Source of the DNA: an uncultured Candidatus Rokubacteria bacterium
GTDB taxonomy: Bacteria > Methylomirabilota > Methylomirabilia > Rokubacteriales > CSP1-6
Direction: 5' to 3'
Length of the DNA: 64,000 nt
Assembly: GCA_963789955.1 (NCBI GenBank)
Contig: CAWBMV010000006.1
Location: 442,265-506,264, forward strand
Part shown: piece after piece, positions 1 to 64,000 of the stretch
Layout of the letters: every line of letters starts with the position of its first letter
Numbering within the stretch: position 1 is the stretch's first letter
Notes under the pieces: model-generated
Database searches by the model: none
Told to the model about the DNA's origin: nothing
The model's input: only the letters and a program-made list of their open reading frames with translations
Position numbers and translations under genes: made by a program

Positions 1-1109
1 ATCGGCCACGCCGGCACGTTGATCTCGGCCATCCTGTATCTGTTCCGCGCGCGCTGGCGGACGTCGATCTACCGCGGCGCCGAGGCGATGACGATCTTCG
101 CGGTCATGACCGCCGGGCTGTTCCCGCTGATCCACGCCGGGCGGATGTGGTTCGCGTACTTCCTGTTGCCGTACCCGAACCAGCGCTTCCTCTGGCCGAA
201 CTTCCGCTCGCCGCTCGTGTGGGACGTGTTCGCGATCTCGACCTACCTCTCGGTCAGCACGGTCTTCTTCATCGTCGGGCTGGTGCCGGACATCGCCGCG
301 CTGCGCGACGCCTCGACCGGCTGGCGCCGGCGGATCTTCTCGATGCTGGCGCTCGGGTGGGAGGGCTCGGACACGCAGTGGCGCCACTACCGCCGCGCGT
401 ACGGCCTGCTGGCCTCGCTGGCGACGCCGCTCGTGCTCTCCGTGCACAGCGTCGTGTCCTGGGACTTCGCGATGGCGCTCGTCCCGGGCTGGCACTCGAC
501 GCTGTTCGCGCCGTTCTTCGTCGATGGCGCGATCTTCTCCGGCTTCGCGATGGTGCTGATCCTGATGCTGCCCATGCGGCACTTCTTCCACCTGCACGCG
601 TACGTCACCGACAAGCATCTGGACGCGATGGGCAAGCTGATCCTGGTCACCGGCCTCGTCCTGACCTACTTCTACATCTGCGAGGTGTTCACGTCGCTCT
701 ACAGCGGCGAGCACATCGAGAAGGCGTCGCTCTTCTGGAAGGTGACGACAGACCTACGCGTGGGCGCTGTGGACGATGTACTTCTGCAACTGCGTGGCGC
801 CGCTGATCCTCTTCTGGAAGCGGGCGCGCACGAGCCCGGTCATTCTGTACATCGTGTCGATCCTGGTGCTGATCGGGATGTGGTTCGAGCGCTTCAACAT
901 CATCGTCCCGTCGCTCGGCCACGACTTCTATCCGTACACGTGGGGCATCTACTATCCGAGCCCCGACGGACACGATGATCGTGATCGGCAGCTTCTCGTT
1001 CTTCTTCCTGCTGTTCCTCGGCTTCATCAAGCTGATGCCGTCGCTGTCGATCGTCGAGGTCAAGGAGACGATCCCGCCGCCGATCCGGGACAGAGCCCAT
1101 GGCCACTGA
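1..1109 (+). CDS. actC: NrfD/PsrC-family membrane subunit of alternative complex III (ActC), 5'-truncated by window edge, frameshifted
   Basis: Motifs [61 protein letters not shown] and [10 protein letters not shown] lie across frames (shifts near 745-775 and 965); stop TGA 1107-1109 overlaps the next gene. Confidence 0.85.
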
Positions 1110-1744
1110 GACGGTCCTCGGCGTCTTCGCCCACGTCGACACGACGGTGCGCGCGCTCGAGGAGCTGCGCGCGCGCGGCTACCACGACCTCACGGTCTAC
1201 ACGCCGCTGCCCGTCCACGAGATCGAGGAGGTGCTCGAGCGCGACCGGCCGGTCAGCCGCGTGCGGCTCTTCACCCTGATCGGCGGGCTCACGGGAATCG
1301 CCTCGGCCTTCATCCTGACGATCTGGAGCTCGATGGTGTGGGGACTGGTCACCGGCGGCAAGTACATGCAACCGGTGAGCGGAGGCGGTCATCAGCGGCT
1401 CCTCGCTGCCGCCGTTCTTCATCATCGCGTTCGAGCTGATGGTGCTCTTCGCCGGGTTCGCGACGGTCATCGGCATGGTCGTGCTCGGGCGGCTCCCGCG
1501 GCTGCGGCCGAGCACGAGCTACGATCCGCGCTTCACCAACGACCGCTTCGGCGTGGCCGTCCACTGCGCCCCCGAACGCGCCGCGTCGGTCCACGAGCTC
1601 CTCCGAGGAGCGGGCGCCGAAGAAGTCAAAGCCGCGATGAAAAAAACGATCAGCCATCGGGTCAGATCGGGCGAGCGGAGCCACGCCGCACCTATCTCAG
1701 GCCACCCTCGGTCCAAGCCGGCCTCAAGGCCCCCGCTCCCATGA
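1099..1744 (+). CDS. actD: DUF3341-family alternative complex III subunit (ActD), frameshift near 1375-1385
   Basis: VLGVF...VYTPLPVHEIEEVL N-terminus; PFFIIAFELMVLFA and YDPRFTNDRFGV...GAEEV C-terminus; as assembled, the C-terminal tail is contributed by the 74-bp repeat. Confidence 0.75.
1668..1741 (+). repeat. 74-bp dispersed element, copy 1
   Basis: CGGGCGAGCGGAGCCACGCCGCACCTATCTCAGGCCACCCTCGGTCCAAGCCGGCCTCAAGGCCCCCGCTCCCA; colinear with copies at 9981, 10637 and 49213. Confidence 0.9.
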
Positions 1745-2248
1745 AATACGTCTTCATCCTGATGCTGCTGGTGGTCGGCGCCGCCGCCGGAGCGTGGGGC
1801 GCGGCGATCGTCGTCCGCTGGAACGACAACATGACGCACACCGCGCGGATCATGCCGGGCGAGCGCGTGTTCTCGATGCCGCCGGGCGTGGTCCCGCGCG
1901 GCGGTGATCTGATCATCCCCAAGGAGCAGCGCGACGTCGCGGCCAAGCAGCCGAATCCGGTGAAGGCCTCCGAGGCCTCCGTGACGATCGGCAAGGAGCG
2001 CTTCGCGACCTTCTGCGTGCCCTGCCACGGTCCCGAAGGCGAAGGGTGGGACGAGCGGGCTCGTCGCGACGAAATTCATCCCGACGCCGGACCTGACGAA
2101 CGCCGAGCTCCAGAAGCAGCGGACCGACGGCTACTGGCACAGCTACATCGTCGTGGGCGGGGCCGTGATGCCCGCGTACGGCGAGGCGCTGTCGACGCAA
2201 GAGGCATGGCACATCGTGAACTTCCTGCGGTCGATCGCCCAGAAATGA
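1741..2248 (+). CDS. actE: Monoheme cytochrome c subunit of alternative complex III (ActE), frameshift near 2045
   Basis: N-terminal membrane anchor, CVPCHG heme motif, then in shifted frame TPDLT...DGYWHSYIVVGGAVMPAYGEALSTQEAWHIVNFLRS. Confidence 0.8.
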
Positions 2249-3354
2249 CGGTCTTCTGGAGTCTCGTCGCCGCGCTCGGCGCGGTCGTGTTCCTGGTCGG
2301 CGCGAACTCATCCGACGCCCAGCAGGTCTGGTCGATCTATCTCGTGAACCTCGTGTTCTGGTCCGGGATCGCCGTGAGCGGACCGGCGATCGCGGGCATG
2401 ATGCAGGTCACCGAGGCGCGCTGGTCCCCGAGCGTGCGGCGCATCGCGCTGACGACGGCCGGGTTCCTGCCGATCTCGTTCGTGCTCTTTCTCGTGCTGT
2501 ACGCCGGTCAGACCGTTCTCTATCCGTGGGTCACGAAGCCGATCCCGGCGAAGGCCGCCTGGCTGAACGTGCCGTTCTTCTGGCTCAGGACGTACGTGCT
2601 CGCCGCGGTGCTCTTCGCCGTCTGCTTCGCGTTCGTGCGGGCGTTGCTGCGTGACGCGATCCCGCCGGACGACGAGCGCGAGCGCGCGCATCGCAACCGC
2701 ATCGCGGTGATCTTGTTGATGCTCTGGCTCGTGACGGTCTCGCTCTGGGGCTTCGATCTGCTGATGTCGCTCGACCCGAGATGGTACAGCGGCCTCTACG
2801 GCGGGTACTTCGCGGTGAGCGCGCTCTACACCGCGTTCTGCCTCCTGTCGATCCTCACGGTCCGGACCAATGCCCGCGGGCGCGCCTCGATCCCGCCCGA
2901 CGCGGTCCAGGACGTCGCCAAGCTGCAGTTCGCGCTCTCGATCGTCTGGATGTACTTCTTCTGGTCGCAGTACATCGTGATCTGGTATGGCAACGTGCCG
3001 GTCGAGACGCGATTCTTCATCCAGCGTGTCTTCGTGCAGCCGTGGATGACCCTGGCGTGGGTGGTGCTCGTGGTGGGCTGGCTGATCCCATTCGCGTATC
3101 TGCTCAAGCGACTCACCGGCCGGCCGCCGCAGCGACACGCCCCGCTCGTCGTGGTGGCGGTGTTCGGACTGGTGGGGATCTTCCTCGAGCGGGTCTTCCT
3201 CGTCTTTCCGTCGGTCTCATCCAGCCTGCACCTGCCGCTCACGCTCCGCGATCTCGCGATCACCGCCGGCTTCCTGGCGCTCTTCGTCCTGAGCCGCCGC
3301 TGGTTCTTCGGCTACTTCAAGCCCGTCCTCAATCTGCCGCACACCGGTCACTAG
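2245..3354 (+). CDS. actF: Polytopic membrane subunit of alternative complex III (ActF)
   Basis: About 10 hydrophobic segments; WLNVPFF, DLLMSLDPRWYSGLYG and YFFWSQYIVIWYGNVPVE motifs; ATGA overlap with actE. Confidence 0.8.
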   Translation: MTVFWSLVAALGAVVFLVGANSSDAQQVWSIYLVNLVFWSGIAVSGPAIAGMMQVTEARWSPSVRRIALTTAGFLPISFVLFLVLYAGQTVLYPWVTKPIPAKAAWLNVPFFWLRTYVLAAVLFAVCFAFVRALLRDAIPPDDERERAHRNRIAVILLMLWLVTVSLWGFDLLMSLDPRWYSGLYGGYFAVSALYTAFCLLSILTVRTNARGRASIPPDAVQDVAKLQFALSIVWMYFFWSQYIVIWYGNVPVETRFFIQRVFVQPWMTLAWVVLVVGWLIPFAYLLKRLTGRPPQRHAPLVVVAVFGLVGIFLERVFLVFPSVSSSLHLPLTLRDLAITAGFLALFVLSRRWFFGYFKPVLNLPHTGH

Positions 3355-3368
3355 TCCTTCGCGTCACC

Positions 3369-3506
3369 GGGGACCGAGGGGCGGGCTGGGATGCCCCCCG
3401 CGACCTGCGCGCGAAGACTGCAAAGAGACGAAACCATTCGCTTGCAGTTCAAGTTGCCGTACCTACACAGGTCGCGGGGGGCATCCCCAGCCCGCCCCTC
3501 GGCCCC
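3369..3506. repeat. Long inverted repeat (about 39-bp arms, 60-bp AT-richer core), MITE-like
   Basis: Left arm GGGGACCGAGGGGCGGGCTGGGATGCCCCCCGCGACCTG (3369-3407) matches the reverse complement of 3468-3506 except for two single-base indels. Confidence 0.85.
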
Positions 3507-3518
3507 CTGCGCGTGTAG

Positions 3519-3524
3519 TAGAGT
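3519..3524 (+). promoter_or_regulatory. Putative -10 box (TAGAGT) for a leaderless moeA transcript
   Basis: TANNNT hexamer 6 nt upstream of GTG 3531; no Shine-Dalgarno. Confidence 0.5.
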
Positions 3525-3530
3525 AACCGT

Positions 3531-4742
3531 GTGCTTACCGTCGAGGACGCGCGCGAAGGGATTCTTTCACGCGTAGTGCCGCTATCAATCGAGCGCGTCG
3601 AGATCATGGCGGCGCTCGGGCGTGTGCTGGCCGAGCCCATCGTCTCGCGGGCGACGATTCCGCCGTGGCCGAATTCGTCGATGGACGGGTACGCCGTCCG
3701 GTCCACGGACACGAACGGAACCGTCGAGCTCGCCGTCGTCGGCCGGATCATCGCCGGCACCATGCCGTCCCGAGCGCTCGGGGCGGGCGAGTCGATGCGG
3801 ATCTTCACCGGCGCGCCGCTTCCAGAGGGCGCCGACGCGGTCGTGCCTCAGGAGGACGTCGCCGCCGACGGCGACCGGGTCACGGTCCGCGGACGCATCG
3901 CCCCCGGCGCCTACGTGCGCCCCGCGGGGGAGGACGTTCGGACCGGTGACGTGGTGGTCGAGCCCGGCGGCGTCATCGGCGCGGCGGAAGTGGGCCTTCT
4001 CGCGACGCTCGGGTACTCGCAGGTTCGTGTCTACCGCCGTCCGCGTGTCGCGATCCTTTCAACCGGCAACGAGCTCGCGGACCTCGGGACACAGCCGGGC
4101 CCGGCCCAGATTCCAAACACCAACACGTACTCGCTCATGGCGCAGGTGATCGAAGCGGGAGCCGAGCCCGTCAACCTGGGCGTCGCGCCCGACCAGCTCG
4201 AGGCGATCATCGAGCGGGTGCGGTGGGGACTCAGGTCCGCCGACGTGCTCGTGACGTCCGCGGGCGTGTCGGTCGGAGAGCTCGATCTGGTCCGCGAGGC
4301 GCTCGAGCGGAGCGGCGCCGAGCTCCATCTGTGGCAGGTGTCGATGCGCCCGGGTAAGCCGATCACGTTCGGCACCCGCGGCACCCAGCCGGTCTTCGGG
4401 CTGCCCGGCAATCCCGTGTCCGCGATGGTGACGTTCGAGCTCTTCGTTCGCCCCGCCTTGCGACGGATGGCAGGCGCGCACGTGCTCGACCGTCCACGGC
4501 TTCGGGCACGCGCGATCGAGCCGATCGCGAACCCGGGATCGCGGCGCGGCTATCTCCGCGTCACCCTCAGGGAGGATGCGCAGGGCTACGGCGCGCAGCT
4601 CACCGGCGACCAGGGCTCGGCGATCCTGCGCTCCATGGTGCTCGCCGACGGGCTCGCCGTCGTCGCTCCCGACACCACGATCGGCGCCGGCGAGGCGGTC
4701 GACGTCATCGTGCTGCGCTCACTCGAGCCGAGAACGCGCTGA
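3531..4742 (+). CDS. moeA: Molybdopterin molybdotransferase MoeA
   Basis: PPWPNSSMDGYAV, RIFTGAPLPEGADAVVPQE, STGNEL, MRPGKP and GLPGNPVS motifs. Confidence 0.95.
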   Translation: MLTVEDAREGILSRVVPLSIERVEIMAALGRVLAEPIVSRATIPPWPNSSMDGYAVRSTDTNGTVELAVVGRIIAGTMPSRALGAGESMRIFTGAPLPEGADAVVPQEDVAADGDRVTVRGRIAPGAYVRPAGEDVRTGDVVVEPGGVIGAAEVGLLATLGYSQVRVYRRPRVAILSTGNELADLGTQPGPAQIPNTNTYSLMAQVIEAGAEPVNLGVAPDQLEAIIERVRWGLRSADVLVTSAGVSVGELDLVREALERSGAELHLWQVSMRPGKPITFGTRGTQPVFGLPGNPVSAMVTFELFVRPALRRMAGAHVLDRPRLRARAIEPIANPGSRRGYLRVTLREDAQGYGAQLTGDQGSAILRSMVLADGLAVVAPDTTIGAGEAVDVIVLRSLEPRTR

Positions 4743-4746
4743 GGCG

Positions 4747-4776
4747 TTGACAGCGTTTTCTTTCGCGTGCTACGGT
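4747..4776 (+). promoter_or_regulatory. Putative sigma70 promoter (TTGACA-N18-TACGGT)
   Basis: Perfect -35 at 4747-4752, -10-like hexamer at 4771-4776, ATG at 4785. Confidence 0.5.
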
Positions 4777-4784
4777 CGACACGG

Positions 4785-5848
4785 ATGAGCCGAGGCCTCT
4801 GCGTGTTGGCCGCGCTGGCGATTCTCGCTGGCGGCTGCGCGAGTCGGCGTGCGGTGGACCGACTCGAATCCGAAGTTGGGCGGCTCCGCTCGGAGCTCGC
4901 CGAGATGCGCGTCGCTCAAGAAGCCACCAGCCGCGGCGTCGCCACGATCACCTCCCAGCTTCAGTCGCTCGACATCCCGGCACTCGGAGACGAGGTCGGG
5001 CGGCTCAGCCGACGCGCCGATGCCAACGAGATGGCGATCGCGGCCACGCGGACGCAAGTCGAAGCCCTCACGCCCCCGACAGGCAGTATCGGGCGCGCCG
5101 ACTCCGACGCCGGCGCCCGCTCCAGCACCAGCCGGAACGACGCGGGTCCCTGCGCCGTTGCCGCCAAGCTCCGCCGTGACGTCGCCGGTGCCACGCGCCG
5201 TTGCCGCCCGCTCCGACGGTGACGACCCCGGTCCCGGCGCCCGCGCCGTCCGGTCGAGCGTCGATCTCGCCACCGCCGGCTCCCGCGCCGCCGCCGGCCG
5301 CGACGATGTTGCCGTCGCCGACGCTATCCCCGACGTCGGCGCCGCCGCCGGCGGTCATACCGTCCAGCGCGGCCGTCGAGAAACCTCGCGTGACGCCGCC
5401 GCCGGCTCCGGTGGTGCCACCGGCGGCGACGACCGTCACGCCGGCGAAACCCGCTCAGAAGGCCGGCGGCAATCCGGAGCAGGAGTATGCCGCCGCGCTC
5501 GCCACGTATCGAGCGCGCGAGCACGGGCAAGCGGTGATCGACTTCCTCGACTTCATCGCGAAGTATCCGAAGCATCCGCTGGCCGGCAACGCGCAGTACT
5601 GGATCGGCGAAGCGTACTGGGCGCAGCGAGACTACCGGCAGGCGCTCGTCGAGTTCGAGAAGGTGTTCGAGCACGGCCCACAGAAGGCGCCCGACGCGCA
5701 GCTCAAGATCGGTCTCTGCTATCTCCGCCTGGGCGACGTGCCGCGCGCGCAGCAGGCCTGGCAGCGCGTGGTCAACGAGTATCCGAAGTCCGAGTCGGCC
5801 GCGATGGCCCGGTCGCTGATCGCCACGCACTCCGCCGCGCGGCGGTAG
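4785..5848 (+). CDS. cpoB: CpoB/YbgF-like lipoprotein (coiled coil, Pro-rich linker, TPR), frameshifted in the linker
   Basis: Lipobox-like LAGGC, N-terminal coiled coil, C-terminal TPR FIAKYPKHPLAGNAQYWIGEAY...KAPDAQLKIG...YPKSESA. Confidence 0.7.
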
Positions 5849-5928
5849 CGCGTCGCGCCGTATCCGTTCGGGCTCTCTGGCGCGCTCGATCGCTTCGCTA
5901 TACTGAAAATCCGCGACGCGTGACGACC

Positions 5929-6822
5929 ATGATGGAGCTTCGTCCCGGAGACCCCCGCTACCCCGCGCTGCTGCGCGCGATTCCCTCGGCGCCCGCCCTC
6001 TATGTGCGCGGCGAGCTCCACGCCGACGACGCGCTCGCCATCGCGATCGTCGGCTCGCGGCGCTGCACACCGTATGGGATCGCCGCGACCGAGCAGCTCG
6101 CCTCGGACCTGGCCGCGCGCGGCGTGACGATCGTGAGCGGCCTGGCGCGCGGGATCGACACCGCCGCGCACCGGAGCGCCCTGGCGGCGGGCGGACGGAC
6201 CCTGGCCGTGCTCGGCTGCGGCGTCGACGTCGTCTACCCGCGGGAGAACGTGCCGCTCGCCCGCGCCATCGAATCCCAGGGCGCGATCCTGTCGCAGTTT
6301 CCGCCAGGCATGCCCGCGCTGGCCGGGCACTTTCCCGCGCGCAACCGCACGCTCGCCGGGCTGGCGCTCGGCGTCGTCGTGGTCGAGGCCGCGGAGCGCA
6401 GCGGTGCCCTGATCACGGCGGGATTCGCAGGCGATCTGGGCCGCGAAACCTTCGCCGTTCCTGGCCGAATCACGTCACCGACGAGCGTCGGCGCCAATCG
6501 ACTCATACAGGACGGTGCTAAACTCGTTACATGCTGGCAGGACATCGTGTCAGAATTGCCAGAGCAATGGCGCCGCGCCGTACGCGGGTTGTCGGCGTCG
6601 ACGGGCGAGGAGCACGCGCCCGAGAACGAGAGTGACGAGGGTCGAATGTTGCGGTGTTTGGCTCAGGATGAGCCGCAGCACATCGAGCAGCTGATCGTGC
6701 GCTCGGGATTCGTTCCCGCGCGAGCGGCGGCGTTGCTCGTGACCCTCGAGCTGGGCGGATGGGCCCGGCAGCTTGCGGGACAGCGGTGGGTCTCGCTCGA
6801 GACGCGCGCGAGGAGAGCGTAG
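5929..6822 (+). CDS. dprA: DNA-processing protein DprA
   Basis: IAIVGSR, IVSGLARGIDTAAH, FPARNR, EAAERSGALITA and GANRLIQDGAKL motifs; precedes topA; TATACT at 5899-5904. Confidence 0.92.
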   Translation: MMELRPGDPRYPALLRAIPSAPALYVRGELHADDALAIAIVGSRRCTPYGIAATEQLASDLAARGVTIVSGLARGIDTAAHRSALAAGGRTLAVLGCGVDVVYPRENVPLARAIESQGAILSQFPPGMPALAGHFPARNRTLAGLALGVVVVEAAERSGALITAGFAGDLGRETFAVPGRITSPTSVGANRLIQDGAKLVTCWQDIVSELPEQWRRAVRGLSASTGEEHAPENESDEGRMLRCLAQDEPQHIEQLIVRSGFVPARAAALLVTLELGGWARQLAGQRWVSLETRARRA

Positions 6823-9075
6823 GTGGCGGCGAAACGGTCGTTGGTCGTCGTGGAGTCACCGACCAAGGTCAAGACGATCCAGAAATATCTGGACTCGAAG
6901 TACATCGTCAAGGCCTCGATGGGCCACGTCCGGGACTTGCCGAAGTCACAGCTCGGCGTCGACCCGAAGAAGAACTTCAAGCCGAAGTACGTCGTCTCGC
7001 CGGCCAAGAAGAAGATCCTCGACGACCTGAAGAAGGCCGCCGAGAAGGTCGAAGCGCTGTACGTCGCCACCGACCCCGACCGTGAGGGTGAGGCGATCGG
7101 CTGGCACCTCGCGGAAGAGCTCGGCGTCGCCAAGAAGAACGTCTACCGCATCACGTTCAACGAGATCACCGAGCGCGCGGTCAAGGCCGCCTTCACGCAG
7201 CCGGGCAAGATCGATCTGAAAAAGGTCGACGCCCAGCAGGCGCGCCGCGTGCTCGATCGCCTCGTGGGCTACAGCCTGTCGCCTTTGCTCTGGGAAAAGG
7301 TCCAGCGCGGTCTCTCGGCCGGACGTGTGCAGTCGGTGGCGGTGCGGCTGATCGTCGACCGCGAGCGCGAGATCAAGGCGTTCCTGCCGGTCGAGTACTG
7401 GTCGCTCCACGCGCGGCTCAAGGCGGCCCGACCGCCGGAGTTCGTGGCCACGTTGAAGGAAGTCGCGGGCGAGAAGGCGTCACTCGGCAACGAGGAGACG
7501 ACGCGCGCCCTGATGGCCTCGCTCGACGGCGCCCGGTTCGTCGTCAAGTCCGTCACGCGCGGTGAGCGCCGCCGAAACCCGGCGCCCCCGTTCATCACCT
7601 CCACGTTGCAGCAGGAGGCGGGCAAGAAGCTCGGCTTCACGGCGCGCAAGACCATGACGATCGCGCAGCAGCTCTATGAAGGGATCGATCTCGGGGCCGA
7701 GGGCGCCGAAGGCCTCATCACTTATATGCGTACCGACTCGGTCCGGGTGGCGCGCGAGGCGCAGGCCGCGGCACGCGGCTGGGTGATCGCACGAATCGGG
7801 GATGAGTACGTTCCCGAGGCGCCGCCCACGTACCGCTCGCGCGGGAGCGCCCAGGAGGCGCACGAGGCGATCCGCCCCTCCGAGCTCAGAAACGAGCCTC
7901 GGGCCGTCGCGCAGTTCCTCTCCAAGGACCAGATGGCGCTCTACCGGCTGATCTGGGAGCGCTTCCTGGGCAGCCAGATGATGCCCGCGGTCTACGACAC
8001 GGTGGGCGCCGACATCGAGGCCGGGCAGTGCCTCTTCCGGGCGCAGGGCGCCACCCTCAAGTTCAAGGGCTTCACGGCCGTCTACGAGGAGAGTCGGGAC
8101 GAAGAGGAGCCCCAGCCAGAGCAAGACCCAGAAGGCCAGGTCCCGCTGCTGGAAGAGGGCGAGGTGCTGACGCTCCTCACCTTGGATCCCAAGCAGCACT
8201 TCACGCAGCCGCCGCCGCGCTTCACCGAGGCCTCGCTGATCAAGGCGCTCGAGGAGCTCGGGATCGGCCGGCCGTCGACCTACGCGTCGATCCTGGGCAC
8301 GATCATCAACGATCGGGGCTACGTGCACCGCGAGCGGCGCACGCTCACGCCGACCGAGCTCGGCATGGCCGTGACCGACAAGCTGATCCCGTACTTCCAG
8401 GACATCATGAACGTCGAGTTCACGGCGCAGATGGAAGACAACCTCGACAAGATCGAGGAAGGCGAGCGCAAGTGGGTCGACACGGTTCGGGCATTCTACG
8501 AGCCGTTCAAGCGCGACCTCGCGCGCGCCAAGCGCGAGATGCAGAGCGAAAAGGTGGGCGCGCCCACCGGCGAGACGTGCCCGGAGTGCGGCAGCGAGCT
8601 CCTGGAGAAGCGCGGGCGGTTCGGCAAATTCCTGGCGTGCTCGTCCTATCCGGACTGCCGCTACACGCGCAACCTCGACGGCAGCGGCCGCGCCGAGGAC
8701 GAGCCGGCGAACGAGAATTGCCCGACGTGCAGCAAGCCGATGGTCATCAAGCACGGGCGCTTCGGCAAGTTCATCGCGTGCTCCGGCTATCCGGAGTGCA
8801 AGACGACCAAGCCGGTCACGCTCGGCATCGCGTGCCCCGAGACGGGCTGCACCGGCCAGCTGGTCGAGCGCCGCTCGCGCAAGGGCCGCACGTTCTTCGG
8901 CTGCTCCGCGTATCCGAATTGCAAGTTCGTGGTCTGGCGGCGGCCGGTCAACGAGCCGTGCCCGAAGTGCGGGGCCGCGTTCGTCACCGAGCGCGCCCTG
9001 AAGAACCGGGTCGTCCGCAGCTGCGCGCGCGAGGGTTGCGACTTCGAGCGGGAGGTCGAGCTCCCGGTGACATGA
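6823..9075 (+). CDS. topA: DNA topoisomerase I
   Basis: LVVVESPTK, ATDPDREGE, SAGRVQS, LITYMRTDS, GIGRPSTY and C-terminal zinc ribbons. Confidence 0.97.
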   Translation: MAAKRSLVVVESPTKVKTIQKYLDSKYIVKASMGHVRDLPKSQLGVDPKKNFKPKYVVSPAKKKILDDLKKAAEKVEALYVATDPDREGEAIGWHLAEELGVAKKNVYRITFNEITERAVKAAFTQPGKIDLKKVDAQQARRVLDRLVGYSLSPLLWEKVQRGLSAGRVQSVAVRLIVDREREIKAFLPVEYWSLHARLKAARPPEFVATLKEVAGEKASLGNEETTRALMASLDGARFVVKSVTRGERRRNPAPPFITSTLQQEAGKKLGFTARKTMTIAQQLYEGIDLGAEGAEGLITYMRTDSVRVAREAQAAARGWVIARIGDEYVPEAPPTYRSRGSAQEAHEAIRPSELRNEPRAVAQFLSKDQMALYRLIWERFLGSQMMPAVYDTVGADIEAGQCLFRAQGATLKFKGFTAVYEESRDEEEPQPEQDPEGQVPLLEEGEVLTLLTLDPKQHFTQPPPRFTEASLIKALEELGIGRPSTYASILGTIINDRGYVHRERRTLTPTELGMAVTDKLIPYFQDIMNVEFTAQMEDNLDKIEEGERKWVDTVRAFYEPFKRDLARAKREMQSEKVGAPTGETCPECGSELLEKRGRFGKFLACSSYPDCRYTRNLDGSGRAEDEPANENCPTCSKPMVIKHGRFGKFIACSGYPECKTTKPVTLGIACPETGCTGQLVERRSRKGRTFFGCSAYPNCKFVVWRRPVNEPCPKCGAAFVTERALKNRVVRSCAREGCDFEREVELPVT

Positions 9076-9953
9076 AGGATTCGCTAGGCGCATTTCTCCG
9101 TCACCTCTCGCTCGAGAAGGACGCCTCGCCGCACACGCTCCGAAGCTACCGGACCGATCTCGTCGAGTTCGCGCACTACGCCGGCAGCGGCGATCCGTCG
9201 ACCTGGCTCGGGGACGTCGACACCCGCACGATCCGTGGCTACCTCGCGCACCTTCACGCGCGCTCGCTCGACGCGACGACGATCGCGCGGAAGCTGGCCG
9301 CCGTGCGGAGCTGGTTCCGGTTCCTGGTCCGGCGCGGCGTGCTCGAGCGGAACGTGGCGCGCGAGGTGAGGGGCCCGCGGCCGCCGAGGAAGCTGGTCTC
9401 GTTCCTGCCCATCGACGAGGCGATGTCCCTGATGGACGCCAAGGCGCCCGACGGCGCCGCGCGGGCCCGCGACACCGCGGTGCTCGAGATCCTCTACGCG
9501 ACCGGCCTGCGCGTCTCCGAGCTCGCCGGGCTCGACCTCGACGACATCGATCGCTCGCAGCAAACGGTGCGCGTCCTCGGCAAAGGCCGCAAAGAGCGGA
9601 TCGTGCCGTACGGCGGCCGGGCGGCGAGCGCGCTGGCCGCGTACCTGGACGGTCGCGGTGGTGACGCGGGGCCGCTGTTCCCCAACCGTCGCGGCGGGCG
9701 GCTGACGGTCCGTTCCCTTCACACGATCGTGCGACGGAGCGCGGCGCTGACCGGGATCACCCGGCGCGTGAGCCCGCACACCTTGCGCCACACCTTCGCG
9801 ACCCATCTGCTCGATGCCGGCGCCGATCTGAGAATGATCCAGGAGCTCCTCGGCCACAGCCGGCTGTCGACGACGCAGCGCTACACTCACGTGGGCTCCG
9901 ACCAGCTCATGCGCGTCTACGACGCCGCCCATCCGCGCGCTCGCGCCAAATGA
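9072..9953 (+). CDS. xerC: Tyrosine recombinase XerC
   Basis: [39 protein letters not shown] and [15 protein letters not shown]; dprA-topA-xerC-hslVU context. Confidence 0.92.
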
Positions 9954-10606
9954 GCCGAAAAACGAGCTCGAGCGAAGGAACGGGCGTGCGGAGCCACGCC
10001 GCGTCTGTGTCAGGCCACCCTCGGCCCAAGCCGGCCTCACGGACCTCGCTACAACAGTCCTCGCTACAACCATCCCGACAGATTAGATCGACGACCGTGG
10101 TCGCGGTGCGACATCGCGGCCAGGTGGCGGTCGCCGGTGACGGTCAGGTCTCCATCGGCAACACCATCGTCAAGGCCGGCGCCCGCAAGGTGCGAAAGCT
10201 CTACGGCGATCGGGTCGTGGCCGGGTTCGCGGGAGCGGCCGCCGACGCGTTCACGCTCTTCGCGCGATTCGAGGCCAAGCTGGAAGAGCACCGCGGCAAC
10301 CTGTCGCGCGCCGCGGTCGAGCTCGCCAAGGACTGGCGCTCCGATCGCGTGCTGCGCCGGCTCGAGGCGCTCCTGGCGGTGGCCGATCGCGAGCACTCGT
10401 TCATCGTCTCCGGAACCGGCGACGTCATCGAGCCCGACGACGGCCTGATCGGCATCGGCTCGGGCGGCCCGTTCGCGCTGGCCGCCGCGCGCGCGCTGAT
10501 CGCCAACTCCGACCTCGACGCCAAGACGATCGCGACAGAAGCCATGCGCGTCGCCGCGACGATCTGCGTATTCACCAACGACCACGTCACGGTCGAAGTC
10601 CTGTGA
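9950..10606 (+). CDS. hslV: ATP-dependent protease subunit HslV with a repeat-derived N-terminal extension
   Basis: TTVVAV (catalytic Thr at 10091), GDGQV, GFAG..ADAFTL, IGSGG and ICVFTN; ATG overlaps the xerC stop. Confidence 0.93.
9981..10054 (+). repeat. 74-bp dispersed element, copy 2 (in frame within the hslV 5' end)
   Basis: CGGGCGTGCGGAGCCACGCCGCGTCTGTGTCAGGCCACCCTCGGCCCAAGCCGGCCTCACGGACCTCGCTACAA; CCTCGCTACAAC is duplicated at 10044-10055 and 10059-10070. Confidence 0.9.
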
Positions 10607-10713
10607 CGCCGAGCCACGCCGCATCGTCGGCAAGAACGGGCGTGCGGAGCCGGGTCGCACCGATCTCAGGCCACCCCCGGTCCAAGCCGGCCTCAAGGAC
10701 CCCGCTACAATGA
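10603..10713 (+). CDS. Putative 36-aa repeat-derived mini-ORF coupling hslV to hslU
   Basis: GTG overlaps the hslV stop (GTGA) and TGA overlaps the hslU start (ATGA); [36 protein letters not shown]. Confidence 0.4.
10637..10710 (+). repeat. 74-bp dispersed element, copy 3 (hslV-hslU junction)
   Basis: CGGGCGTGCGGAGCCGGGTCGCACCGATCTCAGGCCACCCCCGGTCCAAGCCGGCCTCAAGGACCCCGCTACAA; its last A is the A of the hslU ATG. Confidence 0.9.
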
Positions 10714-12065
10714 CCGATTTAACCCTCACCCCCGCGCAGATCGTCGCCGAGCTCGATCGCTACATCGTCGGCCAGCAGAAAGCGAAGCGCGCGGTCGCCA
10801 TCGCGCTCCGCAATCGGTGGCGGCGGCAGAACGTCCCGCCCGAGCTGCGCGACGAGGTGGCGCCCAAGAACATCATCATGATCGGCCCGACCGGCGTCGG
10901 GAAGACCGAGGTCGCGCGGCGACTGGCCAAGCTCTCGCAAGCGCCGTTCTTGAAGGTCGAAGCCTCCAAGTACACCGAGGTCGGCTACGTCGGGCGCGAC
11001 GTCGAGTCGATGATCCGAGACCTGACCGAGCTGTCGGTGAACATGGTCAAGGCGGAGATGACGGCCCGCGTGCAGGAGCGGGCGGAGCAGCTTGCGGAAG
11101 ATCGCCTGCTCGACGTGCTGCTGCCGCGCCGGACCGAGCCGTACTCGTCGAGCTCGCTCGAGGAGGTCACGCCCGACGCCTCGCGCGAGACGACCAAGGA
11201 CAAGCTCCGCCAGCAGCTCCGAGCCGGAAAGCTGGACGACCGGCTCGTCGAGCTGGAGATGCAGCAGCAATCGCTGCCGATGATCGAGGTCCTGTCCGGC
11301 CAGGGCATGGAGGAGATGGGCATCAACCTCAAGGACATGCTCTCGAACATCATGCCGAGCCGGACCAAGCGCCGGAAGGTGCGCGTGGCCGAGGCGCGGC
11401 GGCTCCTGACTCAGGAGGAAGCCCAGAAGCTCGTGGACATGGACGAGGCGGTGTCCCAGGCCATCCGGCGGGCCGAGAACTCGGGCATCATCTTCCTGGA
11501 CGAGCTCGACAAGGTCGCCGGGCGGGAAGGGGGCCACGGCCCGGACGTCAGTCGGGAGGGGGTCCAGCGCGACCTGCTGCCGATCGTCGAGGGCTCGTCG
11601 GTCACGACCAAGTACGGGGTCGTCCGCACGGATCACATCCTGTTCATCGCCGCCGGCGCGTTCCACGTCGCCAAGCCGTCGGACCTGATCCCGGAGCTCC
11701 AGGGCCGCTTTCCGATCCGCGTCGAGCTGGACCCCTTGACGCGGGACGATTTCGTCCGCATTCTTACCGAGCCTCGCAACGCGTTGATCACGCAGTACGT
11801 CGAGCTCTTGAAGACGGAACAGGTGACCCTCCGGTTCGCCCCGGAGGCGGTGGAGGCGATCGCGGAGATCGCGATGCAGGTGAACACGAGCACGGAGAAC
11901 ATCGGCGCCCGGCGCCTCTATACGGTGATGGAAAAGCTCCTCGAGCAGATCTCGTTCGATGCGCCGGATCTTCCCGGCAAGGAGCTGACCATCGACGCCG
12001 CGTACGTGCACGACCGCCTGAGCGACATCACGCGGGACCAGGACCTGTCGAGGTTCATTCTGTGA
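10710..12065 (+). CDS. hslU: ATP-dependent protease ATPase subunit HslU
   Basis: [45 protein letters not shown] and ENIGARRL. Confidence 0.97.
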
Positions 12066-12937
12066 GCACGCCGGTGATAGATCCGCGGCGCGTCGAGATC
12101 CTGCTCGAGGCCCTGCCGTATATCCGCGAGTTCCGCGGAAAGACCATCGTCATCAAGTACGGCGGCGCGGCGATGGAGCGGGCCGACCTCAAGGATCCGT
12201 TCGCGCTGGACGTGATCCTCCTGCGCCTGGTCGGGATCAATCCCGTCATCGTCCACGGCGGTGGCCCGCAGATCGGGGCCCTGATGAAGCGGCTGGGCAA
12301 GGAGCCGCGCTTCGTGGGCGGCATGCGCGTGACCGATCAGGAGACGGTGGAGATCGTCGAGATGGTGCTGGTCGGCAAGATCAACAAGGAGATCGTCGGC
12401 CGCATCAATCACAACGGGGGCAAGGCGATCGGCCTTTCGGGCAAGGACGCCGGCCTCCTCCGGGCGCGCCGGCGACCGCATCGGCTGCCGACCGGCGAAG
12501 AGGTCGACATCGGGCTCGTCGGCGAGGTCGAGGCCGTCAACGCCGAGGCCATCCGGCTCCTCACGGACAACGGCATCATCCCGGTCATCGCGCCGGTCGG
12601 CGTGGGGAGCGGTGGGGAGACGTACAACATCAACGCAGATCTCGTCGCCGGCGACATCGCGTCGGCTCTGCGCGCCGAGAAGCTGATTCACCTCACCGAC
12701 GTCCAGGGGATCCTCGACGTCGACCGCCGGCTGGTCAGCACCCTGACCCGGAAGGACGCGGAGCGACTTATAAAGGAAGGCGTGATCGACGGCGGCATGC
12801 TGCCGAAGGTCGAGTCGTCGCTCCGGGCCCTGGAGGGCGGTAGCGGTAAGGCCCACATCATCGACGGCAGCCAGGAACACGCGATCCTGCTCGAGCTGTT
12901 CACCCGTGAAGGTATCGGAACGGAAATCGTTCTGTGA
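12062..12937 (+). CDS. argB: Acetylglutamate kinase
   Basis: [26 protein letters not shown] and GGMLPK. Confidence 0.95.
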
Positions 12938-12948
12938 GGTCGACGGCG

Positions 12949-14142
<1,194 letters not shown>

Positions 14143-14144
14143 CG

Positions 14145-15057
14145 ATGCGGCATTTCCTGTCAGCCGCCGACCTGACGCGCGACGTCGCGCTGGGGCTCTT
14201 CGACCTCGCCGCCGATCTGAAGCAGCGGCGCAAGGCGGGTCGGCTCTCGGCGCCGCTGGCCGGCAAGACGGGCGCGCTGATCTTCGAGAAACCCTCGCTC
14301 AGGACGCGCGTGACGTTCGAGGTCGGCCTGATCCAGCTCGGCGGGCGCGCCGTGCACCTGGTCGGCCGCGAGATCGGCCTGGGGACACGCGAATCGGTGC
14401 CCGACGTCGCGCGCAACTTGTCGCTGTGGGTCGACGGCATCATGGCGCGGGTGTATTCGCACTCGACGATCACCGAGCTCGCTCGACACGCGTCGGTCCC
14501 GGTGATCAACGGACTCTCGGATCGCGAGCACCCCTGTCAGGCGCTGGCCGACTTCTTCACCTTGTGGGAGCGCGGCGTCGACTTCGCCACGGTGCGGATC
14601 GCGTGGATCGGCGACGGCAACAACGTCTGCCACTCCGTGATGCTCCTCGGCGCGCTCCTCGGCGCCTCGATCGTCGTCGCGTGCCCTCCCGGGTACGAGC
14701 CGGACGCCGGCGTCGTGACCACCGCGCGCCGGCTCGGCGGCCGGATCGACGTCACCGAAGACGCGCGGGCCGCGGCGACCGGCGCCGACGTGATCTACAC
14801 GGACGTGTGGACGAGCATGGGGCAGGAGGCCGAGCACGAGCAGCGGCTCGAGGCCTTCAGCCGCTATCAGATCAACGACACCCTGGTCGGATTCGCCAAG
14901 TCCTCGGCCCTCGTCATGCACTGCCTGCCGGCCCATCGCGGCGAAGAGATCACGGACAGCGTGCTCGACAGCAAGCGGTCCATCGTCCTGGATCAGGCCG
15001 AGAACCGGCTCCATGCGCAGAAAGCCGTGCTGCTCCATCTCCTGGGAGGCTCGCTCG

Positions 15058-15068
<11 letters not shown>
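14145..15068 (+). CDS. argF: Ornithine carbamoyltransferase
   Basis: [24 protein letters not shown] and [11 protein letters not shown]. Confidence 0.95.
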
Positions 15069-16266
<1,198 letters not shown>

Positions 16267-16269
16267 CCC

Positions 16270-17002
16270 GTGCGGATCGACGTTGCGCCGACCGCTGATG
16301 CGGTGGTCCCTTCCGATCTCTCCGGTGTCACGGCGCTGGTGATCGACGTGCTGCGCGCCTCGACGACGATCATCACGGCGCTCGCGAACGGCTGCGACGC
16401 GATCGTCCCGGTCGCCGAGCCGCTCGAGGCCCGGCGCCGAGCGCTGGCGATGCCGAACGGTGGCGCGCTGGCCGCCGGCGAGCGCCAGGGCGAGCCGATC
16501 CCCGGCTTCGACTTCAGCAATTCGCCCGTGGAATTCGAGAGCCCGCGCGTCCGCGGCATGACGGTGTACTTCACGACGAGCAACGGCACGCGCGCGCTCC
16601 TGGCCGCGAGGGCCGCGCACGCGATCGGCGTCGCGGCGCTCGTCAACGTCTCCGCCGCGGCGGCGTGGGCCGCGGACGCCGGGCGCGATGTCGCCGTCGT
16701 GTGCGCGGGCTCGCACGGCTCGCGGTCACTCGAGGATTGGACGTGCGCCGGGCTCCTGGTCGACCGCCTCCTCGCGGCAGGTTCCGGCCGCCGTGCTCAC
16801 CGACGCCGCCCGCGACGCGCTCGAGACCGGCCGCCGCTATGCCGCGGACGTGGGCCGCCTCAAGCAGGACGCGCCGTGGGCGCGCCGACTGATCGCCGCG
16901 GGGCGCGCCGACGACGTCGACGCGTGCCTGCGTCTGGACACGACGAAGCTCGTGCCGCGGTACGTCCCGAACGTTGACAAGATCGTGGGCGACCACCGAT
17001 AA
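16270..17002 (+). CDS. comB: 2-phosphosulfolactate phosphatase family protein, frameshift near 16780
   Basis: VIDVLRASTTI, GERQG..IPGFDFSNSP, TTSNGT and SLEDW.CAG; C-terminus DDVDACL in shifted frame. Confidence 0.85.
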
Positions 17003-17039
17003 TGACCATGCTGATTCGTTCCGGCGACGGAGCACGACC

Positions 17040-17609
17040 GTGAACTTGCCGATCGGCCTCACGCTGACTCGCATTGTCGCAGTGCCGCTGCTCATCGTGT
17101 TTTTGATCTCGTCGTCGCGCGTGCACGCGCTGATCGCCGCGGCGATCTTCATCCTCGCCGCCATCACCGACTGGGCGGACGGGATGCTCGCCCGACGACG
17201 CAACCAGGTGACGACGCTCGGGACCTTGCTCGATCCGATCGCCGACAAGCTTCTGGTCGCCGCCGCGCTGGTGTCGCTCCTCGCGATCGACAAGATCGAC
17301 GCGTGGATCGTCGTGGTGATCGTCGGACGCGAGCTGGCGGTGACCGGTCTGCGGGCCGTGGCCGCGTCGGTCGGCGTCATCGTGCCGGCTTCTCGTCTGG
17401 CCAAGTGGAAGACGGTGAGCCAGTACATCGCGATCACGATGTTGATCGTCGAGAAAGGGTTCGACCCGCCGGGATTCCGCGTCGCGGCGACCGCGTCCCT
17501 GTGGGCGGCGTTGGGGCTCACGATCATCTCCGCCGTCGACTACTTCTATCGCTTCTTCAGGAAGGCCGACTACCGCGCGATCGTGCCGGGCGAAGAACGC
17601 TGGTCGTGA
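17040..17609 (+). CDS. pgsA: CDP-diacylglycerol--glycerol-3-phosphate 3-phosphatidyltransferase
   Basis: TDWADGMLARR...LGTLLDPIADK CDP-alcohol phosphotransferase motif; GRELAVTGLR. Confidence 0.92.
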   Translation: MNLPIGLTLTRIVAVPLLIVFLISSSRVHALIAAAIFILAAITDWADGMLARRRNQVTTLGTLLDPIADKLLVAAALVSLLAIDKIDAWIVVVIVGRELAVTGLRAVAASVGVIVPASRLAKWKTVSQYIAITMLIVEKGFDPPGFRVAATASLWAALGLTIISAVDYFYRFFRKADYRAIVPGEERWS

Positions 17610-18217
17610 TCGCGATCCTGGCCATCGGCGCCGCTTACCTGATCGGCGCGGTGCCCATCGGCTACCTCATCGGGCGCGCGTTCGGTGTCGCCGACATCCG
17701 GCGGCACGGCAGCGGGAACATCGGCGCCACGAACGTGCTGCGGACGGCCGGCCGCCTCCCGGCGATCCTCACCCTCGCCGGCGACATCGCCAAGGGCTAC
17801 CTCGCCGTCGTGGCGGGCGCCGCGCTCGCCTCGAGCCCGTCGGGGCCCGACACCGGCGTGATGGCCGCCTCGGCGGTCGCCGCCGTCATCGGCAACTGCT
17901 GGTCGATCTTTCTCGGCTTCCGCGGCGGCAAGGGCGTGGCCACGGGACTCGGCGCGCTGCTCAAGATCGTGCCGCTCGCGGTGCTGCCGGCCGCGCTCGT
18001 GTGGCTCCTCGTGACGATCAGCTTCCGCTACGTGTCGCTCGGATCCGTCCTGGCCGCCTCGTGCGTGCCGCTCGGCGCGCTGCTTCTCGGCATGCCCGCG
18101 CCGTTCGTGATCGCCACGTTCGCCGTCGGCGCGATCATCGTCGGACGTCACCACGCGAACATCTCGCGGCTCCTGGCCGGCCACGAGCCGAAGCTCGGCC
18201 ACCGGCGGTCGGCGTGA
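17606..18217 (+). CDS. plsY: Glycerol-3-phosphate acyltransferase PlsY
   Basis: DIR.HGSGNIGATNV, FRGGKGVAT and RHHANISRL. Confidence 0.95.
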   Translation: MIAILAIGAAYLIGAVPIGYLIGRAFGVADIRRHGSGNIGATNVLRTAGRLPAILTLAGDIAKGYLAVVAGAALASSPSGPDTGVMAASAVAAVIGNCWSIFLGFRGGKGVATGLGALLKIVPLAVLPAALVWLLVTISFRYVSLGSVLAASCVPLGALLLGMPAPFVIATFAVGAIIVGRHHANISRLLAGHEPKLGHRRSA

Positions 18218-19203
18218 GCGTCGCGGTCATCGGCGGGGGCAGCTGGGGCACCGCGCTGGCGATCCACGTCGCGCGGGCGGGCTCGCCGGTGCGCCTCTGG
18301 GCGCGCGAGCGCGAGGTCGTCGACGGGATTCGCGCCCGGCGCCGGAGCCCATGGTATCTCGCCGACATCGACGTGCCGGCGGCGGTGGAGCCCACGACCG
18401 ACGTGGAGGAAGCCCTCCGCGGCGCCACCCTGGCGGTCATCGTGGTGCCGTCCGAGTTCGTGGCGACGACGCTCAAGACGCTCCCGTCCATCCCGGCCGA
18501 CGTGCCGATCCTGTCGGCGACGAAAGGCCTGGACCCCGAGCGGCACCTGCGCATGAGCGAGGTGATCGCCGAGCGTTTCCCCGACGCGCGCGTGGCCGTC
18601 CTCTCGGGCCCGACGTTCGCGCGCGAGGTGGCGCTGGCGCGCCCGACCGCCGCGGTGATCGCCACGCGCGACGACACCTTGGCGGCAGCACTCCAGCGGC
18701 GGCTCGGCACCCGCGAGTTCCGTCTCTACGCGAATCGCGACGTGATCGGCGTCGAGGTCGGCGGCGCGCTGAAGAACGTCATGGCCATCGCGACCGGGAT
18801 CGCCGACGGCCTCGGGCTCGGCGAGAACGCGCGCGCCGCGCTCGTGACGCGCGGGCTCGCCGAGATGACGCGCCTGGCGGTCGCGCTGGGCGCGATCTCC
18901 GGGACCATGGCCGGGCTGGCCGGGCTCGGCGATCTCGTGCTCACCTGCACGGGAAGCCTGTCCCGCAATCGACAGCTCGGCATGGCGCTCGCGAAAGGCG
19001 GCACCGCCGCGGCGGTCGAGCGCGAAACGCGCATGATCGCCGAGGGCGCGCGCACCGTCGTCTCCGCGCTGGCGCTGGCGCGCCGCTACTCGGTGAGCCT
19101 GCCCATCTGCCACGAGGTCGGCGCGGTCCTCTTCGACGGCAAGCCGCCGGCGGACGCGCTGGTCTCGCTCCTCGAGCGGCCCCTGAAGCGGGAGGACCGC
19201 TAG
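18214..19203 (+). CDS. gpsA: NAD(P)H-dependent glycerol-3-phosphate dehydrogenase
   Basis: [27 protein letters not shown] and [12 protein letters not shown]. Confidence 0.95.
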
Positions 19204-19207
19204 CGCG

Positions 19208-20207
19208 ATGCCGGAGCTGCGCAAGGATCCGGTCGTCGGCCGCTGGGTCATCATCTCGACCGAACGCGCGCGGCGCCCATCCGACTTCGCCGCCGAGCCG
19301 GTGCGTCCGCGCCAGACCGACGTGCGCATTCTGCGAAGGCCACGAGCACCAGACGCCGCCGGAGATTCTCGCGGGCCGCCCGCCCGACGGTCGGCCGAAC
19401 GGGCCGGGCTGGACCTATCGCGTCGTGCCGAACAAATATCCGGCGCTCCGGATCGAGGGCGAGCTGGAGCCCGCGGGCGAAGGCCTCTTCGACCGGATGA
19501 ACGGCGTCGGCGCGCACGAGGTCGTCATCGAGACGCCGCAGCACGGCGCGTCGCTCGCCGGGCTCTCGGTCGACGCGGTCGCCGACGTGCTCTTCGCGTT
19601 CCGCGAGCGCATGCTCGATCTGAAGAAGGATCCGCGGTTCGCCTACGTCCTCGTGTTCAAGAATCACGGCGAGGCCGCCGGCGCCTCGCTGGAGCATCCG
19701 CACTCGCAGCTCATCGCCACGCCGATCATCCCGATCATGGTGTCCGAGGAGCTCGCGGGCTCGGCCCAGTACTACGACCTGAAGGAGCGCTGTGTCTGGT
19801 GTGACATGGTTCGCCAGGAGCGGCGGGGCAGGGGGCGGCTGATCGTCGAGTCCCAGGATTTCGCGGCGCTGGCGCCGTTCGCGCCGCGGTTTCCGTTCGA
19901 GACGTGGATACTCCCCACGCATCATCGGGCCGCGTTCGAAGAATCGACCGAAGAGGAGCTGCGCGGAGCGGCGGCGATCCTCGGCGAGGTGCTTCGCCGG
20001 ATGGACCGCGTGCTCGGCGAGCCGGCGTTCAACTTCATGCTGCACACGGCGCCGTTCCGCGAGGCGCAGCTGGAATCGTTTCACTGGCATCTCGAGGTGA
20101 TTCCGAAGCTCACGCGGGTCGCCGGCTTCGAGTGGGGCAGCGGCTTCTTCATCAACCCGGTACCTCCCGAGGATGCGGCCGACGCTCTGCGGGCGGGCCC
20201 GGGCTGA
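19208..20207 (+). CDS. galT: Galactose-1-phosphate uridylyltransferase family (GalT), frameshift near 19320
   Basis: [34 protein letters not shown] and AGFEWGSG. Confidence 0.88.
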
Positions 20208-20232
20208 TCGTGATAACATCGGCGGCTGTGGC

Positions 20233-20307
<75 letters not shown>

Positions 20308-20341
20308 GTCTTTTTTCGCTTCGACCGGCTCCCATCATCGG

Positions 20342-20417
20342 GGCGGCGTAGCCAAGTGGCTAAGGCGGAGGTCTGCAAAACCTCTACTCAGCGGTTCGAA
20401 TCCGCTCGCCGCCTCCA
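20342..20417 (+). tRNA. tRNA-Cys (GCA)
   Basis: GGCGGCG/CGCCGCC acceptor stem, GAGGT-CTGCAAA-ACCTC anticodon arm, T-arm, U73-CCA. Confidence 0.96.
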
Positions 20418-20465
20418 TGTCTCCGACGCGCTCACCAGCATCTTGAGGATTCGCGGAGAGTCTTC

Positions 20466-20837
20466 ATGGCCGAATTGATCAAGCGGGTCGGTCCGCCCAA
20501 GGCCACCGACCTCAAGGCTGATGAGTTCACGTGGTCCATCCAGCTCAGCGCCGCGCCGTCGCGCGAATGGTCGCGACTCTTCTCCGAGCCCGCCGAGTCG
20601 ACGGTGCTCTGTCATCCGCGGCGGCTCGGCATGATGCATCAGGCGCTCGTCTTCAAATCCGACGAGGGCCACCTGCCGACCTGGGTCCAGTACATCGACA
20701 AGTGGATCGGCGGCGCGAACAAGGGCATGGAGGAGCAAGAAGAAGCCGAGCGCCAGCGCAAGGTGAAGGCGCTCGCCGAAGAGGAAGAGCGGCAGAAGCG
20801 CATCCGCGAGGTGAACGAGAAGGTCAAGAATCTCTGA
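20466..20837 (+). CDS. Hypothetical protein with a charged C-terminal coiled coil
   Basis: GGAGA RBS, host-like GC3 codon usage, 123 aa; no recognised family. Confidence 0.75.
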   Translation: MAELIKRVGPPKATDLKADEFTWSIQLSAAPSREWSRLFSEPAESTVLCHPRRLGMMHQALVFKSDEGHLPTWVQYIDKWIGGANKGMEEQEEAERQRKVKALAEEEERQKRIREVNEKVKNL

Positions 20838-20852
20838 GCCCGTCGGTCGACC

Positions 20853-20939
20853 GGGGGCGTGGTGGAACTGGGATACACAGAAGACTTAAAATCTTCTGTC
20901 CGCAAGGACTTGCAGGTTCGAATCCTGCCGCCCCTACCA
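20853..20939 (+). tRNA. tRNA-Leu (TAA)
   Basis: GAAGA-CTTAAAA-TCTTC anticodon arm, long variable arm GTCC-GCAA-GGAC, GGTTCGAATCC, A73-CCA. Confidence 0.95.
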
Positions 20940-21568
20940 CCACCGATTCGGTCACCCGCGGACATCGACGTCGAGCAGCGAGCTCCTACAGCTATCTGTT
21001 CGGCGTCTACCTCGGCGACGGCTACATCAGCCGCACCCCTCGGACATATCGCCTCGAAATCTCGCTCCATACGTCGGCCAGGAGCTCGCGATTGCACGTG
21101 TCGCGGGTGCCGTCAGCGCACTTCGGCCCGACCGGCCCGTCGGATTCCGGCGCCGCGGGGTTGTCACGGTCGTCAACGCGTACTGGAACACCTGGCCGCA
21201 TACTGTTTCCGCAGCACGGTGCCGGACGAAAGCATCATCGACCGATCGTCTTGACGCCCTGGCAGCGCCGTATCGTGGAGCAACATCCGGTCGAGTTCGT
21301 TCGGGGATGCATCGACTCGGACGGCTGCAGACACCGACGCATCGTAGCTGGGCGAAGGACTATCCTGCTTGACTCATTCGATCGAGCGAATCATTCGCTC
21401 GACATCCTGGAGGTGTTCATCTGGGCCTGCGGCCTGATCGGGCTGCGACCGCGGCGCGCCAATCGGGTCACCGTTTCGCTGGCGCGGCGCAGCGATGTCG
21501 CGACGCTCGACCATCTCTTCGGGTCAGCCGATGGGCTCGAGTCGCATCCAAGCCTAGCCCGCTCATAA
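20940..21568 (+). CDS. LAGLIDADG-like endonuclease-fold protein, frameshifted or degenerate, start unclear
   Basis: Two LAGLIDADG-like helices YLFGVYLGDGYI and FVRGCIDSDGC, plus LFPQHGAGRKH.RPI.L.PWQ and NHSLDI; several apparent indels. Confidence 0.65.
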
Positions 21569-21589
21569 CACCGTGATATCCTTCGTTCT

Positions 21590-22396
21590 GTGCTGCCCCT
21601 CGTCATGAGCTCGCCTGGCGCGATCGCGTTCCAGGTCGGTCCGATCGTCATCCGCTGGTACGGCATCCTCATGGCCACCGCGATCGTCGTGGGGCTCTGG
21701 CTCGGCTATCGTCAGGCCAAGCGCGACGGTCTTCCGGCCGACGACATCATCAGCGCCGGGCAATGGGCGATCCTGGCGGGTCTCGCCGGCGCGCGGATCT
21801 ACGAGGTCATCTTCAACTGGGACTACTACGGCCGCTATCCGTCGAAGATCATCGCGGTGTGGGAAGGCGGCCTCGCCATGCACGGCGGCCTCATCGTCGG
21901 GCCGCTCGTCGGTGCGTACCTCGCGTACAAGTGGCGGCTGCCCATCTTGAAGGGGCTCGACATCGCGGCGCCGTCGATGGTGCTCGGGCAGGCCATCGGT
22001 CGCTGGGGAAACTTCTTCAACGAGGAAGCGTTCGGGCGGCCGACCGATCTGCCGTGGAAGCTCTACATCTCGCCCGAGCATCGCCCGCTCGGATATGCCC
22101 AGTTCGAGTACTTCCATCCGACGTTCCTGTACGAGTCGCTGTGGGACTTGGCGGTCTTCCTCCTGCTCGTGGGAGTGCTGCGCTCGAGGCTCAAGACGCG
22201 CCCGGGTGCCCTGTTCTTCGCCTACGTCGGTCTCTATTCGATCGGGCGGTTCGCGATCGAGGCCCTCAGGCTGGACAGCTTCTGGCTCGGCTCGGTCCGC
22301 GTCCCGCAGCTCGCGAGCCTCGTCGGCGTGCTCGTCGCGCTCGCGGGCATGGCCTGGGCGAACCGCCGCGCCAGCGCATCGCCCGCCACCACCTGA
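21590..22396 (+). CDS. lgt: Prolipoprotein diacylglyceryl transferase
   Basis: IRWYG, WEGGLAMHGG, GQAIGRWGNFFNEEAFGRPT and HPTFLYES. Confidence 0.95.
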   Translation: MLPLVMSSPGAIAFQVGPIVIRWYGILMATAIVVGLWLGYRQAKRDGLPADDIISAGQWAILAGLAGARIYEVIFNWDYYGRYPSKIIAVWEGGLAMHGGLIVGPLVGAYLAYKWRLPILKGLDIAAPSMVLGQAIGRWGNFFNEEAFGRPTDLPWKLYISPEHRPLGYAQFEYFHPTFLYESLWDLAVFLLLVGVLRSRLKTRPGALFFAYVGLYSIGRFAIEALRLDSFWLGSVRVPQLASLVGVLVALAGMAWANRRASASPATT

Positions 22397-22476
22397 GCGC
22401 GACGTCGGCGCTGCAGGCCGTCGCGGGGCTGGGGCCCCGTCGGCCGAGGCGCGATTCTAAGTCAGGAGAGGCTGCT

Positions 22477-23877
22477 GTGCGCCTCGAGCGAGTGGGGTCG
22501 TATCTCTGGCGGATTCCTCAGGACGCAAGCCGCGGGATGCGCGTCCCCGGTCTCGTCATCGCCGACGATCAGCTGATCGAGTCGATTCGCTCCGACGCCT
22601 CGCTCGACCAGATCGCCAACGGCGCGACCTTACCCGGCATCGTGAGGGCCGCGATGGCCATGCCCGACATCCATCAGGGCTACGGCCTGCCGGTGGGCGG
22701 CGTGGTCGCGACCGATGCGCGGCACGGCGTCGTGAGCCCGGGCGCCATCGGCTTCGACATCAACTGCGGCGTGCGCCTCCTCGCGACCTCGCTCCGATCG
22801 GACGCGATCGCCGACCGGATGGAAACGCTCGTCGACGCGCTGTTCGCAGCGATCCCGACCGGGGTCGGCTCGCGAGGCGAGCTGGCGCTCGATCCCAAGT
22901 CGCTCGATCAGGTCCTCGAGCGCGGCGCCGCCTGGGCCGTTCGCGCCGGCTACGGCGACTCAGAGGATCTCGAGCGGATCGAGTCCAGTGGCGGCCTCGA
23001 AGGCGCCGCGCCGGATCACGTCTCACCGCACGCGCGCGAGCGGGGCCGGCGTCAGCTCGGCACCTTGGGCTCCGGGAATCACTTTCTCGAGGTGCAAACC
23101 GTCGAGGTGGTGTACGACGAGCGGGCGGCGAGCACGCTCGGCGTCAGCGAGGGCCAGCTGATGGTCATGATCCACACCGGCTCTCGCGGGCTCGGTCATC
23201 AGGTGTGCACCGACTACCTCGACACCACCGGCAAGGCGCTGCGCCGCTACGGGATCAGCGTACCCGACCGCCAGCTGGCGTGCGCGCCGGTCGACTCCGA
23301 CGAGGCCCAGGCCTACCTCGGCGCGATGCGCGCGGCGGCCAACTTCGCGTTCGCCAATCGTCAGGTCCTCACGCACTGGACACGTCAGGTCTTCGAGCGG
23401 AGCCTCCACATGGCGCCGCGCGAGCTCGGCCTGCGAGTCGTCTACGACGTCGCCCACAACATCGCCAAGGAAGAGGAGCACGAGGTCGACGGCGTCCGGC
23501 GACGCCTCATCGTCCATCGCAAGGGCGCGACGCGCGCGTTTCCGGGCCAGCCGGTGCTGGTCCCGGGCGACATGGGACGTTACTCCTATCTGCTGATCGG
23601 GACCGAGCGCGCGATGCGCGAGACGTTCGGGAGCACCTGCCACGGCGCAGGGCGGAGGCTCAGCCGCACCGCAGCGGTGAAGGCCGCGCGTGGCCGCAGA
23701 ATCGGCGACGAGCTGCGCCAGCGCGGCGTGCTGGCGCGCGCCACCGGCCGCGACGCGCTCGCCGAGGAGATGCCCGAGGCGTACAAGGACGTTCAGGACG
23801 TCGTCGACGTCGTGCATCGATTCGGCATCTCGACGCGCGTCGCTCGACTCAAACCTTTGGCGGTCATCAAAGGATGA
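22477..23877 (+). CDS. rtcB: RNA ligase RtcB
   Basis: MPDIHQGYG.PVG, GFDINCG, LGTLGSGNHF, HTGSRG, HRKGATRA, PGDMG, HGAGR and EEMPEAYK; AGGAG RBS. Confidence 0.95.
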   Translation: MRLERVGSYLWRIPQDASRGMRVPGLVIADDQLIESIRSDASLDQIANGATLPGIVRAAMAMPDIHQGYGLPVGGVVATDARHGVVSPGAIGFDINCGVRLLATSLRSDAIADRMETLVDALFAAIPTGVGSRGELALDPKSLDQVLERGAAWAVRAGYGDSEDLERIESSGGLEGAAPDHVSPHARERGRRQLGTLGSGNHFLEVQTVEVVYDERAASTLGVSEGQLMVMIHTGSRGLGHQVCTDYLDTTGKALRRYGISVPDRQLACAPVDSDEAQAYLGAMRAAANFAFANRQVLTHWTRQVFERSLHMAPRELGLRVVYDVAHNIAKEEEHEVDGVRRRLIVHRKGATRAFPGQPVLVPGDMGRYSYLLIGTERAMRETFGSTCHGAGRRLSRTAAVKAARGRRIGDELRQRGVLARATGRDALAEEMPEAYKDVQDVVDVVHRFGISTRVARLKPLAVIKG

Positions 23878-23904
23878 CCGCGCGCCGCGTGGTACACTAG
23901 CGCG

Positions 23905-25608
23905 ATGTCCTGGTCATTAAAGAAGAAATCACAAGCTCTGCTCGCCGAAGAGCAGGGAACCGTGATCAAGGATTGGGGCGGCAAGATCTCCGTCGCCCTC
24001 GTCTATCCCAACACCTACGCGGTCGGGATGTCGAATCTCGGCTTCCAGACCATCTACCGCCACCTGAACGCGATGCCCGACGTCGTCTGCGAGCGCGTGT
24101 TCATGCCCGAGCCGGCCGATCTGGACGAGATGCGCCGAGCAGAGACGCAGCCGTTCTCGCTCGAGTCGCTCCGGCCGCTGACCGACTTCCATCTCGTCGG
24201 CTTTTCGGTGACCTACGAGGGCGACTACGTCAACGTGCTGCGGCTGCTCGCGATGGCGGGCATCCCGGTGCGGGCGGCCGCGCGACGGCCGCACGATCCG
24301 CTGGTGCTGATGGGCGGCGTCTGCGCCTTCTCGAATCCGGAGCCGATCGCGCCGTTCATGGACTTCGTGGCGGTCGGCGAAGGCGAGGAGCTGGTCGTCG
24401 AGATGATCGCCGCCTATCGCGCCGGCTACCGCGACCGCGCCGGCCTCCTCGCCTCGCTCGCGGTGATCGACGGCGTCTACGTGCCCGAGCGATACGACAT
24501 CGCCTACGCCGATGACGGCGCGATCGTCGACGTCGCCGCGCGGGACGGCGCGCCCGCGATCGTCGCCAAGCGGCGGCTGCGCAACGTCAACGCGTTCGAG
24601 ACGGTGGCCGCGGTGAAGACCTCGCAGGCCGAGTACGGCCACATGGCGCTGCTCGAGGTGGGCAAGGGCTGCGGGCGCGGCTGCCGCTTCTGTCTCGAGG
24701 GCCAGGTCTATCGGCCCGTCCGACATCGATCCGTCGACGCCCTGCGCGAGACCGTCGAGCGCATGGCGGCCGCCGGTGAGCGGCGCATCGGCCTCGTGGG
24801 CGCGTGCGTGTCGGACTATCCATGGCTCGCCGATCTGCTCAAGGTCGTCGAGGACAACGGCATGGAGCTCTCGATCTCCTCGCTCCGCGCCGACAGCCTC
24901 AGCGAAGGCCTCGTGGCGGCGCTCGCGCGGGGCGGACATCGGACGTTGACCATGGCGCCCGAGGCGGGGACCGAGCGCCTGCGGCGCGTCATCCGGAAAT
25001 CGATCAGCGACGACCAGCTGATGACCGCGTGCGACCTTGTCCGGGCTCACGGCATCCCAAATCTGAAGACCTATTTCATGATCGGCCAGCCGACCGAGAC
25101 CATCGAGGACGTCGAGGCGATCCCGGATCTGGCCGGACGGATGCTCGAGCGACTGCGCGTGCTCGACCCGACCGGACGGCCGTTCGGACGGCTCACCCTG
25201 TCGGTGTCGTCGTTCGTGCCGAAGCCCTGGACGCCGTTCCAGTGGGCGCCCTTCGACGGCGCCGAATCGCTCCAGGCCAAGCTCGAGATCATCAAGCGCG
25301 GTGTGCGTCGCTTCTCCAACGTGCGCGTGCTGCACGAGAACCCTCGTGAGGCGGCACTGCAGGCGCTCCTCGCGCGCGGCGACCGGCGCGTCGGCGACTT
25401 CCTCGAGCTGGCCGCCGCCCACGAAGGCGACTGGCGTCGGGCGCTGCGCGAGTGGGACGGTGACGCCGAGTTCTACACCACACGCCGCCGCGCCCTCGAC
25501 GAGCGGCTGCCGTGGGACCATTTCGACGTGGGCGTCAAGAAGGCCGGTCTGCTGCGCGAGTGGGAACGGGCCGCCGCCGAGGACTCCGCCGTGGCCGGAG
25601 CGCGCTGA
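23905..25608 (+). CDS. Radical SAM protein (B12-binding-like N-terminus, YgiQ/TIGR03960-like)
   Basis: [23 protein letters not shown] cluster motif, [10 protein letters not shown] and [11 protein letters not shown]. Confidence 0.85.
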
Positions 25609-26630
25609 TGGCCATCCGAGACGTCTACCAGCGGCCGCTGCGCAATCTCAGGATCTCGGTGACCGACCGCTGCAACCTGCGCTGCAGCTACTGCATGCCC
25701 GAAGAGGACTACGTGTGGCTGCCGCGCGAGCAGATCCTCAACTTCGAGGAGATGAGCACGCTCGTCGACGTCTTCATGGACCTCGGCGTCGACAAGATCC
25801 GCCTCACCGGCGGCGAGCCGCTCCTGCGGCGCGATCTGCCGCAGCTGATCCGGCTGCTGGCGGACAAGCCGAAGCTTCGCGACCTGGCGCTGACGACCAA
25901 CGGCGTCCTGCTCGCCGAGCAAGCGCCCGCGCTGCACGCGGCCGGGCTCCATCGCGTGACCGTGAGCCTCGACACCCTTCGGCCCGAACGGTTCACCGCG
26001 CTGACACGGAGGGCGAATCACGGGCAGGTGCTGGAGGGCATCGCCGCGCTCGCGCCGGCCGGCTTCACCGGGACGAAGCTCGACACGGTCGTCATGCGAA
26101 ATATCAACGACGACGAGCTGGTCGAGCTGATCGAATACGGCCGGACGGTGCCGGCCGAGGTGCGTTTCATCGAGTACATGGACGTCGGCGGCGCGACCCG
26201 CTGGACGATGGACAAGGTCGTGAGCCGTTCCGAGATGCTGAAGACCCTGGAGCGGCGATATGGGCGGATCGAGCCGGTGGTCGAGGAGAGTACCGCGCCG
26301 GCCGATCGATACCGTCTCGCCGACGGCGCGGTCTTCGGGATCATCTCGTCCACGACCGAGCCGTTCTGCGCGAGCTGCGACCGCAGCCGGCTCACGGCCG
26401 ACGGTGTCTTCTACCTGTGCCTCTACGCCCAGCAGGGCGTCGACCTCCGGGGGCCGCTCCGCCGCGGGGCGTCGCGTGACGAGCTCAGCGCGCTGATCAC
26501 CGGCGCCTGGAGCCGGCGCGCGGACCGCGGCGCCGAGGAACGGCTGAGGCTGCGGGACCGCACACCGCTCGTGCAGATCGGTCGTCTGCGCGAGGACCCG
26601 CACCTGGAGATGCACACGCGGGGCGGGTAA
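25608..26630 (+). CDS. moaA: GTP 3',8-cyclase MoaA
   Basis: [40 protein letters not shown] and C-terminal GG. Confidence 0.96.
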
Positions 26631-26696
26631 GCCCGTAGCGCGCGCCGCGGGCCATCGGAGCCGCGGGCGCCGCCCGTGAATGGGGAGGACTGACGC

Positions 26697-27410
26697 GTGA
26701 GCGCCTCTGACACGACCAAGATCGACGTCCAGGAGCACGGCGCCGACCGGCAGACATCCGATCGACGGCTCTACATGCAGCTCTCGGCGTTCGGCAGCTG
26801 TCTCGACGCCAAGCCGCTGCAGCGCGCGCTCGAGTCGAGCCGGCTCGAGGCGGTGCTGTACCAGGACCTCAACGATCCGCGCGGCGTCGCCGTGGTCTCG
26901 ATGAGCGAAGATCCGACCTTCTTCGTCACGGCGCTCCGTGAGGTCTTCAACGCCGAGCCCTTCGCCGGGCTCTCGCAGAAGCCCGAGCTCACGATGTTCG
27001 GACGGACGTACGCTTCCGGCTTCGAGACGGATCTCGAGGACTGGCTGCTGCGCCGGCCGCGCCGGGCCGCGCTCAATCCGGCGTGGCCGTGGGGAATCTG
27101 GTACCCGCTCCGGCGCACCGGATCGTTCAGCAAGCTGACGCCTCAGGAGCAAGGCACGATCATCCGCGAGCACAGCGTGCTCGGCCGCGCCTATGGCGAT
27201 GCCGATCTCGCTCACGACGTGCGGCTGGCCTGCCACGGCCTCGACGTCCACGACAACGACTTCGTCATCGGCCTCGTGGGGCGCCAGCTCCACCCGCTCT
27301 CGCACCTCGTGCAGGCCATGCGAAAGACCACGCAGACCTCGCAATATCTCCAGACGCTCGGCCCCTTCTTCGTGGGCCACGCGCTCTGGCAGAGCCCGTA
27401 CGCGGGATAG
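26697..27410 (+). CDS. Chlorite dismutase/coproheme decarboxylase family heme protein
   Basis: WYPLRR..F..L..EQ..I.REH..LGRAY, GLD..DNDFVIG, MRKT.QTS.Y and GPFFVG. Confidence 0.8.
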   Translation: MSASDTTKIDVQEHGADRQTSDRRLYMQLSAFGSCLDAKPLQRALESSRLEAVLYQDLNDPRGVAVVSMSEDPTFFVTALREVFNAEPFAGLSQKPELTMFGRTYASGFETDLEDWLLRRPRRAALNPAWPWGIWYPLRRTGSFSKLTPQEQGTIIREHSVLGRAYGDADLAHDVRLACHGLDVHDNDFVIGLVGRQLHPLSHLVQAMRKTTQTSQYLQTLGPFFVGHALWQSPYAG

Positions 27411-27470
27411 CGCTCGCTCGCGCCGACGCCGCGGCTTGACGCCGGGCGGAAGGCCGGGCTAGAGGAGGAC

Positions 27471-27779
27471 GTGATGGCTCAGGCGACCCTGCCGCCGTGG
27501 ATCCAGGCGTTGCAGCAGCGAGACCCCGAATTCGTCAGCTCGTACATGGCCCAGCGCGAGCGGATCCTGCGCGACGGCGCCATTCCGGCGAAGTACAAGA
27601 TCCTCATGACCATGATCGTCGACGCGCTGTTGTCCCACCCCGACGGCGTGGCGAACATCGCCGGTCGCGCTCGCGCCGCCGGCGCGTCGGACGCGGAAAT
27701 CCAGGAAACGGTCGAGGTGGCGTACCTCTTCGGCGGCACGCCGGCCCTGGTCACGGCGATGAACGCCTTTCGCAGCTGA
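27471..27779 (+). CDS. Carboxymuconolactone decarboxylase (CMD/AhpD-like) family protein
   Basis: DGAIPAKYKIL...ARAAGASDAEIQETVEVA..GGTPA; GAGGAGG RBS. Confidence 0.8.
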   Translation: MMAQATLPPWIQALQQRDPEFVSSYMAQRERILRDGAIPAKYKILMTMIVDALLSHPDGVANIAGRARAAGASDAEIQETVEVAYLFGGTPALVTAMNAFRS

Positions 27780-27785
27780 CGGAGA

Positions 27786-28457
27786 TCAGCGGGTCGGCGT
27801 CGCGACGAAGATCCGATGCGACGCGCGGAGCTCGGTCTGGGCGAGGACCTCGAAGCCGGCCTCGCCGAGAAGCCATCGCCAGTCCTCGACCGTGTACTTG
27901 TTGTGCACGGGGAAAAGACGGAAGGCGCGTCTGACCGCGTCGGGCCCGCTCTCCTTCATGACGTCGCGTCGCCACGCCAGATAGCTCGAGAGCGGCTGGC
28001 GAATCCAGTCGTTCAGCAGAAAGATCGCGCCGGGCGCGAGAACGCGACGGATCTCGGCCAGGGTCGGCAGGGGCTCGTCGAACACGTGGAGCACCGACGA
28101 CATGCTCGCCAGGTTCACGGTGGCATCGGCGAGCGGCAGCGGCTCGACCGTCACGTCGTGGACCGTGAGCGACACGCTCGCCGGCTTGAAGGCGAGCCGC
28201 CGGCCGTAGGCGATCATCGCGGGCGTGACGTCGTAGCCGTGCAGGATCGCGTCCGGGTGACGCTCGCCGAGGTCGCGCAAGAGAAGCCCCGGCCCACACC
28301 CCAGGTCGATCATCACCGCGCGCGGCGGAAGACGCCGCCCCACGTGCGTGTCGTAGAACGCCCAGAACGGCGCGTCGAAGCGCTCCGGGTGCGTCGCCAC
28401 CATCCGCTGAAGCAGATCCTCGTCCGATGCGCCGCCGAGCGACTGATGAGTGGGCAC
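27786..28457 (-). CDS. Class I SAM-dependent methyltransferase
   Basis: IDLGCGPG, GYDVTPAMI, LPLADA and EIRRVLAPG; GGAGG upstream of GTG. Confidence 0.85.
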   Translation of the reverse strand: MPTHQSLGGASDEDLLQRMVATHPERFDAPFWAFYDTHVGRRLPPRAVMIDLGCGPGLLLRDLGERHPDAILHGYDVTPAMIAYGRRLAFKPASVSLTVHDVTVEPLPLADATVNLASMSSVLHVFDEPLPTLAEIRRVLAPGAIFLLNDWIRQPLSSYLAWRRDVMKESGPDAVRRAFRLFPVHNKYTVEDWRWLLGEAGFEVLAQTELRASHRIFVATPTR

Positions 28458-28520
28458 GCCCGCCTCCCGCGAAGAGTCTAGCGCAAGCCACGGGGATCCG
28501 TGGGAGGATGGCGCCGCGCG

Positions 28521-29940
28521 ATGAGCCGGACCGATACGGCGGTCGTGGGAGCGGCGCGACGTAAGACGAAGGCGCTCGCAGTCCCGCTGGCGGGGCTCGG
28601 CGCCGCGCTGTTCCTGCCTCCGCTGCTCCCTGGTCTTCCGCTCGCCGGCCAGCGGGCGCTGATCGTCACCCTGATCACGATCCTGCTCTGGACCGGCGAG
28701 ATCCTGGCGCCGGGTGTCGCCGCGCTCCTGAGCGTCACCCTGCTCGCGCTCAGCGGCGCCACGGCAAGCCTGCGGGACGCGCTGCAGGGCTTCGCCAACC
28801 CCGTGCCCTTCTTCCTGATCGGCGTGCTGACGATGGGCGCCGCCGTCGTGCGGAGCGGGCTCGCCGAGCGGCTGGCCCGGACCATCCTCGAGCGCGCGCG
28901 GGGGTCGGAGCCTCACGGTCTATCTCCAGCTGGTCCTCTCGTTCCCCGTCCTGACCTTCCTGCTGCCGTCGGCGACGACACGGTCCGGGATCCTGATCCA
29001 CATCTATGACGAGGTCTTTACGCTCGGCCGGGTCCCGCGGGGCGCGGACGTGGCCAAGGCGGTGATGCTCGCGCTCTCGTCGATCAATCGCCTCGCGTCC
29101 ACCTCGCTCTTGACCGGCGGGATCACGCCGGTGATGAGCGCCGCGATCATCGGGGGCATGTCGTGGACCGGCTGGTTCACCTTGATGGCAGTGCCGTACT
29201 ACGCGATTCTGCTGCTGGGCGGCGTCCTCACGTACGCGCTCTATCGCCGCGGGTTCTCGGCGGGGCTGCCGACCCCCGAGCCCGCGCGCCGGCGTCCGAT
29301 CTCGGGGCCCGAGTGGCGAACGATCGCGATCATCCTGAGCGCCTCGGCCCTCTGGCTCACGGACGGCGTGCATCATCTCGATCCGGCGATCCCGGCGCTG
29401 CTCGCGTTCGCCGCGCTGCTCACGCCGGGCCTGGGCCCGCTCGTCTGGGCGGACCTCGAGCGCGGAGTCGGCTGGGCGAACTTCTACGTCATCGCCGCGT
29501 CGATCTCGCTGGCCCACGCGCTGGTGGCGAGCGGCGCGGCGCCGTGGCTCGGTCGGCTCCTGGTCGGCGGCTTGCCGGCATTCGGCGACAGCGCGTTGGC
29601 GGTCGTCGTGCTCCTGATGCTCGGCGCGACGCTCTTGCGAGTCATCGTCCCCAACATCTCCGGCTTTCTCGCGCTGGCGTTGCCGATCGCGATGTCCGTG
29701 GGGCGCGAAGCCGGGGTCAACCCGCTCGTGTGCGCCCTGGTCGTGATGATGACCGGGGACGCGGTCGTCTACTACCCGGCGCAGAGCTCGTCGGCGCTCG
29801 TCATCTACGAGCGCGGCCACGTGTCGGCGGCCGAGATGCTGAAGTTCGGACTGTGGATGACCGTGGTCGGCTGGGTGGCGATCCTGGTGGTCGCGCTGCC
29901 CTGGTGGGCCCTGGTCGGCGAACCCCTGCGGCCCCGCTGA
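28521..29940 (+). CDS. SLC13/DASS-family anion transporter, frameshift near 28905
   Basis: GFANPV.FFLIG, SGLAERLA, LLPSATTR, many TM helices and ALPWWALVG C-terminus. Confidence 0.8.
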
Positions 29941-29941
29941 A

Positions 29942-30026
29942 GATTCGCCGCTCCGAGCGCGGGCTTTGCCCGCGCGAGCCGAATCCTGGGGGGAGGTTCG
30001 GAAGGGGCGGCGAAGCCCCCCTCCGA
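29942..30026. terminator. Two GC-rich hairpins between convergent genes (REP-like or bidirectional terminator)
   Basis: GCGCGGGC-TTT-GCCCGCGC (29957-29975) inside GATTCG...CGAATC, and TCGGAAGGGGC-GGCGAA-GCCCCCCTCCGA (29998-30026). Confidence 0.55.
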
Positions 30027-30027
30027 G

Positions 30028-31476
30028 TCAAAGGGGGGCGGGGAGCTCCGACTTGCCCATCAGATAGAGATCGACCCCGCGCGCGGCGGATCGACCCTCG
30101 GCGATCGCCCAGACGATCAGCGACTGCCCGCGCTGCATGTCGCCGCAGGCGAACACGCCGGGCACGCTGGTCATCCAGTTCGGGTCGCGCCAGACGTTGC
30201 CGCGCTCGGTGAGCCGGACACCGAAGTCGGTCAGCATCCCCGGGCGCTCGGGCCCGAGAAAACCCATCGCGAGCAGGACCAGATCGGCGTCGAGCTTGAA
30301 CTCGCTGCCGGCGAACCGGCTTGAACTCCAGCCGGCCGCCCTCGCGGACCATCTCGACCTTGACCGCCTCGAGCGCCTTCACGCGGCCGCGCGTCGTCGC
30401 CGATGAAGCGCTGCGTCGAGACCGCGTAGACGCGCTCGCCGCCTTCCTCGTGGGCGCCGGACACGCGGAAGATGTTCGGCCACTGCGGCCACGGATTGTC
30501 GGCCGCGCGCTGGTCGGGCGGTCGCGGCAGCAGCTCGAACTGGTGGACGGAGGCCGCGCCCTGGCGATGCACCGTGCCCAGGCAGTCGGCGCCGGTGTCG
30601 CCGCCGCCGATGATGACGACGTGCTTGCCCTGCGCGCTGATGAACCGCTCGTCGGGGACGTGGTCGCCCTCGCAGCGCCGGTTCTGCAGCGTCAGGTACT
30701 CCATGGCGAAGTGGACGCCGTCGAGCTCGCGTCCGGGAATCGAGAGATCGCGCGGCCAGCACGCGCCGCCGGCCAGCACCACCGCGTCGAAGTCGCGCCG
30801 CAGGCTCCCGACCGGCACGTTGACCCCGACGTGGGCGCCCGTCCGGAAGCGCACGCCGTCCTTCTCCATCAGCTGGAGCCGGCGGTCGACGAAGCGCTTC
30901 TCCATCTTGAACTCGGGGATGCCGTAGCGCAGGAGGCCGCCGATCCGGTCGTCGCGCTCGAACACGGTCACCAGGTGGCCGGCGCGGTTGAGCTGCTCGG
31001 CTGCGGCGAGACCGGCCGGGCCGGAGCCGACCACCGCGACCTGCTTGCCGGTGCGCGCGGCCGGCGGCTGCGACGCCGACCCAGCCCTCGTCGAACGCGC
31101 GCTCGACGATCGCGATCTCGACGCCCTTGATCGTCACCGGATCGTCGTTGATGCCGAGCACGCAGGCGCCCTCGCACGGTGCCGGACAGAGGCGCCCCGT
31201 CCACTCCGGGAAGTTGTTCGTCGCGTGCAGGCGATCGATCGCCTCGCGCCACTGGTTGCGGTACACGAGGTCGTTCCAGTCGGGGATGATGTTGCCGAGC
31301 GGGCAGCCCTGATGGCAGAAGGGAATGCCGCAGTCCATGCACCGCGCGGCCTGCTTCGTCAGCTCCTCGACCGGGTAGGGGAGGTAGTACTCCTTCCAGT
31401 CGCGGACGCGCTCGGCCACCGGACGCGCGGGCGGCTTCTTCCGCTTGATCTCGAGGAAGCCGGTGACCTTACCCAC
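30028..31476 (-). CDS. gltD: Glutamate synthase small subunit, several frameshifts
   Basis: [43 protein letters not shown] and [18 protein letters not shown]. Confidence 0.92.
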
Positions 31477-34400
31477 CGCTGGTCCCGACGAGCTCGGCGA
31501 AGGTCGGCGGGCGCCCCTCAGCACGCGCCTGCGCCTCGGCGAGGAGCACGCGCTTGTAGTCCCTCGGCATGATCTTCACGAACCGCGGCTGCATGTCGAT
31601 CCAGTCGCGGAGGATGCCCGCCGCGTAGGTCGATCCGGTGTACTCGACGTGGCGCTGGATCAGGTCGCGCACGAGCGCGATCTCCTCGGGCTGATCGAGA
31701 CGCTCGATATCGACCATGCCGAGGTTACACCGGCGCTTGAAGTCACCGTCCAGGTCGAGCACGTACGCGATGCCCCCGGACATGCCGGCCGCGAAGTTGC
31801 GGCCGGTGCGTCCCAGGACGACGACCCGACCGCCGGTCATGTACTCGCAGGCATGATCGCCGACGCCCTCGACGACCGCGTGGACCCCGCTGTTGCGCAC
31901 GCAGAAGCGCTCGCCGGCAACGCCGCGCACGTAGGCCTCGCCGCTCGTCGCGCCGTAGAGCGCGACGTTGCCGATGATGATGTTGTCCTCGGGCACGAAC
32001 GTGCTCGCGCGGGGCGGAAAGACCGTGAGCTTGCCGCCCGAGAGCCCCTTGCCCCAGTAGTCGTTGGCGTCGCCCTCGAGGGTGAAGGTGACACCCCGCG
32101 GGCACGAACGCGCCGAAGCTCTGGCCCGCGGATCCGGTGAAGTGGACGCGGATCGTGTCGTCCGGCAGCCCGTCGCCGCCCCACCGCTTGCGTGATGTGG
32201 TAGCCGAGCGTGGTGCCGACGGTACGGTTGACGTTGCGGATCGGCAGCCGTAGCTCGACCGGCTTCTTGTGCTCGACGGCCTCGCGGCACGCCGGGATGA
32301 TCGTGGTGTTGTCGAGCGAGCTCTCGAGCGCGTGATCCTGGGGCCGCACGCACCGGCGCGCGACGTCCGCCGGCATGTCCGGCAGGTAGAGGATCGACGA
32401 CAGGTCGAGCCCGCGAGCCTTCCAGTGCTCGAGCGCCGGCTTGAAGTCGAGCCGGTCCGCGCGACCGATCATCTCGTCCATCGTCCGGAAGCCGAGGGCC
32501 GCCATGTGCTCGCGGACTTCCTGGGCGAGGAACCGGAAGAAGTTCACGACGTAGTCGGCCTGGCCGGCGAAGCGCTTGCGAAGCTCCGGATCCTGCGTGG
32601 CGATGCCGACGGGGCAGGTGTTGAGGTGGCAGACCCGCATCATGATGCAGCCGAGCACGACCAGCGGCGCGGTCGAGAAGCCGTACTCTTCGCCGCCGAG
32701 CAGCGCGGCGATGACGACGTCGCGCCCGGTCTTCATCTGGCCGTCGACCTGGACCACGATGCGATCGCGGAGCTTGTTCAGCACCAGGACCTGTTGCGTC
32801 TCGGCGAGCCCGAGCTCCCACGGGACGCCGCCGTGCTTGATCGACGTGAGCGGCGAGGCGCCGGTGCCGCCGTCGTGGCCGGAGATCAGCACGACGTCGG
32901 AGAACGCCTTCGCCACGCCGGCCGCGACCGTGCCCACGCCGATCTCGGCGACCAGCTTCACGTGCACGCGCGCCTCGGGGTTGGCGTTCTTCAGATCGTG
33001 GATGAGCTGCTTGATGTCCTCGATCGAGTAGATGTCGTGGTGCGGGGGCGGCGAGATGAGCTGCACGCCCGGCGTCGCGAACCGCACCTTCGCGATCCAC
33101 GGATAGACCTTGCCGCCGGGAAGCTGGCCGCCCTCGCCGGGCTTGGCGCCCTGGGCCATCTTGATCTGGAGATCCGTCGCGTTGACGAGGTACTCGCTGG
33201 TGACGCCGAAGCGCCCGGACGCCACCTGCTTGACCGCGCTGCGCCGCCAGTCGCCGTTGGGATCACGCTGGTAGCGCGCCGCGTCCTCGCCGCCCTCGCC
33301 GGTGTTCGAGCGCCCGCCGATACGGTTCATCGCGATGGCCAGGGTCTCGTGCGCCTCCTGGCTGATGGAGCCGTAGGACATCGCGCCGGTGGCGAAGCGC
33401 TTGAGGATCGACTCGACCGACTCGACCTCTTCGATCGGCACCGGCGCCGCGCCCGGCCGGAGCTCGATGAGCCCGCGCAAGGTCGCCAGGCGCTTGCTCT
33501 GGTCGTCGCAGAGACGCGTGAAGTCCTTGAACTGCGCGTAGCTCCCGCTGCGCGTGGCGTGCTGGAGCTTGGCGATCATGTCGGGATTGACCATGTGGTG
33601 CTCGCCGTCGCGCCGCCACTGGTACTCGCCGCCCCAGTCGAGCTCCGCGCCGATGGGCCGCTCCGGGAACGCGTGCTCGTGGCGCCGCCGCACCTCGTCC
33701 GCGATCACGTCGAGCCCGATGCCGGACACGCGCGAGACGGTTCCGGTGAAGTAGCGATGCACCAGATCGCCGTTGAGGCCGATGGCCTCGAAGATCTGGG
33801 CGCCGGTGTAGCTCTGCAGCGTGGAGATCCCCATCTTGGCCATGACCTTGAGGATTCCCTTGTTCAGGGCCTTGATGTAGTTCTTGATCGCCTTCGCGCG
33901 ATCGACGCCGGGCAGCAGCCCCTCGTTGATCATGTCGTCGATCGTCTCGAAGGCGACCCACGGATTGACCGCGCCGGCGCCGTAGCCGATCAGGAGGCAG
34001 AGGTGATGCACCTCGCGCGCGTCGCCGGTCTCGATCACGAGCCCGCAGCGGGTGCGCTCCCCGCGCCGGACCAGGTGGTGGTGCATCGACGCCGTGGCCA
34101 GGAGGCTCGGGATGGCCGCCGTCTTACGGCTGATGCCGCGGTCCGAGAGGATGATGACGTTGTAGCCTTCGGCGATCGCCTCGCTCGCGCGCCGCTGGAG
34201 CAGCTCGAGGGTCCGCTCGAGGCCCGCCGCGCCGTCGGCCACCGCGTAGAGCATGGGCAGGGTGAGCGCCTTGAAGCCGCGCTCGGAGACGTGGGCGAGC
34301 TTGGCCAGCTCCTCGTTCGTGATGACCGGGTCCTTCAGCACGATCTGGCGGCAGGACTCGGGCTCCGGCCACGAGGAGGTTGCGCTCCGGACCGACCGTC

Positions 34401-36062
34401 GACTCCATCGACGTCACCAGCTCCTCGCGGATCTGGTCGAGCGGCGGATTGGTCACCTGGGCGAAGAGCTGCTTGAAGTAGTCGTAGAGCGGCCGCGGCC
34501 GGTTCGAGAGCACCGCCAGCGACGTGTCGGTGCCCATCGAGCCGATGGGCTCCTCGCCGTTCTTGGCCATCGGCCCGAGGAGGATCCGGAGATCCTCGTG
34601 CGTGTAGCCGAATGCGATCTGCCGGGTCAGCACGGTCGCGTGGTCCGGGGCCGGCACGGGATGCGCCTTGAGCTCCTCGAGATGCACGAGATTGTCCCGG
34701 AGCCAGTCGGCGTACGGATGCTCGGCGGCCAGCTGGGCCTTGATCTCCTCGTCGTCGACGATCCGCCCCTGGGCGGTGTCGACCAGGAAGATCCGCCCGG
34801 GATGCAGCCGCTCCTTCATGAGGATCGTTCTCGGCCGGAATGTCCAGCACGCCGACCTCGGAGGCCATGACGACCATGTCGTCCGTGGTGACGTAGTACC
34901 GCGACGGACGCAGTCCGTTCCGGTCGAGCACGGCGCCGATGACGGTGCCGTCGGTGAACGCGATCGACGCCGGGCCGTCCCAGGGCTCCATCAGCGACGA
35001 GTGGTACTCGTAGAACGCCCGGCGCTCCGGGCTCATCGACTCGTGGTTCTGCCACGGCTCGGGGATCATCATGAGGATCGCGTGCGGCAGGGACCGCCCG
35101 TTCATCACGAGGAACTCGAGCACGTTGTCGAACGTCGCGGAGTCCGACAGGCCGTCGCGCGTCACCGGCAGGACCTTCTTCAGGTCGTCGCCCAGCAGCC
35201 GCCGACCGGCACAGCGCCTCGCGCGCCTTCATCCAGTTGATGTTGCCGCGCAGCGTGTTGATCTCGCCGTTGTGGGCGATGTAGCGGTACGGGTGCGCGA
35301 GCGGCCAGGACGGGAACGTGTTGGTGCTGAACCGCTGGTGCACGAGGGCCAGCGCCGATTCGAAGTCGGGATCGGTCAGATCGGGGAACATCGTCTCGAT
35401 CTGGTCCGCGCGAGAGCATGCCCTTGTAGATGAGCGTGTTCGAGCTCAGGCTCGGCATGTACGCGTACTTGCTTTCCGGAATGTCGAGCGCCGCCACGGC
35501 CTTCTCGATGCGCTTGCGGATCACGTAGAGCTTGCGCTCGAAGTGGGCGTGGTCGCGCACCGCCGGCCCGCGCCCGATGAACACCTGCATGATGTGCGGC
35601 TCGACGGACAGGGCGCTGGCCCCGATCAGGTGGTCGTCGGTCGGGACCTCGCGCCAGCCGAGGAGGCGCTGGCCCTCCTCGTCGACGATGGAGTGCAGAA
35701 GGGCGCGCACGATGTCGCGTTGCTCCGCGTCGCGCGGCAGGAACACGAATCCGCAGCCGTAGTCCTTGGCGCGGCGGCAGGGGAATGCCCAGGCGCCCGC
35801 ACTCGCGGCGGAGGAACTTGTCCGGAATCTGGATGAGGATGCCGGCGCCGTCCCCGGTGTTCGCCTCGCAGCCGCACGCGCCTCGATGGAGCAGGTTGAT
35901 GAGGACCGCGAGCGCTCGGCGCACGATCGTGTGGGAGCGCCGCCCTTTGATGTCCACGACGAATCCGACGCCGCACGCGTCGTGCTCGTGGCTGGGGTCG
36001 TAGAGCCCCTGAGCAGGAGGCGGTCCGCGGCACGCGCTCGGTCGACGCTGAGCTTCAGCCAT
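31469..36062 (-). CDS. gltB: Glutamate synthase large subunit, multiple frameshifts
   Basis: [48 protein letters not shown] and [10 protein letters not shown]. Confidence 0.93.
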
Positions 36063-36172
36063 CTGCATCCCCTTTTGTGAAAACAGTTGCACGATACTAC
36101 AGACGAACCACACTATTAGTCACCCCCAAAAAGCTGGATAGTAAGTATCAGAAACTGCTTATAATCTGCGCC

Positions 36173-37089
36173 GTGCATCTCGAGACCCTCCGCCTCTACT
36201 GCGACGTCGTTCGGCTCCGGAGCGTTCTCGCGCGGCGCGACGCAGAACTTCGTCTCCCAGTCGGCGGCCAGCCAGGCGATCCAGCAGCTCGAGGCCGAGC
36301 TGGGGGTCGCGCTCCTCGACCGGACCAAGCGGCCGTTCGTCGTGACGCCCGAGGGCCAGGCCTTCTACGGCGCCTGCCGGGATCTGCTCGAAGCGTGGGA
36401 CAAGGCCAAGGCCGGAGGTCGCGCGCGGTGAAGGCGCGGGTCGACGGAACGGTGCGGGTGGCGGCGATCTACTCGGTCGGCCTCCACGACGTGAGCCGCC
36501 ACATGCAGCGCTTCATGTCGCTCTATCCGGAAGCGCGCGTTCAGCTCGAGTGCCTGCACCCGCACAAGGTCGTCGAGGCGGTGCATCCAGGGCGAGGCCG
36601 ACGTCGGGATCATGTCGTATCCGCCGGCCGAGCGCGCGCTCTCGATCGTGCCGCTCCGGTCCGAGCCGATGGCGTTCGTGTGCCATCCGAACCACCGGCT
36701 GGCGCGGCGCCGCGTGGTCACGCCCGCGGACCTCAACGGCGAGACGTTCGTCGCCTTCGACGCCGGGTTGACGATCCGCAAGGCGATCGACCGCGCGCTC
36801 CGCCAGCACAACGTGCGGGTCAACATCGTGATGGAGTTCGACAACATCGAGACGATCAAGCAGGCGATCATCATCGCGGCGGGCGTGTCGCATTCTCCCG
36901 CGTCACACCGTGCAGAAGGAGGCGTCGATCCGCACGCTCGCCGTCGTCCCGATGGCGATCGCCGATCTCGTGCGGCCGGTCGGCCTGATCCATCGGCGCC
37001 AGAAGCCGCTGACGCCGACGGTCAGCCGGTTCATCCAGCTCCTGAAGGACGCCAGCGAAGAGCCGGCGCGCGCGACGTCGCACTCCTGA
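36173..37089 (+). CDS. LysR-family regulator divergent from gltB, several frameshifts
   Basis: HLETLRLYCDVV, SQSAASQAIQQLEAELGV.LLDR HTH and MEFDNIETIKQA; TATAAT at 36160-36165. Confidence 0.85.
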
Positions 37090-37156
37090 GGCGGTCGGGG
37101 TCCTCGCCATTGCCGCGCTCGGACTGAGGAGTTAGGATCGGATGCGGGGGGCAGTC

Positions 37157-37704
37157 ATGAGTGGTGAGTTCGAGGACGAGTACTCCGCGACGATCGACGA
37201 ATCTCTGACGAAGACCGACGACCTGCGCGAGAGCAGCGATGCGCTCCTGAACGACACCATCGCCGTCCTGGCCCCGGCCGAGCCGCTGTGCCTCGGCGAG
37301 AGCGGCCACCGTCCACGACGCCGTTCGGACCATGCTGGCTCACCGGCAGGCCGGGGTGCTGATCACGGACGGTCAAGGGCCGGCTCGCCGGAATCTTCAC
37401 CGAGCGCGACGTGCTGACGCGCGTGGTCGGCCGCGATCTCGATGCCCGGCGAACGACGCTCGGCGAGGTGATGACGCGCAAGCCGCAGGCGCTGACCGCG
37501 AGCGACCGGGTGGCCTTCGCCATCCACTGCATGAGCGTCGCCGGCTACCGGACGATCCCGCTGGTCGACGCCGAGGGCCGGCCCATCGGCGTGGTGACCG
37601 TCAGCGACGTGGTCCGCTGGCTCGCCGGCCTGTTCCCCGAGGCGGTGCTGAACTTGAGGCCAGGTGACGCGCTCAAGCGCCCCCACGAGGTCGACGCGGG
37701 CTGA
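37157..37704 (+). CDS. CBS-domain protein, frameshifted
   Basis: GIFTERDVLTRVV, GEVMT and YRTIPLVD.EGRPIGVV. Confidence 0.8.
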
Positions 37705-37906
37705 TGGAGCGCCCGGAAGCATCGCTGGTCGGACCGGCCAGGGGAGTCGGCCGTGGAACCTTGCCCGTGCCGTTCCGGTCCGATAGAATGACCAATGGTC
37801 TGCCGGTGCGTGACCTGACGCCGTCGGCAGGCAGCCTCTGTAGCGAATTTCCCGTGCCAGGCTCGCGGGATATGACTGCGCAAGGCGAACGAGGAGACAG
37901 GACGAG

Positions 37907-39776
37907 ATGGGCCAGATAGCGACTCCCGCCACTGGCGTCGAGAAGTCGCGCAAAGCGCTGGATCGGGCGGTGATCCGGTTTGCCGGCGACTCCGGCGACG
38001 GCATGCAGCTGACCGGCGAGCAGTTCACGACCGAATCCGCATGGGCAGGTAACGACCTCGCCACGCTTGCCGAACTTCCCGGCGGAGATTCGCGCGCCGG
38101 CCGGCACTCTGTTCGGTGTCTCGAGCTTCCAGCTCCAGTTCGGGAGCCAGCGTGTCTACACGCCGGGCGATCGCCTCGATTGTCTGGTCGCGATGAATCC
38201 CGCCGCGCTCAAGGTTCACCTGCGCGACCTCAAGACCGGCGGTCTGCTGATCGTGAACACGCAGGCGTTCGACAAGCGCAATCTGGACAAGGCGGGCTAC
38301 GCCGCGAATCCGCTCGACGAGCCGGCGCTGGCCGAGCGCTACCGCTTGCACAAGGTCGACATGACCGGCCTCACGCACGAGGCCATCAAGGATCTTCCGC
38401 TCAACACCAAGGAGAAGGACCGGACCAAGAACTTCTTCGCGCTCGGCCTGGTCTCGTGGATCTACACGCGGCCGCTCGAGCCGACCCTGGTCTGGATCGA
38501 GAAGCGGTTCGCCAAGAACAAGGACATCGCCGAGGCAAACACGCGCGTCCTGAAGGCCGGCCACGCCTTCGGCGAGACCGCGGAGATCTTCTCGCGAGCA
38601 CTACGCGGTCGAGCCCGCCGAGATGGCGCCCGGCCTCTACCGGGCGATGACCGGCAACCGCGCCCTCGCGTGGGGCATTCTCGCGGCCGCTCAACTGTCC
38701 AAGGTCCCGGTCGTCTACGGCGCGTACCCGATCACGCCGGCCAGCGACATCCTGCACGAGCTGGCCATGCACAAGCGCTTCCGCGTGCGGACGATCCAGG
38801 CCGAGGACGAGATCGCCGCCGTGACCGCGGCGATCGGCGCCGCGTTCGGCGGCGCCATCGGCGTCACTGCCTCGAGCGGTCCGGGAATCGCGCTCAAGAG
38901 CGAGGGTATCGGCCTTGCCGTGACGGCCGAGCTGCCGCTCGTCATCCTGAACGTCCAGCGCGCTGGCCCGTCGACCGGCATGCCCACGAAGACCGAGCAG
39001 GCCGACCTCATGCAGGCGCTCTACGGCCGCAACAGCGAGGCGCCGGTGGTCGTGCTGGCGCCGGCCACGCCCGGCGACTGCTTCTACATCGCCTACGAGG
39101 CCGTTCGGCTCGCCGCCAAGTACATGGTGCCGGTGATCGTGCTGAGCGACGGGTTCCTGGCCAACGGCTCGGAGCCGTGGCTCATCCCCGACGTGACGAA
39201 GCTACCGCCGATCGAGATCACGTTCAGGACGGAGCAGGAAGGCTTCTTCCCGTATCTCCGCGATCCGGCCACTCTCGCGCGGCCGTGGGTGCGGCCGGGC
39301 ACGCCGGGTCTCGAGCACCGTATCGGCGGCATCGAGAAGCAGGACGTCACCGGGAACATCTCCTACGATCCGGAGAACCACGACCACATGGTGCGTACGC
39401 GCGCCGAGAAGGTGCGGCGCGTGGGTCAGGAGATCCCGCCGACGTCGATCAACGGTCCGGCGACCGGCGATCTGCTGGTGGTGGGCTGGGGCGGCACCTA
39501 CGGCGCGATCACGGCCGCGGTCGAGCAAGCGCAGACGGCCGGGAAGTCCGTCGCCTCGGTCCACCTCCGCCATCTCAATCCACTTCCACCGGATCTCGGC
39601 CACATCTTGCGCGAATACCGTAAGGTGCTGGTGCCCGAGATCAACAGCGGACAGCTCGTGCGGGTACTCCGCGCCGAATACCTGGTGGACGCGGTCGGGT
39701 TCAATCGGGTCCGCGGTCTGCCGCTCGCGTCCGAGGAAATCTACGAAGCCATCAACCAGCTTCTCGGGAGCAAGCC

Positions 39777-39780
<4 letters not shown>
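37907..39780 (+). CDS. korA: 2-oxoacid:ferredoxin oxidoreductase alpha subunit, frameshifts near 38068 and 38595
   Basis: [38 protein letters not shown] and [15 protein letters not shown]. Confidence 0.9.
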
Positions 39781-40805
<1,025 letters not shown>

Positions 40806-40827
40806 CCCGCCGCGCGGGGCGTTTCGC

Positions 40828-42274
40828 ATGCCCCTGAGTGGTCCGTTCCTCCAGGAGCTCGAGCGCATCGTGGGCGCCAACGGCTTGGTGCGCACCCTCG
40901 AAGGCCGCCTCGTCTACGAGTGCGACATGCACACCTTCTACAAGGGCGCTCCCGACGCCGTCGCCCTGCCGAAGAGCTCCGACGAGGTGGTCGAGATCGT
41001 CAACCTCTGCCGGCGCGAGCGGGTGCCCATCGTGCCGCGCGGCTCCGGCACCGGCCTGATCGGCGGGGCCATGGCGCCCGTCGGCGGTGTCATGATCGGG
41101 ACCAACCGGATGGATGCCATCCTCGAAGTCGACTACCCCAACCGGTGCGCCACCGTCCAGCCGGGCCTGATCAACCTCTCTCTCACCCGCGCCGTCGCAA
41201 GCCGCGGATATTTCTTCGCGCCCGGATCCGTCGAGTCAGATGGTCTCCTCGATCGGCGGCAACGTTGCGACCAACGCCGGCGGCCCGCATTGCCTCAAGT
41301 ACGGGATCACCACCAACCACATCCTCGGCATCGAGCTGGTGACCGGGACCGGCGAGCTCGTCCGCCTGGGAGGCAAGGCCGCGGATCGGCCCGGCTACGA
41401 CTTGCTGGGTGCGGCCGTGGGCTCCGAAGGCACGTTCGGCATCGTGACGGCGGTCACCGTGCGGCTCCTGCACGCGGCCGAGGCGGTGAAGACGATCCTC
41501 GCCTCGTTCACGGCGATCGAGGACGCCTCCGAAGCGGTCTCGGCGATCATCGCGGCCGGCATCGTCCCCGCGGCGCTCGAGATGCTCGACGAGCTGATGA
41601 TCCGCGCGATCAACGAGGGTACCGGCGCCGGCTACCCGAAGGACGCCGCGGCCGTCCTCCTGATCGAGCTGGACGGTCCGTCCGCCGAAGTCGAGGCGCA
41701 GGGTGAGCGCGCGGCGCGGATCTGCTGGGAGCGCGGCGCCCTCGAGGTGCGCGTCGCCGCCGACGTCGCGGAGCGCGCGCTCCTCTGGAAGGGACGCAAA
41801 GAGGCGGCGGGGGCGGTGGGGCGCCTGGCGCCGACCTATCTCCTGCAGGACGCCGTGGTCCCGCGCTCCAAGCTGCCGGCGATCATGCGCGAGCTGATCG
41901 CGATCGGCGCTCGCCACCGCGTGCAGATCGCCAACGTGTTCCACGCCGGCGACGGCAACCTGCATCCGCTCATCCTCTACGACGACCGGGAGCCGGCCCA
42001 GCTCGAGCGCGCGAAAGCCGCGAACGAGGAGCTGCTGCGCGCCTGCATCGAGATGGGCGGCACGGTGACCGGAGAGCACGGCGTCGGCATGGACAAGGCG
42101 AAGAATCTCCCGCTCCAGTACGCCGAAGCGGACCTGAACTTCATGTATCGGTTGAGGCGCGTGTTCGACCCCGACTCGATCATGAACCCCGGCAAGCTCC
42201 TGCCCTCGCACCCCGCCTGCGGCGAGGGATTCCGTCCCGCGCGACCCCACGTGCCCGCCGGCGCCTGGATCTAG
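40828..42274 (+). CDS. glcD: Glycolate oxidase FAD subunit GlcD, frameshift near 41220
   Basis: PRGSGTGL.GG, NAGGPHCLKYG, GSEGTFG, HAGDGNLHP, GEHGVG and NPGK. Confidence 0.88.
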
Positions 42275-42281
42275 GGCCGCG

Positions 42282-43601
42282 ATGTCCGTCGCGGCACGCT
42301 CGATCGGCGAGGCCTTCGTCGCGATCGCCGGTCGCGACCGGGTCCGCGACGACGCGGACGCGCTGGCCGCGGCCGCGATCGACGGTCTTCCGCCTCGGTG
42401 GATCGTGCGTCCGGCCTCGATCGACCAGCTGAGCCGTGTGCTAGCTCTGGCCTGCGACGGTCGACTCGCCGTGATCCCGCGCGGCGCCGGAACCTCGCTC
42501 CAGCTCGGCAACCCGCCGGCGCGCGTCGACGTCGTGCTCGATCTCGCCGGCCTCGATCAGGTCATCGAATACAACCCGGACGACCTCACGATCACGGTGC
42601 AAGCGGGAATCACCGCCGGCGCGCTCGGCGCGGTGCTCGCGCCCCATCGACAGTGGCTGACGCTCGACCCGCCCGGTGTCGCGGCGCGGACCATCGGCGG
42701 CATCGCCGCGACCAACGCGAGCGGCCCGCTGCGCGCCCGATACGGCACCTCGCGCGACTTGCTGCTCGGGGTGCGCTTCGTGCAGGCCGACGGCGTCGCA
42801 ACCTGGGGCGGGTCGAAGGTCGTGAAGTCGGTGAGCGGCTACGACGTTCCCAAGCTCATGGTCGGGGCGCTCGGCACCTTGGGCGTCCTCGCCGAGATGA
42901 CGCTCCGGCTCCATCCGCTCCCGGAGACCGAACGCACGTGGCTCATCGTCTTCGACTCCGCCCGGGCGGCGCAGGCCCTCGTCGAGCGAATCGTCGATTC
43001 CGCGCTTCAGCCGAACCGGCTCGAGATCTTCAACGAGGGCGCGCTCAGGCTCGTGTCGGCCGAGTCCTCCGGCGTCGGGGTCGCGGTCTCGATCGGCAGC
43101 GTGGCGGAGGCGGTGCGCGAGCAGGGCGAGCGCCTGACGGAGATCGCGAGGTCGAGCGGCCGGCGTATCGTCCCGGTGCCGGATGGATTCTGGGGCCGAG
43201 CGGAGTCAGCGATGGCAGCTCCGCAGGGCTCGACGGTGCTCCACGTGGCCGCGCTCGCCGATCGGCTCGCGGGCACCATCGGCGCAGTCGAGGACGCGTT
43301 CCAGGTGGCGGCGCCCGGAGCCGAGGTCCGGCTGGGCGGCTCCGCGGCGCTGGGGACGCTTCGTGTCCTCGTGAGCGGCGCGCGGATCGCCGAGATCGCC
43401 GCGGTCACGACGCGGATCCGGGTGCTGGTCGACGAGGTTGGAGGCAGCGTCGTCGTCGCTCAGGGCCCCGCCGAGCTGCGCAGAGCAGTCGACGCCTGGG
43501 GGCCGGTGGAGCCCGGCGCCTTCGCGCTCATGCGGGCCCTGCGCGACGAGTTCGATGCCGGACGTGTGCTGAATCCCGGCCGCTACGTCGGCGGCCTCTG
43601 A
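42282..43601 (+). CDS. glcE: Glycolate oxidase subunit GlcE
   Basis: DLTITVQAG, TIGG, GSKVVKSVSGYDVPKL and LNPGR; between glcD and glcF. Confidence 0.85.
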   Translation: MSVAARSIGEAFVAIAGRDRVRDDADALAAAAIDGLPPRWIVRPASIDQLSRVLALACDGRLAVIPRGAGTSLQLGNPPARVDVVLDLAGLDQVIEYNPDDLTITVQAGITAGALGAVLAPHRQWLTLDPPGVAARTIGGIAATNASGPLRARYGTSRDLLLGVRFVQADGVATWGGSKVVKSVSGYDVPKLMVGALGTLGVLAEMTLRLHPLPETERTWLIVFDSARAAQALVERIVDSALQPNRLEIFNEGALRLVSAESSGVGVAVSIGSVAEAVREQGERLTEIARSSGRRIVPVPDGFWGRAESAMAAPQGSTVLHVAALADRLAGTIGAVEDAFQVAAPGAEVRLGGSAALGTLRVLVSGARIAEIAAVTTRIRVLVDEVGGSVVVAQGPAELRRAVDAWGPVEPGAFALMRALRDEFDAGRVLNPGRYVGGL

Positions 43602-44851
43602 TGGCCTCGGGCGCGCCCCACACCAACGTGCCGGATCTCGACGAGATCAGGAAGTGCGTGCATTGCGGCATCTGTCTTCCGCAGTGCCCGACCTACCGCG
43701 TGCTCGGCGAGGAGATGGACTCGCCGCGCGGCCGCATCTACCTGATGCGCGCGTCCGCCGAGGGCCGGGTAGGGTTGACCGAGACGTTCCAGCGCCACAT
43801 CGATCTCTGTCTCGGCTGCCGGGCGTGCGAGACGGCGTGCCCGTCGGGTGTCAGATTCGGGTCACTCCTCGAAGCCACGCGTGCCCAGCTGCGGCAAAGC
43901 GGACCGCCGGCGAAGCATCGGCTCCTGGAAGCGTTCGTGTTCGCGGTCTTCCCGGAGCCCGCGCGGCTCGGCGCCGCCCTCGCGGCGTTCAAGCTCTACA
44001 AGCGCTCGGGCGTTCGCGCGCTCGTTCGCGCGAGCGGCCTGTTGCGCAGGTTGCCGGGACTCGCCGCGATGGAGGCGCTGCTCGACGACGTCCCCGCGGC
44101 GACGCCGATGCCCGAGATGGTTCCGGCGCGCGGGCGCTCGGTCGGGCGCGTCGGGCTCCTCACGGGCTGTGTCCAGCGCCATCTCTACCCGAACGTGAAC
44201 CGAGACACCGCCCGGTTGCTCTCGCTCGCCGGTTTCGACGTCGTGATCCCGCGCGGGCAGGGCTGCTGCGGCGCCCTCGAGCTCCATGCCGGCCGGGCCG
44301 ATGCGTATGACGCCCGCGCGCGGGCGCTGGCGGCGGCGTTTCCCGCGGACCTCGACTTCGTCGTCACCAACGCGGCCGGCTGCGGCTCGACCATGAAGGA
44401 GTACGGCCACCGTGCCCCGGATCTCGCGGCCTTCGGGGCACGGGTCCGCGACGTCACGGAGGTGCTGGCCGGAGCCGACCTCCCGCTCGGTCCGCTCGAC
44501 CTGACGGTGACGTACCACGACGCGTGTCACCTGGTGCACGGCCAGCGCCTGCGGCAGGAGCCCCGTCAGCTCCTTGCGCGAATCCCCGGGCTCAGGCTCG
44601 TCGAGCTCGGCGAGAGCGATCTCTGCTGCGGCAGCGCCGGCATCTACAACCTCCTCGAGCCCGGCATGGCGCGCGAGCTCCTGGACCGTAAGCTCGACCG
44701 CATCGCCGAGACCGGCGCGCGGGTGGTGGCGGCCGCGAACCCGGGTTGCCTTCTCCAGATCGCCTGGGGGTGCCGCGAGCGCGGTCTGGACGTGGCGATC
44801 GTTCATCCCGTAGAGTTGCTGGCAAGAGCCGCCGATGCGTATCAGGCTTAA
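43601..44851 (+). CDS. glcF: Glycolate oxidase Fe-S subunit GlcF
   Basis: CVHCGICLPQCP, DSPRGRI, CLGCRACETACPSGV, two CCG domains and YHDACHL. Confidence 0.9.
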   Translation: MASGAPHTNVPDLDEIRKCVHCGICLPQCPTYRVLGEEMDSPRGRIYLMRASAEGRVGLTETFQRHIDLCLGCRACETACPSGVRFGSLLEATRAQLRQSGPPAKHRLLEAFVFAVFPEPARLGAALAAFKLYKRSGVRALVRASGLLRRLPGLAAMEALLDDVPAATPMPEMVPARGRSVGRVGLLTGCVQRHLYPNVNRDTARLLSLAGFDVVIPRGQGCCGALELHAGRADAYDARARALAAAFPADLDFVVTNAAGCGSTMKEYGHRAPDLAAFGARVRDVTEVLAGADLPLGPLDLTVTYHDACHLVHGQRLRQEPRQLLARIPGLRLVELGESDLCCGSAGIYNLLEPGMARELLDRKLDRIAETGARVVAAANPGCLLQIAWGCRERGLDVAIVHPVELLARAADAYQA

Positions 44852-45158
44852 GGACCACGCGAAGCTCCAGCCCGACAAGATGGCGAAGATCGCCCTGGCC
44901 GCCACGCCGCGCGCGCTGCTCGATCTCTACTGCGTGGCGCCCGGTCAGGAGCAGAAGCCGCACACCCACGGGGACCAGGACAAGTTCTACGTCGTCCTGG
45001 AGGGGCGCGGGCGATTCCGGCTCGGCGCCGCCGAGCACGCCCTGGAGGCCGGGGACGCGCTGGTCGCGCCCGCCGGTGTCGAGCATGGGCTCGTCAACGA
45101 CGGTGACGCGCGCCTGCTCGTCGTCGTCCTGGTGACGCCACCGCCGCCGCACGCATGA
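44835..45158 (+). CDS. Cupin-domain protein
   Basis: PGQEQKPHTH..QDKFY and GD.LVAPAGVEHG. Confidence 0.85.
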   Translation: MRIRLKDHAKLQPDKMAKIALAATPRALLDLYCVAPGQEQKPHTHGDQDKFYVVLEGRGRFRLGAAEHALEAGDALVAPAGVEHGLVNDGDARLLVVVLVTPPPPHA

Positions 45159-45883
45159 CCGATCGGCGCGCGTCGCTGATGGTCACGTGCCTCGGCGACC
45201 TCTTCTTCCCCGAAGTCGGCGTCTCGATCGTGCGGCTCTTGCGAAAGCTCGGCGTCACCGTCGATGTGCCGGCCGACCAGACGTGCTGCGGACTTCCGCT
45301 GTTCAACTCCGGCTATCACGCCGACGCCGCGGCGGTCGCCCGACGCACGGTGACGCTGTTCAAGGATTCCGAGCACGTCGTGGTCCCATCGGGCTCCTGC
45401 GCATGGATGGTCAAGCACGAGTATCCCGGACTCCTGGCCGACACACCGCTCGCGCGCGCGGCGAGTGAGCTGGCGGCGCGCACGCACGAGTTCTCGCAGT
45501 TCCTGGTCCGCGTGCTCGGCGTGACCGAATTCACCGCGGCCGTGCCCGGCCGCGTCACGTACCACGATTCGTGTCACCTCTTGCGCGGGCTCCACGAGTC
45601 CGAGAGCCCCCGGACGCTCCTCGGCAAGCTCAAGGGCGCCGAGCTGGTCCCGCTGCCGGGCGCCGACGAGTGCTGCGGCTTCGGCGGCTCGTTCGCGGTC
45701 CGCCTGCCCGAGGTGTCCTCGCAGATCCTGGCCAAGAAGCTCGCGAACGTCGAGTCGACCGGCGCCGGCTGTCTCGTCGCCTGCGACGCCGGCTGCCTCA
45801 TGCAGATGGGCGGCGGGCTCACGCGCGCGAAGTCGCGGGTGCGCGCGGTCCATCTGGCCGAGCTCCTGGACGGTGGGCGGTGA
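45155..45883 (+). CDS. lutA: L-lactate utilisation CCG-domain subunit LutA/LldE
   Basis: TCLGD.FFP, QTCCG.P.FNSG, YHDSCH and ECCGFGG.F. Confidence 0.88.
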   Translation: MTDRRASLMVTCLGDLFFPEVGVSIVRLLRKLGVTVDVPADQTCCGLPLFNSGYHADAAAVARRTVTLFKDSEHVVVPSGSCAWMVKHEYPGLLADTPLARAASELAARTHEFSQFLVRVLGVTEFTAAVPGRVTYHDSCHLLRGLHESESPRTLLGKLKGAELVPLPGADECCGFGGSFAVRLPEVSSQILAKKLANVESTGAGCLVACDAGCLMQMGGGLTRAKSRVRAVHLAELLDGGR

Positions 45884-47298
45884 GCGACGCGGAGCTGGCG
45901 ACTCCGTTCCGGCAGCGCGCCGGCGGCGCGATGAAGGACACGTTTCTCCAGGAAGCCCTGACGATCGCGACGACCAAGTTCATCGACCTCCGACGTGACG
46001 CGTTCGCGGGCTTCCCCGAGGGCGAGGCGCTTCGCGACCAGGCCCGCGCGATCAAGGAGGCGACTCTCCAGCACCTCGATCAGCACCTCGAGACCTTGAT
46101 CGGCAACGTCGAGCGCCTCGGCGGGCACGTCCACTACGCGGCGACATCGGCCGAGGCGCGCTCGATCATCGTCGACATCGCGCGACGGACCGGCGCGAAG
46201 ATGGCGGTGAAGTCGAAGTCGATGGCGACCGAGGAGATTCATCTCAACGAGGCGCTGGAGGCGGCCGGGGTCACGCCGGTCGAGACGGACCTGGGCGAGT
46301 ACATCATCCAGCTGGCGCACGAGCGCCCCTCGCACATCATCGCGCCCGCGATCCACAAGACGAAGGGCCAGGTGGCGGAGCTCTTCAGCCGGGAGCTCAA
46401 GCGCCCGGCCGAGCCCGATCCCGAGGCGTTGACCCGGATCGCCCGCGGCGAGCTGCGCGAGAAGTTCCTGCAGGCCGACCTCGGGATCACCGGCGCGAAC
46501 TTCGCCGTCGCGGACACCGGCACGGTCGTTCTCGTCACCAACGAGGGCAACGGCCGGATGGTCACCTCGCTGCCGCGGGTCCACGTGGCGGTCATGGGCG
46601 TCGAGAAGGTCGTGCCTTCGTTCACCGACCTCATGGTGTTCCTGGCGATCCTGGCGAAGAGCGCCACGGGGCAGAAGCTCTCCGTGTATACATCGCTGGT
46701 CCAGGGGCCACGGCGGGCAGGCGAGCTCGAGGGCCCCGAGGAATTCCATCTCGTGCTGCTCGACGGCGGTCGGATCGCGCAGATCGATGGGCCGCTGCGC
46801 GAGGCGCTCTCGTGCCTGCGCTGCGGCGCCTGCCTGAACGTCTGCCCCGTGTACCGGCAGATCGGCGGCCACGCCTACGGCTACACGTATCCCGGCCCGA
46901 TCGGCATCCTCCTGACCGCGATGCTCGAGGGCACGCCCGCCGTCAGGGACCTCGCCCACGCGTCGTCGCTCTGCGGCGCCTGCGCCGACGCGTGCCCCGT
47001 GCGGATCGACATTCCGCGCATGCTGATCGAGCTGCGCCGCGAGGTCGACGACAAGAAGATCGCGCCGTGGACGGAGCGGGTCGCGTTCAAGCTCCTGGCC
47101 ATGCTGCTCCAGCGCCCGCGGATCTACGGGTTCGCGGCGAAAGCCGGCCGGCTCTTGCAGCGGCCCTTCGCCCGTGACGGGCGCATCGGCCGGCTCCCGC
47201 TCTTCTTCGGCGAGTGGACGCGCACGCGCGATCTACCGCCCATAGCCGCGCGCACGTTCCAGGAGCGCTGGGCCTCGGAGAAGGATCTGCGGGCGTGA
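45880..47298 (+). CDS. lutB: L-lactate utilisation Fe-S subunit LutB/LldF
   Basis: KSKSM.TEEI, ETDLGEYIIQL, PSHIIAPAIH, CLRCGACLNVCPVY and SSLCGAC..ACPV. Confidence 0.92.
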   Translation: MSDAELATPFRQRAGGAMKDTFLQEALTIATTKFIDLRRDAFAGFPEGEALRDQARAIKEATLQHLDQHLETLIGNVERLGGHVHYAATSAEARSIIVDIARRTGAKMAVKSKSMATEEIHLNEALEAAGVTPVETDLGEYIIQLAHERPSHIIAPAIHKTKGQVAELFSRELKRPAEPDPEALTRIARGELREKFLQADLGITGANFAVADTGTVVLVTNEGNGRMVTSLPRVHVAVMGVEKVVPSFTDLMVFLAILAKSATGQKLSVYTSLVQGPRRAGELEGPEEFHLVLLDGGRIAQIDGPLREALSCLRCGACLNVCPVYRQIGGHAYGYTYPGPIGILLTAMLEGTPAVRDLAHASSLCGACADACPVRIDIPRMLIELRREVDDKKIAPWTERVAFKLLAMLLQRPRIYGFAAKAGRLLQRPFARDGRIGRLPLFFGEWTRTRDLPPIAARTFQERWASEKDLRA

Positions 47299-48038
47299 CG
47301 ACCAAGGCCGAGTTCCTGGCTCGGATTCGCGAGCAGGTGAGGCGGGCGCCCGGGCGGTTTCAGGCATCTTCCGCCCGACGCCCCCAGCATCCGGCCGCCG
47401 AGGCCGAGACGATCCGGCGCGAGCTCGCCGAGCGCTGGCCCGAAACGCTCGAGGCGTTCCGCCGTGAGTTCGAGGGCGTGGCCGGCGTGTTCCACAGGGT
47501 CGCCTCGATCGACATGGTGCCGGCCGTCGTATTCCGCATCGCGCACGAGCGTCAGGCGCGCGAGATGGTGACCTGGCACTCGGCGGCGCTCGGCGCCGAC
47601 CTGGCGCCTGCGCTCGGGGCCCGCGGCCTCGACGTCCATCCGATGCCCGCGGCGGAGCCGGTCGGCACCGCCGAGCGCGAGCGGCTCCGGGCGGCGGCCG
47701 CGCGGGCCGATCTCGGGCTGACCGGCGTCGACCTCGCCATCGCCGAGACGGGCACCCTGGTACTGGTGTCGGGCTCCGGGCGGCCGCGCTCGACGTCGCT
47801 GCTGCCGCCGTGTCACATCGCGGTCTTCGACCGGACGGCCCTGGTCGAGTCGCTGCGCCAGGTCGGCGTGTTCCTCGAGGCCTGGCACGGAGACGGCCGG
47901 GCGCCGTCCGGCGGCGCCTCGATCAACTTCATCACCGGTCCGAGCCGGACCGCGGACATCGAGCTCACCCTCACGCGCGGCGTTCACGGGCCCAAGGAAG
48001 TGCACGCGATCTTCGTGGACCAGCCGATCCGTGGCTGA
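47295..48038 (+). CDS. lutC: L-lactate utilisation protein LutC/LldG
   Basis: IAETGTL, SLLP..H and ITGPSRTADIELTLTRGVHGP. Confidence 0.9.
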   Translation: MTTKAEFLARIREQVRRAPGRFQASSARRPQHPAAEAETIRRELAERWPETLEAFRREFEGVAGVFHRVASIDMVPAVVFRIAHERQAREMVTWHSAALGADLAPALGARGLDVHPMPAAEPVGTAERERLRAAAARADLGLTGVDLAIAETGTLVLVSGSGRPRSTSLLPPCHIAVFDRTALVESLRQVGVFLEAWHGDGRAPSGGASINFITGPSRTADIELTLTRGVHGPKEVHAIFVDQPIRG

Positions 48039-48432
48039 GCGCTACTTCTCGGTCGCCGACGTGGAGGCGCTGATCCCGGAGCTGACGCGAGTCATGAAGC
48101 AGGTGATGTCCGCGAACGTCGAGGCGAGCGAGGCACGAGAGCGGCTACAGGCCGAGCAGCGCCGGATCGATCTGGCCGGCGGGGGCATCCTCGACCGCAG
48201 GGCGTGGCGCGCCGACAAGGACCGGATCGAGCGGCTGACCGCCGAGATGCAGCGCGGGCTCGGCGCGATCGCCGAGCTCGGCGGCGTGCCCAAGGATCTC
48301 AGCCTGGGCCTCGTCGACTTCCTGCACCTGCGGAACGGGCGCGAGGTCAACCTCTGCTGGAAGTATGGTGAGCGCGAGATTCGCCACTGGCACGGCCTGG
48401 ACGAGGGCTACGCCGGGAGGAAGCCACTCTGA
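48031..48432 (+). CDS. DUF2203-family protein
   Basis: YFSV..VEALIP, KDL..GLVDF and LCWKYGE..I.HWH..DEGYAGRKPL. Confidence 0.8.
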   Translation: MAERYFSVADVEALIPELTRVMKQVMSANVEASEARERLQAEQRRIDLAGGGILDRRAWRADKDRIERLTAEMQRGLGAIAELGGVPKDLSLGLVDFLHLRNGREVNLCWKYGEREIRHWHGLDEGYAGRKPL

Positions 48433-49178
48433 TGCCGTACGCCGCCATCCTGTTCGATCTCTTCGACACCCTGGTCCGCTTCGACCGCGAGCGCATGCCC
48501 GAGGTCGAGATCAACGGCAAGACGGTGCGCTCCTCGGCGGGCCTCCTGCACGCGATCTTGAAGACGCAGGCGCCCCAGGTCGGTCTCGAGCGCTGCTACG
48601 AGGCGCTCGGCGAGAGCTGGCGTGAGGCCGAGCGCCTGCGCTCGATCGACCATCGCGAGGTGTCGGCCTCGGAGCGGTTCGCGCACTTCTTCCAGACGCT
48701 GGGGCTCGACCAGGCCGCGCTGCCCAGCGGATTCGACCGCGCGTTGATCGACGCCCACCGCAACGCGCTCGGGGGCGCCGCCGAGTTCCCGGCCCACCAC
48801 GGTCCGCTCCTGCGCCGGCTCGCGGAGCGCTATCGGCTCGCGGTCGTGTCGAACTTCGACTACACCCCGACCGCCCTCGACATCCTGGAGCGCGCCGGTG
48901 TCGTCGGGCTCTTCGACACGATCGTCGTCTCCGACGAGATCGGCTGGCGCAAGCCCCGGCGCGACATCTTCGACGCGGCGCTCGGCCGGCTGGGCGTCCG
49001 CGCGGACGAAGCGCTCTTCGTCGGAGACCGCGCCGACATGGACGTGCTGGGCGCGCAGCAGATCGGCATGGACGCCGCGTGGATCAACCGCGACGCCGAG
49101 CCGCTGCCGGCCGGGATCGCGAAGCCGACCTACGAGATCCGCGACCTGGCCGAGCTGGCCACGATCCTGAAGCTCTGA
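48432..49178 (+). CDS. HAD-superfamily hydrolase
   Basis: FDLFDTL, VVSN, KP..DIF and FVGD...DV.GA. Confidence 0.88.
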   Translation: MPYAAILFDLFDTLVRFDRERMPEVEINGKTVRSSAGLLHAILKTQAPQVGLERCYEALGESWREAERLRSIDHREVSASERFAHFFQTLGLDQAALPSGFDRALIDAHRNALGGAAEFPAHHGPLLRRLAERYRLAVVSNFDYTPTALDILERAGVVGLFDTIVVSDEIGWRKPRRDIFDAALGRLGVRADEALFVGDRADMDVLGAQQIGMDAAWINRDAEPLPAGIAKPTYEIRDLAELATILKL

Positions 49179-49212
49179 GCCGCAAAGGGACATCTTAAGG
49201 AGCGCGGGAGTT

Positions 49213-49286
49213 CGGGCGTGCGGAGCCGGGTCGCGCCTGTCTCAGGCCACCCCCGGACCAAGCCGGCCTCGAGGTCCCCGCTACAA
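49213..49286 (+). repeat. 74-bp dispersed element, copy 4 (HAD-trxB junction)
   Basis: CGGGCGTGCGGAGCCGGGTCGCGCCTGTCTCAGGCCACCCCCGGACCAAGCCGGCCTCGAGGTCCCCGCTACAA. Confidence 0.9.
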
Positions 49287-49306
49287 CAAGCCGGTACAAT
49301 ACAGAT

Positions 49307-50245
49307 ATGACGACCACTCGGAAAATCATCATCATCGGATCCGGTCCGGCCGGGTACACCGCGGCGATCTACGCGGCGCGCGCCAATCTCGCGCCGCTCA
49401 TGTTCACGGGCCTGCACTACGGCGGTCAGCTCATGCTGACGACGCTCGTCGAGAACTACCCGGGCTTCGTCGAGGGGATCCAGGGCCCGGAGCTGATGGA
49501 GACGATGCAGAAGCAAGCGGCTCATTTCGGCACCGAGATGAACAGCGAGGACGTGACCGCGGTGGACTTCAGCCGGCGGCCCTTCGTCGTCACGGCCGGC
49601 CCGCAGACGTTCGAAGCGCAGACCGTCGTCATCGCCACCGGCGCCACGGCGAAGCTCCTGGGCTTGCCCGGGGAGTCGAAGCTGATGGGGCGCGGTATCT
49701 CGACCTGCGCGACGTGTGACGGTTTCTTCTTCAAGGACCAGAACATCATGGTCGTCGGAGGCGGGGACTCCGCGCTGGAGGAAGCGCTCTATCTCTCGCG
49801 TCTCGGCCGCCACGTCGACGTCGTACACCGGCGCGACACGCTCCGCGCCTCGAAGATCATGCAGGACCGTGCGCGCCAGAACCCGAAGATCGAGTTCATC
49901 CTGGACACGGTGGTCGAGGACGTCCTCGGCGCCGATTCCGGCAAGGTGACGGGCGTGCGCCTCAAGAACGTGAAGACCGGCGCCCAGCAGGAGAAGGCGG
50001 TCAATGGGCTCTTCGTGGCGATCGGCCACCAGCCGAACACGAAGATCTTCCGGGGCCAGGTCGAGCTGTTGCCGAACGGCTACGTCAAGGTCAAGCCGGG
50101 GAGCACCGAGACCAGTGTGCCCGGTGTGTACGCGGCCGGGGACGTGCAGGACTTCACGTATCGCCAGGCGGTGACGGCGGCCGCCACCGGCTGCATGGCC
50201 GCGCTCGAGGCGGAACGCTACCTCGAGGGCACGGAAGCTCGCTAG
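49307..50245 (+). CDS. trxB: Thioredoxin reductase
   Basis: GSGPAGYTAAIY, CATCDG, VGGGDSA and YRQAVTAA.TGC; TACAAT at 49295-49300. Confidence 0.96.
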   Translation: MTTTRKIIIIGSGPAGYTAAIYAARANLAPLMFTGLHYGGQLMLTTLVENYPGFVEGIQGPELMETMQKQAAHFGTEMNSEDVTAVDFSRRPFVVTAGPQTFEAQTVVIATGATAKLLGLPGESKLMGRGISTCATCDGFFFKDQNIMVVGGGDSALEEALYLSRLGRHVDVVHRRDTLRASKIMQDRARQNPKIEFILDTVVEDVLGADSGKVTGVRLKNVKTGAQQEKAVNGLFVAIGHQPNTKIFRGQVELLPNGYVKVKPGSTETSVPGVYAAGDVQDFTYRQAVTAAATGCMAALEAERYLEGTEAR

Positions 50246-50297
50246 GTGCGCTATCATGCTTCGCGCGGCGAACGCTAGATCAGGGAGGAACGAACAG

Positions 50298-50534
50298 ATG
50301 GCCGTCCCGGTCACTGTCTACAGCAACGTCGGCTGAGGGCCCTGCCACAAAGCGATGGAGTATCTATCGCAAAAGGGTATCCAGTTCACCGAGCGAAACG
50401 TCGGGAAGGACCCGAAGGCGCGCGAGGAGCTGATGGCGCTCGGATTGCTGTCGCTGCCGGTCATCATCATCGGCGACAAGCGCCTCACCGGCTTCAACCC
50501 GAAGGCGATCGACGCGGCGCTCGGCGCGCCGTAG
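50298..50534 (+). CDS. Glutaredoxin/NrdH-like redoxin, probable selenoprotein (U13, UGPC motif)
   Basis: GGAGG RBS at 50284; MAVPVTVYSNVG-U(TGA 50334)-GPCHKAMEYLSQKGIQFTERNV...LSLPVIIIGDKRLTGFNP; hairpin at 50352-50370. Confidence 0.85.
50352..50370 (+). promoter_or_regulatory. Candidate bacterial SECIS hairpin
   Basis: GCGATGGA-GTA-TCTATCGC 8-bp stem starting 15 nt after the in-frame TGA. Confidence 0.6.
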
Positions 50535-50547
50535 TCGAGGAGACAGC

Positions 50548-50967
50548 ATGCAAGAACCCTCGGCGGCCAACGTGGACAAGATGTGGGCATACGCGCGCAA
50601 GTACGCCGAGAAGTCGGGCTCGTCGCTCCATCCCGACCGGGCCGTGACCGAGACCGTGGTGACCGGGCTCGCCCGGCACATCGAGCAGGTCGGCAAGCCG
50701 CTCTGCCCGTGCAACTTCTATCCGGATCCGGCCGCCGAGGCCAAGCAGCGCCGCTGGATCTGCGCCTGCGACGAGATGCAGAAGTACAAGTACTGCCACT
50801 GCCTGCTGTTCGTCAGGTCTGACGGGCTGCCGATCACCGAATACTTGCCCGAAGACCACGAGGGCCGCGACGCCTACGGAATCACGAAGGACGAGCATCC
50901 GGACAAGGGCCGCGCGATGGCGAAGGTGCTGGACCGGCACCAGACCGAGCCGACGAGCGGCGCCTAG
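50548..50967 (+). CDS. Ferredoxin:thioredoxin reductase catalytic-subunit family protein
   Basis: GLA.H....G.PLCPC, WICACDEM and CHCLLF: the three Cys motifs of FTR-c; GAGGAG RBS. Confidence 0.88.
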   Translation: MQEPSAANVDKMWAYARKYAEKSGSSLHPDRAVTETVVTGLARHIEQVGKPLCPCNFYPDPAAEAKQRRWICACDEMQKYKYCHCLLFVRSDGLPITEYLPEDHEGRDAYGITKDEHPDKGRAMAKVLDRHQTEPTSGA

Positions 50968-50973
50968 CGCCGT

Positions 50974-51774
50974 TCAGGTTCCGACGCGGAGGGTCGCGGA
51001 GAAGTCTCGCAGGAACGCGATCGTCGATAGGTACGACAGCTTCCCGGTTCTCGGATTCTCCGAGGGCACGTTCTCGATCTCGATCGTCAGCCGCCCGAAT
51101 TCCCCCTGCACGGTGATCCGATGGCGGTTCAGCGGCTGCTCCGGCGACGCGAAAATGCGGATCCGCGTCTTCTCGGGTCCGATGCCGGCCAGGGACAAGG
51201 CGGCCACCACGTTGACGTTCGCCGGGAAGGCGCGGCACGCCTCGGTGGCCGTGCCCTCGAAGATCAGCGTCTCCCGCGTGATCGAATCGAGATCGATCTT
51301 CTGCGACTCGATCCACGGTGCTCCGGCGAGGCCGCGCGGAGGCTTACGCGTCTCCATCGTGACCGAGTCGATCACGCCGACCTTCGCGCCCTTGACGCCG
51401 TCGAGCCCCGCGATCGCCGCCGAGGGAACGTAGATGCGGCAGCGATTGGCGGCGGCGAGGTCGATCCAGTCCTGACGGCCGATGAGCCCGCCACACGAAA
51501 GCACGACGAGGTCCTTGCCGGCCGCAAGCGTCCTGGGAGCGATCTCGTCGCGCAGGTGCCCCTGCGTTGACGCCTCGATCACCAGGTCGGACGCGCGAAT
51601 GAGCTCGTCGAGCGACAGCAAGGGTGCGGGGGAGCCGAGGCTCTTCAGAAAACGCTCGGCTTTTTCGCGATCGCGCGCGGTGGCGCCGGCAAGGTGGAGA
51701 CCCGCGATGCCGTCGTCGAGCGCGCGGCACAGTGGCCGGCCGATCGCGCCGAGCCCAACGACGCCGACCTCCAT
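50974..51774 (-). CDS. nadX: L-aspartate dehydrogenase family protein
   Basis: VGVVGLGAIG, PSAAIAGLD, TRKPP, FPANVNV and ENVPSENPRTGKLS. Confidence 0.85.
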   Translation of the reverse strand: MEVGVVGLGAIGRPLCRALDDGIAGLHLAGATARDREKAERFLKSLGSPAPLLSLDELIRASDLVIEASTQGHLRDEIAPRTLAAGKDLVVLSCGGLIGRQDWIDLAAANRCRIYVPSAAIAGLDGVKGAKVGVIDSVTMETRKPPRGLAGAPWIESQKIDLDSITRETLIFEGTATEACRAFPANVNVVAALSLAGIGPEKTRIRIFASPEQPLNRHRITVQGEFGRLTIEIENVPSENPRTGKLSYLSTIAFLRDFSATLRVGT

Positions 51775-51808
51775 GATCGCGCATGGTATCATGCCGCCAG
51801 GCACTCGA

Positions 51809-52690
51809 ATGACGGCAGCGCAGCGTCTGCGGCAGCCGCTCGAGCGGCTCTATCGCGAGTTCGACTACGGCGCCCGTGTCGAGCTCGACGCCATCCGATT
51901 CCCCCTTCGCTACGACGCCCCGCGCGATCGCGAGCTCGTCGGCCTGCTGACCGCGTGCCTCGCCTACGGCCGCGTCGACCTGTTCAGCGGCCAGCTCGAA
52001 GGCATCCTGGCGCGCATGGGGCCGTCGCCCGCCGCGTTCGTCGCCGGGTTCGACCCGCGGCGCGACGCCGTCGCCTTCGACGACTTCTGGTATCGCTTCA
52101 ATCGCCCGCCCGACCTCGTCGCCTTCTGCATCGCGGCCCGTGATCTCCTCGCCCGCTTCGGCACCCTCGAGAAGTGTTTCCTGGCCGGCGATCCCGAGGC
52201 GGGAGGCCCGATCGGCCCGGCCCTCGAGCGGTTCGCCCGCGCGTTCCTCGAGGCCGATCTGCGCGAGGTCTTCCCGCGCGGCCGTATCTCGCGCGGCTAT
52301 CGGCATCTCTTCCCGCTGCCCTCGCTCGGCGGCCCATGCAAACGGCTGAATCTGTTCCTGCGCTGGATGGTGCGGCGCGAGCCGCCCGACTTCGGTCTCT
52401 GGACGTCGGTGGCGCCGTCGCGTCTGCTGATGCCGATCGACACCCACATCGAGAACATCAGCCGCTCGATCGGGCTCACGCAGCGCCGCTCGCGCAACTG
52501 GCGCATGGCCGAGGAGATCACCCAGCGGCTCGCGCTGGTTGACGCCGCCGACCCCGTGAAGTTCGACTTCGCGCTCTGCCACAAGCGGATGTCGGGCGAC
52601 TGCCTCGATCGGCGGGACGCGAAGGTATGCGCCCCCTGCGGCTTCAAGACCGTCTGCCGACACTGGCGCGGGCGAGCGGCCCGTGCTTGA
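51809..52690 (+). CDS. TIGR02757/DUF2400-family protein
   Basis: DRELVG...A.LAYGRV, CKRLNLFLRWMVR, PIDTHI and DPVKFDFALCH. Confidence 0.8.
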   Translation: MTAAQRLRQPLERLYREFDYGARVELDAIRFPLRYDAPRDRELVGLLTACLAYGRVDLFSGQLEGILARMGPSPAAFVAGFDPRRDAVAFDDFWYRFNRPPDLVAFCIAARDLLARFGTLEKCFLAGDPEAGGPIGPALERFARAFLEADLREVFPRGRISRGYRHLFPLPSLGGPCKRLNLFLRWMVRREPPDFGLWTSVAPSRLLMPIDTHIENISRSIGLTQRRSRNWRMAEEITQRLALVDAADPVKFDFALCHKRMSGDCLDRRDAKVCAPCGFKTVCRHWRGRAARA

Positions 52691-54071
52691 GGCGGCACTC
52701 GTCGTCGTCGCGCTGGCCGTCGGCGCCGGGGTGGCATGGCTCGCCGTCTGGACCCATTTCTCTTCGCGCGGCCATGCCGAGCGTCGGGCCCGCGATGTCC
52801 GGATCGCGGAGCTGGAGGCGCGCAGCGACGAGCTGCGTCGCCAGCTGACCGAAAAGAGCTCGGAGGTCGAGAGCGTGCGGCGCGAGATGGGGGCCGAGCG
52901 CAGCCAGCGCGCCGACTCCGACGCGCGCCTGGACGAGGCGCGCAAGAGCCTCGACGAGCAGCGCCGCGTCTTCGACGAGGCACGGGTGAACCTCAAGGAG
53001 ACGTTCGAGGCGCTGAGCCACCAGGCGCTCCGCACGAGCAACAGCGAGTTCCTGAAGCTCGCCGAGGAGCGGCTGGGCCAACGCCAGAAGGAGATCGACG
53101 CGAGCCTCACGCCGTTGCGGAGCGCGCTCGAACGCTACGAGGGCGGGATCCGCGGCCTCGAGCAGGCGCGCGATCAGGCGTACGGCAGCCTGAGGACCGA
53201 GGTCGAGCGGCTGGCACGTCTGAGCGAGCGGCTCCAGGGCGAGACCGGCAATCTCGTGAACGCCCTCCGCTCGCCTCAAGTACGGGGGCGCTGGGGTGAG
53301 GTGACCCTGCACCGCGTCGTCGAGCTCGCGGGAATGACCGAGCACTGCGACTACGTCGAGCAGGTGACGATCGAAACCGAAGGCGGACGCCTGCGGCCGG
53401 ACATGGTCGTGAACCTGCCGGGCGGGCGCACGATCGTCGTCGACGCGAAGGTCCCGCTCGCCGCGTATCTGGAGGCAACATCCACCGCGAGCGACGACGA
53501 GCGACGCGGCGCCATGGTGCGCCACGCCCGTCAGGTCCGCGATCACATGAACGCGCTCGCGGCCAAGGCGTACTGGGAGCAGTTCACGACCACGCCGGAG
53601 CTCGTGGTCATGTTCATCCCCGGGGAATCGTTCGTCAGCGCGGCAGCCCAGGCGGATCCCGCGCTCATCGAGGACGGCATGAACCGGCGCGTCGTCGTCG
53701 CGACCCCGACGACGCTCGTCGCGTTGCTCCACGCCGTCGCCTACGGCTGGCGACAGGAGCAGGTCGCGACCAACGCCGAGGGGATCCGCAAGCTCGGCAG
53801 CGAGCTCTACGATCGCCTGCGCACCCTGGCGGGCCACTTCGACTCGGTCGGCGGGGCGCTCGGCCGCGCCGTCAACGCGTACAACGCGTTCGTCGGATCG
53901 ATGGAGACGCGCGTGTTGCCCTCGGCGCGGCGCTTCCGCGACCTCGGCGCCGCGACCGGCGACGAGCTCGCGCAGCTGGCTCCTGTCGAGCAAGCGCCGC
54001 GACAACCGGATGCACCGGAGTATCCGCGACAGCTCACCACGAGCGAGACCACCGAGGAGGGGCGCGCGTAG
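52683..54071 (+). CDS. rmuC: DNA recombination protein RmuC
   Basis: N-terminal TM and coiled coil; RGRWGE..L, RPDMVV.LP, VDAKVP and FIPGE. Confidence 0.92.
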   Translation: MLEAALVVVALAVGAGVAWLAVWTHFSSRGHAERRARDVRIAELEARSDELRRQLTEKSSEVESVRREMGAERSQRADSDARLDEARKSLDEQRRVFDEARVNLKETFEALSHQALRTSNSEFLKLAEERLGQRQKEIDASLTPLRSALERYEGGIRGLEQARDQAYGSLRTEVERLARLSERLQGETGNLVNALRSPQVRGRWGEVTLHRVVELAGMTEHCDYVEQVTIETEGGRLRPDMVVNLPGGRTIVVDAKVPLAAYLEATSTASDDERRGAMVRHARQVRDHMNALAAKAYWEQFTTTPELVVMFIPGESFVSAAAQADPALIEDGMNRRVVVATPTTLVALLHAVAYGWRQEQVATNAEGIRKLGSELYDRLRTLAGHFDSVGGALGRAVNAYNAFVGSMETRVLPSARRFRDLGAATGDELAQLAPVEQAPRQPDAPEYPRQLTTSETTEEGRA

Positions 54072-54126
54072 TTTTGCGCGGCGTCTCGGACCCGAGCGAT
54101 GAAATCACGCGTGGTATGATCGGCCC

Positions 54127-54432
54127 ATGACCCCGCCCATCCCGATCCAGGTTTACGGAATCAACCTCCTGGTGCGACTGATGGCAGAGGGACCCGCCGA
54201 CGTCCGCGTGCACTGCCCGAAGGGCTCTCCGATCCGCTACGGCGAAGTGACGGCGCGTGGCGACGGCTTCGACGAAGGCGCGAATGCATTCCGGGAAATG
54301 CCGGACCTCAAAGCGGTCGTGGCGTTCGAGGAGTCGGCCGAGGAGGTCGAGGGACACTACTTCTACATCGCGGGCGAGGAGTATCGCGTCATCAGGCTCG
54401 ACGCAGTCATCCTGTCCTTTCCTCACGAGTAG
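54127..54432 (+). CDS. Divergent GroES/Cpn10-like protein
   Basis: IQVYG.NLLVR, GEVTARGDG and IAGEEYRVIRLDAVIL align by eye with GroES strands (IRPLGDRVLV, GEVVAVGPG, IDGEEYLIL.E.DIL). Confidence 0.55.
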   Translation: MTPPIPIQVYGINLLVRLMAEGPADVRVHCPKGSPIRYGEVTARGDGFDEGANAFREMPDLKAVVAFEESAEEVEGHYFYIAGEEYRVIRLDAVILSFPHE

Positions 54433-54438
54433 TTCTCC

Positions 54439-55671
54439 GTGGCCCGCGCTGGCGCCACGGCCGTCAAAGCGGCGCTGGCGTGTCTCGACGAAGCTGAGCT
54501 GATCGACCTCACCCGAGCCCTTATCCGGATACCCAGCGTCGTCCGTCCGGGCGACGCCGATGCCACCGAGGCCGCCGTTGCCCACCACGTGGAAGCCTGG
54601 TTCACCAAGCAGGGGTTCGACCTCGAGATCCAGGACGTCGCGCCCGGACGCCCGAACGTCATCGCCTGGCTCGGTGAGAAGGGCGGCGGCAAGAGCCTGC
54701 TCCTCGAGGGCCACACGGACGTGGTGACGGAAGGCGATCCCGCCGAGTGGACCCATCCACCGTTCGGCGCCGATCTGGTCGACGGCCGGATCTACGGTCG
54801 CGGCGCCGCCGACATGAAGAGCGGCCTCGCGGCGGCGATGGTCGCGGCGGTCGCCATCAAGCGAAGCGGCGCCTCACTGAACGGGCGTCTGGTCGTCGGC
54901 GCGCTGGTCGACGAAGAAGGCGACATGATCGGCGTCAAGCACCTGTGCACGACGCCGATCGGGCGCGAGCTCGATGCGGCGATCATCTGCGAGCCGGAGC
55001 AGAACGAGCTGTGCCTCGAGCAGCGCGGCGTGGTGTGGGCGCGGATCGCGATCCGCGGCCGCATGGCCCACGGCGCGATGCCGGAGGCCGGCGTGAATCC
55101 GATCACGGCGCTCGGGGCGCTCCTGCAGGAAGTCCCGGCGCTCGAGCGACGACTGCGGAAGCTCTGCCGTCCGAGCCCGCACCTTCGCCCGCCGACGGTC
55201 ACGCCGACCATCGCGCGCTCACCGGGACAGGGCGTCGAGCAGTCGAACGTGATTCCCTCGAGCGCGCGGGCGGTCCTCGACGTCCGGCTCACGCCGGGCC
55301 CCGACGAGGCAGCCGTGGCGCGCGAGATCGACCTTGCCTGCCACCAGGCGATGGCGCGCTGCCCAGGGAGCACGATCGAGTGGGCGCCCGTGAACGGATT
55401 CCGCCTGGCGACCCGGGTCGAGCGCGCTGAGCCGCTGGTGAAGGCGATGGTCGCCGGTGTTCGGCAGGCCACCGGACGGCGCGCCGTCTTCGGCGGCGTC
55501 CCGGGCTCGACCGATGGCACGATCCTCCGGATGCAGCTCGGCATCCCCATCGTGACCTGCGGCCCGGGTCATCGGCTCATTCCCCACCAGGCGGACGAGT
55601 ACGTCGAGGTGAGCGAGCTCGTCGACGCGGCGAAGATCTACGTCGCCTCGGTTCTGAATTTCCTCAAATGA
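54439..55671 (+). CDS. M20 family metallopeptidase (ArgE/DapE-like)
   Basis: EGHTDVV, YGRGAADMKSG, DEE, ICEP, GSTDG and HQADEYV. Confidence 0.9.
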   Translation: MARAGATAVKAALACLDEAELIDLTRALIRIPSVVRPGDADATEAAVAHHVEAWFTKQGFDLEIQDVAPGRPNVIAWLGEKGGGKSLLLEGHTDVVTEGDPAEWTHPPFGADLVDGRIYGRGAADMKSGLAAAMVAAVAIKRSGASLNGRLVVGALVDEEGDMIGVKHLCTTPIGRELDAAIICEPEQNELCLEQRGVVWARIAIRGRMAHGAMPEAGVNPITALGALLQEVPALERRLRKLCRPSPHLRPPTVTPTIARSPGQGVEQSNVIPSSARAVLDVRLTPGPDEAAVAREIDLACHQAMARCPGSTIEWAPVNGFRLATRVERAEPLVKAMVAGVRQATGRRAVFGGVPGSTDGTILRMQLGIPIVTCGPGHRLIPHQADEYVEVSELVDAAKIYVASVLNFLK

Positions 55672-56897
55672 GCGAGGCGGTTCCCCGGCTGCGGATGGTG
55701 GAGTCCTTCCCCGTCGAGCACGAAGGAAGGTCCTGCGTCGCGCTCCGTGATCCCGGCGGCTACACCGAGGCCGTCGTCCTGCTCCACGGCGCCCTGCTCG
55801 AGATCGTGTCCATGTTCGACGGCGAGCACACGATCGCGGACATTCAGGCCGCAGTGATGCGACGTCACGGTCAGCTCGTCGAGCGCCGGCAGATCGAGCA
55901 GATCGCCGAGGCCCTCGACCAGCAGGGCTTTCTCGACAGCCCCGCCTTCGCCGAGCGGCGCGCCGTCATCGACGGCGGGTTCCTCGCCTCGCCGACGCGT
56001 CCTGCCGCCCACGCCGGCGGCGCCTACGCGGCGGATGCGGGAGAGCTACGCGCGATGCTCGACGGATTCTTCACCCCTCCGCACGGGCCGGGGGCGATCG
56101 ACAAGGCGGCGGCGGTGGCCCCCGAGGTGCGGGGGGTGATCGCGCCCCACATCGACTACCATCGGGGCGGTCCCGCGTACGCGTGGGCCTATCGTGAGCT
56201 GGCCGAGCGGAGCCGGGCCGATCTCTTCGTGATCTTCGGCACCTGTCACGCCGGCATGGAGCACCCGTTCGCGCTCACCCGAAAGGATTACGCGAGCCCG
56301 CTGGGCGACCTCGCGGTCGACCGCGACTTCGTCGACGCCCTCGCGACGCGCGCGCGTCAGGACTGCTTCGGCTCGGAGCTGGCCCACCGCGTCGAGCACT
56401 CGATCGAGCTCCAGGCCGTGTTCCTGCGCCATCTCTTCGCCGAGCGGGACGACGTCCGTATCGTGCCGGTGCTGGCCAGCTTCGCCCACGAGGCGATGCA
56501 CCGCGGCCGTCGCCCGGACGACGACCCGCGCGTCCCCAGATTTCTCGAGGCGCTCGCCGAAACGATCGCCGCCAGCGGGCAGCGAGTCGCGATTATCGCC
56601 GGCGCCGATCTGGCCCACGTCGGGCCGCGCTTCGGCGACCCCGAGCCCGTCGGCTCCCCGGAGCTGGCCCTGATCGAGCGCGAGGACACCGTGATGCTCG
56701 AGTCGGTGGCGGCGGGCGATCCGGACGCGTTCTTCGAGTCGGTGGCGAGCGACGGCGACCGGCGCCGCATCTGCGGCTACTCGCCCATCTACGCTCTCCT
56801 GCGTTCGCTCGGCTCCGCCACCGGACACGTGAAACGCTACGGTCAGTGGCCCGATCCCAACGGGGTGGTGTCCTTCGCCAGCGTGGTGTTCGAGTGA
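55668..56897 (+). CDS. MEMO1-family (AmmeMemoRadiSam protein B) protein with an N-terminal extension
   Basis: RPAAHAGGAY, IAPHIDY, EHSIELQ, ADLAHVG.RFGD and ICG. Confidence 0.85.
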   Translation: MSEAVPRLRMVESFPVEHEGRSCVALRDPGGYTEAVVLLHGALLEIVSMFDGEHTIADIQAAVMRRHGQLVERRQIEQIAEALDQQGFLDSPAFAERRAVIDGGFLASPTRPAAHAGGAYAADAGELRAMLDGFFTPPHGPGAIDKAAAVAPEVRGVIAPHIDYHRGGPAYAWAYRELAERSRADLFVIFGTCHAGMEHPFALTRKDYASPLGDLAVDRDFVDALATRARQDCFGSELAHRVEHSIELQAVFLRHLFAERDDVRIVPVLASFAHEAMHRGRRPDDDPRVPRFLEALAETIAASGQRVAIIAGADLAHVGPRFGDPEPVGSPELALIEREDTVMLESVAAGDPDAFFESVASDGDRRRICGYSPIYALLRSLGSATGHVKRYGQWPDPNGVVSFASVVFE

Positions 56898-57388
56898 TGG
56901 CGACCGACGACAGCGCTCGTGTCGACAAGCCCGACGCGCCGTTGCCGTCGGAGTGGCGGCTGCCCCGCCTCCGGGTCGACGTCGACGGCGACTGGCTCGA
57001 CGACGACGTCGCGATCACCCACGCCGGGATCCTCGCCAACCTCCGGTCACTCCTCAAGCGCGACGCTCAGGGTTACTTCATCCAGACCCGCGTACGCATT
57101 CCGGTCGAGGTCGAGGACGTCCCGTTCGTGGTCAGCCGGATCGAGCGCCGCGGCGAGATCCTGCACGCGTTCCTGAACGACGGCACCGAGGCGGACGTCG
57201 ATCCGGCGAGCCTGCGGGTCGGCTCCGACGACGTGCCGTACTGCGCGGTCAAGGGCGGCGCCTTCGAGGCCCGGCTCTCCCGCGCGGCGGCGTTCCAGCT
57301 GCTCGCGATGGCCGACTACGACGAGGCGACCGGACGCGGCGCGCTGCGACTCGGCGGCCGCGAATATCCGTTGCGTCGCAGCGCATGA
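56897..57388 (+). CDS. DUF1285-like protein
   Basis: VD.DGDW..D...ITH, PVEVEDVPFVV and PYC.VK.G.FEARLSR.A. Confidence 0.7.
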   Translation: MATDDSARVDKPDAPLPSEWRLPRLRVDVDGDWLDDDVAITHAGILANLRSLLKRDAQGYFIQTRVRIPVEVEDVPFVVSRIERRGEILHAFLNDGTEADVDPASLRVGSDDVPYCAVKGGAFEARLSRAAAFQLLAMADYDEATGRGALRLGGREYPLRRSA

Positions 57389-57843
57389 CGAAGACCATCG
57401 CCCGGCTCCTGGTCGTCGGGTTGGCCGCGCTCGGCGTGGCCTGGTGGATCGGCGCCGACGCGCAGCCCGTCACCGTCGACGAGATCGGCGACGAGAACCA
57501 GACGGTGCCGCGCGGCCAGCTGCCGCTCTTCGCGGCCAAGGGCGACGGGGCCCGGCTCTACGCGTTCGCCGCCGACCAGGCGGACACGCTGCGCTGGATG
57601 CCGTGCACGTGCGGCTGTGTCAACTTCGGCCACACCTCGAACCGATCCTGCTACGTGAAAGCCGAACCGGCCGGCCGCGTCACCTTCACGAGCCACGCCG
57701 CCACCTGAACCGTGTGCCTGGATATCACGCGTGACGTGATGCGCATGAAGGGCGAGGGCAAACCGCTGACGGCGATCCGCGCCGCCATCGACGAGAAATA
57801 CCTGCGCGTCGGCCCCGCGACACCGACCGCGCGTCCGCACTAG
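57385..57843 (+). CDS. PCYCGC-family exported protein, probable selenoprotein (U108, UTVC motif)
   Basis: Signal/TM N-terminus; MPCTCGC..GH.SN..CY; HAAT-U(TGA 57706)-TVCLDI...GKPLTAIRAAIDEKY...TPT; frame continues to TAG 57841. Confidence 0.82.
57712..57746 (+). promoter_or_regulatory. Candidate bacterial SECIS hairpin
   Basis: Upper stem ATCACG-CGTGA-CGTGAT (57724-57740) starts 15 nt after TGA; lower stem GTGTGC/GCGCAT. Confidence 0.55.
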
Positions 57844-57894
57844 CGCCGGGGATCCCGAGACGAGGCGACTCACGAACAGGAGTATGCTCGGCGC

Positions 57895-59560
57895 ATGAAC
57901 GTCGCCGCCGTCCTCATGGAGATCCTGCGCGCGGCGGGTGTCCGCTATCTGTTCGGCAACCCGGGCACGACCGAGCTGCCCTTCCTCGACGCGCTGCCGG
58001 ATTCCGGTCTCGAGTACGTGCTCGGGCTCCAGGAGGCCACCGCGGTCGCGGCGGCCGACGGCTACGCGCAGGCGTCCGGGCAGGTCGGCGTGGTCAACGT
58101 CCACGTCGCGCCCGGACTCGCGAACAGCCTGTCGATCCTGCACAACGCGGCGCGGTCCAAGACGCCGCTCCTGGTGACCGCCGGGCAGCAGGACACCCGC
58201 TTTCTCATGGACGAGCCGATCCTCGCCGGCGATCTCGTCCGCATGGCCGAGCAGTTCACGAAGTGGTCGTACGAGATCCGGCGGGCCGACGAGGCTCCCG
58301 TCGCGCTGCGGCGCGCGCTGCAAGTCGCGCTGACGCCGCCGACGGGGCCGGTCTTCCTGTCGCTGCCGATGGACCTCATGCGCCCCGCGGTGGAGGACAC
58401 GGGCGCGGGACCGACGCCGATCGCCGCGCGCGGCCGTCCGGATCCCGGAGCCGTCGCGCGAGCCGCGGAGCTCCTCGCGGGTGCCCGGGCGCCGATCGTG
58501 ATCGCGGGCGACGGCGTCGCGCGCTCAGGCGCCGTGGCCGAGCTGACGGCGCTGGCCGAGCTGGTGGGTGCCCGCGTGCACGGCGAGCCCGTGTACCGGC
58601 GCACGAACATCCCGGGCGATCACGCCCTCTGGCGTGGCGGTCTCTTTCCCTCGCCGGGAGCCGTGAGAAAGGCGCTCGAGGAGTGCGACGTGCTCCTGAT
58701 CGCCGGCGCCAACGTGTTCACCTGGTTCCTGCACACCGAGGGCGTGCCGTTCCCGCGTGGGCTGCGCGTGATCCAGATCGACGACGATCCCTGGGAGATC
58801 GGTCGCAGCTATCCGGTTTCGCTCGGCATCGCCGCCGACCCGAAGACGACCCTCGGGGAGCTGGCGAGCGCGCTGCGCGGCCGGATGACGGAGGCCGAGC
58901 ACCAGGCCGCCGCCGCGCGACTGGAGAGGATCGGCAAGGCGCGAGCCGACGTGATGGCGCGCGTCGGGGCCGCCGCTCAGGCCGAGGCCGAGCGGACGCC
59001 GATCGGCCAGGCGCACCTCATGCACACCCTGGCGGGCCTGCTCCCGCGCGACGCCGTCGTCGTCGACGAGTCGGCGACCTCGCTCCCGTTCGTCCTCCGC
59101 TACGTGCCGTTCTCGACCCCGGGCTCGTTCTACGGCGGCAAGACCGGCACCCTCGGATGGGGAATGGGCGCCGCGATCGGCGTGCAGCTCGGCTCGCCGG
59201 GCCGCAAGGTCGTCGCCACGATCGGCGACGGCTCGCTGATGTACGCGCCGCAGGCTCTGTGGACGGCGGCTCACTACCAGCTGCCGATCACCTACGTCGT
59301 CCCGAACAACTCGTCCTACGCGATCCTGAAATCCGGGATGCTCAGCCTCGACCTCGCCGTCGGCCAAGCGTGGAATCTATCCAGGCATGGACCTGGTCGA
59401 ACCCACGATCGACTACGTCGGCCTCGCACGATCGCTCGGGGTCCGGGCCGAGCGCGTCGAGAAGCCCGCAGGCCTGCGCGACGTGCTCGCCTCGTGCCTC
59501 GCCCATCCCGGACCGACGCTCGTGGACGTCGCGATCGACCGCGGCTTCAAGGCGATGTAG
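57895..59560 (+). CDS. ThDP-dependent enzyme, benzoylformate decarboxylase-like, frameshift near 59355
   Basis: FGNPGTTELP, GLQE..V..ADGYA, LGWGMG, GDGS.MY..QALWTAAHY and NN..Y.ILK. Confidence 0.85.
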
Positions 59561-59563
59561 TCA

Positions 59564-61192
59564 ATGAATCCTCGAGTCGCGCGCACCGGCGGCGAGTGGA
59601 TCGTCGACGCGCTCCGCGCCGAGGGCGTGCGGCACGTGTTCGGGATCCCCGGCGTCCACAACCTGGCGATCTACGACGCGCTCATTCGACAGTCGGAGAT
59701 CACGCACGTGCTGGCGCGCCACGAGGCGGGTGCGGCCTTCATGGCCGACGGCTACGCGCGCGCCTCGGGCGCGCCGGGTGTCGTCGTCGTCACCACGGGC
59801 CCGGGAGCGACGAACGCGCTGACACCGCTCGTGGAGTCCTACGCGGGATCGATGCCCGTCGTCGTCGTCATGTCCGACGTCGCCTCGCCGCTGGTCGGCC
59901 GCGACATCGGCGCGCTGCACGAGGTCCCGAATCAGATCGATTGCTTCAAGCCGGTGACGCGATGGGCCGAGGCGGTCACCGAGGCGGCGGCGGTGCCGGC
60001 GACGGTTCACGGAGCGTTCGATCTCCTGCGCACCGGGCGTCCCGGACCGATCGCGATCTCGATCCCGAACGACTTCCTGACCGCCCGCTTCGACGCCGAG
60101 CCCGGTGGCGGCGGGCACGGCCGGCGACCACCGTGTCACGTGGACGCGATCGGCGAGGCCGTCCGGTTGCTGTCGGGAGCGTCCAGGCCGCTTCTGATCG
60201 CCGGCGGCGGCGTGATCGCCGCGGAGGCGCAGGCCGAGCTCGCGCGCCTCGCGCGCCGACTCGGCGCCCCCGTGATCACGACGGTCATGGGCAGGGGAGC
60301 GGTGAGCGAGCGCGATCCGCTGTGGCACGGCGTCCTGCCGAACAGTCGCGCGACCGAGGCGGTCATCAAGACCGCCGACGTGATCCTGGCGGTCGGCTGC
60401 CGCTTCGCGCACCGCTCGACGCAGGGACTGCTCCTGAACCTCTCGTTCGAGCCGTCGCAGACGTTGATCCATCTCGACCTCGATCCGACCGTGATCGGGC
60501 GTCTCTTCAAGGCGCAGCTTCCGATCGTCGGGGACGCCAAGGACGGGCTGACGCGGCTGCTCGAAGGTCTCGGCTCCGGACCGGCGCGTTCCGTCTGGGA
60601 TCATCGCTGGCGCGAGAGTCTCCGGCCCGCGGCGAGCGCGCGCTACACACGCGAGATCGCCCACCTGATCGAGACCTTGCGCGCGGCGCTGCCCGACGAC
60701 GCGATCGTCGTGAACGACCAGACCGGCATCAACTACTGGATGGAGTGGCGCTTCCCCGTGCTGATGCCGCGGACGTTCCTCTATCCCGTGGGCTCGGCCA
60801 CGCTCGGCTATGGCGTGCCCGCCGCGATCGGCGCCAAGATCGCGCGGCCCGATCGGCCTGTCGTGGCGGTCGTGGGCGACGGCGGCTTCATGTATTCGGT
60901 GAACGAGCTGGCGACCGCCGTGAAATACCGCTTGCCCCTCGTGTTCCTCGTCATGAACGACGACCGCTACGGGGCGATCAAGTGGCTCCAGCAGACGATC
61001 TTCGACGGGCGGTGGGGCGAAGCGGATCTGACCAACCCCGATTTCCCGGCACTGGCCCGAGCCTTCGGGGCCCGCGGCGAGCGGGTGGCGGGCGTGGACG
61101 CGCTCGGCGGCGCGCTCGAGACGGCGCTTGCCGCCGACGGGCCGACCGTCCTCGAGCTGAGGATGACGGTCGACCCGCCGTGGGAGATCTGA
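59564..61192 (+). CDS. ThDP-dependent enzyme (acetolactate synthase-like family)
   Basis: [39 protein letters not shown] and GDGGF...EL. Confidence 0.88.
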
Positions 61193-61211
61193 GCGCGACG
61201 ACTTCTCGCGA

Positions 61212-63491
61212 CTACTTTCCGTGAAACAGGTTCAGCGCCGAGCCCTTCCTGAACCAGTCGAGCTGCGAGGCGGCGAACGAGTGCGCGAGTCGTAACGTCT
61301 CGCTGGTCCCGTCCGCGTGCTTCACGACGCACTCGACCGGCTTGCCCGGCGCCATGTCGCGCGAGGCCGACCAGGCTGATCCGGTCGTCCTCGCGGATCT
61401 TGTCGTAGTCGCCCGGATTCTGGAACGTCAGCGCCAGCAGCCCCTGCTTCTTCAGGTTCGACTCGTGGATGCGCGCGAAGCTGCGCACGATGACGGCGGC
61501 GCCGCCGAGCAGGCGCGGCGAGAGCGCGGCGTGCTCGCGGCTCGAGCCCTCGCCGTAGTTCGCGTCGCCGACGACCACCCACTTGACGCCCTTCGACTTG
61601 TAGTCGCGCGCAATCGCCGAGAAGGACTGCCCGGTCTCGTCCCGTCAGCACGTTCTTGCCCTTGCCGGCCTCGCCCGTGTACGCGTTGGTCGCGCCCATG
61701 AACATGTTGTCGCTGAACTTGTCGAGGTGCCCGCGATAGCGCAGCCAGGAGCCGGCCGGCGAGATGTGGTCGGTCGTGGTCTTGCCCTTGGTCTTCAGCA
61801 GCACGGGCATGTCCTTGAAGTCCTGGCCGTCCCAGGCGGGCCACGGCTCCATCAGCTGCAGGCGCTCGCTCCTGGGATTGACGTTCAGCGTGATCGCGCT
61901 ACCGTCCGCGGGCGGCGTCACGTACGTCGGGCGGCCGCGGTCGAAGTTCCGCGCCGGCACTTCGGGCGCCGTCTTGGGCGGCGACAGCTTGAACGTCTTG
62001 CCGTCGGCGCCCGTGAGGGTGTCGGTGAGCGGGTTGAACGACAGCCGTCCCGGCCAGCGCCAGGGCGGTCACGATCTCCGGGCTGCCGATGAAGTTCATC
62101 GTGGTCGGCTGACCGTCGTTGCGCCGCGGGAAGTTGCGGTTGTACGAGGTCACGATCGTGTTCGGGACCTCGGATGCTTCCTTGGCCCGGCGCCACTGGC
62201 CGATGCACGGTCCGCAGGCGTTGGCCAGGACGACGCCGTTGATGTCCTTCAGTGACTGCATCTGTCCGTCGCGCTCGATCGTCGCGCGCACCTGCTCCGA
62301 GCCGGGCGTGACCAGGAAGGGCACGGCCGTCTTGAGGCCGTGCGCCTTCGCCTGCTCGGCGACGTCGGCCGCGCGGCTCATGTCTTCGTAGGAGGAGTTG
62401 GTGCAGCTCCCGATCAAGGTCGTCGAGATCTTGTCGAGGAACGCGTTCTTCGGGTCGGCGATCTCGGCGGCGAGCTTCCCGATCGGGCGCGCGCGATCGG
62501 GCGAATGCGGCCCGACCATGTACGGCTCCAGCGTGGAGAGGTCGAGCTTCACCACGCGGTCGTAGTACTTCTCCGGGTTGGCCTCCACCTCTTTGTCCGG
62601 CGCCAGGAGCTGCGGGTAGCGCTCGGCGAGCGGCACCAGGTCGCCGCGTCCGGTCGCTCGCAGGTACGTCGCCATCCGGTCGTCGAACGGGAACATCGAC
62701 GTCGTGGCGCCGAGCTCGGCGCCCATGTTGGTGATCGTGGCCTTGCCGGTGGCGCTGATCGTCCGCGCGCCGGGGCCGATGTACTCGACGATCGCGTTCG
62801 TGCCGCCGGCCACGGTCAGCTGGCCCGCGACGTAGAGGATGACGTCCTTGGGCGCCGTCCAGCCGCTCAGCTTGCCGGTCAGGTACACCGCGATGTGGCG
62901 GGGATAGAGGACCTCCCAGGGCAGCCCGGCCATGACCTCGACGGCATCCGCGCCGCCGACGCCGACCGCGCAGGCGCCGAGGCCGCCGGCGTTGGGCGTG
63001 TGCGAGTCGGTGCCGATGATCAGCTCGCCCGGAAACGCGTACTGCTCGAGCACGACCTGGTGGATGATGCCGGCGCCCGGTCCCCAGAATCCCGCGCCGT
63101 ACTTCGCGGCCGCCGACTTGAGGAAGTCGTAGACCTCCTGGTTCTCGGCGAGCGACTCGCGCAGATCGACCTGGCCCTCGACGCGCGCCTGGATGAGGTG
63201 GTCGCAGTGGATCGTCGTCGGCACCGCGACGTGCTGCCGCCGCGTCTGCATGAACTGGAGCATCGCGGTCTGCCCGAGCACGTCCTGCAGCACGACCCGG
63301 TCGGGACGGAGGAACAGATAGCTCTTGCCGGCCTCCATCTCCTGATGCTCGGGATCGTCGAGGTGCCCCAGCAGCACCTTGTCGGCCAGGGTCAGGGGCC
63401 GGCCGAGCCGTCGGCGGACGATCGCGAGATTCCGCTCCATCGTCTCGTACACCTTCGCGGCCATTTCAGCGGTCGATTCGATCGTCACCAT
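61212..63491 (-). CDS. Aconitate hydratase (mitochondrial-like type), several frameshifts
   Basis: [59 protein letters not shown] and [12 protein letters not shown]. Confidence 0.92.
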
Positions 63492-63924
63492 TCCCGATGT
63501 CCTCCGCCCACAGCGTCGGTTGCGCCTGAATGAATTGTGCCATCAGCGCCTGGCACCTCGCATCTTGCAGAACCTCGACGGTCACGCCGCGTGATCGCAG
63601 GAGCTCCTCCTCCCCGAGGAAGGTCCGGTTCTCGCCGACGACGACCCGCGGGATGCCGTAGAGGAGAATCGTGCCGCTGCACATCGCGCAGGGCGACAGT
63701 GTCGTGTAGATCGTGCACTCGCGATAGACCTGTGCCGACCGGCGGCCGGCGTTTTCGAGCGCGTCCATCTCGCCGTGGAGCACGACGCTCCCGCGCTGAA
63801 CGCGCCGATTGTGGCCACGCCCGAGGATCCGACCGCGATGCACGAGGACGGAGCCGATGGGAATCCCGCCCTCGGCCAGGCCTCGCTCCGCCTCCTCGAT
63901 CGCCGCTCCGAAAAACTCGTCCAC
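63466..63924 (-). CDS. Nucleoside/cytosine deaminase (yeast Fcy1-like)
   Basis: [27 protein letters not shown] and WAEDIG. Confidence 0.88.
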
Positions 63925-64000
63925 GGTTGCGCCCCCGTCCTCGGGCTCCTCGTCCGCGACCAGATTACTCTATCCAGCGGCCCGTGTCGGCCCGCCGTCG

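Follow-up and report, generated by a model that had tools for sequence, protein, structure and literature searches.

MIRUs, the mycobacterial repeats reportedly going back to Supply et al. in 1997, form tandem arrays that give them their VNTR aspect, and both the way in which MIRU-type repeats spread and the reason for their place at coupled junctions have been standing questions since that year. Streptococcal BOX elements are modular, with variable numbers of sub-modules, and we know of no targeting of stop/start overlaps by them. The passages on MIRUs in PMC3184786 and PMC12548453 describe elements of about 40-100 bp, with 40-50 copies per genome, which are intergenic in operons, lie at start codons, carry an internal ORF coupled at -4 nt and show short direct repeats at filled sites; that in PMC3184786 adds an imperfect terminal inverted repeat (TIR) and a G-C stem, and a 2025 review states at that point that MIRUs ‘appear to be mobile’ (PMC12548453). 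Rickettsia RPEs, as the relevant part of PMC2229807 has it, are palindromic with long stems and TIRs, and are tolerated in frame in conserved protein genes. GTAG-tagged REP/REPIN sequences consist of a 20-40 bp palindrome with GTAG at its foot and are RAYT-associated, according to the corresponding passage of PMC3733652.

We describe here a repeat that is a dispersed element of one Candidatus Rokubacteria clade, four copies of which lie in the window (the whole stretch of DNA analysed, 64 kb). The first-pass annotation had reported four gap-free, same-strand copies of a 74-bp element, and these were recovered on the + strand with a mean column identity of 79%, flanks included (family D1). The 74 bp held up as a conserved 3’ core and not as the whole unit, since the insert of copy 3 is 107 bp. 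Among the neighboring genes, xerC, hslV, hslU, the HAD hydrolase and trxB were confirmed through NCBIfam; actD and actE rest on the earlier labels and gene order, the act genes having no curated match and the upstream one alone matching NrfD.

The core of copy 1 (1668..1741, +) lies at the junction labeled actD/actE and ends, as annotated, in a TGA over the actE ATG. Its bridging frame (1637..1744, +; 35 codons, ATGA to ATGA) would form a mini-ORF of its own only without the extra base at 1633, which reads and relatives indicate to be a probable assembly error; ActD as assembled reads through the copy, whereas the ActD of relatives stops at ATGA. At the xerC/hslV junction lies the core of copy 2 (9981..10054, +), and after it the 3’ module is partially repeated. 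Its reported fusion to HslV was borne out: an ORF (9950..10606, +) starts at an ATGA whose ATG at 9950 overlaps the xerC TGA, and runs into HslV, so that copy 2 encodes extra N-terminal residues before the TTVVAVR motif, likely a propeptide that gets removed. One metatranscriptome contig (X16 record 22) covers xerC, copy 2 and hslV, with DNA carry-over possible. Copy 3 occupies a full insert at 10604..10714 (+; 107 bp), which is bracketed by TGAC (10604-10607 and 10711-10714) and has a degenerate 5’ module upstream of the core (10637-10710, +). The GTGA...ATGA mini-ORF noted there was confirmed as a relay of 36 codons (10603..10713, +) from the hslV stop to the hslU start. A precise 107-bp empty allele, with its joint at 10603->10711 and four letters that fit either side, occurs in contigs of three runs, DNA X1 and X3 and RNA X15 (a 351-nt contig, about 96% identical). 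Splicing of copy 3 RNA was rejected because the joined form is also present in the DNA runs.

An HMM search of the genome of this soil bacterium returned 55 matches at E<=1e-3, grouped in 40 clusters, and 51/121 genomes of the family had a match; as a reversed-pattern control gave 0 matches in each genome listed, the repeat is far above chance. The unit is about 66 nt long, with a fixed 3’ end, CCCGCTACAA, and a variable 5’ side of degenerate partial repeats, and head-to-tail arrays were seen. A strict 43-letter pattern identified 78 loci among 185,579 species. Viral contigs gave 0 matches and phages none, and plasmids gave chance-level matches only (E>=0.08). Literature searches, with subscription papers and supplements outside their scope, returned no description of the repeat in Rokubacteria, and it is apparently an undescribed sequence family.

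Orthologous junctions, with empty and filled alleles compared at hslV/hslU, xerC/hslV and actD/actE, carried empty, filled, inverted and shrunken remnant alleles, the series spanning at least 21 genera. (One order-level row, L039, flagged there by a loose regex, was dropped as not being the repeat.) An empty allele is a plain NTGA stop/start overlap, and a filled one consists of NTGA, a variable 5’ part, the core with its fixed end, and TGA, the last A of the core serving as the A of the new downstream ATG. Close relatives differ as to whether a given junction carries the repeat, and by the tree, an empty allele within the genus may have lost the repeat and need not be a site that was never filled. 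TGA stands on both sides of the insert; across 44 sites the flank match was no longer than chance, and longer target duplications were not above shuffled pairs. With TGA alone common to the flanks, a target duplication is indistinguishable from a crossover core.

At the three coupled junctions, an unbroken chain of overlapping frames ran through 23/25 element alleles by different routes: 10/10 at xerC/hslV (six fusions, three with one extra hop and one with two), 7/9 at hslV/hslU, the inverted allele included, and 6/6 at actD/actE, plus all seven short alleles of 5-6 codons there. Inserts bracketed by TGA were of 2 mod 3 length, the sole class permitting relay, in 34/44 cases (p=3e-9). Genes were called with a hexamer model at 75% coding density, which makes start positions rough, and the downstream gene was unclassifiable in 4/40 clusters of this genome and 14/83 others. 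The upstream stop was DTGA in 18/21, 28/30 and 13/22 same-strand clusters of three sets, compared to 1049/2542 element-free control pairs (pooled p=2e-11, with kin non-independent). Given DTGA, relay was found at 47/59 repeat sites versus 67/202 control gaps; at least one of the 12/59 failures is a downstream frameshift in this error-prone assembly (PurD). Sense orientation was found in 32/36, 61/69 and 35/40 classifiable clusters of the three sets. DTGA is more frequent in spacers than in direct overlaps (3079 vs 403, by rough gene calls), so plain tetranucleotide targeting fails to explain the site preference. The biases in orientation and frame are strong, and together with the allele series they support the earlier proposal of an insertion that is lineage-specific and non-polar and preserves stop/start coupling, the translation itself being predicted.

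Copies also lie within genes, in frame in hisH, uvrA, ABC transporters (as linkers), an FAD oxidase and an AMP-binding enzyme; other frames and the opposite orientation are represented too. The repeat lengthens HisH by 20-55 residues, and does so across most of a genus.

We consider it probable that the repeat is a selfish, non-autonomous element, gained and lost at gene starts, and that selection retains only those alleles which leave both neighbors translatable. In the sequences, where an NTGA overlap is filled, the upstream gene retains its own stop, the old NTG opens a throw-away frame across the repeat, and the repeat’s last A with the following TG forms the downstream ATG, overlapped by the TGA of the throw-away frame. 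Where length is altered or an internal stop arises, N-terminal fusion or additional NTGA hops within the repeat keep the chain intact. Ribosomes would be passed along it by termination-reinitiation, the relay peptide presumably having no function and frame-breaking alleles being purged. More rarely, the repeat is tolerated within in-frame protein linkers, whichever its orientation, in tRNA 3’ flanks and at leaderless promoters; at the last of these, its 3’ TACAAT likely substitutes for the -10 box. As to spread, our preferred guess is that a host or trans-acting enzyme inserts the repeat at the TG(A) step and that slippage would then expand or delete modules.

A more speculative and doubtful alternative is that the repeat, having neither terminal repeats nor its own transposase, spreads in a manner tied to gene expression, for example as a small circular or RNA-templated intermediate entering translated stop/start overlaps, with the 3’ end as a repair kit that gives a new ATG or -10 box. 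Such spread would account for the fixed 3’ end, the ragged 5’ end, head-to-tail multimers, the bias to sense orientation and the finding of overlap sites in excess of ordinary intergenic TGA and, if true, would place the repeat and MIRUs together in one general class of start-codon-riding elements.

Copy 4 (core 49213..49286, +) lies at the HAD/trxB junction. Its frame from GTG 49218 to a TGA overlapping the trxB ATG was found as annotated, and its upstream coupling was not, the HAD stop being a CTGA about 40 nt off; relay was present at 0/15 orthologous junctions. A -10-like geometry of TACAAT, 6 nt and ATG (49295..49309, +) suggests promoter activity ahead of trxB, and the empty trxB alleles of relatives have the same leaderless-type geometry (TATCCT-6 nt-ATG). 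Copy 4 is more likely to re-supply a leaderless -10 box than upstream coupling; a sigma-70 scan at the copy gave no -35/-10 pair, so the leaderless reading uses the -10 geometry only. 

We regard as unlikely a domesticated cis-regulatory cassette (a protein-binding site, promoter or translation tuner) kept by the host ahead of housekeeping genes, with the relay frame as a by-product. Family-wide, TACAAT lies 5-8 nt ahead of the start in 6/128 sense clusters, as it also lies ahead of trxB, and the start codon is directly at the repeat 3’ end in 71/128. These features would suit a cassette, as would a core 85-93% identical across species whose 5’ flanks diverge and conserved and variable blocks that alternate irrespective of codon position. 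Against it stand the patchy presence among close relatives with precise empty alleles, functionally unrelated neighbors, inverted copies, copies in coding linkers and the lack of an RNA fold. The folded RNA suggested earlier was not supported, with z from -0.85 to +0.92 and single-strand folds no better than shuffles; the 86-copy consensus folded at 0 kcal/mol with an SCI of 0 (0.02 was also obtained), and the four-copy consensus had no real covariation (alignment A2, with 61/65 rows picked by exact pattern, was left out of the covariation test). Rfam gave no match at gathering score over the repeat.

We regard it as improbable that the repeat belongs to the REP/REPIN or MITE type and is mobilized by a known transposase (RAYT or DDE), the frame bias arising from purging alone. 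Its reverse strand does begin TTGTAG, reminiscent of GTAG-tagged REPs as they appear in the cited part of PMC3733652, and other genera of the family possess RAYT-like Y1_Tnp genes. Also in favor is a second repeat family of this genome, in which a CTAC direct repeat accompanies an empty/filled pair. However, neither TIRs nor a stable stem-loop were found in the repeat, its 5’ end being variable, and Y1_Tnp was found in neither the genus genomes (0/8) nor the searched genomes of carrier genera g1, g3, g6 and g9, which are incomplete MAGs; 0/29 Y1_Tnp loci carried the repeat. Searches of this genome, 87% complete, for Y1_Tnp, RVT_1 and IS110 (Transposase_20) were negative, and the Y2_Tnp profile had no match, which is uninformative as its control matched nowhere. 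Two repeated IS-like elements and seven DUF222 loci were rejected as movers, their ends being unlike the repeat. The genome also holds one DDE_Tnp_1 fragment.

One privileged peptide frame, as first proposed, was not supported, three forward frames and a reverse frame being used family-wide. That the SGHPRxKPASR peptide is itself functional, for example in stalling or signaling, is very improbable: forward intergenic copies do usually relay through its frame, but non-synonymous variation is common, conservation is flat over codon positions (0.84/0.90/0.87), the consensus is open in 5/6 frames, other frames or the reverse strand serve where the geometry demands it, and the peptide has no Pfam match.

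Taken together, the alleles (empty, filled, inverted, tandem, remnant, and multi-hop with compensation) form a natural allelic series. This is comparative evidence that ribosome hand-over, and neither peptide nor RNA structure, is under selection, and each allele is directly testable in reporters. For Rokubacteria, the repeat also serves as an annotation warning, as it produces spurious small ORFs and false N-termini.

Among known systems, the repeat shares with REP/REPIN sequences a GTAG near one end (on the reverse strand) and a dispersed, lineage-specific occurrence; unlike them, it has no palindrome or conserved stem, is strongly oriented, lies upstream of genes where REPs lie downstream, and has no RAYT found in the searched carriers. 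It resembles BOX elements in being modular with a varying number of sub-modules. The Rickettsia precedent invoked earlier applies only to the intragenic copies: like RPEs, the repeat is small and also inserts in genes, where it is tolerated in frame within conserved proteins, but it lacks a fold and sits for the most part at stop/start junctions. MIRUs, which the first-pass annotation did not name, are the closest precedent, and the repeat behaves like them in size (66 nt) and number (55 matches in this genome), in its intergenic place in operons, in an internal ORF oriented with its neighbors and overlapping them at -4 nt, in having relatives with empty sites and filled sites flanked by TGA(C), in tandem arrays, and in having no known mover. 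None of the 78 loci with the 43-letter pattern had a Mycobacterium title, although an exact pattern probes close similarity only. The repeat differs from MIRUs in belonging to a different phylum, in being without the imperfect TIR or G-C stem, and in having inverted and in-frame intragenic copies, relays that compensate through multiple hops, and a leaderless -10 mode.

The element occurs in the window as four 74-bp copies, at 1668-1741 (actD/actE), 9981-10054 (xerC/hslV), 10637-10710 (hslV/hslU) and 49213-49286 (HAD/trxB), just as the first-pass annotation had described, and NCBIfam confirmed xerC, hslV, hslU, the HAD hydrolase and trxB as neighbors. For the act labels, the one curated match is to NrfD, on the upstream gene. 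The 74 bp had been taken for the whole element and proved to be its conserved 3′ core only. A unit spans about 66 nt, starts with CGGAGCC and ends with CCCGCTACAA; its 3′ end is fixed and also recurs as 15-nt repeats, and its 5′ side is ragged and made of degenerate partial repeats of 27-36 nt. Tandem periods (n = 37) are multiples of three in 25 instances (66 nt in 15), 2 mod 3 in seven and 1 mod 3 in five. TGA directly follows the core in 18 of 40 clusters of the source genome, so that the last A of the core starts an ATG, and a start codon lies at the element's end in 71 of 128 sense clusters from three sets. Near copy 1, position 1633 carries one base too many, a probable assembly error. 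Relative to other contigs, single-base excesses were seen at window positions 961, 1389-1390, 1633, 2041, 5085 and 5195, all likely assembly errors; those at 961-2041 coincide with frameshifts in the act genes.

An iterated HMM yielded 55 matches (E ≤ 1e-3) in the 6.77-Mb source genome, which group into 40 clusters at E ≤ 1e-5; these copy counts may be slightly too high owing to the presence in the bin of a second strain or close species, as long duplicated segments of 85-97% identity are shared by contigs such as C33/C1, C18/C22, C23/C34 and C4/C3. The element is carried by 16/16 genus relatives, 3/8 other genera of the family and 0/16 order-level genomes. A shorter pattern was found in 51 of 121 family genomes (21 of 48 genera; none with the reversed control), and a strict pattern gave 78 loci among 185,579 species searched, all titled Rokubacteria or Methylomirabilota except for one bin each titled Binatia, Actinobacteria and uncultured bacterium. 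Rfam, viral contigs and phages gave no match, plasmids returned chance-level matches only, and the literature searched held no account of the element in Rokubacteria.

At three of the junctions the reading frames are relayed, by which we mean that -4 (or -1) stop/start overlaps follow one another without interruption from the upstream stop into the downstream frame. All 10 element alleles at xerC/hslV relay, through fusion to HslV (six), one mutation-made internal GTGA (three) or two of these (one), and the length class of the insert changes to fit each route. Relay is likewise found at 23/23 actD/actE loci, comprising six element alleles, seven with mini-ORFs of 5-6 codons and 10 direct overlaps. 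At hslV/hslU it is found in 6/8 forward alleles and in the inverted allele, and is missing from G012, G011 and the remnant in G014, all relatives' genomes. At this last junction a plain GTGA overlap is the state of the outgroups and of four genus genomes; eight genomes carry the forward element, one the inverted element, one a remnant and one a near-empty in-frame remnant. These states are interleaved on the tree of the three genes, which implies repeated gains or losses. In contigs from two sequencing runs of DNA and one of RNA, position 10603 is followed directly by 10711; exactly 107 bp are lost, and four letters at the joint fit either side. Across 44 element sites, the only flank letters common beyond chance are TGA. 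Sequence comparison shows an allelic series, an orientation bias, and a frame kept through length change and inversion.

Genome-wide, the upstream stop overlaps a start-like triplet (DTGA) at 18/21 clusters in the source genome, 28/30 in pattern-selected loci of relatives and 13/22 in 40 loci of other genera; element-free controls gave 1049/2542 pairs, or 202/638 for gaps of 60-400 nt. Where DTGA is present, 47/59 element sites relay versus 67/202 controls, and 34/44 inserts have a length of 2 mod 3; p-values from these counts overstate the case, since neither relatives nor orthologous sites are independent samples. Strand and frame relative to neighboring genes, which the first-pass annotation had proposed to check, were not random. 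The 12/59 DTGA sites that fail to relay count against this reading; one of them is accounted for by a downstream frameshift, with the PurD start correct. In our reading, ribosomes would be handed on along the overlap chain and this hand-over would be under purifying selection; passages of PMC12548453 cover ribosome hand-over models and short delivery ORFs.

The stop/start overlaps earlier reported at the copies stand, except that copy 4 has no link to the upstream stop. None of 15 orthologous HAD/trxB junctions relays or has a DTGA at the HAD stop, which reads CTGA in 12 of them. Three filled alleles, two empty ones and a remnant place a TANNNT hexamer exactly 6 nt 5′ of the trxB ATG, and in the filled ones it reads TACAAT, the element type. 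Across the source genome TANNNT is overrepresented at 6-8 nt ahead of start codons (118, 101 and 76 genes, versus 13-14 at 2-5 nt; n = 4478), which suggests leaderless transcription in Rokubacteria. Judged from sequence, insertion of copy 4 likely displaced a leaderless -10 box and brought in another, an arrangement that is a minor mode (6/128 clusters).

A privileged SGHPR-type peptide frame had been proposed and is not upheld, as conservation is flat across codon positions, the consensus is open in 5/6 frames, and genes contain copies in other frames or inverted; nor was a fold found for the suggested folded RNA. In frame and inverted, the element (VVAG frame) sits within hisH, two linkers of ABC transporters, an FAD oxidase and one ORF in locus L119; forward copies that use another frame lie in uvrA, an AMP-binding enzyme and others. 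The HisH insert (C34:286152-286904 in the source genome; loci L178, L188-L199) is present in 11/12 genus genomes with the full segment, plus G021; in G006 a short loop is seen. That one peptide frame stands out follows from geometry, not from peptide function. At loci L126 (permease and ATPase) and L243, two domains flank an in-frame element, possibly a gene fusion made by the element. Inverted copies also adjoin tRNA 3′ ends at C1:454310 and C34:297318 (the C1 tRNA recognized by eye only).

As to spread, no Y1, IS110 or reverse-transcriptase genes were found in the source genome, not one of the family's 29 Y1 loci carries the element, and the ends of the IS and DUF222 loci differ from the element's. 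By rough gene calls, DTGA is about eight times commoner in spacers than in direct overlaps, so the gene-start preference needs strong purging or expression-linked targeting; we consider such a targeting step unlikely. Two repeated IS-like elements were seen (C17:6397-7699 and C6:343625-344927; C16:4879, C23:35580 and C37:70036), one pair of copies being 100% identical, as were seven DUF222 genes (C3:85505, C3:48350, C37:156828, C8:44897, C1:22709, C4:36729 and C13:38716) whose ends match no repeats. A second repeat family (window 22400-22455; core GGCCCCAGCCCCGCGA; ~56-60 bp, in tandem arrays) has about 97 HMM matches in the source genome, with a CTAC direct repeat in one empty/filled pair (C3:53132 versus C4). 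A third family (36 HMM matches in the source genome, among them C1:324239; its exact motif does not occur in the window) has a ~95-nt conserved core inside long, copy-specific perfect inverted arms, which makes it a candidate for a structured RNA or a mobile hairpin.

The element is real and is explained in outline. It does not share the features of REP/RAYT systems that were tested. With RPE, as described in part of PMC2229807, it has in common in-frame insertion in genes, but it lacks the RPE palindrome. Set beside MIRU by descriptions in passages of PMC3184786 and PMC12548453, rather than by sequence, it works alike.
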